A DNA stretch of 55,711 bases from Candidatus Omnitrophota bacterium (GCA_024277375.1 JAJRVD010000062.1:1-55711); one strand, 5' to 3'. Positions 1 through 55,711 are shown, numbered from the stretch's first letter. Made by a program: numbers and translations. Notes: a model not told the origin generated them from the sequence alone.

Positions 1-270
1 ATCGAACCCGTTTGTCTCGGGCTTGATTTATCAAGCCCCTACAACAAATCAAGACCCTGCATTCTTTGTTTCGTTACGTACTCGCGAACTGCATCTTGTG
101 TAGGGGTTCGATTTATCGAACCCGTTTGTCTCGGGCTTGATTTATCAAGCCCCTACAACAAATCAAGACCCTGCATTCTTTGTTTCGTTACGTGCTCGCG
201 AACTGCATCTTGTGTAGGGGTTCGATTCATCGAACCCGTTTGTCTCGGGCTTGATTTATCAAGCCCCTAC
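1..270. repeat. Tandem array of a 114-bp unit (57-bp REPIN-like double hairpin plus 57-bp linker): 2 full copies plus 1 cut by the window edge
   Basis: Cores GTAGGGGTTCGATnnATCGAACCC-gtttgtctc-GGGCTTGATTTATCAAGCCCCTAC at 100-156 and 214-270, partial at 1-42. Linkers 43-99 and 157-213 differ at one base (a80 vs g194). Confidence 0.9.
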
Positions 271-315
271 AACAAATCAAACCATTCCAACAAATCAAGC
301 CCCTACGGATATTAT

Positions 316-2082
316 TTACAATTTTATTAGATCATCAAACTTAATATCAATACCCAGAACACCAAGAACCTTTCCGGCATCATCACTGATCGGGGAGGCA
401 ACTGTTATGCACAAGAGCCCCGTAAACTTTGAAGTATATAGATCGCTGAAATATACTTTCTCGCTCTTCATGGCTTCGACAAACCATGGCCTGTCGGAAA
501 AATCTCCATGTTCCTGAAAATCTTTCTTATAGGCGGCGGTATCACTGGATTGTGTTATATTTTTTGTTATTTTTTTCCCAGCGGCATCTATTACATATGC
601 CAATCGCATAAACGGATGACTATCTACTATCTTCTGCAGGACAGCTTCCTGTTTAGCGGGATCCATAGACAATATGTCGACATTGCGCACTAGATCTATT
701 ATAAGCTCATATGCCAAACCTCTCGCTTTGGATTTCAGCTCATCAAGTTCCGATTTAAAAAGGTTAGGCAGACACCTTCTGGTCTGCGCTACCATTTCCT
801 GGTTGGATATAGCGGTTGTCCTTAGCCCTTCATATTCCGCGGATACCCATATGTTTATTTTTTTAACTCCGGGATGGCTTTTATCAACCGCCATATCATC
901 CTTAAGCCCGAAAAAACTATTCACCCAGTAAGCAATACCCGCCGTACCGGACTTATCGGTTATAGCTACACCTATCGGACGATTAAGTAACTTAGCCGTG
1001 TCGAATATGTTGTATATCCTCTCGTTCTTTATCCCGCCATCGGCGTGAATACCGGCGCGAGTAACGTTGAACTCCTCCCCTACAAACGGATAATCAGCGG
1101 GAATAGGCGCTTTTATTACGTTCCTGAAATAATTACCTATCTCGGTAATAACTGTAGGGTCTATTCCGCAAAGGTCGCCCTTTAACCCGATATATTCCAT
1201 TATCATCCCCTCTATAGGCGGATTTCCCGTACGCTCACCAAACCCTAATAAAGTACCATTTGCCGCTGAACACCCATACAGCCACGCTGCTTCAGCGTCT
1301 ACCAGAACCTTATGGAAATCGTTATGCCCGTGCCACTCCAAGCGTTCGGAAGGAACACCGCCGTCCTCTATAAGCCCCCTTATCAGCCTCGGCACACTTC
1401 TCGGCAGTATGCTCTCGGCATACGGCAAGCCGTATCCCATCGTATCGCAGGCTCGTATCTTTATTGGGATCTTACTCTCTTCGGAAAGCTTCATAAGTTC
1501 CTGAACGAACGGTATCACAAACCCATAAAAGTCAGCGCGGGTAACATCCTCAAGATGGCAACGAGGGATAATACCCTCGTCCAAAGCGGCCCTTACCACA
1601 TCCAGATAACCCTCCATCGCCTCTTTACGGGTCTTATTCAATTTCAGAAATATATGATAGTCCGACGCCGAGGTAAGTATACCTGTTTCCTTTAAACCCA
1701 TTTGTTTAACAAGCTTAAAATCTTCCTTCTTCGCCCTGATCCATCCGGTGATTTCGGGAAATTCATATCCAAGGTCCCGGCACGCGTCGAGGGCCTCTTT
1801 ATCTTTATCGCTGTACAAGAAATATTCACATTGCCTTATTACGCCGTTATTTCCGCCAAGACGGTGCATATATTTGTATAGCTCAACTATCTGCTCGACC
1901 GTGTAAGGCGGCCGTGCCTGCTGACCATCACGAAAAGTCGTACAGGTTATCCAGAAATCTTTTGGAAGCGCGGGTTTTATACTTTTATCATCGAAAATGA
2001 TTTTCGGGACCTGATCATATTTAAATATGTTTTCATATAATTCAGGTTGCGACACATCTTGAAGTTCGTATTTCATTGCCAT
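316..2082 (-). CDS. HMGL-like synthase (homocitrate / Re-citrate / isopropylmalate synthase family) with C-terminal Cache/PAS-like sensor domain
   Basis: 588-aa ORF. Motifs TTFRDGQQ and WHGHNDFH. The last ~130 aa carry a Cache-type signature (DRPWFVEAM..VYFSDLY..ITVASPI..GKVLGVLGIDI). AAGGAGG lies 7 nt before the ATG. TAA stop. Confidence 0.75.
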   Translation of the reverse strand: MAMKYELQDVSQPELYENIFKYDQVPKIIFDDKSIKPALPKDFWITCTTFRDGQQARPPYTVEQIVELYKYMHRLGGNNGVIRQCEYFLYSDKDKEALDACRDLGYEFPEITGWIRAKKEDFKLVKQMGLKETGILTSASDYHIFLKLNKTRKEAMEGYLDVVRAALDEGIIPRCHLEDVTRADFYGFVIPFVQELMKLSEESKIPIKIRACDTMGYGLPYAESILPRSVPRLIRGLIEDGGVPSERLEWHGHNDFHKVLVDAEAAWLYGCSAANGTLLGFGERTGNPPIEGMIMEYIGLKGDLCGIDPTVITEIGNYFRNVIKAPIPADYPFVGEEFNVTRAGIHADGGIKNERIYNIFDTAKLLNRPIGVAITDKSGTAGIAYWVNSFFGLKDDMAVDKSHPGVKKINIWVSAEYEGLRTTAISNQEMVAQTRRCLPNLFKSELDELKSKARGLAYELIIDLVRNVDILSMDPAKQEAVLQKIVDSHPFMRLAYVIDAAGKKITKNITQSSDTAAYKKDFQEHGDFSDRPWFVEAMKSEKVYFSDLYTSKFTGLLCITVASPISDDAGKVLGVLGIDIKFDDLIKL

Positions 2083-2148
2083 TGTCTAGCCTCCTTAAGT
2101 GCTATGGTGAGTTTATTACATTAGTAGCATTCCGTTATTCAAAGTAAC

Positions 2149-2176
2149 ATTCTATCATATTGACAGATGGTGTCAA
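2149..2176 (-). promoter_or_regulatory. Sigma70-type promoter of the synthase gene
   Basis: Minus strand reads TTGACA-16 nt-TAGAAT, about 65 nt upstream of the ATG. The -35 box sits inside the palindrome TTGACAgatggTGTCAA (2160-2176). Confidence 0.5.
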
Positions 2177-2187
2177 TTACTACAATT

Positions 2188-2229
2188 AAAACCAAATACA
2201 GGACCCTGGGTCCTGTATTTGGTTTTTTT
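2188..2229 (-). terminator. Intrinsic terminator after ccsA (hairpin flanked by A/T runs on both sides, potentially bidirectional)
   Basis: Inverted repeat ACCAAATACAGGACCC / GGGTCCTGTATTTGGT followed by TTTTTTT, 35 nt downstream of the ccsA stop. Confidence 0.75.
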
Positions 2230-2260
2230 ACACTTAACTGGATAAATAAAAAAATAGGAA

Positions 2261-3055
2261 TTACGAATAGCTGTGAATTGTCGCGGGAAATAACAAATTT
2301 ACTCCTATGTAGGTGAAAATAACCGCTATAAAGCCCAGCGCTGCCAATATCGCGGCGTACCTACCCGTAAGCTCCCGTGTATGCCGCAAATGCAGACATC
2401 CGGCATAGATAAGCCATGTAACCAGGGCCCAGACCTCTTTCGCGTCCCAACTCCAGAATCTCCCCCAGCTAATACTTGCCCAAATTGCCCCACAGGTGAT
2501 CCCTACGGTTAAAAACGGAAATCCCAGATCTATTACACGAAAAATAATCCCTTCCAGCCTGTCCAGGAACTCCTCAAAATCTTTTCCCTTGTTCTTTCTA
2601 ATCGATAATACGAGAAAGATGAGGCTTACTCCAAAACCGATCGCGAAACTGGCGTATGCTATAAAATACGCGACTACATGAATGATCAGCCACGAACTTC
2701 GCAAAGAAGGCATCAAAGGCTGTATATCGGCGGAGAGAAATACAGAAAAAATTAATATGGAAATAGTTACAAGATCGGAGAACACCCTTATTCCCACGAT
2801 CTTGTATCTGCAAAAAAGCATGCTCCCCATTAGAGCCGTCATCCACGCGAACACAAGAAGCGTTTCATAGGTATCCGTTAATGGAAACCTGCGCGCCTCA
2901 ACTCCACGCAAGACAATAAACCCCAAATGCGTCAAGAGAGCAAGAAATAACACGGTTTTGTCTATCCACCGGAAAACACTCCGTTCCGCCCGTCGCGTCG
3001 CGAGGAACACACAGAGAGAAACAGCATAGAATATTATGAGATACGATAACCGCAT
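2261..3055 (-). CDS. ccsA: System II cytochrome c biogenesis protein CcsA/ResC
   Basis: 264-aa polytopic membrane ORF with Trp-rich WWD-type motif WGRFWSWDAKEVWALVTW. Lies 12 nt downstream of the resB-like gene. Confidence 0.85.
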   Translation of the reverse strand: MRLSYLIIFYAVSLCVFLATRRAERSVFRWIDKTVLFLALLTHLGFIVLRGVEARRFPLTDTYETLLVFAWMTALMGSMLFCRYKIVGIRVFSDLVTISILIFSVFLSADIQPLMPSLRSSWLIIHVVAYFIAYASFAIGFGVSLIFLVLSIRKNKGKDFEEFLDRLEGIIFRVIDLGFPFLTVGITCGAIWASISWGRFWSWDAKEVWALVTWLIYAGCLHLRHTRELTGRYAAILAALGFIAVIFTYIGVNLLFPATIHSYS

Positions 3056-3066
3056 AATGAATTAGA

Positions 3067-4392
3067 TCACACTAACATAAATTTCTGAAATTTTTCTTTA
3101 ACTTTATTCATCTCCCGTTCAAACTCAACCATATTTTTAGTTTTTTGTATACTACACTTTACGGTAAGCCCCTCCGTCCCTCCGTCCGCGTAAAAACTTA
3201 CAATAACGCAGCGATAAAACTTATAACATGAAAGAAAAGAACCTGCAACCAAAAGAATTAAACCAAGATACGTAATATATTCCGCCGGATTCTTCGTAAA
3301 TTTAATGCCTGATGTATTCCTGATACGAAGTTTATTTATTCGCATTTTCCATTGTTGCCCATTATCGACGTCATGAGACGTTCCACTATCACGAAACACC
3401 CAGCCTTCTTGAATTACTTTTTCAGATGAACCGGGAGAATAAATTCGCGCATAACAGGCCGGGTTTTCCGGAGAATAGCTGCGAGAAGTAACATTTCCCT
3501 TCGCGTCAATAATAAAATTCGGAACAAAATCTGTTACCTCAATACCTATATCCGGATCTTTCAGGATCACACGCTCATTCACCTCAGTTGGGACAATGTT
3601 TATAAGCTTGATCCCCGACTGCCCGAACAAAGCAATATCCAATTTTTCCAGATCATAATTGAACCTCATCTGATATAGCCGGAAACCATCAACCCTGAGC
3701 GGGGCATTTACTTTCAATGTATGCCATTCGACGGGAGCGGAGGGTCTATTTACACGCAAACGGCTAAAGTACTCCTCAGCTATTTCCTTTTTATTCGAGG
3801 GTATTACGGAAAATTTCTCTAATTTTATCGAAGTTTCCGTGCCCTCAAGTTTTACTACTTCACCCTCTTTTATATTCCGGTCATAAAATATACCCGCTTT
3901 CGAGGTAATGATGCCCGCTACCAGCAAAACAGCGATACCAAAATGTAACAAATGCGCACCGAAGACGCCGATCTTGGACTTTTCAAACAATAAAGATCCT
4001 CCATCCGCATTTCCCCCGGAAGCAATAGTTTTTTTGTATCTCTTGCCGAATAAAATTTCTTCAAACAGATCTACTATCTTTTTTCTGTTCTCACCGGAAA
4101 TATTGAAAGAGAAAATTGTTTTTGTATCTCCCCCCCTCCGCGGCACTTCCCTACGCGCGGAATATAGACCAAAAAGAGCGGGAACTCTTCTCGCGGAACA
4201 ATACAACATCATAAAAACAAGATATGAAAGAGAAAACAGGAACCATGCGCTCTGGAAGATATGGATAGATACCGTTGAAACGCCAACAAGACAGATCACG
4301 CAAACAAACAGTATAAGAGCTATGCTAAGTGGAATAGAAAGAAATATCTTATCACATAACCCAACGCACCGGTTGATCAAATTTTTTAGCAT
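3067..4392 (-). CDS. resB: System II cytochrome c biogenesis protein ResB/CcsB
   Basis: 441 aa. N-terminal TM helices, large soluble central region, C-terminal TM helix. Canonical pairing with ccsA. Confidence 0.7.
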   Translation of the reverse strand: MLKNLINRCVGLCDKIFLSIPLSIALILFVCVICLVGVSTVSIHIFQSAWFLFSLSYLVFMMLYCSARRVPALFGLYSARREVPRRGGDTKTIFSFNISGENRKKIVDLFEEILFGKRYKKTIASGGNADGGSLLFEKSKIGVFGAHLLHFGIAVLLVAGIITSKAGIFYDRNIKEGEVVKLEGTETSIKLEKFSVIPSNKKEIAEEYFSRLRVNRPSAPVEWHTLKVNAPLRVDGFRLYQMRFNYDLEKLDIALFGQSGIKLINIVPTEVNERVILKDPDIGIEVTDFVPNFIIDAKGNVTSRSYSPENPACYARIYSPGSSEKVIQEGWVFRDSGTSHDVDNGQQWKMRINKLRIRNTSGIKFTKNPAEYITYLGLILLVAGSFLSCYKFYRCVIVSFYADGGTEGLTVKCSIQKTKNMVEFEREMNKVKEKFQKFMLV

Positions 4393-4416
4393 AGCTCACA
4401 CATCTGACAGTAAGTT

Positions 4417-6459
4417 TTAGAATGTCCAGCCACAACTCAGGTTGACCGCTATACCGGAATAATCGTCAAACCCCTTATATCCGCTCCCCCCCACAGTATA
4501 ATTGGCGCTGGATTTTTCATCAAATCTGAACAGATCTACGCGGAGACCTATGCTGCCATTTTCGCACCAGTCGTAAGCTATCCCTCCGCCCACTTCGTCA
4601 AGTCCGCTTTGTACCGTACCATATTCCTCCGTATGCTGATATCTAAGATTTGTAGAAACCTTGTCATTGATCCTATAGTTGGCATTGGTAGATATCAGAA
4701 ATCTGTTAGCTTCGTAATCAAAATCGCTGGGATTATGAGTAAACGTAGGATTAGCACTATCCGCGACGGCGGGACTCTTTAAAAAGTATTTCTCCCACAT
4801 CCCCAGAAGGGTCATAGTTAGTTTTTCCGTAACGGTACCTGTTAAATTAGTCGAAAATCGATTTCTTGTAAGCTCCTGGCCCGCCATACCCTGCATTTCG
4901 TATTGCAGATCATTCCTTTCAAAATAATATTCCATTCCCCCTGTGATCCGATCCGATATAACGGTAAAATAACTGATCGATGCCTGATCAATATCCTGGT
5001 CAGAATCTCCCATATATCCGGGATAAACATTCGGCAGATTGTCTATTATGTTCGTATAATCCCTGCTCTTCCAAGATCGTTTGTACATAGCGGCTACCTT
5101 ATTCTTACTGTTGATCCTATGGGACACGTTAAATTTAGCGATAACATCGCTATAATCAATATCAGAGTTGCGATCTATTGCCGTGCCTAATCCAAAATTG
5201 GTATTCAATTCATGGGACCCGATATCGTCACATTCATCCCAACTCAACCTTCTCTGCTCCAGTTCTACAACCGCGGATATGTTCGTCTTTTTTATGCCCG
5301 TATAGGATAATGATATACTTTCACCATACTGTTGTTCAGTCAACGTTGACTGCTGTCTCCTTCCGGCCGGTGATTTTACCCCATATGATTCAGATTCAAC
5401 TCTGGCTGTCTCAAACCGACTATTCACGCCCCAACGCAAGCCGTCTATCAACCCGTCAAGAATAACCACTCCAAGGTTTATAGTATGCGCGTTACGTCGG
5501 TTATTTACACTGGGATCTACATACTGAGCCCGAGCGTTACCCGTAAGATTGTCTCTATAAACCGTCCGAGTCGACTCATTTACCAGATTTTGATACAAAT
5601 AATTTGAGACGACAAAGATCTTCTCCGACCAGAAACTATCATACGCCAAATGGGTCAATAATTCCGTAAATTGCGGAAAGTCCACAAAATGCCTGTCCTG
5701 GTTCCATTGAGGCATCGACCGATAACGCGGAAAGGTAATATCCTGATCGTCACGATATTGTTCGTATTGCTGTTTTAAGCTAACATTATGTTTATCACCG
5801 AATTGCTCTGACAATTTCACAAAGATCGTATCGCTGTACCCGTCCACCCGAGACATAGCGGGAACTGAACGTAAATTCGGTTGACGTGGTGTCGAGTTAG
5901 TAACGGCTACATCCGACCCTCTGGCTAATGTCTCCTCACCACTTCTTTCCCATCTGGTCCAACCGAACGAAATATCCGGCATATTATCATTGAAAAACCC
6001 AAACTCCAAGTCAGCGTTCACTCTTTCTACGTATATGTCGCTGTCGCTTATATCAGCACGGCTATTACTCATGCCATAATCTTGAGGCTGCCATGGCTCA
6101 TTAGAACCGGCATAGTATCTACGCGTCTTATCCGCGCTGAAATTGAAAAAATATGAGTCCTCTTTTAACAGCTTCAAGTCCACTCTGTAGTCGTAATCGA
6201 ATATCGAGCGTACGGAAAGATCTAGGGTCGCTCCGTCAAAATCTCCGGACGCGACAAATTCCTCAAGTCCGCCGGTATAGCCATCGGTCATATAATTATC
6301 TTCCCTATAACGGCCCGCATCACCTTGAATGGCCACAAATTGAGACCCAACCACGGCCTTTTCAACTAGCAATCCCGGCTCTTGAGAATACCCTTCCACA
6401 GCATTTATGAACAGTAGGGTACCGACAACTAACAGAATAAGGGTTAGTTTACGACACAT
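4417..6459 (-). CDS. Large outer-membrane beta-barrel; putative MtrB/PioB-like porin partner of the adjacent multihaem cytochrome
   Basis: Start moved to ATG 6459 (AAGGAGG 7 nt upstream; signal peptide MCRKLTLILLVVGTLLFINAVEG). About 680 aa, rich in Tyr/Asp/Asn/Gly. C-terminus ...SCGWTF has the terminal Phe typical of OM barrels. Confidence 0.55.
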   Translation of the reverse strand: MCRKLTLILLVVGTLLFINAVEGYSQEPGLLVEKAVVGSQFVAIQGDAGRYREDNYMTDGYTGGLEEFVASGDFDGATLDLSVRSIFDYDYRVDLKLLKEDSYFFNFSADKTRRYYAGSNEPWQPQDYGMSNSRADISDSDIYVERVNADLEFGFFNDNMPDISFGWTRWERSGEETLARGSDVAVTNSTPRQPNLRSVPAMSRVDGYSDTIFVKLSEQFGDKHNVSLKQQYEQYRDDQDITFPRYRSMPQWNQDRHFVDFPQFTELLTHLAYDSFWSEKIFVVSNYLYQNLVNESTRTVYRDNLTGNARAQYVDPSVNNRRNAHTINLGVVILDGLIDGLRWGVNSRFETARVESESYGVKSPAGRRQQSTLTEQQYGESISLSYTGIKKTNISAVVELEQRRLSWDECDDIGSHELNTNFGLGTAIDRNSDIDYSDVIAKFNVSHRINSKNKVAAMYKRSWKSRDYTNIIDNLPNVYPGYMGDSDQDIDQASISYFTVISDRITGGMEYYFERNDLQYEMQGMAGQELTRNRFSTNLTGTVTEKLTMTLLGMWEKYFLKSPAVADSANPTFTHNPSDFDYEANRFLISTNANYRINDKVSTNLRYQHTEEYGTVQSGLDEVGGGIAYDWCENGSIGLRVDLFRFDEKSSANYTVGGSGYKGFDDYSGIAVNLSCGWTF

Positions 6460-6487
6460 TGCGCTACCTCCTTTATTTACACTATCA

Positions 6488-7270
6488 TTACCTATTGAAT
6501 GTTCTCCAAATATTCGATCCATGTGGCGCTCTGTGGTGATCAATACATTCCTGCCCCCTGCCTATAAAGTAGTCACCACCGCCGCCAGCATTAACACCAT
6601 GCGGAACACCACCAAGACCACCGTTTACGTTATTAAACGAAGGTTCCCAATGACAACGCAAACATAAACTTGTCTGGTCGGCGATCAACAACTTGTCATA
6701 TACCGTTCCATGCGGATTATGACAGGTCTGACATCCATCACGCATCGGATCGTGCTCAAAAACGAACGGACCCTTGAGCTCTTTATGACATTTAAAACAT
6801 GCTTGATCAGACTTCTGCAACGCTACCACGCTAAGAGTTTCTATCTCCGAACCATGGAGATTATGACAATCAGAACAGCTCATCCTTCCTTCCAAAACCG
6901 GATGATGGTGCTGCAATTGGAATTGTGCTTTTTTGGCCATATGACAGTTGAAACACTGCTCCGAAGAATTACGGATAATATCTCTTTTGTTCGCGCTATC
7001 CGCGTGCACACTCCCGGGGCCGTGACAACTTTCACACCCGCCGCCAAGACCTTCTTCGGAATCGACCACATTCGCGTAATGTGAAGTCAATTTAAAACGT
7101 TTACCCGTATCTTCATGACACCCCAGACAAGTCGACATGCCTACATATTCTCTAGTCTCTTCTTCGGCAGAAAAGGCCACCGGAGCGAACATACACAACA
7201 AAGTCAATACGATCAACAGCGTAGCGATCCTTAGCCCCGTAGCCTCTCTAACCAGAAACTTCTTTGACAT
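6488..7270 (-). CDS. Periplasmic multihaem c-type cytochrome (7 CxxCH)
   Basis: Start moved to ATG 7270 (AAGGAGG upstream; signal peptide ending AFSAEE). Motifs CLGCH, CESCH, CFNCH, CSDCH, CFKCH, CQTCH, CLRCH, plus a C-terminal CIDHH..HGSN. Confidence 0.9.
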   Translation of the reverse strand: MSKKFLVREATGLRIATLLIVLTLLCMFAPVAFSAEEETREYVGMSTCLGCHEDTGKRFKLTSHYANVVDSEEGLGGGCESCHGPGSVHADSANKRDIIRNSSEQCFNCHMAKKAQFQLQHHHPVLEGRMSCSDCHNLHGSEIETLSVVALQKSDQACFKCHKELKGPFVFEHDPMRDGCQTCHNPHGTVYDKLLIADQTSLCLRCHWEPSFNNVNGGLGGVPHGVNAGGGGDYFIGRGQECIDHHRAPHGSNIWRTFNR

Positions 7271-7435
7271 AACCCCTCCTTTTAAGGATACCCAATTGTA
7301 TATACATTTTGATATGAATATTTGGCTCAAGTATACCTAACTGTTTACGAAATTACAAATGTTTGAAATAAAAAAAACGGCAGAACCTATTGGATTAGCG
7401 AAGTTATGCCGTTTTATGTTTCGTTAAAAGAATGT

Positions 7436-7465
7436 GCAGGAGCATGGCGGCATGCCGTGCCCTGC
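7436..7465. repeat. GGCATGCC-centred palindromic hairpin (degenerate copy)
   Basis: GCAGG..GGCGGCATGCCGTGCC..CCTGC, immediately 3' of the polyprenyl synthase stop. Related to the copies at 22889 and 24142. Confidence 0.6.
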
Positions 7466-7469
7466 CCCA

Positions 7470-8468
7470 TTAAACACCCTCAAACCCCCTGTAGATCACA
7501 AAATCCGCTAAATTTATAAGGCTATCTTTGTACGGGGAGGCCCCCAGCTCGTCAACACTCTTTTTTGCCATGATCGAAAAAGAAAGCGCGTCTTTTTTTG
7601 TCCTCTCCGAAGCGTCGGTTTTGAGTATCTCTTTCCTTATCCTGGTCAAACATTCTCCTCCTCTCTTTGACACGATTAAACTCTTTATCTCTTCACGAGT
7701 CGGCGAAGGCACGGCTTCCAGCAAGTTTAGAACAGGCAGGGTTACCTCACCTATACCAATATCCTGGCCCGGTTTTTTCCCAAGATTTCTTTCCTCGGCC
7801 ATCAGGTCTTGATAATCATCGACTATCTGAAAAGCTATCCCAAAATTCATGCCGTACTGTTTCAAATTTTCCTGTAAAGATTTTTTGCAATTCGAGGCCA
7901 ACGCGCCGGAATGACAGGACGCGACAAAAAGACTCGCTGTTTTCTTTTTAACAATGGTCATATATCTCTCTTTAAGAAGATCCATATCTCCTCTGTGAGA
8001 TATCTGAAAAAATTCACCTTCACACATAGCTTTGGTAGCGGCACTAAAACAATGTATTATATCCGAAGTCGCGGAATCGGCAATAATCTCAAATGCCACT
8101 GAATAAAGATAATCCCCGAACGCGATAGAAACATCGTCTCCCCACTTAGAATTGACCGTGGGTTTATTTCGCCTGAGATCCGAGTGATCCATCACGTCGT
8201 CGTGTATCAATGAGGCCGTGTGAACCAATTCCATGGCCGCGGCGATCTCGGTAATCTTTTTTCCGAGATCCGGAACCGTATCAGACGCCAACGCTTTCGC
8301 GGAAAGTATAACCAGGGCCGGCCGGATCCTTTTGCCGGGCGACTCTATCAGAAAATTTCCAATGTCATCAATAAAATCATCGCCAGCCCCGGAAAGAGAC
8401 TTTTTCAGGATCCGATCAACCTGGTTGAATTCTTTTTCTATGGGTTTGTATATCTCTTTTAAATTCAT
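7470..8468 (-). CDS. Long-chain polyprenyl diphosphate synthase
   Basis: 332 aa with the two Asp-rich motifs LIHDDVMD and FQIVDDYQD. Confidence 0.9.
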   Translation of the reverse strand: MNLKEIYKPIEKEFNQVDRILKKSLSGAGDDFIDDIGNFLIESPGKRIRPALVILSAKALASDTVPDLGKKITEIAAAMELVHTASLIHDDVMDHSDLRRNKPTVNSKWGDDVSIAFGDYLYSVAFEIIADSATSDIIHCFSAATKAMCEGEFFQISHRGDMDLLKERYMTIVKKKTASLFVASCHSGALASNCKKSLQENLKQYGMNFGIAFQIVDDYQDLMAEERNLGKKPGQDIGIGEVTLPVLNLLEAVPSPTREEIKSLIVSKRGGECLTRIRKEILKTDASERTKKDALSFSIMAKKSVDELGASPYKDSLINLADFVIYRGFEGV

Positions 8469-8515
8469 TTTTTTATTTCATTAGAGATTGCTTCGTCACT
8501 TCGTTCCTCGCGATC

Positions 8516-8636
8516 GGGCTGTGTCGTAACTCGTTTCGCGGGTGGCCGCATACAACATACTGTAGGGGTTCGATTCATCGAACCCGATATAACGGGCTTG
8601 ATAAATCAAGCCCCTACATTATGACACAGTCTGATT
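8516..8636. repeat. REPIN-like double hairpin with truncated flanking arms
   Basis: Core 8562-8617: GTAGGGGTTCGATTCATCGAACCC-gatataac-GGGCTTGATAAATCAAGCCCCTAC. Flanks gggctgtgtcgtaac... and ...attatgacacagtctgat are shared with other copies. Confidence 0.9.
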
Positions 8637-8650
8637 GACGAAGAAGCGAA

Positions 8651-9565
8651 CTAAAATACTTTATCTAGCACCAATCCGGCGCACAATAAAAGCCCTACCA
8701 GTAAATGCAACCCTATCGTACCGGCATTTGCCGGGGAGAGTTCTTCGATCTTATCAAAATTTTTACTAGAGACCAAAACTATTTTCGCGACTACGGGTAA
8801 GGTCAAAAACGTGACCAGGCATGCCCACGGAAGGTATCCTACTATCATTAGGAGAAGAACCGACACGTAAGTCGCGCAAAGAAGAATATAATACCCCACA
8901 ATGGCCTTTTTCTTTCCAAGCTTAACTACGAGCGTCTGTTTATTGACTGACTTATCGGCTACATAATCTGGAAACTCATTTATATACACAACAAGCGCGA
9001 TCAGTATAGCTATCGGGATAGACACAAGCGGCACTCTTCCTGAAAGGCTCTGGGCCTGAACATAGTACGCGCCGGTTATCACTATTGGTCCAAATCCCAA
9101 ACCTACAACTAATTCACCAAACCCGCGATACCCGATACGTATGGGATCCGCGGTATAAAAAAATCCAAAGGCACAACCGGCAAGTCCCAAAAACAGTATG
9201 ATGTTCCCCTGTCGCACCGAATTGAGATACAACCCTATTGCCACCCCCAGCGTAAAAAATGTCAATGCGGCGCATAATATCTTCTTAGGAGTAATGCACC
9301 CATCCTGGATAACGCGGCTTCCACCTGAAAATGGCGTAGGGGCCTGATTATTCGCGTCATTACCACTTTTGTGATCATAATAGTCGTTAGTAAGGTTTGT
9401 TCCTATGTGAATAAAGGCAACGCCGATAAACGTTAAAAAGAATAAAGACCACTTCAAAGAACCCGTATCATGCCAAGCGTAGACCACTCCAAAAAGAACA
9501 GGTATAAGTGTAGCCGTAAGAAATGGTAACCTACAAGCTTTAAGCCAGGCTTTAAAATTCGTCAT
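8651..9565 (-). CDS. menA: UbiA-family prenyltransferase, probably 1,4-dihydroxy-2-naphthoate polyprenyltransferase
   Basis: Polytopic membrane ORF with NDYYDHKSGND motif. ATG 9565 preferred over GTG 9589. Adjacent to the polyprenyl synthase. Confidence 0.7.
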   Translation of the reverse strand: MTNFKAWLKACRLPFLTATLIPVLFGVVYAWHDTGSLKWSLFFLTFIGVAFIHIGTNLTNDYYDHKSGNDANNQAPTPFSGGSRVIQDGCITPKKILCAALTFFTLGVAIGLYLNSVRQGNIILFLGLAGCAFGFFYTADPIRIGYRGFGELVVGLGFGPIVITGAYYVQAQSLSGRVPLVSIPIAILIALVVYINEFPDYVADKSVNKQTLVVKLGKKKAIVGYYILLCATYVSVLLLMIVGYLPWACLVTFLTLPVVAKIVLVSSKNFDKIEELSPANAGTIGLHLLVGLLLCAGLVLDKVF

Positions 9566-10637
9566 AATAAATATCGCTTTTTGAGACACCTTTTGCGGTA
9601 AGAACTTTTACGGCGGCTTCCAACATTGGCGGCGGACCGCACAAATACGCTTCCTGGTTTTCGTCATGCTTCATGTGCTTCTGCATGGTCGCCGTTATGA
9701 GACCCACCTCACCATCCCAGTCATCCTCAGATATAGGCTCTGATAAGGCAGGTATATATTTGAAATTCGGGAATTCTTTTTCAATGGCTCTTAGCTCTTC
9801 TGTACAGAAAAGATCTCGTTTTTGGCGAGCTCCGAAAAAATATGTTATCTTGCGAGTCGATCCTTTTTCATGAAGGTGTTTCACTATAGACCTTATCGGC
9901 GCCATACCGCATCCACCGGCGACACATATAATGTCTTTAGTGGATTCTTCACGTAAATAGAAATCACCATAAGCCCCCGTTAAAAATATTTCATCACCCT
10001 CTTCAAGGCACTCATGGACATAACCGGAACATAGTCCACCCGGGATGTGGCGTATCATAAGTTCTATCCTGTCGGCTATACTGGGCTGTGAAGCTACCGA
10101 GTAGGCTCTGTATTCAGTTGTCTCCGGTATGCAGAACTGCACATACTGCCCTGCTTTAAACTCTATTTTTTCCGGGTCAATCAGTTTAAAAACAATGCGT
10201 TTGATGTCATGGGTAAGGTCTTCAATGATCTCAATAACGGTTTTAAACTGCTGTGCCGCTAAAAGATCATCCGGGATGCCAAGCTCTACATCCTTTTTTA
10301 CTTTCACCTGGCAAGCCAGCCGAACTGCCTGCGCGATATCATGTTTAGTAAGAAACGGTGTTTCTGTGGGAAGAACGGTCCCACCGCCTTCCAAAACTTT
10401 AAGTTTACAGTAGCCACATGTACCCTTTCCTCCACACGCGGAAGGCATATATATTTCGTTATCGATGAGATAGGAAAGAAGGGTATCTCCACCCTCTACG
10501 GTGATCTCGGTATCTTTATTGATTATCAGCTTACATTCTCCATAGCTGGCTATATACTTATCGGCAACGGCCAAAAGCACCGCTAAACCCGACGCGATCG
10601 AACACATGACTAATATGGGGATTAAAACTTCCATCAT
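9552..10637 (-). CDS. nqrF: NqrF-type subunit (TM anchor, 2Fe-2S ferredoxin, FAD/NAD(P)-binding reductase)
   Basis: N-terminal TM helix; CGGKGTCGYCK..C cluster motif; RAYSVAS FAD motif; GGCGMAP NAD motif. TAATG overlap with the upstream gene. Confidence 0.85.
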   Translation of the reverse strand: MMEVLIPILVMCSIASGLAVLLAVADKYIASYGECKLIINKDTEITVEGGDTLLSYLIDNEIYMPSACGGKGTCGYCKLKVLEGGGTVLPTETPFLTKHDIAQAVRLACQVKVKKDVELGIPDDLLAAQQFKTVIEIIEDLTHDIKRIVFKLIDPEKIEFKAGQYVQFCIPETTEYRAYSVASQPSIADRIELMIRHIPGGLCSGYVHECLEEGDEIFLTGAYGDFYLREESTKDIICVAGGCGMAPIRSIVKHLHEKGSTRKITYFFGARQKRDLFCTEELRAIEKEFPNFKYIPALSEPISEDDWDGEVGLITATMQKHMKHDENQEAYLCGPPPMLEAAVKVLTAKGVSKSDIYYDEF

Positions 10638-11233
10638 TAAACACCCACCATTCCCGCGAATCCCATAAAAGCAAGTGCCATTATGCCGGCAATTATCATG
10701 GTGATACCGGGACCTACAAGACCCTTGGGAATATCAGCGAACATCAGTTTGGTTCTTATTCCCGACATGGCGATAATAGCTAAAGTCCAACCAACTCCAC
10801 TGCCAAACGCGAAAACCACACTCTGGGCATAAGAATAGTTTCTAAGTATCATAAAAAGCGAAACACCTAAAATGGCGCAATTTACCGTAATTAGCGGCAA
10901 AAATACACCCAAGGTTACCTGAAGTGCCGGCAAATACCTTTCGGTTACCATCTCGACAAACTGTACAAGCGCGGCTATTGTGATTATAAACAGAACATAA
11001 TACAAAAATTCCGCTTTTAAAGGTACAAGCACTTTGTAATATATCGGCCAGTTTATGGCAGCGGTAACTGTCATAACAAAAACAACCGCTACACCCATGC
11101 CCCACGCGGTCTTCAGGTTTTTCGAAACCGAAATAAACGGACACATGCCCAGAAAATATGTCAAGGCTATGTTATGCGTAAATAACGTCGCGAAAAATAT
11201 CATGAATAATGCCATTAGTTCTCCATCTGTCAT
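10637..11233 (-). CDS. nqrE: NqrE/RnfA-family membrane subunit
   Basis: Hydrophobic ORF with NIALTYFLGMCPF motif. Track start 11332 rejected because its first ~30 codons translate the REPIN repeat. ATG 11233 (or 11254) preferred. Confidence 0.85.
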   Translation of the reverse strand: MTDGELMALFMIFFATLFTHNIALTYFLGMCPFISVSKNLKTAWGMGVAVVFVMTVTAAINWPIYYKVLVPLKAEFLYYVLFIITIAALVQFVEMVTERYLPALQVTLGVFLPLITVNCAILGVSLFMILRNYSYAQSVVFAFGSGVGWTLAIIAMSGIRTKLMFADIPKGLVGPGITMIIAGIMALAFMGFAGMVGV

Positions 11234-11238
11234 TTCCG

Positions 11239-11363
11239 CTGTGTCGTAAGTCATTTTGCAAATGACCGCATACCACATACTGTAGTAGGGGTTCGATTCA
11301 TCGAACCCGTTATATCGGGCTTGATAAATCAAGCCCCTACATTATGACACAGCCGTGATGACG
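11239..11363. repeat. REPIN-like double hairpin inserted between nqrD and nqrE
   Basis: Core 11285-11340: GTAGGGGTTCGATTCATCGAACCC-gttatatc-GGGCTTGATAAATCAAGCCCCTAC, with shared flanks gtgtcgtaag... and ...attatgacacag. Confidence 0.9.
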
Positions 11364-11371
11364 ATTTTTAT

Positions 11372-12001
11372 TTAGTCGTACGATTTTTGTACTGATCGTA
11401 AGACCCATATAAAAACGCCCAACACCAAAAACGCTCCCGGAGCCATTATCATCACCACCCAACTCGTCCAGCCCGCTCCGAGAATATTTACATTGAATAA
11501 TGTCCCAAAACCCAAAAGCTCTCTAATAGCCGCGATTATAAGAAGAGCGAATGTATATCCAGCCCCGGCTCCAAGCGCGTCAACAAAAGATTCTAACGGT
11601 TTGCTCAGGGAGGCAAACGATTCGGCTCTTCCCATGATAATACAGTTCGTAATAATTAGACCAACATATGGCCCCATAGCTTCACTGATCTCCGGGAAAA
11701 ACGCCTTCAGAACGCGATCAACCAGAATAACGGATGTCGAGATAACTATCATATAAACTATCATTCTCACCCTGCGCGGAACAACGTGCCTTATTGCCGA
11801 AAGAGCTACGGAACTGGCGCACATGGCGAAGGTTACACCAACCCCCATTGCCACCGCGTTATTAAGCCGGTTGGTAACCGCCAAGGCCGAGCATATCCCC
11901 AGAACCATTCTACAAATAGGATTATCATGCCAAAGAGTATTCAAAAATATCTTCGGGTAGTGACGATTTATAAATTTTACCTTGAGCTTTTTCTTAACCA
12001 T
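11372..12001 (-). CDS. nqrD: NqrD/RnfE-family membrane subunit
   Basis: 209-aa polytopic ORF. Position and hydrophobic pattern are typical of NqrD/RnfE. 8-nt overlap with nqrC. Confidence 0.85.
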   Translation of the reverse strand: MVKKKLKVKFINRHYPKIFLNTLWHDNPICRMVLGICSALAVTNRLNNAVAMGVGVTFAMCASSVALSAIRHVVPRRVRMIVYMIVISTSVILVDRVLKAFFPEISEAMGPYVGLIITNCIIMGRAESFASLSKPLESFVDALGAGAGYTFALLIIAAIRELLGFGTLFNVNILGAGWTSWVVMIMAPGAFLVLGVFIWVLRSVQKSYD

Positions 12002-12563
12002 TTTTATATTTTTTCCTGAGAGCTTGAACGTTATCGTTTATTAGCGCCTCAAAAGCTTTACTTGTCATCGTAGCGCCGGTTATCGCGTCAAAAGTAATTG
12101 AGGGATCGATGGGTTTACCTTTAAATTGATCCTTAAAAGCTTTCTCGCCGATTCTTCCTCCAAGCCCCGGAGTCTCTTCCTGTTTTAAAATTTCAATACC
12201 TTTTATTTTCTTAAGTTTAGCGTCCAGCGCTACAAGAGTTGTAATAGTTCCCCAGAACCCGGGACCTTTTGCCTCGAAAGCCACACCTACAAGTTTATTG
12301 CCCTTATAGTAATCAAAAAATGTAGTACCATCTATGGTTTTTATCTTTATCTGTTCGTCAAAAATATCCAGTATGCTCTCTTTTTCGTAGCGAATAGCGA
12401 ACGTGTCAAGAACACTCCTTTTCAGCTTTATTTCTTCGTTCAAAGCGATCAAAGGAGTGGTGTATATGTTAATACACGTCAACAGCGCGCCTGATACACC
12501 GGCGACTATAAGGATCAACCCTACCATCCAGATTCTGTTTTTTGTAAGTTTAACTTCTGACAT
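11994..12563 (-). CDS. nqrC: NqrC/RnfG-family FMN-binding subunit
   Basis: N-terminal TM anchor and covalent-FMN motif TGATMTS near the C-terminus. Confidence 0.8.
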   Translation of the reverse strand: MSEVKLTKNRIWMVGLILIVAGVSGALLTCINIYTTPLIALNEEIKLKRSVLDTFAIRYEKESILDIFDEQIKIKTIDGTTFFDYYKGNKLVGVAFEAKGPGFWGTITTLVALDAKLKKIKGIEILKQEETPGLGGRIGEKAFKDQFKGKPIDPSITFDAITGATMTSKAFEALINDNVQALRKKYKNG

Positions 12564-13593
12564 TTTTATATCGTACGCTTAGCACCAATTGGTCAAGTAA
12601 CGGCGCGAAAATATTCATAAACACTATTGCGAACATTACGCCCTCCACATATCCTGAAAAACCACGTATACACAAAGTTATAACTCCCAGCAAAATACCA
12701 TATATCCAACTAGCAGTCTGGGTAAAAGGTGATGTCACCGGATCTGTCGCCATGAACATCGCCCCGAATAAAAGTCCGCCCGAGAGGAGCTGAAATCCTG
12801 CCGGCGCGAATAGATCCGGCCACAGAGCATGAAATATCGGAGCTAAGACAGCGACACTACCTATATAGGAAACAGGTATTCTCCAATTCGCCACCTTTGT
12901 TATCATGAGAAAAATACCGCCGGCAACAATAGCTATCTTACACGTTTCACCCACTGACCCCGGGATATTTCCCATTAAAAGGCTTAAGTTAGACGCGATC
13001 TCGCCGGCGCCCTTAAAGGCCATAAGGGGTGTAGCTGAGGTAATACCATCAACCAACGGTAGTTTCCAGCTCGTCGTCATATGCACCGGGAACGCTATCG
13101 CTATAAATATCCTGCCCACTAGCGCGGGGTTGAATATGTTTTTACCTGTACCGCCAAATACTTCTTTACCGAAGACAACACCTACAACTATTCCTACGGC
13201 CGCTATCCAGAAAGGTATCGTCGGAGGAAGTATCAAAGCGTATATAATACCTGTTATAAAGAACCCTTCATGGATCTCTTTCTTGCGAATGACCGCGAAA
13301 GCGACTTCGCAGATGCCGCCAAAAATGTAAGAAACAGCTATAAGCCCGATAACACGCAAGCCGAAGACATATATACCGGCCAAAGTCGCCGGAACCATAG
13401 CGATAAAAACTGTTATGATATATCTTTTGAGATCAACATTGTCCCTTATGTGAGGAGCACCGGAAGTTACTTCGTTTGTGCCGAACAAAAACTCCTCCAC
13501 CGCCATGACAACCGGTTTAAACGGTTTGAGAAACTTATTGTTCTCAACCACATCAAAAACCGTGGCAAATATTTTGCGTAACAACTTGATCAC
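12550..13593 (-). CDS. nqrB: NqrB/RnfD-family membrane subunit
   Basis: 347-aa polytopic ORF with flavinylation-type motif GITSATPL. Confidence 0.85.
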   Translation of the reverse strand: MIKLLRKIFATVFDVVENNKFLKPFKPVVMAVEEFLFGTNEVTSGAPHIRDNVDLKRYIITVFIAMVPATLAGIYVFGLRVIGLIAVSYIFGGICEVAFAVIRKKEIHEGFFITGIIYALILPPTIPFWIAAVGIVVGVVFGKEVFGGTGKNIFNPALVGRIFIAIAFPVHMTTSWKLPLVDGITSATPLMAFKGAGEIASNLSLLMGNIPGSVGETCKIAIVAGGIFLMITKVANWRIPVSYIGSVAVLAPIFHALWPDLFAPAGFQLLSGGLLFGAMFMATDPVTSPFTQTASWIYGILLGVITLCIRGFSGYVEGVMFAIVFMNIFAPLLDQLVLSVRYKNVRS

Positions 13594-15098
13594 AGCGGCA
13601 TCCTCCCGCGATATGCTTTGACAGCCTCTTCCGATTCTTTAGTTTTTACCCTGAAAACCGTACAGCCTTCCTCTATAAGTGTTCTCTTCCCCTTGGTAAT
13701 GTGATCGGTAAGAGGTATCTTACAGGGACATACATATGAACACAACCCGCAATCTATGCATTCAAAAATACCGAGTTGTTCAGTTTCTTCGCAAATATCG
13801 TGTTTTATATGCTTACTTAAAAGATGGGGATATATCCCTACAGGACACACTTCATCGCAATACCCGCACTGCACGCAGGGTCGCCCCTCTCCGTGCATAT
13901 TAGTGTTATATTCACTTTTCGCGCACGGTACAACCGCCGATAAAAACGCGTTAGAATATGAATCCCTATCTAAACCCGGCCGCATGAACGCGAGAAACTC
14001 TTTTTCCTTATACTCTTCCAGAACCGTAATATGCCCGATGGACCTTCCTACCGGCATCGAAAGATCCTTCTGCACCAGACCGCTCATCGTTCCCCCGAAA
14101 ATAATTCTTCCTTCAATGTTCTCTTTTATGTTGCCTTCGATAGCGTTCTCGATTGAAGTTCCAACTCTCAGGTTAATGTACTTACCCTCCTTACAAGCCG
14201 ATCCGGATAAAGAGATCGTATTTTCGATAAGGGGCTTACCCTCCACCACAGCGTCGTATACCCTCAAAATCTCGTGAGTGCCAAGCATTAGGGTTCCCAC
14301 ATCAACACCAAAACCACCAATAGGCACTTTTTCATCAAGAATTGTTCTGGCAAGCATATCTTCCGATTCCTGAGGATATTTCTTGTCTAGCGGCTGTATA
14401 AAGATCCACTCAGACGTTTTCGCGCTGGAATTGGACCTCTTTATAATGTTTATCATCTCTTCCTGAAAGACCTTGTCTTTACTATCCAAAACGATCGTAA
14501 CATTAATATCGGGAAAAGCTTTCTTAAGAATAGATATCCCTTTGTATAAACGATCTTCTGAGCCCTTCAATAGTATTTTTTGATCGGGGCTGAAGGGGCC
14601 CGTTCCAAACGTGGTAACGATGAGATTATTAATGGATTTCGGTTGCACCGGTGAACTTTTGAAAGAAGTGGGAATGCCGGATTTGCCTAGCGCCGTTACC
14701 CCCGAAAGATATAATATCTCGTTTATTTTTTCAGAGCTTAATTTCTCAAAATTTTCGGTAGCGCCTTCAACCGCTTTGTACTCACTTGAACCATCAGATC
14801 TAATAACTACCGCGGCGACCTTGCCGTAATGGCAATCTATCTGACGAATATCTTCTACAATACCGTTCACACTCGCGATAGCCGGAGTTGAAACCGTTTC
14901 GTCATCCCGGGCGATTATTTGGCCCGCTTGCACCTTATCGCCTTTTTGGACCAGGGGAGTGATTTTAGAGGAAAATCTCAAGCTTAAAGGGATAACCACT
15001 CTTTCGGGAATGGACAGAGTTTCCACCCTTTCAGAAAAAGTGATCTTAGGTGTCCTAAATGTATATCCGCCTTTAAAGGTCTTTCTCTTGTTCAACAT
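13590..15098 (-). CDS. RnfC/NqrA-family peripheral subunit retaining two 4Fe-4S motifs
   Basis: N-terminal FKGGY..barrel-sandwich region; GGTMSG (RnfC GGPMMG-like); CVQCGYCDEVCP and CIDCGLCSYVCP. The Gly-rich NADH/FMN loop is degenerate (LGKSGIPT). Confidence 0.8.
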   Translation of the reverse strand: MLNKRKTFKGGYTFRTPKITFSERVETLSIPERVVIPLSLRFSSKITPLVQKGDKVQAGQIIARDDETVSTPAIASVNGIVEDIRQIDCHYGKVAAVVIRSDGSSEYKAVEGATENFEKLSSEKINEILYLSGVTALGKSGIPTSFKSSPVQPKSINNLIVTTFGTGPFSPDQKILLKGSEDRLYKGISILKKAFPDINVTIVLDSKDKVFQEEMINIIKRSNSSAKTSEWIFIQPLDKKYPQESEDMLARTILDEKVPIGGFGVDVGTLMLGTHEILRVYDAVVEGKPLIENTISLSGSACKEGKYINLRVGTSIENAIEGNIKENIEGRIIFGGTMSGLVQKDLSMPVGRSIGHITVLEEYKEKEFLAFMRPGLDRDSYSNAFLSAVVPCAKSEYNTNMHGEGRPCVQCGYCDEVCPVGIYPHLLSKHIKHDICEETEQLGIFECIDCGLCSYVCPCKIPLTDHITKGKRTLIEEGCTVFRVKTKESEEAVKAYRGRMPL

Positions 15099-15108
15099 AT
15101 CGGGTATT

Positions 15109-15138
15109 TATATAACACACCCATATATAGTTTGTCAA
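15109..15138 (-). promoter_or_regulatory. Putative promoter of the rnfC/nqr operon (near-leaderless)
   Basis: Minus strand reads TTGACA-18 nt-TATATA, with 10 nt between the -10 box and the ATG at 15098. No SD sequence. Confidence 0.4.
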
Positions 15139-15161
15139 ATGAAAGATGTTTCGGGTATAAT
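15132..15161 (+). promoter_or_regulatory. Putative promoter of the glycosyltransferase gene (near-leaderless), divergent from and overlapping the nqr promoter
   Basis: TTGTCA-18 nt-TATAAT, with 9 nt between the -10 box and the ATG at 15171. The two -35 boxes overlap back to back at TTTGTCAAA. Confidence 0.4.
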
Positions 15162-15170
15162 ACTTCTGCT

Positions 15171-16535
15171 ATGGAACGAACAAAGATAAGACAAGATCTG
15201 ATCCTTCTGTTCATATTTTCGAGTGTAATACTCCTCTGGAAACTTGGGACCGGGAGCCTTTCATCCTGGGACGAAGGATTTTACGGCAGTGTCTCGCGCT
15301 CTATACTAAAAACGGGCGATTGGATCACTCTCCACTGGCGTGGGGCGGCCTGGCATGATAAACCTCCCCTATATATGTGGATATCCGCCGGTTTTTTAAA
15401 GTTTTTCGGAACAAATGAGTTCTCAGTGCGGCTTCTCTCCGCCCTGTCCGGCATCGGCCTTGTACTTCTTACATACCTTTTTGCCAACAAACTGTATTCC
15501 CGCAAAGCAGCCGTTGCCGCCGGGTTAGTGATTCTCTCGTCTTGGGCATTTATATGGTCATCAAAGATGGGAATGCTCGATATAACTCTCACTTTTTTTA
15601 TTACACTGTCGCTGTACTTGTTCAAGTCGGGCGAAGAAAAAAATATTTGCCTTTTTCTGTCTCCGATAGCGTTCGCCGCCGCGTTCCTGACAAAGGGCAT
15701 GGCCGCCGCCATTGCGCCCGCAATTCTTTTCATCTATATTATTGCCTCTGGGAAATTAAAAACATTCAAGAATAAATCTTTTATTTTAGGAGTTTTCGCG
15801 TCTTTTTTTATCATAACATGCTGGCACTGGCTTCTTTTTCACCGTCATGGCGTCACTTTCATAAATGAATATTTTGTTAAAAATATTCTTATGCGCAGCC
15901 GGGAAGCGATGGACGGACATACCGGCGATATCTTAACCTATTTCGGCGTCATCCCTAACAAAGGACGGCCATGGGCAGGAATAGGACTTGCTTTAGCTCC
16001 ATATCTTTTATGGTGTGTTTTCAAAAATAAAGAGAAAGAACATATCCTTCCCCTTATCTGGACGTCCGTTGTGCTAGTGCTTTATAGCTTGGTGAAAACA
16101 AAGCTCCATTGGTATATAATGCCTATATATCCGGCACTCGCGGTCATGACCGGATGGGCATGCGCCAAGATATTTAAAAAATATACCATACCGATAGTTT
16201 CCCTTTGCGCCTTAGTCTCTTTAGGATACCTCACGCTTGATAAACAAATATTCGACCTTGATTACTCCCCCCGGATAAAACAGGTAACAGAGCTGGCTAT
16301 AAGCGCGGTACCAAAAGATCAAACGCTTTTCATGTATGAGGTGACCGACCCCTCCATGCTATTTTATCTGGGCGGTATCGGGGTGAATGTGCACGAAAAA
16401 GAATCCTTACGGGAGATATTGAAAGAAAAAGGGAGTTTTGTCGTGCTTCCCAAAAGCCGCCTGAAAGATCTCGACGACATAAACTTTTCGACCGTCTTCG
16501 AGAAATCCGAATTCATCCTGATCAAGACCGAATAA
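15171..16535 (+). CDS. GT-C family glycosyltransferase (ArnT/PMT_2, GT39/83-like)
   Basis: Multi-TM ORF with first-loop motif SWDEGFYG..DKPPLYMW. ATG 15171 preferred over TTG 15132. Confidence 0.7.
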   Translation: MERTKIRQDLILLFIFSSVILLWKLGTGSLSSWDEGFYGSVSRSILKTGDWITLHWRGAAWHDKPPLYMWISAGFLKFFGTNEFSVRLLSALSGIGLVLLTYLFANKLYSRKAAVAAGLVILSSWAFIWSSKMGMLDITLTFFITLSLYLFKSGEEKNICLFLSPIAFAAAFLTKGMAAAIAPAILFIYIIASGKLKTFKNKSFILGVFASFFIITCWHWLLFHRHGVTFINEYFVKNILMRSREAMDGHTGDILTYFGVIPNKGRPWAGIGLALAPYLLWCVFKNKEKEHILPLIWTSVVLVLYSLVKTKLHWYIMPIYPALAVMTGWACAKIFKKYTIPIVSLCALVSLGYLTLDKQIFDLDYSPRIKQVTELAISAVPKDQTLFMYEVTDPSMLFYLGGIGVNVHEKESLREILKEKGSFVVLPKSRLKDLDDINFSTVFEKSEFILIKTE

Positions 16536-16582
16536 GGGGACAGCCTCCTTTTGGCCAAAAGGAGGCTGTCCCCTTATTTTTT
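16534..16582. terminator. Bidirectional intrinsic terminator between convergent genes
   Basis: Perfect 42-nt palindrome AAGGGGACAGCCTCCTTTTGG/CCAAAAGGAGGCTGTCCCCTT followed by ATTTTTT. Confidence 0.85.
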
Positions 16583-17348
16583 ATTCTTCTTTTAAAAATG
16601 AAAAATCGCCGAGAATACGAGCGTCCGCATTGCGGCGCATGTAGTCTACATAGAATTTCGCCATGTCACCGATACGTGTCTCCGGCGTCATTTCCATCAC
16701 TTTCTTGAGCTCACCGTATGCCGCGGAACGATTATGTTTATATACATAATAGCAAACAGCCAGATTATAATGAGCTTTAGCGTCATCACTTTTAAGCTTT
16801 ATGATCTTTCGGCATACGCGCATAGCGTCATCATATCTCTTCAGAGTTGAATACATATAGCAGATGTAATGCAGTTTTTTTATGTAAAATTTTACGAGCG
16901 CGTCACTCTTGGGAAATAGCTTGTCCATTTTTTTCTGAAAGACATTGAATTCAGCTACGCTTTTATCAATTTTGCGGTCAAAAAAATACGCCTTACCTAA
17001 AGAGAAACGCGGGACGGGATAATCCGGATTGATCTTAATGGCCTTCCGAAACATCTTTATTGCCGCTTTCCGTTTTTCCTGTGCCCAATATATCTCACCC
17101 AGTTGACTGTACGTCACATGGTCGGAAGGATTACGTGATATTATCTCCCTGCAGAGTTTCTCCGCTTTCTGAAAGCGTCTTTCCTTTGTAAGCTTTGAAG
17201 CTTCGGCGTACTTCTCGTACAGCGCCTCGGTTGCCTTTTCTTTCGCGGTGTTGCCTGATATTTCTCCGGCCAATGAAACGGCGCGCATTGCCCCGAACAG
17301 CACAAGCGCAGCCATAAAAATTGTGAGTGTTTTTTTTAGATCGATCAT
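16581..17348 (-). CDS. Secreted TPR-repeat protein (PilF/PilW-like position in the pilus cluster)
   Basis: Signal peptide plus several 34-residue TPR-like repeats (AIKMFRKAIKINPDY, AHYNLAVCYY). Confidence 0.6.
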   Translation of the reverse strand: MIDLKKTLTIFMAALVLFGAMRAVSLAGEISGNTAKEKATEALYEKYAEASKLTKERRFQKAEKLCREIISRNPSDHVTYSQLGEIYWAQEKRKAAIKMFRKAIKINPDYPVPRFSLGKAYFFDRKIDKSVAEFNVFQKKMDKLFPKSDALVKFYIKKLHYICYMYSTLKRYDDAMRVCRKIIKLKSDDAKAHYNLAVCYYVYKHNRSAAYGELKKVMEMTPETRIGDMAKFYVDYMRRNADARILGDFSFLKEE

Positions 17349-17353
17349 CTTTG

Positions 17354-17596
17354 TTACAGGTAAACCGCGACCGAGACCAACACTAACCCGGCGATAAGAT
17401 AAAAAGTCGCGAGAAAATATCTTTTCTCCAATAGTTTTTCCGAACTAAGTATAAGTTTTTCACCTATCCCATCAAGCTTCTTCACTGCCTCCGGCCTGAA
17501 AAAATATAAAAAACTTAAAATCAACGATGCCGCGCCGATAATTGCGTACCATACCATATCACTCACCTCCTGCTTATGCTTCGGTCTCAAAACCAC
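17354..17596 (-). CDS. Small membrane protein, unknown function
   Basis: 80 aa with two hydrophobic helices. Overlaps the upstream gene end. Confidence 0.4.
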   Translation of the reverse strand: MVLRPKHKQEVSDMVWYAIIGAASLILSFLYFFRPEAVKKLDGIGEKLILSSEKLLEKRYFLATFYLIAGLVLVSVAVYL

Positions 17597-18077
17597 CCAT
17601 GGTCAACTCGTATTGTCTGTCGCCCTCTTGTATGACCACACTTTGATCTTTTATCTCAAGTATCCTCTTGTCCCCTATCATCTCGCCTTCACCTACGATC
17701 TCATCGTTTATAACGGCAAAGGGCCTCTCCCCGTCACTCACGATGCCCGACAGCTTCAAGCTTACACGTACAAAAACTCCGGGTTCATCGCGCTCATCGG
17801 GCTTAAGGAATGGATCATTTCTTCCTGCCTCTTTGAACATAGCCTGAACTTCGGGGGACTTCTCCTTCTTCTCCCTTTTCTTTTTACGGGATAAAGCCTC
17901 CTTAGAAACAGTTTCCTCCACCCTCTTAGATTCCGCCTTTCGGCTTATTTTTCCCTTTTCCCCGAAATTCGAGGCCACGATAACAATAAGGATCACTGAA
18001 GCCACGATAAGCATAACTAATTGCGTCTTATCTTTTTTACTTAAATTTCGCAAGTTTAATAATTCGTCAATTTTCAT
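17574..18077 (-). CDS. PilP/GspC-like pilus assembly protein
   Basis: TM anchor, Lys/Glu-rich linker, NDPFLKP motif and a C-terminal beta domain (LKLSGIV..AVINDEIVGEGEMIG). Confidence 0.5.
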   Translation of the reverse strand: MKIDELLNLRNLSKKDKTQLVMLIVASVILIVIVASNFGEKGKISRKAESKRVEETVSKEALSRKKKREKKEKSPEVQAMFKEAGRNDPFLKPDERDEPGVFVRVSLKLSGIVSDGERPFAVINDEIVGEGEMIGDKRILEIKDQSVVIQEGDRQYELTMGGFETEA

Positions 18078-18079
18078 GG

Positions 18080-18625
18080 TTACTCGTCTTCGCCTGTAAA
18101 AACAAATAATGTTAATGTGAACGATGTGATCAGATCCTGGCGTGCTTCATCCTCTCTCTCCATTCTGATATCGCTTATATCCAACAACTTCTTACCTGAC
18201 GAGAGCAGTTTCATGAGATCTATCGCGGCTACATATTTCCCTATAATAACGACTTCAACGGCTATTTTTTTAATATGTTCCTCCGGCGCGAATCTTCGCT
18301 GCAACAGATCCACGGTTTTCAACTTATTACCGGTTTTGTCCGCCAGCCGACTTATTCCCTTTAAAAATTGGTTGATCTCATTTTCTTTAAAAAATTTATT
18401 CCTGGCCGATTGAAATTTCTTTTTCCATTCAGCATTGGCTCGTCTGGCCTCACCGATATTCTCCATCTGTCCTTCACGGGCCGCCAGAAGTTTTTTGCTA
18501 GCCGCGTATTCCAAGCGAACGGCTTCTAATTGCCTGGTTTGAGGCGCTATGAAAACAATATAAAGCGTTGTGCTCACAGCGATCAGAATAGATACCCCGA
18601 TGACCTTAGTCTTATCCATATTCAT
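18080..18625 (-). CDS. pilO: PilO-like type IV pilus assembly protein
   Basis: 181 aa: TM anchor, coiled coil, C-terminal alpha/beta domain. Follows the pilMN fusion. Confidence 0.55.
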   Translation of the reverse strand: MNMDKTKVIGVSILIAVSTTLYIVFIAPQTRQLEAVRLEYAASKKLLAAREGQMENIGEARRANAEWKKKFQSARNKFFKENEINQFLKGISRLADKTGNKLKTVDLLQRRFAPEEHIKKIAVEVVIIGKYVAAIDLMKLLSSGKKLLDISDIRMEREDEARQDLITSFTLTLFVFTGEDE

Positions 18626-18632
18626 ATTATTT

Positions 18633-20051
18633 TTATTCTTCCCTTAGCGATCCTATGATCTTAAACCTGAACACAGACTGATCTTCTTCCATTCGGCCCA
18701 AGACATCGACTTTAGGCGCGTATATATATTCCGAGAATTCGAGCAAATGCACGTACTTATAAACAGCATCCTGCGTAAAAGCCTTCCCCTTAAGTTCCAA
18801 ACTTTTGCCCGACTTCGAAGATATCTCAGTAAGCCATACCTCCGAAGGTATGGCATTTTTAATATCGGTCAATATGCCTGTCCAAGGAGTGATCTCTATC
18901 CCTCTAATGACCTCTTTCCTGTGATTCAAGGCCTTTATTATATACGTCCTCTCAGCATTCAGCTCCCTGACTTCAGATAACACCTCAGGAAGAGACCCTA
19001 GCTCCTTCTGTATCCTTTCCAGCCGCGCTTCATGCACCCCCAGGACTTTCGAAAATAAAATACTCGCGGCAAAAACCACAAAAAAAATAGCGGAAAAAAC
19101 AGCAAGTGATATTACAAATCTCTTTTCATATTGCATTTTTTTGTATTTCTCTGGAGGGATGAGGTTTATATCAAAATTAAACTTCTCCTTCAGACCCCTC
19201 ATTGCCAAGCCTACACTCACGCTTTGTGAAAGATTAAAATCGGAAAGCATCATACAGGAAAGTTCCCCTCTCTGAAGAATATCAAAATCCTCCGACAACT
19301 TATCATAAACACTTTTACCGTTATCAGCGTCTTCCAATAGTACCATCTTTTTAATGGGGGCATTGGGAAATTGGTCTTCCCAGTAATCGGTAGTCACCTT
19401 TATTTCCTTCGCTAATTCTTCCGAAGGAAGAGATTCTATGCTTCGAAAGTATACGGGCGACCCGTCCTTTACAATGCTTATATCTATTTTTTCACTGCCG
19501 CGCAGGATCACAGCCGTCGTATTCTGTGAAGTCAAATGTACATTTCCATGGCTTAGGGCCCTTAAAGCAGCCAAAGAACCCAGATCTACTCCGATAAGGT
19601 TCAATTTTGCCTTCACCATGGCTTCAAGCAATGTCGAGACAACGGTTCTTTTTATTGCGAAGAAAAGAACTTTCCCCTTGTTCGGTCGATAAAAATCCAA
19701 AACAGCTTCTTCCCCCGAGAGAAGATACTTATCCACTTCCGATCTTAACGCCTCTTTTACCTGTTCTTTCGGCATTTTAGGCAGATCAACTTCCCTCGCG
19801 ATAACACCTGCGCCTAAAATACCCGCCACCACCAGGGATGCCGTAATATTATTCTCATCAAGCGCATCCCTGAGTTTTTGAGAAAACGTTTTTACGTCAG
19901 TTATAAAACCGTCCCGAACTACACCTTCAGGGAGCTCTACATTGACTGTCTTTCGGATCTCCAGCTTTCCGACAGCACGCTTAAGCTCGACTATAAAGAT
20001 CCTTTCGGGACCTATCGCTATGCCCATCATATTTTTATTCTTATCAAACAT
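18633..20051 (-). CDS. pilM: PilM-PilN fusion (actin-like ATPase domain plus TM and PilN-like domain)
   Basis: 472 aa. N-terminal MMGIAIGPERIFIVELK actin-fold start, internal TM (ISLAVFSAIFFVVFAASILF), C-terminal PilN-like region. Confidence 0.6.
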   Translation of the reverse strand: MFDKNKNMMGIAIGPERIFIVELKRAVGKLEIRKTVNVELPEGVVRDGFITDVKTFSQKLRDALDENNITASLVVAGILGAGVIAREVDLPKMPKEQVKEALRSEVDKYLLSGEEAVLDFYRPNKGKVLFFAIKRTVVSTLLEAMVKAKLNLIGVDLGSLAALRALSHGNVHLTSQNTTAVILRGSEKIDISIVKDGSPVYFRSIESLPSEELAKEIKVTTDYWEDQFPNAPIKKMVLLEDADNGKSVYDKLSEDFDILQRGELSCMMLSDFNLSQSVSVGLAMRGLKEKFNFDINLIPPEKYKKMQYEKRFVISLAVFSAIFFVVFAASILFSKVLGVHEARLERIQKELGSLPEVLSEVRELNAERTYIIKALNHRKEVIRGIEITPWTGILTDIKNAIPSEVWLTEISSKSGKSLELKGKAFTQDAVYKYVHLLEFSEYIYAPKVDVLGRMEEDQSVFRFKIIGSLREE

Positions 20052-20064
20052 ACATTGACCCTTA

Positions 20065-20478
20065 TTATTCTAATTCCTGCCAGATATCAACCATCACGCT
20101 ATAAGGTGATGACGACCCCGTCAACGAATATTCCGCCTCAATGGTACGCGTAAAATCCCCAACCGTACCAACCGAGGAAATTGTATCTCCTCCGGAGATC
20201 GTAACATTATACGTATTTCCCGATCCTGACGGAAACGTAACGTCTCCTCCCGTACCGCTATATCCCGAATCCTGCCTGAGCTCATAAACAGCCGTTTCTA
20301 TCCCGGCCTCTGCTATAAAATTGGCTTCTAAAGAACGGATCTGATTTGTATTTATCTGTTGATCGATCGTTATCGTATCTAAAAAAGCTACGACAAAAAG
20401 CGCGACGAAAGCAAGCGTAAAGAGAACGAGAATGAGGGCGGCACCTTTTGAGTTCTTAGTTTTTAGTTCATAGTTCAT
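20065..20478 (-). CDS. PilX-like minor pilin
   Basis: N-terminus KGAALILVLFTLAFVALFVVAF followed by IDQQINTNQ, typical of the PilX N-terminal domain. Confidence 0.5.
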   Translation of the reverse strand: MNYELKTKNSKGAALILVLFTLAFVALFVVAFLDTITIDQQINTNQIRSLEANFIAEAGIETAVYELRQDSGYSGTGGDVTFPSGSGNTYNVTISGGDTISSVGTVGDFTRTIEAEYSLTGSSSPYSVMVDIWQELE

Positions 20479-20494
20479 AGTTTTCTAGTATCCC

Positions 20495-21370
20495 CTACGG
20501 AGCTGTTATCGTTATCTGCCTGTCAGAAGGCTTGTATTTAGTTCCGCTGTTATCCTTTACTTCCATTTTTTTAACGTCCCACGTACCTGTGTCAAACCCG
20601 CTTAAAGACACCGAATGGGTATACGTGGTATCAAGGTGATTGGTAATATCACCCTTATCATACTTGTACTTAGTCCCGCCTTTCTCAAGTTGATATTTGA
20701 GCTTATCGATGTCGTTATAGTCCACGGCGCTCGTCCATATTTTGTAGTAAAAAGTTTCATCGGTCGAAAAAGTGGAATCTTCCGTCGAAAAATCCGAATT
20801 TTTCGAGAACATCACACCTTCTGATCCCAGATCTTTTCGCATAACGACCAGTGACGTAAGTATAACGGGGTTTACTTTACTTTCAGAGTCCGAAACGGTC
20901 ATCTCTATTTTTACGGAATAAACCTCATTTTTGTCGGTAGTCGTGGTGCCGTCAAGCTTATAATAGGTAAAAGTTAACGCGTCTATGGGCTCCGCTATGG
21001 AGTCACCCTCTCTCTCTAATTTATCTCCTTTTAATTCAAATTTCACGCCATTATCATCCCAGTCCTTAAACTCTATTTTATCTGTGTTCGCTTTTTTGAA
21101 TTCGGTCGCGGTTTTGATCTCTTTTACCATCTTATTCATGGCAACGCGAGCTATTTGCACAACCTCGATCTGACGATCTTTTACTTCCCAGCTTTCAATA
21201 ACGGTTCTAAAGAACGGCATTACCGCGATAACTATCAGACCTAGCACGGCGATGACAAAAACGATCTCGATAATGGTGAAACCTTTGGATCGTGACTCGT
21301 GACTCATGACCCGTGACCCGTCACTCGTACATCGCACATCGCACATTGTACATCGCTTAAGAATACCCAT
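20495..21370 (-). CDS. Minor pilin (PilW/GspJ-like) with prepilin-type N-terminus
   Basis: KG|FTIIEIVFVIAVLGLIV methylation motif. ATG 21370 overlaps the upstream stop (TAATG). Alternative in-frame ATGs at 21346 and 21307 lie within a heptamer-repeat tract. Confidence 0.7.
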   Translation of the reverse strand: MGILKRCTMCDVRCTSDGSRVMSHESRSKGFTIIEIVFVIAVLGLIVIAVMPFFRTVIESWEVKDRQIEVVQIARVAMNKMVKEIKTATEFKKANTDKIEFKDWDDNGVKFELKGDKLEREGDSIAEPIDALTFTYYKLDGTTTTDKNEVYSVKIEMTVSDSESKVNPVILTSLVVMRKDLGSEGVMFSKNSDFSTEDSTFSTDETFYYKIWTSAVDYNDIDKLKYQLEKGGTKYKYDKGDITNHLDTTYTHSVSLSGFDTGTWDVKKMEVKDNSGTKYKPSDRQITITAP

Positions 21371-21825
21371 TACAACCACGTTCCTCGATTCGCTATCTTA
21401 ACATCCAGGCTCACAGACTCCTCATCCGAATCCAAAACATCATCGTCATCGTCGTCAAACCATACAGTAACATTCAAAACCTTTATATTTGTACCATCGT
21501 CATCCGCTACCGTATATTTGTAACTGTCATCAGGACTTGGAAATGCCGCGACGGACTCGGTATAGTCAACTCCGAAACCATATGACGCGTTCGTACCTAA
21601 TGCGCGGCTTCGCACTTCATCGATCTTATTCTGCGCCAAAAAAGAGACTTTTGTAAGATGTTCGATCTCAGATGCTACCGTCATCGCGCCGGCATTAAGT
21701 CTTATAATAGGCACAATAGCAATACTCATTATAAGCATCGCCGCGAGAACTTCCAAGTAAGTGAAACCCTTCGTATTCGCACATCGCAAGGGGACTGTCT
21801 CCAGTATTTTCATGTCCATTCCCAT
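21370..21825 (-). CDS. Minor pilin (PilV/GspI-like)
   Basis: TKG|FTYLEVLAAMLIMSIAIV motif. TAATG overlap with the upstream gene. Confidence 0.7.
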   Translation of the reverse strand: MGMDMKILETVPLRCANTKGFTYLEVLAAMLIMSIAIVPIIRLNAGAMTVASEIEHLTKVSFLAQNKIDEVRSRALGTNASYGFGVDYTESVAAFPSPDDSYKYTVADDDGTNIKVLNVTVWFDDDDDDVLDSDEESVSLDVKIANRGTWL

Positions 21826-22295
21826 TAGTACGATTCCAACAGCGCGCGGCCGGTTGCTTCTTTGATCTTAATTCGGTATTTGTGACTTCCGATCACATAA
21901 TTGAAGGTGTACTTATCATCTGCCGTACCGTCGGAGTCAAACTCAATGTCACCGTCTCCCGAGACTACAACATCATCGGGAATACTTTTTGTCTCTCCTA
22001 CCTGAACCCAACTGCCGTTCTTACGCTCAAGAATATACTGATTATAGTCTCCGCTGCCATCGACCTTAGAGAAGTTTACCCTGTGCTTATCAGTTGTAGT
22101 AACAGCCAGACGCCTTGCCAACCTGAGATCCCCGGCAATCCTATGCGCGGTCGTATAAACGAGATACTTGTTATACAGATCCGCCTTGGTCAGGCGCTGG
22201 ATCACAATAGCCGCCAGTATACCCATGACGACCACAACTATAAGGATCTCCATAAGGGTAAACCCCTTAGAGTTCGCATATCGTACATCGCACAT
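21825..22295 (-). CDS. Minor pilin (GspH/FimT-like)
   Basis: MCDVRYANSKG|FTLMEILIVVVVMGILAAIV. The ATG lies inside an (ATGTRCG)n heptamer tract. Confidence 0.7.
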   Translation of the reverse strand: MCDVRYANSKGFTLMEILIVVVVMGILAAIVIQRLTKADLYNKYLVYTTAHRIAGDLRLARRLAVTTTDKHRVNFSKVDGSGDYNQYILERKNGSWVQVGETKSIPDDVVVSGDGDIEFDSDGTADDKYTFNYVIGSHKYRIKIKEATGRALLESY

Positions 22296-22331
22296 CGCGC
22301 ATCGTCCTTTGTCTTATGTTACGCCACGCTA

Positions 22332-22664
22332 TTAATGACTATGTCCCGTAACCCGATGAGTCGTACCGCTCAAAGCATAAGCACTGCTATCAACCGGACA
22401 AGTCGGAACCCCTTCAGGAAAATAGTTATTATCCGCTTCGATATCACTCAAGTCATTTGCCGGCCAGCTACCGTTATTGAAATACCATCTCTCTGTTTGC
22501 GTGTTTATGTTCGCTTTATTCGCGTCACACGCGGCGATCCTGGCTTACGCGGCCGTGTTTGTAAGGCGCGGAATAACAACCGCGGCCAGGATACCCATGA
22601 CCACAACAACGAACAAAATTTCGATCAACGTAAAACCTTTTTTCTTGATTCTCCTCCACAACAT
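22332..22664 (-). pseudogene. Major pilin-like gene interrupted by an in-frame TAA at codon 40
   Basis: AAGGAGG-5 nt-ATG. MLWRRIKKKG|FTLIEILFVVVVMGILAAVVIPRLTNTAA, then TAA at 22545-22547, then 70 further in-frame codons (ARIAACDANKANINTQTERWYFNNGSWP...CPVD...) to TAA at 22332. Confidence 0.8.
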
Positions 22665-22691
22665 TTTGTCCTCCTTCTTTTGTGTTATGAT

Positions 22692-22870
22692 TAGACTTCT
22701 GCAAAACGCTGTTTTTCTTATCAGACTGTGTCATAATGTAGGGGCTTGATTTATCAAGCCCGTTATATCGGGTTCGATAAATCGAACCCCTACAATATGT
22801 TGTATGCGGTCATCCGCGAAACAAATTACGACACAGGCTGAATAACGAAAGTTTCATTCTGCAGAACCCT
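22692..22870 (+). mobile_element. MITE-like element carrying a REPIN core
   Basis: Left end TAGACTTCTGCAAAACGCTG..CAGACTGTGTCATAAT. Core 22738-22793. Right arm ..TGTATGCGGTCATCCGCGAAAC..ACGACACAGG..TTCTGCAGAACCCT is an imperfect inverted repeat of the left arm. Confidence 0.8.
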
Positions 22871-22888
22871 ATGCGTTATAATACATCT

Positions 22889-22916
22889 GTAGAGGCACGG
22901 CATGCCGTGCCTCTAC
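22889..22916. repeat. Perfect 28-nt palindrome, GTAG-headed
   Basis: GTAGAGGCACGGCATGCCGTGCCTCTAC, 2 nt after the pilC stop. Confidence 0.85.
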
Positions 22917-22918
22917 CC

Positions 22919-24127
22919 TTAATTCATCATATTAGCCGTCAGGTCGAACATCGGCAGATAAATGGCCAACGCTATAAAACCTACGACTATGGCTAAAAAT
23001 ACCGTAAGTAACGGTTCTATCTTCGTTACCAGTTTTCCTACTTCGTAGTCAATATCCCTATTAAGAAAATCAGCGCTTTTCTTAAGCATAGCGTCCAGTG
23101 CCCCGGCTTCTTCCCCGGCCGCCACCATTTGCGTGACCATAGGCGGAAACAATTTTTCCCGGCTGAGCGCGTCAGCTATTTTTCTGCCCTCTCTAACATC
23201 TTCCCGGAGACTGTCTATTATGTTGGTTATCACAACATTCCCCGATATCTCCCTTATCACTCCCAAAGCTTCCATAACACTGACACCGCTGGCAAATAAA
23301 GAAGCGAAGGTGCTTACAAAACGAGAGATCGCGACCTTCTGGTTTAATGGTCCGAATACAGGGAATTCCAATTTAATCCGGTCAATAAATAATCTCCCGC
23401 GCTCGGTCGCGTAGGCTTTTTTATATACAAATACAACGCCTGCGATCCCACTTATAACCACCCACCAATAACGAATAAATATTTTGCTGGTCGTGACTAA
23501 CAGCACTGTCGGAACGGGCAGAGCTATCCTCATCTTGCTGTAAACTTCGGCAAAAATAGGTACAATGAATATTATCAAAAACGTCACCACGACAGCGATC
23601 GCGGATAATACGATGATCGGATACGCGAACGCTTTTTTGATCTTTCTTTTTAGCTCTTGTTCTTTTGTCAAGTGTTCCGCTATTCGCATCAATACTTCAT
23701 CAAGAAGACAACCCGTTTCCCCGGTTTTGATCATATCTATATAAAAATTCGAAAAAACCGCGGGATGTTTTGACAAAGCATCCGAAAATCTCTCACCCCC
23801 TTCAAGATCTATACATACGCCATAGATCACTTTCCTCAAAACCTGATCGTCAGTTTGTCTGGCAAGGGTCCTCAGACATTTTATTATCGGGAGGCCCGCG
23901 TTTACCATGGCCGAAAGGCGTTCGGTAAATAACACAACAGCCGCGACAGGCACTTTTTTCCCTACCAGAGCGAAAAAGCTTTTCTTCGCTCTTGACTGTC
24001 TCAGGGCAGTGGCGAACAGTCCCCTTTTTTTAAGTTTGGCGCGAACCAGAGATTCTTCAGCAGCCACCATGGTGCCCTTGTACACTCTGCCTATCTCGTC
24101 CCGTGCCGTATAAATAAATTCGGCCAT
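22919..24127 (-). CDS. pilC: Type IV pilus platform protein PilC (T2SS F family)
   Basis: 402 aa with two T2SSF-type repeats and 3 TM segments. Confidence 0.9.
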   Translation of the reverse strand: MAEFIYTARDEIGRVYKGTMVAAEESLVRAKLKKRGLFATALRQSRAKKSFFALVGKKVPVAAVVLFTERLSAMVNAGLPIIKCLRTLARQTDDQVLRKVIYGVCIDLEGGERFSDALSKHPAVFSNFYIDMIKTGETGCLLDEVLMRIAEHLTKEQELKRKIKKAFAYPIIVLSAIAVVVTFLIIFIVPIFAEVYSKMRIALPVPTVLLVTTSKIFIRYWWVVISGIAGVVFVYKKAYATERGRLFIDRIKLEFPVFGPLNQKVAISRFVSTFASLFASGVSVMEALGVIREISGNVVITNIIDSLREDVREGRKIADALSREKLFPPMVTQMVAAGEEAGALDAMLKKSADFLNRDIDYEVGKLVTKIEPLLTVFLAIVVGFIALAIYLPMFDLTANMMN

Positions 24128-24141
24128 TGTAAATGTCCCCT

Positions 24142-24169
24142 GTAGGGGCTCGGCATGCCGTGCCCCTAC
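24142..24169. repeat. GTAG-headed GGCATGCC palindrome
   Basis: GTAGGGGCTCGGCATGCCGTGCCCCTAC, spanning the pilB stop codon and the pilB-pilC spacer. Confidence 0.8.
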
Positions 24170-25860
24170 TCCGTGTATACTACCCTCTTAATTTCTTCAA
24201 GTGTCGTAACTTTATCTCGTACCTTTTGCAAAGCGTTTTCCTGCAAAGTCCGCATACCTTCAGACTTCGCGAGCTCCTTTATCTCTACAAGCGACGCTCT
24301 TTTGTTTATTAACTCCCTGAGCCCGTCCGTCATTTTCATTATCTCAAAAACGGCTATACGCCCTCTGTATCCGGTATTATAACAAAACCCGCAACCACGT
24401 CCTCTGGCTAATTTCTGCCCGGAAGACAACATCAACCCGATACTTTTCAGTTCCTCTTCTGCCGGATCATATTCCTCCCGACATTCCGGACATATCTTCC
24501 GGCACAACCTTTGGGCTAAAGCGCCTATAACGGTCGAAGATATCAGGAAAGGTTCAACCCCCATATCAACAGCGCGTGTTACGGCACTGGGCGCGTCGTT
24601 TGTATGAAGAGTACTCAAAACAAGATGCCCCGTAAGCGCCGCCTGAATGGCGACTTCGGCGGTTTCCGCGTCCCTTATTTCTCCGACCATTATCACATCA
24701 GGGTCTTGTCGAAGGATCGTCCTGAGACCCGTCGCGAATGTCAGCTTTGCCGCGGGATCGATCTGGATCTGATTGATCCTGTCCAGGCGATATTCAACGG
24801 GGTTTTCGATAGTCATTACATTATCCGTTTTGGAATTCATCTGACTTAAGATCGCGTATAAAGTCGTGGTCTTACCGCTACCGGTAGGCCCGGTTACCAG
24901 GATCATGCCGTAAGGCTTCATAATAAGCTCCTTAAAAATCTCTTAATCCTGCCCCACAAATCCCAGATCTTCAAGTGATATCAGCATGCTTGACCGATCG
25001 AGGATCCTTAGAACCACCTTTTCTCCCGCGACCGTTAAAAGCGTGGAAACCCTCAGATCATATTTTTTATCACCTTTGGCGAACGCGATATGACCATCCT
25101 GCGGACGGCGTCTCTCGGTAATATCCAGATTCGATAATATCTTTACCCTCGAGATGACCGCGGCTTCGATATGTTTAGGTACTGTCATTATGTCGTGCAG
25201 TATTCCGTCAACCCTGTAGCGCACTATCATTTCCGGATCCTGCGGTTCAAAATGTATATCACTTGTTTTGACGTTTATAGCCCCGTTAACGATATCATTT
25301 ACCAGCTTTACAACCGGAAGGTCTTCCACTTGTCCCAGGTCTTCTTCGATGTCTATTTTTTCATCTTTTTTCTTCTCTTTAAGCTCTTTCATCCGCATAT
25401 CGATCAATGCCTGGCGAGAAGTTTCCTCCACCTTATAGTATTGATTGATCGCCTGCTCAACTTCCTTTTCGGTAGCCACCATCGGAAGTATGTTATATCC
25501 GGTTACCAATTTTATTTCGTCCCTGGCCGGAAGATTTAGCGGTGAGACAAAAGCGACATACAGGTGTTCCCCTTCCAATTTGACCGGGATAACCTTATAC
25601 TGACGGGCGGTTTCCTCGGCAAGTATCTTTACCACCTGAGGATCTATATTCTGGTCGATCAATCGTACAAATGGGATATCCAGTTGTAGCGCCAGGGCCT
25701 TAGCAAGACCCTCATCATCGACAAAGCGTTTATCAAGCAGTATCTCCTGCAACGGCGCGCCTGTCGCGGCCTGAGCCTTCTCGACCTCAGCCGCCTGGGC
25801 TTCAGAAACAAGACCTTCCGACAACAATATCTCTAACAGCTTTTTTGATCTCTCTGTCAT
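24166..25860 (-). pseudogene. pilB: PilB/GspE-family assembly ATPase split by an in-frame TAA
   Basis: ORF 24943-25860 holds the T2SSE_N domain and N-terminal ATPase part, ending LEDLGFVGQD-TAA (24943-24945). The same frame continues [26 protein letters not shown] (ORF 24166-24921) with Walker A/B and CPEC..CGFC. AAGGAG lies 7 nt before ATG 24921. Confidence 0.85.
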
Positions 25861-25882
25861 ATCACGTCTCCTGACTGTTTAA

Positions 25883-26257
25883 CTACTTACTTCCCGCCAA
25901 CGCTCTCCTTACTTTATCCAGAAGTACAACCGGGTTAAAAGGTTTAACTACATAATCCGTCGCGCCCATTCCAGATGATTTTTCGACATCCTCAATTTGA
26001 CCCTTAGCGGTAACCATTATTACCGGGATGCTTTTTGTCTCTTCCTCTTTTTTTAACGCGTACAGCACCTCATGTCCGTCCATTTCCGGCATCATTATAT
26101 CCAAAAGAACAAGCTCCGGTTGTTCGTCTTTAACCTTTTGCAGACCTTCTTTGCCATTCTCGGCGGTTATGATACGATACCCGTTCGCTTTTAATCTGGA
26201 CGCCAACATCTTTGTGATGTGAGGTTCGTCATCAACTATTAATATTTTCTCGTTCAT
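25883..26257 (-). CDS. Single-domain response regulator (receiver only)
   Basis: 124 aa. ILIVDDEP, LVLLDIMMPEMDG, VKPF. Confidence 0.9.
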   Translation of the reverse strand: MNEKILIVDDEPHITKMLASRLKANGYRIITAENGKEGLQKVKDEQPELVLLDIMMPEMDGHEVLYALKKEEETKSIPVIMVTAKGQIEDVEKSSGMGATDYVVKPFNPVVLLDKVRRALAGSK

Positions 26258-26284
26258 TTCTTCCCCCTATGATATTTACCTTTA

Positions 26285-26462
26285 AGGATCCTGCAAAACG
26301 GAACTTTCGTCATTCGGGCTGTGTCGTAATTTGTTTTGCGGATGGCCGCGTACAAGATATTGTAGGGATTCGATCTATCGAACCCGATATAACGGGCTTG
26401 ATGAATCAAGCCCCTACATTACGACACGATCCGATTGAAAAACAGCGTTTTGCATGAGTCTA
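26285..26462 (-). mobile_element. MITE-like element carrying a REPIN core (inverted orientation)
   Basis: AGGATCCTGCAAAACGG..GCTGTGTCGTAAT.., core 26362-26417 (slightly degenerate GTAGGGATTCGATC..), ..CAGCGTTTTGCATGAGTCTA. Confidence 0.8.
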
Positions 26463-26470
26463 ATTTACCT

Positions 26471-26839
26471 TTAGTCAGCTTTATCTTCTCCCAAAAGACG
26501 TTTGATCCTTGCCAATAAGTCTCCCGGCTCAAAAGGCTTAACAATATAATCCGTTATACCTTCAGCTTCAAACAGATCCGTCATACCGCTTTTCGCTGAA
26601 AGCACAATTACGGGTATTTGCCGGGTTTCTTTTTTCAATTCTCTCACAAACGTATAACCGTCCATTTTGGGCATCAATATATCCAAGATCACCAGGTCCG
26701 GCGATTCTTCGTGAAATTTTTCGAACCCTTCCTTCCCGTCATAAGCTACGATAACTTCATAATCGTTCGCCTGCAAACGATGTTCTACCATTTTGATGAT
26801 ATGCGGATCATCGTCTATTATCAATATTTTTTTAACCAT
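26471..26839 (-). CDS. Single-domain response regulator
   Basis: Start moved to ATG 26839 (AAGGAGG 6 nt upstream). ILIIDDDP, LVILDILMPKMDG, VKPF. Confidence 0.9.
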   Translation of the reverse strand: MVKKILIIDDDPHIIKMVEHRLQANDYEVIVAYDGKEGFEKFHEESPDLVILDILMPKMDGYTFVRELKKETRQIPVIVLSAKSGMTDLFEAEGITDYIVKPFEPGDLLARIKRLLGEDKAD

Positions 26840-26917
26840 CACTTTCCTCCTTAAAGTTCGCGACCCATCAGCCGGAGGCTGATACCGCTCCTGCAACGAC
26901 GGCCCATGGACTATCGT

Positions 26918-28438
26918 CTATTTTTGCTCTTCTATTTTATTAAGCAATTCTTCCGAAGCGTTCCCGTCTTCCGGAAAAGTCGCTATTTTGTAAGTGATCT
27001 TAACTTGCTCTTCGGGATATTCCCGCGCCAGAGCCTCATTGACTATATGGCTGATCCTACCAGCTAAAACTTCGGCTCCTTCTTTCTCTGTAGCGGGAAG
27101 CATAACCAATATCGCTCGAGTATCCTTGATCGCGACGTCGGCCTTACGACGAAGGTTATTCTTGACCATGTCGTCTATAAGGTTGATCACTTTCAAAGTC
27201 TTTTGAGACCCGGATTTTTCCTGCAACGCGTAATAATTCTCTACGTCAAAGAACATTATAGATAAAGATGTTCCCTGCTCGTTCGCCTCCTCTATACCAT
27301 TAGTTACGCTCTCGGCGAAAACCTCCATAAGTGTATACTTCGGCAAAACAAAGACGAATTTCGTACCTTTACCCAATTCACTGTCAACTTCTACCTTCGC
27401 TTTATGTAATTCAATAATTCCCTTAACGATCGAAAGCCCTAACCCCGTGCCTTTTTCTCCGGCACCGTCGGTACGGCTGAATTGGCTGAATTTGGAAAAC
27501 ACCTCCGACATATCTTCTTTACTTATACCGACACCTGAATCAGCGACATAACATTCCACTTTGTCCCCTTTATCTTCCACCGATACATCAATGTATCCTT
27601 CTTTAGTGAATTTGACCGCGTTACCGATCAAATTGGTGAACACCTGCACTATCTTATCCTTATCCACGTATACCTCAACTTTTTCTTCGGGCAAATGTAA
27701 TCTCAGCTCTAAGCCAAGACCCTCAATTCGTTTTATAAAAGAAAGTCCAACCCCTCTCACCAAAGTAGAGATATCAACTATCGTTCGATGTAACTCAACT
27801 TTCTTCGCCTCGATTTTCGAGACATCCAGAAGATTGTTTATTATACGTCGAAGGCGGTCTATATCTTCAAGCGCTATTGATAAGAACTCTCTCTGGTCTT
27901 CTGTCGTCTCTCCGAGTATCCCTTCTAAAACCTGGCTAACACCTTCGCGTATGGATGTTAAGGGCGTGCGCAATTCATGTGATACTGTTGAGAGAAAATC
28001 AGATTTCAATTGATCAAGCTTACGTAACTCTTTGTTCTTTTCTTCCAGTTCTTTATAAAGAAGTTTTATGGCGTCATTTGTTTTCTTGAGTCCCCAGGTC
28101 TGCGCGTCCAATTCATCCATGAACACCCACATCATCTTCGCGGCGGGTCCGCCTATTACATCTACTTGATCAGACTTTTCTTTCTCGAGAGCCGCATAAA
28201 CTTCAACGCTTCCGGTGACATCTATGATCCCGTCCAGAGAGGGGTCTTTTATAAGGCTTCGCCAATCAGAATCGACAGGTATCTTAAGCTTAGCGGCCCT
28301 TTTTATCCCGGGCGCGTCGGGCCTGGGGTCAACAACACCTATTATGTTCACCAGTTCATCCCGGCTTAAAACATCGATAAGAGCGTCCCCGCCTTTACCC
28401 GCGCCGACTATAAGTATGTTAGTTTTTTTGTTTCCCAT
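26918..28438 (-). CDS. Cytoplasmic histidine kinase: Rossmann-like N-terminus, HisKA, HATPase, degenerate GGDEF-like C-terminus
   Basis: NILIVGAGKGGDAL dinucleotide-fold motif; H-box SHELRTPLTSI; G-box GTGLGLSIVKG; C-terminal ~150 aa are GGDEF-like but lack GGDEF (RRKADVAIKDTRAILVML). No TM segments. Confidence 0.8.
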   Translation of the reverse strand: MGNKKTNILIVGAGKGGDALIDVLSRDELVNIIGVVDPRPDAPGIKRAAKLKIPVDSDWRSLIKDPSLDGIIDVTGSVEVYAALEKEKSDQVDVIGGPAAKMMWVFMDELDAQTWGLKKTNDAIKLLYKELEEKNKELRKLDQLKSDFLSTVSHELRTPLTSIREGVSQVLEGILGETTEDQREFLSIALEDIDRLRRIINNLLDVSKIEAKKVELHRTIVDISTLVRGVGLSFIKRIEGLGLELRLHLPEEKVEVYVDKDKIVQVFTNLIGNAVKFTKEGYIDVSVEDKGDKVECYVADSGVGISKEDMSEVFSKFSQFSRTDGAGEKGTGLGLSIVKGIIELHKAKVEVDSELGKGTKFVFVLPKYTLMEVFAESVTNGIEEANEQGTSLSIMFFDVENYYALQEKSGSQKTLKVINLIDDMVKNNLRRKADVAIKDTRAILVMLPATEKEGAEVLAGRISHIVNEALAREYPEEQVKITYKIATFPEDGNASEELLNKIEEQK

Positions 28439-28800
28439 TATTTTATGAGCCTTTTAACCGCCTCTACCAGGTTGGCGGAATCGCTTGTTTTTACACAATA
28501 ATCATCCGCACCGGATTTTCGTGCTTTTATCGCGTCAACCGCGTCAATTGCCCCGGTCATCACTATGATCTTCAGACCCTCCGGACCTTGTTCCCGTATC
28601 TGACGACATACCTCGAACCCGTCAATACCCGGGAGCATGGTATCGGTAATCACAAGATCCGGGTTTTCAATACCGGCCTTCTCTACCCCTTCTTCCCCGG
28701 TCTCGGCCGTAACAATATCTTCAAACCCCGCTTTTTTTAAGAACCTGGTCATTATTTTCAGATCCTGCTCGTTATCGTCTACGACTAATAGTCTGGCCAT
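28438..28800 (-). CDS. Single-domain response regulator
   Basis: 120 aa. LLVVDDNE, LVITDTMLPGIDG, KSGADDY. Confidence 0.9.
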   Translation of the reverse strand: MARLLVVDDNEQDLKIMTRFLKKAGFEDIVTAETGEEGVEKAGIENPDLVITDTMLPGIDGFEVCRQIREQGPEGLKIIVMTGAIDAVDAIKARKSGADDYCVKTSDSANLVEAVKRLIK

Positions 28801-28888
28801 GTGTCCTCCGTGTGTCTTCCATTATACCGGGAACAGTCCACGCGCGGCTTCGCCGCTTGGGACAGTCCCCTGGCGAACTCAACAAGCT

Positions 28889-29368
28889 CTAATCCTTACA
28901 ATTTTCCGGGTTTGGTAATTTGTTTATGGTATTCCAATAAACACCAAACCCCTCGATCACTTTTACGAATTCCCGATAATCGATCGGTTTCTGTATGAAA
29001 CTTGCCGCGCCGTCCTTATAACTCTTAACCACATCTTCATCCTCTTTGGAAGACGTCAGCATAATAACGGGTATAAAATTATAATCCGAGTTAGCTTTGA
29101 TCTTCTTCAGAAGCCCGAAGCCGTCCATTTTAGGCATTTTAATATCAAGCAAGATAAGGTCGGGACGCGGAAATTTTACTTTATCTTCATATCTCCCTTT
29201 ATGATCAAGATAATCCAGAGCTTCCTCACCATTGTTAACCACATAAATATTGCTCTTCAGTTCCGCTTCGGCAAAAGCCCTCAAGGCTATTTTGATATCC
29301 GTCTGGCTATCCTCCACAAGAAGAATATCAATTGATTTAGCGTTATTTTGTTTAGACTTGTCCGTCAT
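28889..29368 (-). CDS. Single-domain response regulator (Rcp1-like)
   Basis: 159 aa. ILLVEDSQTD, LILLDIKMPKMDG, LTSSKEDEDV, QKP. Confidence 0.9.
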   Translation of the reverse strand: MTDKSKQNNAKSIDILLVEDSQTDIKIALRAFAEAELKSNIYVVNNGEEALDYLDHKGRYEDKVKFPRPDLILLDIKMPKMDGFGLLKKIKANSDYNFIPVIMLTSSKEDEDVVKSYKDGAASFIQKPIDYREFVKVIEGFGVYWNTINKLPNPENCKD

Positions 29369-29377
29369 TTTTTCTCC

Positions 29378-31339
29378 TTATGCGACTTTATTCTCAGGAT
29401 TTTTAGGTATCGTAAAACAAAAGTCAGCGCCTTTGCCAATATCTGATTCGATCCAAATTTTTCCACCATGCTCATCAATAACACGCTTAACTATGCTAAG
29501 CCCCGCACCGGTACCCTCGAACTCTTTTGTGGTATGCAGTCTTTTGAATATGCCGAACACCTGGTCCTGATGCTCGGGCGCGATACCTATCCCGTTGTCC
29601 TTAATATGAAACCTGTGAAACACACCTTCATCTCTATACCCTATTTCTATTTTCGGATCGTCCTTATCGTTCTTTGAGGAAAATTTTATGCCGTTGTTTA
29701 TAAGATTCAAAAACACCTCTGTCATCTTTATCCTGTCACATCTAATGATCGGCATCTTATCCTCCATAACAAATGTCACATTATGCTCTTTTATGTCAAA
29801 CTCTATCCGCTTTTTCACTTCCTCTATTATGGCGTTTATGTCTGTATCCTCATAGGGGTTCTGAATTCTCGATATGCGCGATAAGGCCAAAAGGTCTTCT
29901 ATAAGGCTATTCATGCGGTTAGCGCCTTCTCGTATCTCTTTGAGATGATCTTTCCCCTCATCATCGAGTTTATCCTTATAGTCTTCTTCAAGAAAACTCG
30001 CGAATGAAGAAATACCTCTTAACGGCGCGCGCAGGTCATGGCTGGCGGTATATGTGAAACTATCCAACTCTTTATGCGCTTTTTCAAGCAGGTGATGCTG
30101 TTCCTCAAGTTCCGCTTTTTGCGCCTCGACATTAGCCTTCGCTTCCACAAGACTATCCGTCATCACGTTAAATGACCGCGCTAACTCTCCTATCTCGTCC
30201 GACGAAGTCACTCTCGCCCTTGCCGATAAATTTCCGCCGGCGATAGTACCGGAGACCTCTGTCAATTTCTTGATAGGACCGGATACTGAATTCGCGATAA
30301 CAACCGCCATAGCTACCACCATCACCAGAAGGACCGCTCCTACCAGAAACAACTTGTTTCTTAATCTATTTGCTGAAGCGAATATCTCGGTAGTAGCCAT
30401 TTTCACCACTATACCCCATCTGAAAGACGGCAAATACTTCCATACGCTTGATACTTTTTCTCCGCGGTAGTCAATTGAAACCCCGCAGCCCTTTTCCCCT
30501 TGAGCGGCCCTCTGTATATCAAGTCCTTTTTCTGACCCCATTTGTATTTTTTTTCTGGGGTCTCCCTCGCTATCAAACCTTCCGGGTGTTATAAACACCA
30601 CTTCCTCTTTTATCTTAGATACAATGATCGTCTCACCGGTCTCGCCCAGTCCGGTATAATCCTGAACAAGCTCATGGACCCCTTCGGTACCCATCTGAAC
30701 GACAACGACACCGAGAACCTCCATCCCCCTGAAAACGGGTGCCGATATAAAAACCGCGCCTTCTCCGGTTTCAGGGTCGTGCTCAAAATCCGATATTTCT
30801 GTCTCCTCCGACATATTTGTCTTCATGAAGACTTTGATCAGCTGAGAATCTCTTTGCGAACCCGCGGCATAGATCGACTTGATATCCTTATCCACTTTGC
30901 TCGAGAAAAGGATGTCCCCGTAAGGATTGATCAGGAAAATATTATCGTACCCGGCTGATTTTTGATAGTATTCCAGTAGCGGACGAAACTTCCTATCCAC
31001 AGCCTCGTACTCCATCGACCCGATAGAGCCCTTATCGACTTCTGATCCGAACTGCTCTATAGCGTCAACAACATCCTGCATACTGGCTAACATCGTTACA
31101 TTCTTTTCTCTTTCATGGAGATAAGCCTCAACTCTACCGGCTTTATTGTCAGCTACCGCCATAAGACTATTCGCGACTTCATCTTCCAGGGCCACTCTTG
31201 AACTTTTATAGCTGATATAAGTGACAGTTATCAACTGGACTAAAGCGATCAACAGGAACCATAGTACAAATTTAGTGGTTATTCGTAAATTTTTAGTTTT
31301 TTTAAGCGGCGACATAAGCGATGACCTTCTTCCTTGCAC
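29378..31339 (-). CDS. Membrane sensor histidine kinase (dCache, HAMP, HisKA, HATPase)
   Basis: TM, ~290-aa periplasmic Cache-like region, TM, HAMP (SDEIGELARSFNVM), H-box SHDLRAPLRGI, G-box GTGAGLSIVKR. Confidence 0.85.
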   Translation of the reverse strand: MQGRRSSLMSPLKKTKNLRITTKFVLWFLLIALVQLITVTYISYKSSRVALEDEVANSLMAVADNKAGRVEAYLHEREKNVTMLASMQDVVDAIEQFGSEVDKGSIGSMEYEAVDRKFRPLLEYYQKSAGYDNIFLINPYGDILFSSKVDKDIKSIYAAGSQRDSQLIKVFMKTNMSEETEISDFEHDPETGEGAVFISAPVFRGMEVLGVVVVQMGTEGVHELVQDYTGLGETGETIIVSKIKEEVVFITPGRFDSEGDPRKKIQMGSEKGLDIQRAAQGEKGCGVSIDYRGEKVSSVWKYLPSFRWGIVVKMATTEIFASANRLRNKLFLVGAVLLVMVVAMAVVIANSVSGPIKKLTEVSGTIAGGNLSARARVTSSDEIGELARSFNVMTDSLVEAKANVEAQKAELEEQHHLLEKAHKELDSFTYTASHDLRAPLRGISSFASFLEEDYKDKLDDEGKDHLKEIREGANRMNSLIEDLLALSRISRIQNPYEDTDINAIIEEVKKRIEFDIKEHNVTFVMEDKMPIIRCDRIKMTEVFLNLINNGIKFSSKNDKDDPKIEIGYRDEGVFHRFHIKDNGIGIAPEHQDQVFGIFKRLHTTKEFEGTGAGLSIVKRVIDEHGGKIWIESDIGKGADFCFTIPKNPENKVA

Positions 31340-31402
31340 ATTAGTTACAATAAGAAGTATACTCAGGCCCTATACCATAGTCAAATTTAGTAATAAAATA
31401 GA

Positions 31403-31626
31403 TAGACTTCTGCAAAACGCTGTTTTTTCAATCAGACTGTGTCATAATACGGGAGATTGAAATATGCTGTAGGGGCTTGATTCATCAAGCCCGTTATATC
31501 GGGTTTGATGAATCGAACCCCTACAATATATTGTGTGCGGTCATCCGCCGATATATTGTATGCGGCCATCCACAAAACGAATTACGACACAGTCCGAATA
31601 ACGGAAGGTTTATTTTGTATAACCCT
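31403..31626 (+). mobile_element. MITE-like element carrying a REPIN core, with an internal 24-nt duplication
   Basis: TAGACTTCTGCAAAACGCTG.., core 31469-31524, right arm with tandem ATATATTGTGTGCGGTCATCCGCC / ATATATTGTATGCGGCCATCCACA, ..TTTTGTATAACCCT. Confidence 0.8.
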
Positions 31627-31652
31627 AAGTGAAACAGAAGAGAAGAAGACGT

Positions 31653-32030
31653 TCATTTAAACCGTACAGCCATTTCGATCTTATTGATAAGTTCTTTCCT
31701 GTCAACAGGCTTTACCATATAGTCCACAACCCCAAGCTTATACGCGTTGAGTTTGTCCTTATCTTTCTCAAGAGCCGATACAATGATGATAGATGTTCTC
31801 TTGCCTACCGGATCCGCGTTTAACATCTCGCATACTTCCATCCCGCCTACTGACGGCATAAGAAGGTCCAAAAGCAATACATCCGGTTTAAATCTGTTTA
31901 CCTCGGCAACAATATTCTTCGTGTTCGATAAGGTTAATACCTCATATTCACCTGCTGACTCCAGATTAAGCTTTACTATCCTGAGAAAATCTTGTTCGTC
32001 ATCAACCACCATTACTTTCTTTTTATCCAT
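31653..32030 (-). CDS. Single-domain response regulator
   Basis: 125 aa. VMVVDDEQ, VLLLDLLMPSVGG, VKPV. Confidence 0.9.
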   Translation of the reverse strand: MDKKKVMVVDDEQDFLRIVKLNLESAGEYEVLTLSNTKNIVAEVNRFKPDVLLLDLLMPSVGGMEVCEMLNADPVGKRTSIIIVSALEKDKDKLNAYKLGVVDYMVKPVDRKELINKIEMAVRFK

Positions 32031-32031
32031 G

Positions 32032-34488
32032 TCACCCTCCGCTATGTATCTTTAAAGTTAAAGAAACCTTTACTCCCCCATCGATCCTGTTCTCAATACC
32101 GATAAACCCCCTATGCAGGTCGATAATATTTTTTGTAACCGATAGCCCCATCCCCGTCCCGTCTTTAGGACCTTTTGTCGAAAAAAACGGGTCAAATATT
32201 TTTTGGAGATTATCTTCAGAAATACTTGCTCCGGTATCTTCTATCTCAACAATAACAGCTTCTTCCCCGAGATCAAAAGTATCGGTATCCCTCCGGCCGA
32301 CACCGTCACCGGGGGCATCCAGTTTTTTTTGACAAGAGCGTATAAAGAGCTTACCTCCATCAGGCATAGCCTGGATCGCGTTCAAAAAAAGATTAACGAA
32401 CACCTGTTCCATCTTCCCCTTATCGCCCGCAACACTCGGTAAATTTTTATCAAGGTCCTCGACAATCTCGATATTCTTAAGATTCACCCTGTGCCGCACT
32501 AGAACCAGAGAGACCTTTATTATATCGTTTATATCCTCTGCCTTCAGAGTCACTTTTGTTGCCCTGGAATACTCAACGAGTGTACCTATGATATTGTCGG
32601 CTCGCTTTATGTTCTTTACCATCATATCCAGAATCTCGGAATCATCTTCACTTAATTCAAGCTTTCCCTCTAGATAATTAACTCCCTGCAGGACTATACC
32701 TAACGGATTTTTAACTTCATGCGCTACGCCACTCGCTAACTGACCGATAGCTTTAAGTTTCTCTCCCTGTATAACTTGCTCCTGCGCTTCCTTAAGCTTC
32801 GCGTACGCTTCTTTGACTTTGTTGCCTTCTTTTTTTCGCTCTTCCTCAACACCGACAGCCTGCGATAGGATGGTAAGTACTTTCTTTTCATCGTCATCAA
32901 AATCTCTGTCTTCGTCATATACAACACATAAGGAACCCACCGGAATATCGTTCTCCCTTACGACATACGCGAGATATGTCTTGAGCCCGTATCGGGCAAT
33001 AGCGGGATCCAATTCCGCGTATTTTGACTCATCAAGATCTTTGACGACATATGGCTCGTTCAGATCGGCGGCAATAACATCGACACATATGTGCCCTTCT
33101 TTCGGAGATTCTTTCGCGAATCCTTCCGGAATATTCCATCCGGCTTCGGTACGCAATACCTCACCGTCCAGTTTGTTATAGAACACACACTTACCGCCAA
33201 AAATAGACCCTACGGCATTGACGACAAGCTGTATGTTCTCCCCGGGGTCCGGTCCAAAATTTAAAAAACACTTATTTATCTTGTCCAGATCAGCTTCCAT
33301 TTTCTTCAGCAATGTAATGTTCTGTGCCGTACACGCCGTTGAGATCACCTCACCGTCGGAGTTCTTCATCGCGGAAGAGTTGAACAGCATATTGATGTTT
33401 CTACCGTCCTTAGTCCTGTACGTCACTTCCCAGTTAAAGCATTTGGTCGAGGATATCGCGTTAAGAATAGACTTTTGCCAATCTCCGGTTTTTCCGGGAT
33501 TTTCGGTCTGAGAATTTGCCCCCCTCTCGTCTAAAGCTGCCGCGAAAATAGACCCGATAGGCCTGCCTACAAGCTCTTCCTCGGCATACCCCAACAAGTT
33601 AAGTAAAGCCTGATTAACGGTCATTATCACTCCATCCGCGTTAACAACGACCAATGTATCGTTCATGGAAGAAAGAATACTGTCAACATAATTTTTCTCA
33701 ATTTCTATAGCATCTTGGGAACACTGCACTTCTTCCACCATATGATTAAACGCCTCTTTTAATTCTCCGATTTCATCATCTGTTTCTACCTCTATTTTTC
33801 CGTCCAGATCCCCGGCGGCAATACGTTTTGCCGCTGTTACCAATTCAAAGATCGGCCGAGCCAACGCCCTACTCATGAAAATAGCGGCCCCGGCGGTCAC
33901 AACAATGGAAACAAACAATACAACCGCCAATACCCTCTGAGACTCATCTATGTTTCCGAGAAGATCTTCTTTCTTCTTCGCGATCTTGTCGGTCACGTAA
34001 TGTAGCGTACTATTGCTTAACTCATTCATACGAATGAGCGCGTTTTGCGCGATTCTTTTCATCTCTTTTCCGGACGCGCCATATTTGTACCCCGTCTTAA
34101 CTTCCGTTGCGTAAAGAAACGCAACCTGCCTGAAAGTCAACATTTCATCGGCGAGAGAATCTAAGTTGCGTAGCTCCCCGACGTAAATACCCGATGCTTT
34201 CATCTCATTGACTTTCCGTAACGCCTTATCAAGAAGCAGCATTACGGGCGAAATAACTTCACTCTCGCCTGTTTGGTACCTATTAAAAGCGCTTTCGATC
34301 TCTCTTATCACTTCAGACAACTCATACCAATTGTTTAAACGTGACTCCTGTACAACCACTATCTCATCGACCCTCTCGGCATTCCTCTCCATGATCAGGT
34401 AAGCATAAACACTTACCCCGATGATCATGAACAACATGACTGAGAATGCCAAGTTACGAGCACTGCGAAAAGGCATAACCATATTCAA
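32032..34488 (-). CDS. Membrane sensor histidine kinase (HAMP, PAS, GAF, HisKA, HATPase)
   Basis: 818 aa. Two TM segments flank a helical sensor region. HAMP (DDEIGELKEAFNHM), PAS-like and GAF-like segments, H-box AHEVKNPLGIV, G-box GTGMGLSVTKN. Confidence 0.85.
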   Translation of the reverse strand: MNMVMPFRSARNLAFSVMLFMIIGVSVYAYLIMERNAERVDEIVVVQESRLNNWYELSEVIREIESAFNRYQTGESEVISPVMLLLDKALRKVNEMKASGIYVGELRNLDSLADEMLTFRQVAFLYATEVKTGYKYGASGKEMKRIAQNALIRMNELSNSTLHYVTDKIAKKKEDLLGNIDESQRVLAVVLFVSIVVTAGAAIFMSRALARPIFELVTAAKRIAAGDLDGKIEVETDDEIGELKEAFNHMVEEVQCSQDAIEIEKNYVDSILSSMNDTLVVVNADGVIMTVNQALLNLLGYAEEELVGRPIGSIFAAALDERGANSQTENPGKTGDWQKSILNAISSTKCFNWEVTYRTKDGRNINMLFNSSAMKNSDGEVISTACTAQNITLLKKMEADLDKINKCFLNFGPDPGENIQLVVNAVGSIFGGKCVFYNKLDGEVLRTEAGWNIPEGFAKESPKEGHICVDVIAADLNEPYVVKDLDESKYAELDPAIARYGLKTYLAYVVRENDIPVGSLCVVYDEDRDFDDDEKKVLTILSQAVGVEEERKKEGNKVKEAYAKLKEAQEQVIQGEKLKAIGQLASGVAHEVKNPLGIVLQGVNYLEGKLELSEDDSEILDMMVKNIKRADNIIGTLVEYSRATKVTLKAEDINDIIKVSLVLVRHRVNLKNIEIVEDLDKNLPSVAGDKGKMEQVFVNLFLNAIQAMPDGGKLFIRSCQKKLDAPGDGVGRRDTDTFDLGEEAVIVEIEDTGASISEDNLQKIFDPFFSTKGPKDGTGMGLSVTKNIIDLHRGFIGIENRIDGGVKVSLTLKIHSGG

Positions 34489-34513
34489 TTTCCTCTAAAG
34501 TTACACGTACGGA

Positions 34514-35437
34514 TTATTCGGGGTTACCACTGTAATCCTCGGGATTTATACCCAGGTCTTTCATCGCCTTACAAAGCAAATCATAATCCTCATTTTTAGT
34601 TTCTATAAATTTTATCGCGCCAAACTTTTTCAAGATCTTTTTGCCCTCTTCGGTTTTATCAAGATCCACTAGCAGTTCTTTCAGCCTGTTCTTTACCGCG
34701 GGATCCATATCTTTCTTCACCGCCAGCCCATTTGATGGAACCTCAAAAGATTCGGCCAATACGACCATATTTTCCCTGAAATCAGGAAATTTTTCGCATA
34801 GAGAATCATAAACATGATTTTTGCAAAAGCCCACATCCACCTCACCCGTATATACAGACCAGGCCGCGGCGTCATGAGACCCGGCAAAGTAAACTCCCGA
34901 GAAATAATCTTCTATCCCCTCTATTCCCATTATTCCATGTTCTTTGAAATAAACCAGGGGGAAGATATAACCTGCCGTAGTAGCGCGATGCACTAAAGCG
35001 ACAGATTTTCCCTTCATATCGTCTACCGTCTTTATCCCGCTGTATTTACGCGTCAACAATAGCCCCGAATACGTGGAGCTTCCGTCACGCCAAACCGGAC
35101 GCGCGATAACTTCAACACCTGCCCTGGCATGTGCCAGAACATAGCCAAAACTTCCAAAAAACGCCATGTCCGCGGCATCATCCAGAAAAACATCCGACAT
35201 AAGACCGTAATCATATACCGGATTTATCCTGACGATAACATTCATCTTCCCCGAAAGGTATTCGGCAATATGTCTATACCGCTCTTTTTGTTCGACAATA
35301 TTCTTCTCCGGAACCAGAGCGATTATAAGCTCGTCTCTCTGATGGGCTTCCGCTTTTTCGGAACCAACCATGCCAAACGCGATTAAAGAAAACAACACCA
35401 CACCGGACATTACTGATCTACAACCCATACTCGACAT
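34514..35437 (-). CDS. PhnD-like periplasmic substrate-binding protein
   Basis: Signal peptide; LIIALVPE, FFGSFGYV and ATTAGYIFP patterns typical of the phosphonate-type SBP fold. No ABC permease or ATPase nearby. Confidence 0.6.
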   Translation of the reverse strand: MSSMGCRSVMSGVVLFSLIAFGMVGSEKAEAHQRDELIIALVPEKNIVEQKERYRHIAEYLSGKMNVIVRINPVYDYGLMSDVFLDDAADMAFFGSFGYVLAHARAGVEVIARPVWRDGSSTYSGLLLTRKYSGIKTVDDMKGKSVALVHRATTAGYIFPLVYFKEHGIMGIEGIEDYFSGVYFAGSHDAAAWSVYTGEVDVGFCKNHVYDSLCEKFPDFRENMVVLAESFEVPSNGLAVKKDMDPAVKNRLKELLVDLDKTEEGKKILKKFGAIKFIETKNEDYDLLCKAMKDLGINPEDYSGNPE

Positions 35438-35460
35438 AACACATTTCCTTTTGGATAAAG

Positions 35461-36339
35461 TTACTGTTTTTTTTCAAACCTCAAACTGAGATCCTCAGAC
35501 ACGTCTCCGGAGCCGTAAAGAGGTTGCGCCGTTTCAGCATCCGGTTTCCTTCCTGCCGTTTCATAACGAGAAACGCCGAATAGATATCTACCGGAAACGT
35601 CAAGCTGTACGTCGTCTTTGTTGCCGGTTTTGAGTTTTCTGCCGAATTCTATTGTCCACGCTCCGTCCCTCCAGAGGCCCTTGGCCCTAATATCCGCGCG
35701 ACTTCCGAAAGGTTCTTTGACTTTATACCTGGGAACCACATCACTCCTATATCCTATCTGAACTTTGGTTTTATAGGCAGGGCGGCCCTTATCCCCTTGC
35801 CGCACCAGGTACATCGTCCCTCCATTCCCGTCTAAGACAGGGAGAGAATCTTCTGTTTTTTCTACACTCAGGATCTGGATCTTATCATCCGCGTATCCGG
35901 ACGGATCCGTTCTGCACGCCTTCCAGTACCAAGTATCCGCGCGGTATTCCGTACCTCCGCGTATGCTTAGATCTACGGGATGCGGCTCCATATTCCACTT
36001 AATGACAAAGCAATCTTCTCGGTCACCTCCGACGGTATATAATTTTATAATTTCGTCCCATACCCAGCTCTTATGTGTACGGGATTCGTCCTCATCAGGA
36101 AAACTAACTAAGAAAAATATCTCACTATCGGTGTAGACGCTTTTTAGGCTGATATCGATATCGGCTACTTTATCATGAGTAAATATTTCTTCAGCATTCT
36201 TCCACACGTCATCCGAGCCTATGCCATCGATCACCGGAGGATTATCCACTTTCTTAGCCGTAAGCGTCTGGGAAGCATGGCAAACAACGTGAAGACATAA
36301 ACATATCACAAACATGAGTATAAATCTCTTTTTTTGCAT
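35461..36339 (-). CDS. Secreted EB_dh/DOMON-like (CBM9-like) domain protein
   Basis: Signal peptide, then KKVDNPPVIDGIGSDDVWKNAEE.., typical of ethylbenzene-dehydrogenase-like haem-binding / CBM9-like domains. Confidence 0.45.
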   Translation of the reverse strand: MQKKRFILMFVICLCLHVVCHASQTLTAKKVDNPPVIDGIGSDDVWKNAEEIFTHDKVADIDISLKSVYTDSEIFFLVSFPDEDESRTHKSWVWDEIIKLYTVGGDREDCFVIKWNMEPHPVDLSIRGGTEYRADTWYWKACRTDPSGYADDKIQILSVEKTEDSLPVLDGNGGTMYLVRQGDKGRPAYKTKVQIGYRSDVVPRYKVKEPFGSRADIRAKGLWRDGAWTIEFGRKLKTGNKDDVQLDVSGRYLFGVSRYETAGRKPDAETAQPLYGSGDVSEDLSLRFEKKQ

Positions 36340-36342
36340 AAG

Positions 36343-36723
36343 CTATTCTCCCAACACCTTCTCGATCGAGCTGAGAAGATCACCAAACTCGATAGGCTTC
36401 ACTAAAAAATCCAGAACGCCTAAGTTACGCGCCTGCTCTTTTGCGTCTTTTTCGTCCACAGCGGAAACAATGATGACAGGAACATCCTTTCCGATAGGAT
36501 TCTCTTTCAGCATCTGGCAGGCTTCAAACCCCCCTACCCCCGGCATAAGAATATCGAGCAATATAAGATCCGGACTGAATACGCGTAATAGCGGCAACAT
36601 ATCATCAGCGTACTGGATCACCTTAACATCGTATTTACCCGTCTCCTCCAAGTTTATTTTGACTATTCTTAAGAAAGCCCTCTCATCATCGATAACCATT
36701 ATTTTCTTCTTTTCCATAAGCAC
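36343..36723 (-). CDS. Single-domain response regulator
   Basis: 126 aa. IMVIDDER, LILLDILMPGVGG, VKPI. Confidence 0.9.
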   Translation of the reverse strand: MLMEKKKIMVIDDERAFLRIVKINLEETGKYDVKVIQYADDMLPLLRVFSPDLILLDILMPGVGGFEACQMLKENPIGKDVPVIIVSAVDEKDAKEQARNLGVLDFLVKPIEFGDLLSSIEKVLGE

Positions 36724-36748
36724 ACTATCCTCCCTTTTCTACCGTTCA

Positions 36749-36950
36749 TAGCCTCACACAAAACGCTGTTTTTTTAATCAGACGGTGTAATAGTGTAGGG
36801 GCTTGATTCATCAAGCCCTTTATATCGGGTTCGATGAATCGAACCCCTACAATATATGTATGCGACCGTCAGCAAAGCGATATATGTATGCGACCGTCAG
36901 CAAAACGACGACACAGTCCGAATGACGAAAGTTCCATTTTGCAGGATCCT
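36749..36950 (+). mobile_element. MITE-like element carrying a REPIN core, with an internal ~27-nt duplication
   Basis: TAGCCTCACACAAAACGCTG.., core 36795-36850, tandem ATATATGTATGCGACCGTCAGCAAA x2, ..TTTTGCAGGATCCT. Confidence 0.8.
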
Positions 36951-37026
36951 TAACCGTTCAGCGCTCTACCATCACATATCTATTGAGTATACCCATGCGG
37001 CACATAATATTGCAAATTTTAATATG

Positions 37027-39021
<1,995 letters not shown>

Positions 39022-39072
39022 TCATTCCGCCTTTCTGAACTTCATATGCTATCCCGAACAGCACACAAAGTT

Positions 39073-39128
39073 GCAGGGGCTTGATTTATCAAGCCCTCTT
39101 TAACGGGTTCGATAAATCGAACCCTTAC
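39073..39128 (+). repeat. Degenerate REPIN core only
   Basis: GCAGGGGCTTGATTTATCAAGCCC-tctttaac-GGGTTCGATAAATCGAACCCTTAC, between ligA and polX. Confidence 0.8.
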
Positions 39129-39132
39129 ACTA

Positions 39133-40858
39133 CTATCGTTCCAGCACCTTCATCAATTTCTCCAAACTATACGTATTAATTACATCTTTTTTCTCAAGCC
39201 AACCTCGCTTAGCGGTTACCACCCCGTAGATCATCTCATCTAGCTGTCCCACCTCATGCGAATCCGTACTAATGACAAACTTAGCTCCAAGCTCTTTCGC
39301 GCGCCGCGAGTTAACATCATTAAGGTCTATTCTATCTCCATGCGTATTTATTTAAAGGGCAATATTTTCCTCAACCGCTTTTTTGAACACTTTATCGAAG
39401 TCTATCCGGATCGCGCTGCGAGCTGTTATCAGCCTCCCAGAAGGATGTGCGAGAATATTTACATACTTATTATCCAGAGCCCGTAAAATACGTTCGGTTT
39501 GTTTTTTTTTCATCAAGCGCAAAAAACGAATGTACCGCCGCGATCACAACATCCAGTTCTTTTAACACACTGTCATCCATATCAAGCTTACCGTTCTTAA
39601 GAATATCCACTTCCACTCCGGCAAGTATCTTTATACCTTTTATCTTTTTGTCTATTGCCCGTATGTTTTTTACATGTTTTAACAGACGTTTCTCATCCAT
39701 ACCACCCGCGATACGCACATATTTTGAGTGATCCGTTATAGCTATATAGTTGTACCCCTTTTGCTTCGCGGCTCGAGCCAGCTCCTCTATGGAACAGGAT
39801 CCGTCACTCGCGGTCGTATGCATATGAAGATCGCCCTTTATATCCCTCAGTTTTAGAAACTTCCGTGGTAGAGTTCCCTGCCGCGACAATTCGATCTCGC
39901 CACGATTTTCACGCATCTCAGGTGGGATCCATGACATGCCTATTTTTTCGTATACTTCCTCCTCGGTCCTACCGGCCACTTTACGTCCGCTCTTCACAGA
40001 AAAGACTCCGTACTCGTTAACTTTATAGCCTTTTCTCCTGGCTATTTTGCGCATCTCGATATTGTGTTGTTTTGATCCCGTAAAATATACGAGTGCCGCG
40101 CCGAAAGAAGCTTCATCAACTATCCTGAGATCTATCTGAGGACCTTCCTTTAAGGATATACTCGACTTGGTTGCCCCCTTGACAATTATTTCGGCGGCAT
40201 CCGGATAATTGGTAAAATAATCCATTGCCGCGCCGGCATTATCGGCCACAGCAAGTATATCCAGATCACCAATGGTTTCTCTGCCGCGACGCAGACTTCC
40301 GGCTTGTTCTATTTTTTTGAAATTGCGAGACTTCGATAAATACTCTACGATTTTCGCGGCAAAGTACGTCGCCTCGGGAAGAAGCATACGCCCTTCACTT
40401 TTTTTGAAATGTTTTATTGCCGCTAATAATTTATCCTGGGTCTTCGCCCCCATACCATCAAGAGACTCGAGCTCACCGGCCTTACAGGCTTTTTCCAGTT
40501 CGCTCACATTCTCGACCCCCAACTCGTCTCTCAATTTTTTTAATTTTTTGGGACCCAACCCCGAAAGATCAAGCATATCAAGGAACCCAGCGGGGAATTC
40601 TTCGGTGAGTTTATTGTAATACCCGAGATCGTTTGTGGTTACAAGCTCAACTATCTTCTCTTTCAGATCTTTGCCTATACCGGGAATATCAGAAAGTTGA
40701 GATCCATCTTCGGAATATATATCTTTAAGCTGGCGGGAAAATCCGGAAATGTTTTGCGAGGCGGTACGGTAAGCACGCACCCTGAAAGGGTTGGCCCCCT
40801 GTATTTCAAGCGCATCCGCTATACGGGAAAATATATGTGATATTTGCCTGTTATCCAT
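39133..40858 (-). pseudogene. polX: Family X DNA polymerase with PHP domain, disrupted by an A9 frameshift and an in-frame TAA
   Basis: ORF 39470-40858 holds the HhH/PolX core and the start of the PHP domain (HMHTTASDG). The frame changes in the A9 run (39502-39510). It continues EKKQTERILRALDNKYVNILAHPSGRLI..NIAL-TAA(39352-39354)-INTHGDRIDL..STDSH.. to TAG at 39133. Confidence 0.85.
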
Positions 40859-40868
40859 TATGTTATAT

Positions 40869-41047
40869 TAGACTCATACAAAACACTGTTTTTTCAATCA
40901 GACCGTGTCATAATGTAGGGGCTTGATTCATCAAGCCCGTTATATCGGGTTCGATAAATCGACCCCCTACAATATACTGTATGCGGCCATCCGCAAAACA
41001 AATTACGATACAGCCCGAATAACGAAAGTTCCGTTTTGTAGTGTCCT
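40869..41047 (+). mobile_element. MITE-like element carrying a REPIN core
   Basis: TAGACTCATACAAAACACTG.., core 40915-40970, ..TGTATGCGGCCATCCGCAAAAC..TTTTGTAGTGTCCT. Confidence 0.8.
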
Positions 41048-41126
41048 CATTTATATAGTATAAGAGAAAACCCACCCCGTAAAGGTAAAAGTTACGTTTA
41101 TGCTTTGACTAAATATGAAACATATA

Positions 41127-41155
41127 TTGATTTTTAAGCAATCTTGTATTATAAT
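41127..41155 (+). promoter_or_regulatory. Sigma70-type promoter giving a near-leaderless sigma-factor mRNA
   Basis: TTGATT-17 nt-TATAAT, with 6 nt between the -10 box and the ATG at 41162. Confidence 0.45.
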
Positions 41156-41161
41156 GAGCGT

Positions 41162-41731
41162 ATGACTACTGAGGTTTTACTAAAACAATGCGTGGACCGA
41201 GACCTTACTGCCTGGGATAAATTCGCGTGCCTCTATAACCCTCTTGTCATCAAAAGTGTGCGGTATAAACTTGGTAAAATGAATGTTCGCGTCTCAAAAA
41301 GTGAATACCGTGATATAGCACAGGAAATATTTCTGTTTATCTGGGAAAAGGAAAAACTATCAGGTGTGCGCGATCCAAAATGCCTTAAAAGCTGGCTTAT
41401 TATATTTTCTTTGAATTTCACGTCAAACTATTGCAGGAAAATGCTTAAGAAATCAGAAGACACGTTTTCGTTCGATGACACTCTGGTCCCTTCTTTTAAG
41501 TTTACTCCGACTAAAATGTTGGAATCCAAGGAACTTGGTAATATAATCAAGGAGAAGATCGCTGAATTTGATAACACCCAGCAACTCGCGCTTAAGTTGC
41601 ATATATATCATAACAAGAAACAAAAAGACATTGCCGGGATAATGAACCTGCCGATCGGAACTGTCTCAACACTGCTCCGGCGCGGTAAAAGTATACTCAG
41701 GGAGCGGCTTAGGGATACGTTGGATATATGA
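41162..41731 (+). CDS. ECF-type RNA polymerase sigma factor
   Basis: Region 2 (DIAQEIFLFIW) and region 4 HTH (QKDIAGIMNLPIGTVSTLLRRGK). ATG 41162 preferred over TTG 41144. Confidence 0.85.
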   Translation: MTTEVLLKQCVDRDLTAWDKFACLYNPLVIKSVRYKLGKMNVRVSKSEYRDIAQEIFLFIWEKEKLSGVRDPKCLKSWLIIFSLNFTSNYCRKMLKKSEDTFSFDDTLVPSFKFTPTKMLESKELGNIIKEKIAEFDNTQQLALKLHIYHNKKQKDIAGIMNLPIGTVSTLLRRGKSILRERLRDTLDI

Positions 41732-41770
41732 TGCGTTACGAGTAATTATAACCTGAAAAGGAGAACCAAT

Positions 41771-42181
41771 ATGAATAATCGGATATGCCCATCAGACGCG
41801 ACGTTAAGCGAATACCTGGGGGACACACTTACGCCGGAATGCAAAGCCAGCGTAGAAGCGCATCTTGCCCTCTGCACGAGGTGTCAGAAACTATTAGTGG
41901 AAACACAGGAAATCTTAAATAAGCCCTATGCCCGCGGCATCATACATAACATAGTTTTCTGGATAAAAACCAACCGCTGGCTTATTGCCTCGACTGTTAC
42001 ACTCACGCTTTCATTTCTTGCATCTAAATACTTTCTTCAATTCCTTGTCGCCTCGATCCTCACCGGCGCCAAATGGATCATCGACTCCAAAACCACAAAA
42101 ACACTCATTATGATCCAAAAAGCGATACAATCCGGGGACAATGAAGAGACTAAAAGCATTCTTTCAAAAATTAACCGATAA
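41771..42181 (+). CDS. Anti-sigma factor (zf-HC2) with one TM segment
   Basis: HLALCTRCQKLL HxxxCxxC motif, then TM helix WLIASTVTLTLSFLA. Immediately downstream of the ECF sigma gene. Confidence 0.7.
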   Translation: MNNRICPSDATLSEYLGDTLTPECKASVEAHLALCTRCQKLLVETQEILNKPYARGIIHNIVFWIKTNRWLIASTVTLTLSFLASKYFLQFLVASILTGAKWIIDSKTTKTLIMIQKAIQSGDNEETKSILSKINR

Positions 42182-42248
42182 CTCTCTCTTCCCGGCGCGA
42201 TAGACACGCTGGAGCGGGTCACGCGAAGAATGCGCGGATTGAAATCTA

Positions 42249-44447
42249 TTACTGTCTTCCGCCCTTAAAGGCGGTTATTGCTACGAAAAGAAGTAAAAGC
42301 GGAATAATTATGGCTAGTATTGTTAATATCTCGACAGATACATTCTTGAATATCTCTTTTTTAGTCTTTTTCTGACCGGTTGCTTCTTCAGATAGCTTAC
42401 TCAATTTGAAAAGGCCGATACCTTTATCTATAAAATTCGATTCTACTTTGATAATAACGACATCTTCATCTTCCCTCCATATGCCCATATCTCCAAACGA
42501 AGCATAATTGATCTTACAATTCCTTAACCTTGACCCTTCTTTAAGCCTAAGCCCCTTCCAGCTCCTTCCTGCCGCTTTCCCTCCCGAGTATCCCCCGTAC
42601 AAACTATCTCCGAGGCAGGTAAAAACAACCGGTTCCGAGTCCTTTCCCTCGGCAATAATTTTGCCGCTGATAACAGCTCCCTCAGTGGCTTTTACGACGC
42701 TTCCCGCCTCAACGGTAAGTTGGGCTTTATCTGAAATATCAAGCGACTGAACATGATAGTCACCCTTCTGCCATAAAACACTACGAGATATATTCTCCCC
42801 TTCTATCTTAATCGCGTCAGAATACGCGTTCCCTTTTATTTTATTGTCCACCAAATTATTTTCAGCGTCCGCGACTATACCGTATGACTTATTGTTTTTG
42901 ATCTCATTACTTAAAACATCTACATAATTCTTTATTCGTTCCGGGCTCTTTGACTATTCGCCTCTCTGACTCCCGGTGAATATCCCGCCAGCAGAGTTAC
43001 CACGTATCTCATTACCTATTATAACCGATGAATTTTTAACACTTTGATCTTTATGTGACTTTGAATCCGAAACTAAAATACCATTCTTTTCGTTTTTTGA
43101 TATATTATTTCCCGAGACCAGAACTTTTGTGTCTCGTCCTTCTGTTTTTATTCCTACCCCGTTATGGGCATTGCTCGTAACACTGCTGTTTTTGAGGACC
43201 GACTCTCCTCTTAAAGAAACCGCGTCGGTTTTGTCCCTGCCCGCGTACTCGATTTTACAATTATTGAGAACCGATTCCCCGTTAAGATCAAGCCCCTTCC
43301 AATCCCCGGGAGACGCTCTCTTCCTGGCTGAGGTAAATATTATCGGTTCTCCTCCGGAGGCATCAGCAATGATATTGCCTGAAAGCGATGCCTGTCCCGC
43401 CATAAATCTGACCTCCACTCCCGGCTCTATTATCAAACTCGCGCCGTTCTCAATAACAACCGCGGAACTCACCAGATATGGACCACCTTCACGCGTCAAT
43501 ATCGTATCTTTCGTTATCCTGTCGGGAAGACCCGTTCCTCCTAAAAAATTTTCCGCGGCTGTTGTTTCAAGGGAAAACCCGCTTTCATACCCTTCCCGCA
43601 CGGCGGTAACAGTATAGAAATAATCTCCCGCCGGGATGCCTATATCCGTATAGCTATTGCCCGACACCGGCTCTGAGTTTATTTTTCCATAAGATCGCCC
43701 TGAAACATTAGTACGATAGATATTATAGCCAGCGACTGATCCCTCATCGATAAGATCCCAGGACACCACTGAATTTGCCTCTTCCCTTTTAGCCCTTACA
43801 TTTTCGGGACCGTCAAAAAATTCAACGGTTCCCTCGGAACTGTAAAAATAAGTTATATGAAACACCAGCGGTTTACTTTCGATCCCACATATATTTTTTG
43901 ATTTTATAACCAGCGTATTAAGGCCCCGCTTCAACTCAAAACTCCCTTTCCATTTTCTGGAAGATGTCGGTGGCGCCACTTCAGTGCCATTGATATATAC
44001 CGAACTGTACGCGTCTTTCTGCCCCTTGAATTTCTCAAGCTTATCGTTGGTATACGTATACATCAGGTCAAGATCCGGCGTTCGCGGAACCCGTACATTT
44101 CCCTCTATAACGAGATCAGACTTATTTTCTTTCACGCCAAGCAAAAAATTATTCTTCTTTTTTATAACAACCTCATTAACCCGAACCGTAAGAACACCTT
44201 TGTTAAGTATCAGATTACTGAGAACAATGTCCTCTATTTGGTATCGACCGTTACTACCGGTCAAGGCGGTATACTCCACATCTCCGACTAAAAGCGATAC
44301 CTTCGCTCCGCGCACTGTCGCGTTATCAGGGATTTGAGATACAGTGCCCTTTAAAATCGTAGTAATATATTTGTTATTGGCATGGGATTCGGTGGGAAAC
44401 GCTATTATGATCAGAAATAGAGCTAGGATGTAAGGTCTGGTTTTCAT
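42249..44447 (-). pseudogene. Large secreted protein (CarboxypepD_reg-like, Fn3-like, parallel beta-helix repeats, C-terminal TM anchor) interrupted by an in-frame TAG
   Basis: ORF 42954-44447 (signal peptide ...ESHANNKY) ends ..FTGSQRGE-TAG (42954-42956). 33 stop-free in-frame codons with beta-helix-like repeats (NEIKNNKSYGIVADAENNLVDNKIKGNAY) run into ORF 42249-42854, which has only a TTG as nominal start. Confidence 0.7.
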
Positions 44448-44554
44448 AACTATTTTTTATTAGATCCTTCGACTCTCTCGCGTTGCTCGTTCGCTCAGGA
44501 TGACAGAGAGGAAAGCCACCTCTTCTACTTACTCATCACGTATTACGCTTTACC

Positions 44555-45136
44555 CTAGCGCCTTTTCTTAATATCTTCCGGCTCATCCTGTTCATCGGCC
44601 AGGACTATTTTCTCGACAGACATCCTACAGCTTAATACATCCGATCCTCTTTCTTTTGGTCTTAACCTCAAGTTAGATATCCTCAAAAGCTTCTTAGATT
44701 TTTCTATACTATGCATAAATCTAACTATCTGGTCCATAAGTCCTTCACAGTCGACTTTTACTACATAGGCCTTTAGCAACCCCTCTCTCCGGGTGCCGCT
44801 GGGAGACGAATCTACCAGATAAACTTCATCTTCATCGGCTAATTCTTCTATCTGAGCTAAAACAGCAGCTAACTCATCTTCCGAAGACAATGCTTCTAAG
44901 GGATATTTTTTGTACATCTCAACTTCTTTTAATATCCTTTCCCTATTGGATAATATACGTATGTTTGATTTTAGAAGCACTTCTTTTTCGCCTATCGTAC
45001 TATCCAATGTTTGTATCTGTCCCATTATAGGGCCAAGTATCAGTCTATCCGAGAACACAACGAATATCACAAACACCGAAATTATCAAAATCGTACGTTC
45101 TCTTGAGGATAAATTCGCTAAGATCTTATCTAACAT
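44555..45136 (-). CDS. PilO/GspM-like assembly protein
   Basis: 193 aa: TM anchor, coiled coil, C-terminal alpha/beta domain. Follows the PilMN-like gene. Confidence 0.45.
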   Translation of the reverse strand: MLDKILANLSSRERTILIISVFVIFVVFSDRLILGPIMGQIQTLDSTIGEKEVLLKSNIRILSNRERILKEVEMYKKYPLEALSSEDELAAVLAQIEELADEDEVYLVDSSPSGTRREGLLKAYVVKVDCEGLMDQIVRFMHSIEKSKKLLRISNLRLRPKERGSDVLSCRMSVEKIVLADEQDEPEDIKKRR

Positions 45137-45139
45137 AAA

Positions 45140-46597
45140 TTACCTTTTTTTCAATTCTCCGACTATTTCAAAAATAGCCACATCACGATCTTTTTCTTTT
45201 CTTTTAGACGTGTACTTAGCCTCTATATTTTTAAAATACGAGGAACCTTCCATTATACCTATAAACGTAAACACACTGGACATCGAGTCAGAGAACCCTC
45301 TTATCGAGAACACATCCCCCGCGGAAAGTTTTATATCGGATAAATACGTGTTATCCGGCAACAGATCATGGATCTCCGATACAACGTTCAACATATACCC
45401 CTGATTTGAAAGATAGTTCTTTACCAATTTGACCTCAGTCATAGCTTTCTCAAGCATTTCTACATCTCCCGATATAGCGTTTAATTGTTGCTGAATACGT
45501 TTGGCATAAACGCTACGGAAATATATTTTCCCTATGAGCACACTGCATAAAAGCGTCATTATTATTATAACGTAAACGCCGGATTTGATCATCGACCTGC
45601 TCCGCTGTTCAAGCTTATGCTTGAATTTCACTTCCTCGGGCAAAAGATTGACCGTCATCGCGTCCGGAGCCAAAAGAGGCGCGACGACGTTCAGAAAAGA
45701 CATCCTCTTGGCACCCTCAATAAGCGTACTCACCGCCTTATCACTCATAGGAAGATGGCTGAAGTACGGAACTATCCTTGCCGGAACATGCAATGTCGCG
45801 TTCAATTTTTTCTCCAGATCTCTTACCTCTTCGGTAGCGCCCAATAAATATAAATTAGTCGGAACGCTTCCAATATTCTCGGACTGATAAGCATCCATTG
45901 ATAATCTGATCTGTTCAATAAATTTATTTTCGCTCACTTCTTTGTCAGAAAGAAAATGCTCAGCGCCTATAGGCATACTTCTTACAAACAACGGCATATT
46001 TTTCAACACTACCGTGAAATCCGTATATTCGTCGTCTATATAGGCGAAAACAATGGGTGAATCACTGGCACTCATCTTCAGGATGGAAGGATATATCGAC
46101 GCGAAGGCTTCCGGACAAAAAACCATCCTCTCTACCCTCAGATGCGCGGCAGACAATATATTAAGCTGCCTCATAATGACATTGCGATTTACAATGATCA
46201 GTAAAATTTTCGTGTACGTCTGTTTATGAACCCCCAGATTTACATGATCAACCACTATCTCTTCCCGGGCAAAAGGGGTATGTCTGCCTGCCTGGAGATT
46301 AATTATTTCCTCCACTTCCCTGATATCGCGGGACGGGACTTCTATGTTTTTCGTCATTGTGATCTGATTTGGAATAGGACAAATAACGGCGGGGTTCTTC
46401 GCTTTCAGTTCACTGACATACTCTTCCACAAGCCCGGTAATCTCAGCATCCGACATGCCCTTGGTATCGTGGTCGATAAGACGTACTATTTCGCGCTTAA
46501 TATTAGATATTTTCGCGTGTGCTATTTTTAAATGATGTCCGCTTAAATCTATAGCTACCACATCTTTACTCGCGAACATTGAAAGTGGACTATCCAA
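45140..46597 (-). CDS. PilM-PilN-like (GspL-like) fusion protein
   Basis: 485 aa. Actin-like N-terminal part (VVAIDLSGHHLKIAH), internal TM (VYVIIIMTLLCSVLIG), PilN-like C-terminus. TTG start with AGGAG 8 nt upstream. Confidence 0.55.
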   Translation of the reverse strand: MDSPLSMFASKDVVAIDLSGHHLKIAHAKISNIKREIVRLIDHDTKGMSDAEITGLVEEYVSELKAKNPAVICPIPNQITMTKNIEVPSRDIREVEEIINLQAGRHTPFAREEIVVDHVNLGVHKQTYTKILLIIVNRNVIMRQLNILSAAHLRVERMVFCPEAFASIYPSILKMSASDSPIVFAYIDDEYTDFTVVLKNMPLFVRSMPIGAEHFLSDKEVSENKFIEQIRLSMDAYQSENIGSVPTNLYLLGATEEVRDLEKKLNATLHVPARIVPYFSHLPMSDKAVSTLIEGAKRMSFLNVVAPLLAPDAMTVNLLPEEVKFKHKLEQRSRSMIKSGVYVIIIMTLLCSVLIGKIYFRSVYAKRIQQQLNAISGDVEMLEKAMTEVKLVKNYLSNQGYMLNVVSEIHDLLPDNTYLSDIKLSAGDVFSIRGFSDSMSSVFTFIGIMEGSSYFKNIEAKYTSKRKEKDRDVAIFEIVGELKKR

Positions 46598-46625
46598 AAC
46601 TTTGATCTCCTTTTTGCAGTGTATA

Positions 46626-46804
46626 TAGACTCCCGCAAAACGCTGTTTTTTTAATCAGACTGTGTCATAATGTAGGGGCTTGATTCATCAAGCCCGTTAT
46701 ATCGGGTTCGATAAATCGAACCCCTACAATATATTGCATGCGGCCATCCGCGAAACGAATTATGACATGACCCGAATGGCGAAAGTTCCATTTTGCAGGA
46801 TCCT
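46626..46804 (+). mobile_element. MITE-like element carrying a REPIN core (best-preserved copy)
   Basis: TAGACTCCCGCAAAACGCTGTTTTTTTAATCAGACTGTGTCATAAT, core 46672-46727, ..TGCATGCGGCCATCCGCGAAAC..GAAAGTTCCATTTTGCAGGATCCT. Confidence 0.85.
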
Positions 46805-46901
46805 TCAGTATATAGCATGTGATATGTAGTTGAGATCCCTCCACTCGTTTCGCTCGGTCGGGATGACAACCAGAAAGCTCGCCTAAGCACCATATACTGG
46901 C

Positions 46902-48020
46902 TCATTCCTCTGGCACACTCTCCGTATAAAATCTCTCTCTCCAGTATTTTATAGCCTCTTTGCCTCTTCCCAGACCGGAACGATCAAAAATACAAACAAC
47001 TTCAGCGACCGATCGCTTACAGGGAAATCTTGCCACGCTCTTTATCGTGAACACGCTGGAGATAGTATCCAGTTTATTTGCCGAAACCAAATTGGCGAGC
47101 TCCGCGGATTCTTTGGAAGTCAACGCCATTTCCTTGTTTAGATCAGCGGTTATAGCGCCTCTCGCGGTAAAGTAATAATCGTCAAAAGTTCCCTCTTCGC
47201 CATCCATACCGGTTCTAAACCGAATAATTTTATTTATCAGGTCTCTTCCTATCCCGAGCGCGTTCAAAACGGTTTTTGAGGCCGTATTTATATTTACCCG
47301 CCCGTTACCGTATACGGTTATATAAGGCCTTATATTGTCATAAATTTCCGGCGTGATTCCTTTAACCAGCTGTAATTCTTCCACAAGCTCGAACGGCGAA
47401 CTTTTGCAATTGTACGGGGGCTTAAGCCCGCTATAATATTTCGACTCGGCGCCATTTATTTTCGGGAAATCATCTTTATCCCGCCAGTCTATGATCGCGG
47501 CGGCTATATCATCAGCTTTTTTCTTACCCAATCCCGCCGCGAGTCTGAACAGTTTTTTCATTATATCATAGTCAGCGGTATTAATATTTATTTTTCTTTC
47601 CTCGTCTATCATTCCATATCGTTTTTCCAGATCCTTATAATCGCCGGGAGAGTAAGGATACTCCACCGAAAACTCCACCCCACCCAGATCTACCCCTCCG
47701 AGAAAATCGTTAATACTCCATGACTCCACCAACGCGTCATAAAGCATACCCTTTTCCTTTTCCGACAAAACAACTATTGCCGCTTCCACCCCGGATGTCG
47801 CGGCCAGGCGCAGTTTATGGCGCTTACTTAACCTGTAAACGAAATCGATCTTACTCCTGGCGCTATTACCCATAGAAAGAGCGAACATGGTCAATATGGC
47901 AAGCGACCACATCGCGACCATAAGCACGCTTCCTCGATTAAATCCCTTCCGTCTCTTCTTTAAACTCGATCTTCGCGACAGGGATATTGATCGTTTTAAT
48001 GTAATTAGAAAGTTTTTCAT
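46902..48020 (-). CDS. gspK: Minor pseudopilin GspK
   Basis: N-terminus ..NRGSVLMVAMWSLAILTMF. Two HhH-like motifs (ININTADYDIMKKL, VNINTASKTVLNAL). ATG 48020 overlaps the gspJ-like 3' end by 83 nt. Alternative ATG 47921 has GAGGA upstream but would remove the RGSVL motif. Confidence 0.75.
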   Translation of the reverse strand: MKNFLITLKRSISLSRRSSLKKRRKGFNRGSVLMVAMWSLAILTMFALSMGNSARSKIDFVYRLSKRHKLRLAATSGVEAAIVVLSEKEKGMLYDALVESWSINDFLGGVDLGGVEFSVEYPYSPGDYKDLEKRYGMIDEERKININTADYDIMKKLFRLAAGLGKKKADDIAAAIIDWRDKDDFPKINGAESKYYSGLKPPYNCKSSPFELVEELQLVKGITPEIYDNIRPYITVYGNGRVNINTASKTVLNALGIGRDLINKIIRFRTGMDGEEGTFDDYYFTARGAITADLNKEMALTSKESAELANLVSANKLDTISSVFTIKSVARFPCKRSVAEVVCIFDRSGLGRGKEAIKYWRERFYTESVPEE

Positions 48021-48546
48021 CTTTTCCAAACGCTAATTCCAGCTTAACAGCTATCGGTATTCCACGAGACCACTCCTTTACCCACGCGTAAACACGCATA
48101 GCTTCATCGTATATATAATACGAAAATTTCGCGAACGCTATATCCGGGATAGCTTCTTTTTCAGGAGAAGTCTTCTCTTCCTGTATCTGATAAAATGTTT
48201 CCTTTACGCTGTATATAGCCTCTTTTCTGTCATCATAAAAATATGTCATTCTTCCCGGAAGAGTTTTACCGTCTCCGGAAAGAACAAACGTAGGTATCTA
48301 AACAGCGGCTTCGTCACCGCTAAAATCAATGCCTTTGTATACAATAGCATTCTTTACATCCGTAGTGAATTTATCAAAAAATATTGCCACCTCACCCTCC
48401 ATGGCGATACCATTTACTCGACGCCAAATATCTATGCCGTTATTAAGAACTCCGCCCAGGGCAAGAGCGATAACCGAAAGCATCGCCGCTACCAGCATAA
48501 CTTCGATGAAGGTGAAACATTTCTGCGTTCGCAATCTCTTTTTCAT
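47938..48546 (-). pseudogene. GspJ/PilW-like pseudopilin interrupted by an in-frame TAG
   Basis: MKKRLRTQKC|FTFIEVMLVAAML.. (Cys rather than Gly at position -1) ..FSGDEAAV-TAG (48298-48300)-IPTFVLSGDGKTLPGRMTYFYDD.., continuing in the same frame to 47938. Confidence 0.7.
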
Positions 48547-48549
48547 TAT

Positions 48550-48939
48550 TTATTTTCGCACATATACAATTCGGGAGTTTCTTATTTTTTTCGGTCCGGA
48601 GTGCCACATATAACCTATTTCGATCTTGTAAAGCCCTTGTCTATGGTCCAACACTGTTATCTCTCTTTCCCATATCAAGTCCCTGTCATCAACTCTGGTC
48701 CCCCCTGACTCAATATTCGGAAATAAATATCCGTTCTGTCGCAAAAGATTTTCCGATGCCCAGATCTTCTCATCCATCAAGATCTGTGTCTTTAAATAGT
48801 ACGGCATGCTTTTGGCGGCATCGGCGGTAATAAAAAAAGATTCGTATATCGCGATAAGGCCAAAAGACAAGAACGCGATCGCCACCATTAGTTCGTAGAG
48901 GCTAAAACCCTTTTTAGTCCCAATTGACAACATCGTCAT
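48550..48939 (-). CDS. GspI-like pseudopilin
   Basis: KKG|FSLYELMVAIAFLSFGLIAI prepilin motif. 129 aa. Confidence 0.7.
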   Translation of the reverse strand: MTMLSIGTKKGFSLYELMVAIAFLSFGLIAIYESFFITADAAKSMPYYLKTQILMDEKIWASENLLRQNGYLFPNIESGGTRVDDRDLIWEREITVLDHRQGLYKIEIGYMWHSGPKKIRNSRIVYVRK

Positions 48940-49309
48940 CCGAACCTTCCCGTCCGTCTTTGCCTACCGAGAACAGATCATAACTTTGAGATCTATGCGT
49001 TCCGGGAGATTTATATTTATACTTTCTTCCCCACGGATCTATGGGGGCTTTTTCCAGGTACGGTCCATTCCAATTAAGGGCAGAACCCGGCTTATTGAAC
49101 AGCTCGTTCAGTGACCTGGGATAACCACCATTGTCCAATTCATATAATTTCAAAGCAGTTGAGATATTCGCGCTAACATCGGCCTGGGCAGCGGCAACCC
49201 TTGCCTGTTCGGATCGGCCCGCGAGACGCGGAATAACCATAGCGCTCAACGCACCGATGATTATAACGACAAGCATAAGCTCAATTAACGTAAACCCTTT
49301 GATTTTCAT
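48914..49309 (-). CDS. gspG: Major pseudopilin GspG
   Basis: MKIKG|FTLIELMLVVIIIGALSAMVIPR, then ..DPWGRKYKY..SVGKDGREGSDDD, typical of GspG. AAGGAG 8 nt upstream. Confidence 0.9.
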   Translation of the reverse strand: MKIKGFTLIELMLVVIIIGALSAMVIPRLAGRSEQARVAAAQADVSANISTALKLYELDNGGYPRSLNELFNKPGSALNWNGPYLEKAPIDPWGRKYKYKSPGTHRSQSYDLFSVGKDGREGSDDDVVNWD

Positions 49310-49343
49310 AACTTATCTCCTTTTTAAAACCTTTTTTGTCATT

Positions 49344-49465
49344 CAGACTGTGTCGCAAGTCACTTTGTAAAGGACTGCATACAATATATTGTAGGGGTTC
49401 GATGAATCGAACCCGATATAACGGGCTTGATAAATCAAGCCCCTACATTATGACACAGTCTGATC
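49344..49465. repeat. REPIN-like double hairpin with truncated arms
   Basis: CAGACTGTGTCGCAAG.., core 49391-49446 (GTAGGGGTTCGATGAATCGAACCC-gatataac-GGGCTTGATAAATCAAGCCCCTAC), ATTATGACACAGTCTGAT. Confidence 0.9.
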
Positions 49466-49597
49466 GCGGGTGAGGCCCAGTGAGCGAAGCAATCTCTATA
49501 GATATTAGTCACTTTAGGAGATTGCTTCGTCGGCACTTCGTGCCTTCTCGCAATAACGATTAAATTCTCATCTATCGATCATGGACTATGGACCAAT

Positions 49598-50401
49598 TTA
49601 CAATTTCCGCACATATCTCGCCCTCCACTCTTTTTCCAGATCCGCGAGACTTCTTATCGAAACTGGATAGGCGAATTTTAGAGAATCCTCTATATTTTTC
49701 CCATCTCTCAGGTTACGGCAGAAATTAATAAATCTTTTTGACCCGTACGCGCCTATTAAAAAGTCAACAAGACTCATTGCTTGCACGTAATAATCGCGTA
49801 CCTTTTCCTCTTTATCTTCCGTCATTATGTTGACGCGTATAAATTCGCTCAGAGGGATAATACCACCTTCGGAATAGATGCGTTTCATTACTTGTTTGAT
49901 CAGTTGCCGCTTTTTAGGCTCCGACCATTGCGCTACACCCTCATCCAGCCACAAAGGAATGTTTTCATTCTCTATCCCCACATAATCCCTGAACATCAAA
50001 TGCGTGATCTCATGAGGCAGGATAGAGATCAAAAAGTCATCACTCTCTTTATACGTGTATATTGATTTCTTAAAATAATTCGCTATACCATGTGACCACT
50101 CGGGATGCGGTCCCGATCGAACATACGACTCCCTATCGGGATATACATAAATTTTAACGCGATTCTGCCACTGCCAGAAATTAGAATATCGTGAATACCC
50201 CAGGTCATCCGCGATACGGTCATAATATTTTTCTGAATCATTCAGAACATCTTTCGGAAAGCCCGCGTCACCCGTGTAATACACGATAAAATGATCGCCT
50301 TTAATTTCCCGCCAAGCGTCACCCCACAACAGAAGACAAGTTGAAATAAATATTGTCGCTATAATAAACGTTCTTATATATCTCATTGCTTTTATTCTCA
50401 A
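49598..50401 (-). CDS. Secreted or membrane-anchored MA-clan zinc metallopeptidase (peptidase_MA_2-like)
   Basis: N-terminal hydrophobic segment. HEITH zinc motif followed by LWLDEGVAQW. Confidence 0.65.
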   Translation of the reverse strand: MRIKAMRYIRTFIIATIFISTCLLLWGDAWREIKGDHFIVYYTGDAGFPKDVLNDSEKYYDRIADDLGYSRYSNFWQWQNRVKIYVYPDRESYVRSGPHPEWSHGIANYFKKSIYTYKESDDFLISILPHEITHLMFRDYVGIENENIPLWLDEGVAQWSEPKKRQLIKQVMKRIYSEGGIIPLSEFIRVNIMTEDKEEKVRDYYVQAMSLVDFLIGAYGSKRFINFCRNLRDGKNIEDSLKFAYPVSIRSLADLEKEWRARYVRKL

Positions 50402-50424
50402 GCCCTTGATCTCAAGTTTACGAA

Positions 50425-51681
50425 CTACTGCGCCATAAAATTAATTTCAAATATTGGAAGAAGCATAGCGATAACAACGAAACCCACCACAAGCCCCATG
50501 GTTAATATCATCACCGGTTCCAAAAAAGATATAAGCACTTTTAGCGCTTCATCCGTATCGCGCTCATAAGTGTCCGCGATCTCCTCAAAAACATCATCGA
50601 ATTTCCCGGACTCCTCGGCAACAATTATCAGATTTACCATAAAAGGCGGTAATATTTTCAATTTCTCAAGAGTCTTACCCAAAGAAGCTCCCTTCTCTAC
50701 TTCACCATAGCATTTGCTTAATTTTCCGCGGATTATATGATTCTGAACCGTCGGGATAGCCAACTCCAGAGTCCTCAGTATCGGTATGCCGCTTTTTATC
50801 AACAGTTCCATTGTCCGGCTAAATCTTGAAAATTCTACCATCTTCACGAAATTTTTAACAACAGGAACATAGAGCCCCAGAAAACTGACCATACGCCTTT
50901 TTATCTCTGTCTTTGAAAATTGTTTCAAAAATATCATCATTGCCAAAACAACCAGAAGCATCCAATACCATTTTTCTCTCAGAAGAGAACTTATCCATAT
51001 GACAACTCTGGTCGGAGTCGGCAGACTTTGCCCCAATTCCGAAAAAAGATGGGTTATGCGCGGCATCACGAATACCAGCATAAAAACAATAGTAGCAATA
51101 CCGACAGCTCCCATAAGCATCGGATATACCATGGCGGTACGTGTCTTGCCCCCGGACTCTTCTTCTCTTCTCCTGTAACCCGCTATCTTAAGAAGAACAA
51201 AATGCAATTTTCCACTATGCTCTCCCGCCTTGGCCATAGAAACATACAGCTTCGGAAAAAGATCGGGAAACCTTTCCAAACTACTTGAAAATGTTTCTCC
51301 CGAACTTATATCGGATGTTATCTTATCTAATACCGTTTTAAACAAAACGTTTTGTGTTTGCCCCGATATGATCCTGATGCTTTTTATTATGGGAACACCA
51401 CTTTTTAAAAGGCTGGAGAGTTGCTGCGTAAATACGGTTATCTCTTTAGACTTTGGCATACGAGCGAACGCCGGCATCGAAAGTAATGGTTTTAAGGCCT
51501 TCAATCTTTTAGTTTTACCTTTGCTTTTCTTCCCCGGCTTACATTCAAATACCTTTATGGGGGTACACCCCAGATCGAGTATTCTCTCGACCGCGGATTC
51601 TTTGGTCGGAGCCTCTATGGTTCCCCTGATATTCCGCGTAGGACCGTCTTTCGCTTCATAAGTAAAATACGCCATTATCAC
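50425..51681 (-). CDS. gspF: T2SS platform protein GspF
   Basis: 418 aa with two T2SSF repeats and 3 TM segments. 4-nt overlap with gspE. Confidence 0.9.
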   Translation of the reverse strand: MIMAYFTYEAKDGPTRNIRGTIEAPTKESAVERILDLGCTPIKVFECKPGKKSKGKTKRLKALKPLLSMPAFARMPKSKEITVFTQQLSSLLKSGVPIIKSIRIISGQTQNVLFKTVLDKITSDISSGETFSSSLERFPDLFPKLYVSMAKAGEHSGKLHFVLLKIAGYRRREEESGGKTRTAMVYPMLMGAVGIATIVFMLVFVMPRITHLFSELGQSLPTPTRVVIWISSLLREKWYWMLLVVLAMMIFLKQFSKTEIKRRMVSFLGLYVPVVKNFVKMVEFSRFSRTMELLIKSGIPILRTLELAIPTVQNHIIRGKLSKCYGEVEKGASLGKTLEKLKILPPFMVNLIIVAEESGKFDDVFEEIADTYERDTDEALKVLISFLEPVMILTMGLVVGFVVIAMLLPIFEINFMAQ

Positions 51682-54005
51682 TCCATATTTTTCATTTCGC
51701 CACGAACATATTTATCAAGATATGCCCTGTCTTTGCTGGATATATCCAGAAAAGATACCGCCACATTATATATCTTACCCTCTTCTATCGTCACAACCCT
51801 CACAACTTTTGCCAGACATTCTACCGGATCATCTCTACCCGGCCCGTCGATCTTTACTTCTATGATCGAATTCGCGGGAGGAGCTTCATTGGACACAAAA
51901 AGAAGCCCTCCCGCCGAAATATTTTTGGTGGCAGCTAAACATTCCGGAGATATTTTTTTCCGGCCATACAAACCTTTGTCCTTAGAATGCTTCATGATCC
52001 TGAAGCGTATACTTAGCCTATCATCCACTCGTGGATACACTCTGCGGCCTATAGGGTCATCATACGACTTGTCTTCTTCCTTCTGTGAATCCTCGAACGA
52101 AACAACTTTTTCCTGAGGCGCCTCTTCGAGTTTGGGCTCTTTCGACGTTTCTTCCGGCGCATCTTCAGGAAGCTTCTCTGTCGTCACTTCGACAGGGGTC
52201 GCGGCCTTCTCTTCAGTCTCGTCGGGAGAAGATCCTATGACGTTTTTCAATTCAACGGCTTCTGCTATTTCACCCATATCCACACCTTCTTCTTTTTGCG
52301 TAACCCTCAAAACCTCGTCCGGAGTAGTTACTCCTTCCAGAACTTTTCTCCATCCGTCCTGCCTGAGCATTTTCATTCCGCTTTTTAAAGCCGCTTTTCT
52401 CACTTCCGTAGTAGAACTTTTTGTCATAATAAGTTGCTGTATGGTCTCATCCACCGTAAGTATCTCATATATGGCTGTACGTCCAAAATAACCGGTGTTA
52501 TTACATTCTGTACAACCTTTGCTCTTAAACAGTTTAACTTCATTCGCGTCTTTCAGATTTACTTCTTTTGCTATCAAATTCTTTACTTCAGGAGAACAAT
52601 CAACACACTCTTCTTTACAATGAGGACAGTTAACTCTTACAAGACGCTGGGCTATGAATGCCAAAACGCTGGAAGAAACCAAATATGGTTCAACGCCTAT
52701 ATTAACCAAACGGGTAATCCCGCTGGCGGCATCGTTTGTATGAAGCGTAGAAAAGACCAAGTGCCCCGTAAGCGCTACCCTTATGGCGATCTCTGCCGTT
52801 TCTCGGTCCCTGACCTCCCCTACCATCATCACATCGGGATCATGTCTCAACATACTTCTTAATCCGCGAGCAAAATCAAGACCTATTTCATTCGCCACTT
52901 GTATCTGGGTTATCCCCGACATCTCATATTCGATAGGATCCTCTATGGTAATTACCTTCCTATCGCTGGTATTGATCTTGCTCAAGCAGGCATACAAACT
53001 GGTGGTCTTACCGCTGCCCGTAGGACCGGTCACAAAGATAATGCCATGCGGCTTCTCTATGAAAGAACTTATTTTATCCAACTGTTCTTCCGCCAGCCCC
53101 AGTTTTACCAGATCAAAGAACATTGTCGTAGGCAGCACCCTTATCACTACACTTTCTCCGAAAGGAGTAGGGATAAAAGATATTCTCAGGTCCAACGCTT
53201 TATCCTGAACTTTAACGATCGCTCTTCCATCTTGAGGTAATCGGCGTTCCACAATATCGAGATTCGCCATTATTTTTATACGTGACAATATTTGCGGAAG
53301 AAAATGCTTAACCTTATCCGGAACGTTAGCGTCATACAAGAGTCCGTCTATCCTGTACCGAAAACCAACTTTTCCCCGGTAGGGCTCAATATGTATATCC
53401 GTGGCTCTTTTGTTGTAAGCTTCCAAAATTATCTGATTAACCAGCTTTATTATGGAAACATCGCCCGCCTCTGTATCTATATCGTCTATTTTTACTTCAG
53501 CATCAGCCTCTTTCTTCTCTTCAGCATATGCCGGGGTACTGGAAATTATTTGCTCTATGGTCTGGGCCCCCACTCCATAAGATGTCTTAACGGCTTCTTC
53601 TATATCGCTCGAAGGCGCAAGCGCCATTTCTACGTCATATCCGACCTGCATCCTTATAGCATCCAGCGTCTTCGTATCAAGCGGTTCGGGTGCCACGATA
53701 GTTAATGTCCTGTTTTCCAATTTAATCGGTAAGATCTTGTAATACGACGCGAGTTTAATGGGAACTTTTTCAATAGCGTCGGAATCGGCATCTATGGAAT
53801 TCAGGTCTATATATCGGAGTTTTAACTTTTGCGCCAAAGCCTCAAGCAGATCTTTTTCAGAGCTTATTTTGTGTTTCACAAGAACCGAAACAAAAGACTT
53901 ACCGCTTTTTTCGGATTCCTTCAATAAAGCCTCTACAATATTCTTTTTCGCGATACCATTTTTTACCAGATGCTCTTCTAGAATAATGTCCGGTTTCTTT
54001 GCCAT
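51678..54005 (-). CDS. gspE: GspE-family secretion ATPase with C-terminal PilZ domain
   Basis: ATG 54005 (GAGGAG upstream) preferred over TTG 54026. T2SSE_N domain, Walker [18 protein letters not shown], acidic linker. The last ~120 aa carry PilZ motifs RVYPR and NISAGG. Confidence 0.85.
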   Translation of the reverse strand: MAKKPDIILEEHLVKNGIAKKNIVEALLKESEKSGKSFVSVLVKHKISSEKDLLEALAQKLKLRYIDLNSIDADSDAIEKVPIKLASYYKILPIKLENRTLTIVAPEPLDTKTLDAIRMQVGYDVEMALAPSSDIEEAVKTSYGVGAQTIEQIISSTPAYAEEKKEADAEVKIDDIDTEAGDVSIIKLVNQIILEAYNKRATDIHIEPYRGKVGFRYRIDGLLYDANVPDKVKHFLPQILSRIKIMANLDIVERRLPQDGRAIVKVQDKALDLRISFIPTPFGESVVIRVLPTTMFFDLVKLGLAEEQLDKISSFIEKPHGIIFVTGPTGSGKTTSLYACLSKINTSDRKVITIEDPIEYEMSGITQIQVANEIGLDFARGLRSMLRHDPDVMMVGEVRDRETAEIAIRVALTGHLVFSTLHTNDAASGITRLVNIGVEPYLVSSSVLAFIAQRLVRVNCPHCKEECVDCSPEVKNLIAKEVNLKDANEVKLFKSKGCTECNNTGYFGRTAIYEILTVDETIQQLIMTKSSTTEVRKAALKSGMKMLRQDGWRKVLEGVTTPDEVLRVTQKEEGVDMGEIAEAVELKNVIGSSPDETEEKAATPVEVTTEKLPEDAPEETSKEPKLEEAPQEKVVSFEDSQKEEDKSYDDPIGRRVYPRVDDRLSIRFRIMKHSKDKGLYGRKKISPECLAATKNISAGGLLFVSNEAPPANSIIEVKIDGPGRDDPVECLAKVVRVVTIEEGKIYNVAVSFLDISSKDRAYLDKYVRGEMKNME

Positions 54006-54025
54006 ATTGCTCCTCTCAGCATTCA

Positions 54026-54059
54026 ATAGGAGGGGCGTATTGCAATACGCCCCTCCTAT
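54026..54059. repeat. Perfect 34-nt palindrome between atpD and gspE (possible terminator or attenuator)
   Basis: ATAGGAGGGGCGTATTG/CAATACGCCCCTCCTAT, 3 nt after the atpD stop. No T-run follows. Confidence 0.7.
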
Positions 54060-54062
54060 ATT

Positions 54063-55586
<1,524 letters not shown>

Positions 55587-55711
55587 TTAATCTCAGTCAC
55601 GCTCCCCCCGACGTCATTACGAGGAGCGACGCAGCAATCTCATAATATCGAATAATATCATCAATCGCTTCGCAAGATTCACGATAACTGCGGATTGTTA
55701 TCCGCTTAATC

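Follow-up and report, generated by a model that had tools for sequence, protein, structure and literature searches.

The oxidation of guanine to 8-oxoG, which pairs with A, has the G->T change as its classic result, and the preferred site of oxidation is the 5' G of GG doublets. Oxidative G>T or C>A artefacts of this kind have reportedly been described for acoustic shearing by Costello et al. (2013), where damage in a CCG>CAG context is reported. They normally occur at low read frequency and are absent from the consensus of a 55-kb contig. Bacteria deficient in the GO system (mutM/mutY/mutT) or in base-excision repair are G:C->T:A mutators, in which TAA and TAG are made from Glu codons and several genes are struck without other decay. 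The reassignment or suppression of stop codons is also known: UAR is read as Gln or Glu in some ciliates, TAG- and TGA-recoded phages and bacteria exist, and amber and ochre suppressor tRNAs have been described. Finally, the split pilin of Geobacter consists of two parts, PilA-N and PilA-C.

The DNA analysed here (the window) is an entire 55,711-bp contig of an uncultivated Omnitrophota bacterium. The organism has been sampled once: when 15 billion proteins are clustered at 90% identity, all seven window proteins that were looked up (7/7) form singletons with NCBI as their only source. A sequence-only reading had described five genes of this window as each possessing exactly one internal stop, with conserved sequence continuing in frame. 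We verified in-frame stops in all five, which are conserved genes on the minus strand, and found homologous sequence on both sides of each stop, resuming in frame past it. Four of the genes do carry a single interruption, whereas PolX also bears a +1 frameshift in a run of nine A residues. The interrupted genes are as follows.

22332..22664, minus strand: type IV pilin-like gene of 110 codons with the prepilin motif KKGFTLIEIL; TAA at 22545-22547, after codon 39.
24166..25860, minus strand: PilB/GspE-family pilus ATPase, 564 codons; TAA at 24943-24945, codon 306.
39133..40858, minus strand: PolX, a PHP-domain DNA polymerase of family X, 574 codons after repair in silico; two lesions, given in the next two lines.
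39352..39354, minus strand: PolX TAA (GAA->TAA), in a Glu column invariant in 91/91 orthologues.
39502..39510, minus strand: PolX A9 run with the +1 frameshift (T9 on the plus strand), the longest and sole 9-base homopolymer of the window.
42249..44447, minus strand: beta-helix protein, secreted or membrane-anchored, 732 codons; TAG at 42954-42956, codon 498.
47938..48546, minus strand: GspJ-like minor pseudopilin, 202 codons; TAG at 48298-48300, codon 83.

The stops resemble 8-oxoG library artefacts in that they all lie on one strand, are G->T in PolX and PilB and compatible with G->T in the other three genes, are blind to selection and strike invariant residues; they differ in standing in the consensus of a contig of this size. 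Their sequence context is set by the codon and is no guide to a CCG>CAG preference. As in Geobacter, the pilin, and here also the pilus ATPase, are each present as two consecutive in-frame ORFs. Unlike the Geobacter arrangement, however, the C-terminal pilin piece has no start codon or signal, a restart site is present only in PilB, and neither split is common to any relative.

Five stops in one window greatly exceed the background. Comparison with 173 related loci (901 alignments, 281,372 residues) yielded 6 internal stops, of which about 3 were counted as real and 2 of these as clean single ones; at that rate the window, with its 17,443 codons, should contain about 0.19 internal stops (P(>=5) = 1.6e-6). 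No internal stop or change of frame was found in the remaining window genes by full-length Pfam coverage and by reciprocal tblastn with the ORFs of relatives, the latter applied where relatives exist and the former standing alone at 0-7.4 kb. On this evidence the genes of the first 22 kb are indeed uninterrupted, as had been stated. The accompanying claim of a non-random positional cluster was overstated, a range test on the five stops by themselves being non-significant (p=0.14). Pilus and secretion genes contain 4/5 stops (p about 0.07, an estimate), which is unremarkable because these clusters occupy an estimated 38% or so of the window. The synteny of both clusters is retained in many related loci, and the beta-helix gene is the last of the second, secretion-like one. 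A tandem REP array lies at the end of the contig.

The ancestral codon can be approached through the orthologues. PolX matches Thermus thermophilus PolX 3AU2 end to end (E=2e-133) and has about 90 Omnitrophota orthologues at 55-70% identity; taking one A out of the A9 run returns a gapless end-to-end alignment to 3AU2. The best matches of PilB are 72-74% identical and all about 564 residues long, and its stop, 18 codons upstream of the Walker A motif, occupies a column where 5/6 nearest orthologues, and most of 24, have Glu. For both genes these comparisons show that the ancestor was Glu, and hence that the stop arose by G->T. Glu codons are only 18.5% of the one-step nonsense targets in the window, and both ancestors that can be fixed are Glu. 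The stop column of the GspJ-like protein contains, in 50 sequences, E 13, S 13, T 5 and others, so that E has the joint plurality and a Glu ancestor is plausible. The pilin is 64-75% identical to pilins of 110-116 residues that adjoin PilC in six related loci, where the residue at the stop is T in 4, E in 1 and D in 1, pointing but weakly to Glu. Two full-length homologues of the beta-helix protein (689 and 712 residues; 40% identity) span the stop region, and the stop falls inside an extra coil of ~37-40 residues that is missing from both; this insertion is no duplication at the DNA level. The assertion that every stop arose from Glu by one G->T change, demonstrably in PolX and plausibly in the rest, can therefore be strengthened for PilB and retained as plausible for the GspJ-like gene; it was overstated for the pilin and for the beta-helix protein, whose stop has no homologous column. 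Any TAA or TAG is, trivially, one G->T step away from a Glu codon.

G->T changes are also seen at conserved glycines, three of them Gly->Cys (PilC, the PilM/N fusion and the GspJ-like protein) and one Gly->Val (GspK).

48517-48519, minus strand: Cys (TGT) at position -1 of the prepilin cleavage motif of the GspJ-like protein; the other sequences have G 40, A 8 and S 2.
23708..23710, minus strand: PilC codon 140, TGT (Cys; G140C), a candidate G->T missense change; Gly in 48/48 PilC/GspF homologues, motif GExGG.
19254..19256, minus strand: PilM/N fusion codon 266, TGT (Cys; G266C), a candidate G->T missense change; Gly in 5/5 orthologues.
47676..47678, minus strand: GspK codon 118 (counting from an ORF start at 48029), GTG (Val; G118V), a candidate G->T missense change; Gly in 38/44 homologues.

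The Cys of the GspJ-like protein, which the sequence-only reading had already recognized as a G->T change, is unique among 51 sequences. As expected for 8-oxoG damage, the Gly->Cys changes lie at the 5' G of GG doublets (GGT->TGT). The presence of these substitutions at conserved glycines beside the stops points to an unselected guanine-damage process. The lesions ignore selection: they have removed an invariant residue from PolX and an invariant glycine from PilC, and have broken both the pilus ATPase and the major pilin. Within PolX and PilB, neither an excess of unique replacements nor a loss of catalytic residues, of the sort expected of old-pseudogene decay, was found: PolX has 9 singleton deviations including the stop, against an orthologue median of 5 and maximum of 21 (4 against 4 for LigA, the intact neighbour that served as control), its catalytic and PHP motifs are intact as judged by eye in the 3AU2 alignment, and PilB retains every column that is invariant in the 25-sequence alignment. 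We thus rejected old, decaying pseudogenes, given that the PolX singletons are within the orthologue range and the invariant PilB columns are kept. Since the interrupted genes are otherwise undecayed, the lesions are either very recent or technical.

The frequencies of the G->T classes were compared with the available targets (1575 nonsense, 9771 missense and 2247 synonymous in the window). About 5.9 detectable missense changes are expected per 5 stops and 4 strong ones were observed, a nonsense-to-missense ratio consistent with an unselected process. Gly->Cys singletons number 3/309 in the window versus 9/5969 in controls (Fisher p=0.019, for a subclass picked after the data had been seen). 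The whole class of pure G->T singletons is not enriched, at 7/309 where the controls predict about 7.7; with a further 5.9 or so G->T singletons added to that expectation, P(<=7)=0.04. All nine established or candidate G->T changes lie within 19.2-48.5 kb (range test, p=0.028), and none was found in the well-aligned genes at 7.4-15.1 kb and 49.6-55.6 kb.

One further element bears on how the PilB lesion is to be read.

24919..24933, minus strand: AAGGAG, 6 nt and ATG (Met314), a possible restart site for the C-terminal ATPase half, 8 codons past the PilB stop.

Truly internal in-frame Shine-Dalgarno and ATG combinations are found at only 6 sites in about 16,900 codons, and the sole strict AAGGAG+ATG case in these 16,900 codons is the one past the PilB stop. 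The probability of such a site right past this stop is about 0.003-0.02, the test being post hoc. Met314 is unique in comparison with 24 aligned orthologues.

We conclude, with a probability of about 0.85, that the window has undergone unselected G->T damage without recoding. The main inference of the sequence-only reading, a G->T-specific process rather than codon reassignment, is in agreement with the Glu ancestry of the PolX and PilB stops, the Gly->Cys changes and the normal use of TAA and TAG as terminators. On this view the five stops are ordinary loss-of-function point lesions and not a coding device: guanines of the coding (minus) strand were read as T, and the affected genes are otherwise intact and conserved, no selection having acted since. 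Guanine oxidation is, we infer, the chemistry involved, with 8-oxoG:A pairing turning Glu GAA or GAG into TAA or TAG and Gly GGT into TGT. Tentatively, and at close to even odds, we propose that the lesions were fixed in vitro rather than in the cell. The record would then have been drawn from one or a few damaged templates, as in an amplified library made from a single cell or from little input DNA, or in a consensus of very low depth, and every read would have inherited damage from a stretch of one strand; the A8->A9 slip in PolX would be another minor error in this record, of separate origin. The confinement of the G->T changes to 19.2-48.5 kb is what a single damaged fragment of template would give. 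Furthermore, control locus L133, whose contig name includes cov-2, has the same GAG->TAG change in RnfD, at a Glu found in 77/77, so that a record of low coverage shows this type of lesion as well. Against fixation in vitro, the implied consensus error is roughly 1-3 per 1000 G on one strand, which needs an unusually damaged, few-template library; ordinary Illumina assemblies with 55-kb contigs and benchmarked single-cell assemblies have consensus errors far below this. Also against it are the unenriched G->T singleton class and a terminal tandem REP array typical of normal short-read assembly, and the two independent PolX lesions together with the PilB ribosome-binding site (RBS) and ATG somewhat better fit a real biological history.

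That history would be one of real and recent mutation, by a G:C->T:A mutator or heavy oxidative damage in the lineage or founder cell, with the pilus, the secretion-like system and PolX as fresh pseudogenes; we regard this as a genuine possibility at somewhat less than even odds. Either GO repair (mutM/mutY, genes that lie outside the window) or base-excision repair could have been lost, and the broken PolX may itself contribute. The same G->T evidence applies to it as to damage in vitro, and the resemblance to GO- or repair-deficient mutators extends to the making of TAA and TAG from Glu codons, to the striking of several genes without other decay and to the breakage here of a repair gene, PolX. 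A frameshift and a stop arising independently in PolX are what is expected of a gene already dead, 4/5 stops affect the machinery of surface appendages, whose loss is often selected, for example under phage pressure, and the canonical AAGGAG+ATG that lies 8 codons past the PilB stop, and whose Met no orthologue shares, also favours events in the cell. In addition, a 55.7-kb contig ending at a repeat array would suggest that short-read depth was sufficient to make consensus errors rare. Such mutators, however, act genome-wide, on both strands and under the filter of selection, whereas the changes here appear limited to 19-48.5 kb, about 30 kb, and are unfiltered; extended to the genome, their rate would disable about 10% of genes, including functions conserved across the phylum, and a lineage of this kind is hard to picture at assembly-level abundance. 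No purifying selection is visible against the stops, no affected gene has undergone secondary decay, and the enrichment in pilus and secretion genes is not significant (about 0.07, as estimated above).

A third explanation, which we consider very improbable, is that the stops are read through by a suppressor tRNA (UUA/CUA, perhaps accepting Glu) or by leaky termination, making GAR->UAR nearly neutral in this lineage. As in reassigned or suppressed systems, TAA and TAG stand in frame where relatives have Glu; TGA is never among the internal stops, the firmly assigned ancestors are Glu, and the frames and conserved residues past the stops are fully retained. The missense class is unenriched, so that there seem to be slightly more stops than an unselected process would give (P=0.04), and a stable hairpin (z=-2.6) follows one of the five, the GspJ-like stop. 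Yet the terminators of the 53 genes, with TAG counted for PolX, are TAA 35, TAG 11 and TGA 7, and an efficient ochre suppressor would therefore lengthen most proteins. The base following each stop differs (G, G, A, T, A), and downstream fold z-scores of -1.1, +0.6, +1.1, +1.4 and -2.6 reveal no common structure, the four regions other than that of the GspJ-like stop being unstructured. An Rfam search of the window gave no match, and the window contains no tRNA gene and so no UUA/CUA suppressor. Comparison with relatives, which had been suggested, found sense codons in orthologues at every testable stop site, and no stop at the corresponding site in orthologues of PolX, PilB, the pilin, the GspJ-like protein or the beta-helix protein. 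The earlier option of read-through or a suppressor thus loses ground, and recoding is unlikely, because TAA and TAG end 46/53 genes, orthologues have no such stops and neither context nor downstream structure is shared. Outright codon reassignment, already thought unlikely on account of the normal terminators, found no support in the window: TAA and TAG still terminate genes at ends that agree with orthologue C-termini, and internal stops occur in 5/53 genes, with none in the well-aligned Rnf, LigA, T2SS-E/F and ATPase genes. Neither read-through nor reassignment accounts for the PolX frameshift or for Cys at invariant glycines, and a full-text literature search found no stop-codon recoding in Omnitrophota. 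For PilB only, a true gene fission would yield two proteins, residues 1-305 and an ATPase core starting at Met314 with its own RBS. The AAGGAG-6 nt-ATG spacing is that of genuine starts in the window (e.g. GspG and the anti-sigma factor), and both the absence of Met314 from the 24 aligned orthologues and the singularity of the strict internal site speak for fission; we nevertheless judge it very improbable. The homologues listed are all single proteins of about 480-810 residues (552-625 for the 24 aligned orthologues), the restart-site test is post hoc, and the break would lie about 10-15 residues into the C-terminal domain, outside the interdomain linker, when the alignment is set against the known PilB/PilT architecture. 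The seven codons from the PilB stop to the ATG still specify the conserved F-K-x-L-I with no indel, and therefore any fission would be too young for selection to have moulded it.

Five genes in the window are interrupted by a premature in-frame stop codon on the minus strand, and in all five the homology continues in frame beyond the stop, as the sequence-only reading had proposed; relatives encode single uninterrupted proteins. The stops and the homologues aligning around them are as follows.

22545-22547 (-), TAA in the pilin gene; six pilins of 110-116 residues with equal gene order align on both sides
24943-24945 (-), TAA in PilB; 24 orthologues of 552-625 residues align on both sides
39352-39354 (-), TAA in PolX, a family X DNA polymerase with a PHP domain; Thermus PolX 3AU2 and roughly 90 orthologues align from end to end
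42954-42956 (-), TAG in the beta-helix protein; a 689-residue and a 712-residue homologue align on both sides
48298-48300 (-), TAG in a GspJ-like pseudopilin; 50 syntenic homologues align on both sides

The roughly 25 genes of the first 22 kb had been described as free of internal stops, and no further stop or frame change was found in any other gene of the window. The claim of a single interruption per gene holds for the stops themselves but not for PolX, which carries a second lesion that had been missed: at 39502-39510 a run of nine A residues, read as T9 on the plus strand and the sole 9-base homopolymer in the window, shifts the frame, and taking out one A restores a gapless alignment. 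As a control, the window's gene families were examined in 173 related loci; the 901 alignments (281,372 residues) contained six internal stops, about three of which were counted as real. At this rate 0.19 stops are expected in the 17,443 codons of the window (P(>=5) = 1.6e-6). The proposed non-random clustering did not survive, a uniform scatter of the five stops being compatible with the data (range test p=0.14), nor did a concentration in pilus and secretion genes, which is not significant because those clusters fill about 38% of the window.

An apparent sixth in-frame stop, which separates a HK-GGDEF kinase from the next response regulator, was rejected as a normal gene boundary; the kinase ends where its unfused orthologue in the related locus L001 ends, and the regulator has its own AAGGAGG and ATG. 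At this locus (26471-28438 (-)) the two genes share a frame with a single TAG between them; they are fused into one protein of 600-609 residues in L004 and L092 and separate in L001 and L090. Among the approximately 281,000 aligned residues of the related assemblies, the only clean in-frame stops were those in RnfD of L133, from a contig named "...length-1383-cov-2", and in L053, the PilM/N gene of a T2SS-like cluster in a Hainich Omnitrophica genome. Both are TAG, the window having Glu at the corresponding column, and the L133 Glu is invariant (77/77). G-to-T nonsense may be the commonest lesion of this kind in these public assemblies.

The proposal that every stop arose from a Glu codon could be upheld for two genes. 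In PolX the stop column is Glu in 91/91 orthologues, and on this alignment the ancestral residue is Glu beyond doubt; in PilB, where five of the six nearest orthologues and the majority of the 24 have Glu, it was very probably Glu as well. The other three stops are compatible with the proposal, but their columns do not single out Glu: Glu and Ser are tied in the GspJ-like column (13/50 each), Glu is the minority in the pilin column (T 4, E 1, D 1), and the beta-helix stop sits in an extra coil of about 37-40 residues that is absent from both homologues. A search for a DNA repeat that would mark this coil as a recent duplication and reveal the ancestral codon found none. Glu codons make up 18.5% of one-step nonsense targets in the window; both assignable stops nevertheless fall on Glu.

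Missense changes were sought by comparing the window with its orthologues column by column and scoring, at conserved columns, residues that only the window carries. Four candidate losses of glycine through coding-strand G-to-T changes emerged: PilC G140C (GGT to TGT) in the GExGG motif, where Gly is present in 48/48 homologues; PilM/N G266C (GGT to TGT; Gly in 5/5); the Gly(-1)Cys of the GspJ-like protein (GGT to TGT), already remarked on from the sequence and now confirmed (G 40, A 8 and S 2 of 50 homologues); and GspK G118V (Gly in 38/44). The enrichment test drew on the 173 related loci together with 91 PolX and 132 LigA homologues; an earlier version, which set PilB and PilC against their cluster-2 paralogues, was confounded and was discarded. 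Gly-to-Cys singletons numbered 3/309 in the window versus 9/5969 in controls (p=0.019, for a test prompted by the sequence-only remark and refined after the data were seen). G-to-T singletons as a whole class were not enriched (7 pure cases versus about 7.7 expected from control rates), nor were coding-strand C-to-A changes (8 pure singletons, where control rates predict about 11). Given the codon content, five stops should be accompanied by about 31 missense and 7 synonymous G-to-T changes, and about 5.9 of the missense changes should be detectable in the alignments; if these are added to the background, the probability of seeing seven or fewer singletons is 0.04. The data thus fit an unselected G-to-T process at its low end, about 1-2 per 1000 G, with a mild hint that stops are over-represented relative to such a process. 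The nine G-to-T hits, five stops and four Gly changes, all lie within 19.2-48.5 kb (range test p=0.028), and at strongly conserved sites no such hit occurs in the well-aligned genes of 7.4-15.1 kb and 49.6-55.6 kb. Within the Rnf region (7.4-15.1 kb), window-specific G-to-C changes at highly conserved columns are seemingly frequent (12/149 singletons versus 62/1780 in controls); examples are RnfD M59I (ATG to ATC) and G294A, with LigA G512A and G592A alike, and most are conservative replacements.

The broken genes show no further decay, and the lesions are therefore either very recent or non-biological. PolX has nine unique deviations, the stop included, against an orthologue median of 5 and a maximum of 21, and its polymerase and PHP catalytic motifs appear intact when the alignment with Thermus PolX 3AU2 is inspected by eye. 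In PilB, all invariant columns of the 25-sequence alignment are retained. LigA, the intact neighbour of PolX that served as a control, has four deviations against a median of 4.

The window, a whole contig of 55,711 bp, comes from an uncultivated representative of Candidatus Omnitrophota; PilB, PolX and the secretion ATPase find their best matches, at 60-74% identity, in Omnitrophota MAGs. The organism is not Ca. Omnitrophus magneticus, whose PolX is only 59% identical to that of the window. Seven window proteins had no match of at least 90% identity among about 15 billion sequences, their 90% clusters being singletons known from NCBI only, and a search pattern of 63 bases spanning the PilB stop, in which the first base of the codon could vary, retrieved no conspecific copy from genome and metagenome contigs; the organism has thus been sampled once.

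The spectrum suggests that 8-oxoG-type damage is the most likely mechanism: guanines of the coding strand would be oxidized, copied as T and fixed without selection. In three of the four Gly hits (GGT to TGT) the altered base is the 5' guanine of a GG doublet, the preferred position for oxidation. We place the probability that the lesions arose technically at roughly 45%. The changes are blind to selection, the hits are apparently limited to about 30 kb and one strand, the organism has been sampled just once, and a control contig labelled cov-2 (L133) has GAG to TAG at an invariant RnfD Glu. A single damaged template fragment dominating an amplified single-cell or low-input library could produce such a confinement. 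A somewhat less favored explanation is that the lesions are real, the outcome of a recent mutational burst or pseudogenization in the cell. The consensus error rate implied by a technical origin is much higher than the norm of any platform, PolX has two lesions, and the contig terminates in a repeat array, as normal short-read contigs do. A real origin is also favored by a canonical ribosome-binding site, AAGGAG, with an ATG, located eight codons beyond the PilB stop (24919-24933 (-)). The restart Met is unique among 24 aligned orthologues, true internal sites of this kind number only six in 16,900 codons, and the chance of such an association with the stop is about 0.003-0.02 (post hoc test). 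The PilB ATPase core could be separately translated from this putative restart site; any such fission would be very young, because the seven codons between stop and ATG still encode the conserved F-K-x-L-I. Inspection by eye revealed no restart site after the other four stops.

That the stops are read through is improbable. Gene ends match orthologue C-termini, at none of the sites do orthologues carry a stop, the nucleotides 3' of the five stops differ, and four of the five downstream stretches fold no better than shuffled sequences; read-through also leaves the PolX frameshift and the missense changes unexplained. A stable hairpin lies about 15-52 nt downstream of the GspJ-like TAG (48245-48285 (-), z=-2.6 versus shuffles), and the other four sites are without it. 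Neither tRNA genes nor Rfam families were found in the window, no RNA structure is common to the stops, and a full-text literature search for stop-codon recoding or pseudogenes in Omnitrophota returned nothing relevant. Since the defining tests that could be run were negative, the five stops belong to no recoding system. Full codon reassignment, doubted from the outset, is indeed unlikely, TAA, TAG and TGA ending 35, 11 and 7 of 53 genes. Least probable is a weak natural ochre/amber suppressor inserting Glu at UAA and UAG, under which pilus, secretion and repair genes would tolerate GAR-to-UAR changes and most genes would keep ending at UAA or UAG; if true, this Omnitrophota lineage would represent a bacterial intermediate toward a UAR=Glu code. 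Wide interest attaches only to the unlikely read-through reading, and both leading explanations, G>T artefacts of oxidation and mutator signatures of the GO/BER type, are already known phenomena. If the origin is technical, consensus-level G-to-T errors in a public assembly produce false pseudogenes, roughly 10% of the window genes would be mis-annotated, and the pilus, secretion and PolX content should not be read as loss of function; the practical value is a warning. If the lesions are real, the window is a snapshot of a bacterium after an oxidative or mutator burst and before selection acts, a process of known kind that is mildly interesting for function loss in host-dependent Omnitrophota.

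The minus strand carries nearly all of the window genes, and GC skew is negative throughout. The gene content comprises:

window, cytochrome c maturation and multihaem genes
window, Rnf/Nqr-like operon
17.3-26.3 kb, type IV pilus-like cluster
window, a series of histidine kinases and response regulators
window, LigA and PolX
window, sigma/anti-sigma pair
42.2-54.0 kb, second, T2SS-like cluster, with gene order preserved in dozens of Omnitrophota loci

The conserved order (42249-55586 (-); L008-L087) runs from an F1-beta-like ATPase, a GspE-type ATPase with a C-terminal PilZ domain and GspF through a peptidase_MA-family protein, GspG, three minor pseudopilins, a PilM/N fusion and GspM/PilO, and its last member in the window and L005 is a large beta-helix protein anchored in the membrane.

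A REP-like paired hairpin element, GGGCTTGAT-NN-ATCAAGCCC, 8 nt, GGGTTCGAT-NN-ATCGAACCC, occurs about 12 times (50 pattern matches versus 0.13 expected). Ten paired sites lie in intergenic gaps, two of them overlapping the edges of called ORFs.

8566-8613, 11289-11336, 22742-22789, 26366-26413, 31473-31520: paired sites, first five
36799-36846, 39077-39124, 40919-40966, 46676-46723, 49395-49442: paired sites, last five
1-280: tandem array at the left contig end, 2.5 copies of a 114-nt unit with two hairpins

Translation of the array (...GFDKSNPY..., ...INQAPT...) yields spurious small ORFs. Terminating right at the array is a gene (316-2082 (-)) whose domain architecture is unusual: after an HMGL-like (pyruvate carboxyltransferase-type) domain comes, C-terminally, a complete single PDC/Cache-type sensor domain. 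An 84-codon ORF (46651-46905 (-)), probably not a gene, overlaps a REP element and lacks homologues in 87 loci (L001-L087). For the RnfA/E-like gene, the long TTG-started ORF (10637-11332 (-)) begins within a REP element, and its true start therefore lies farther downstream.
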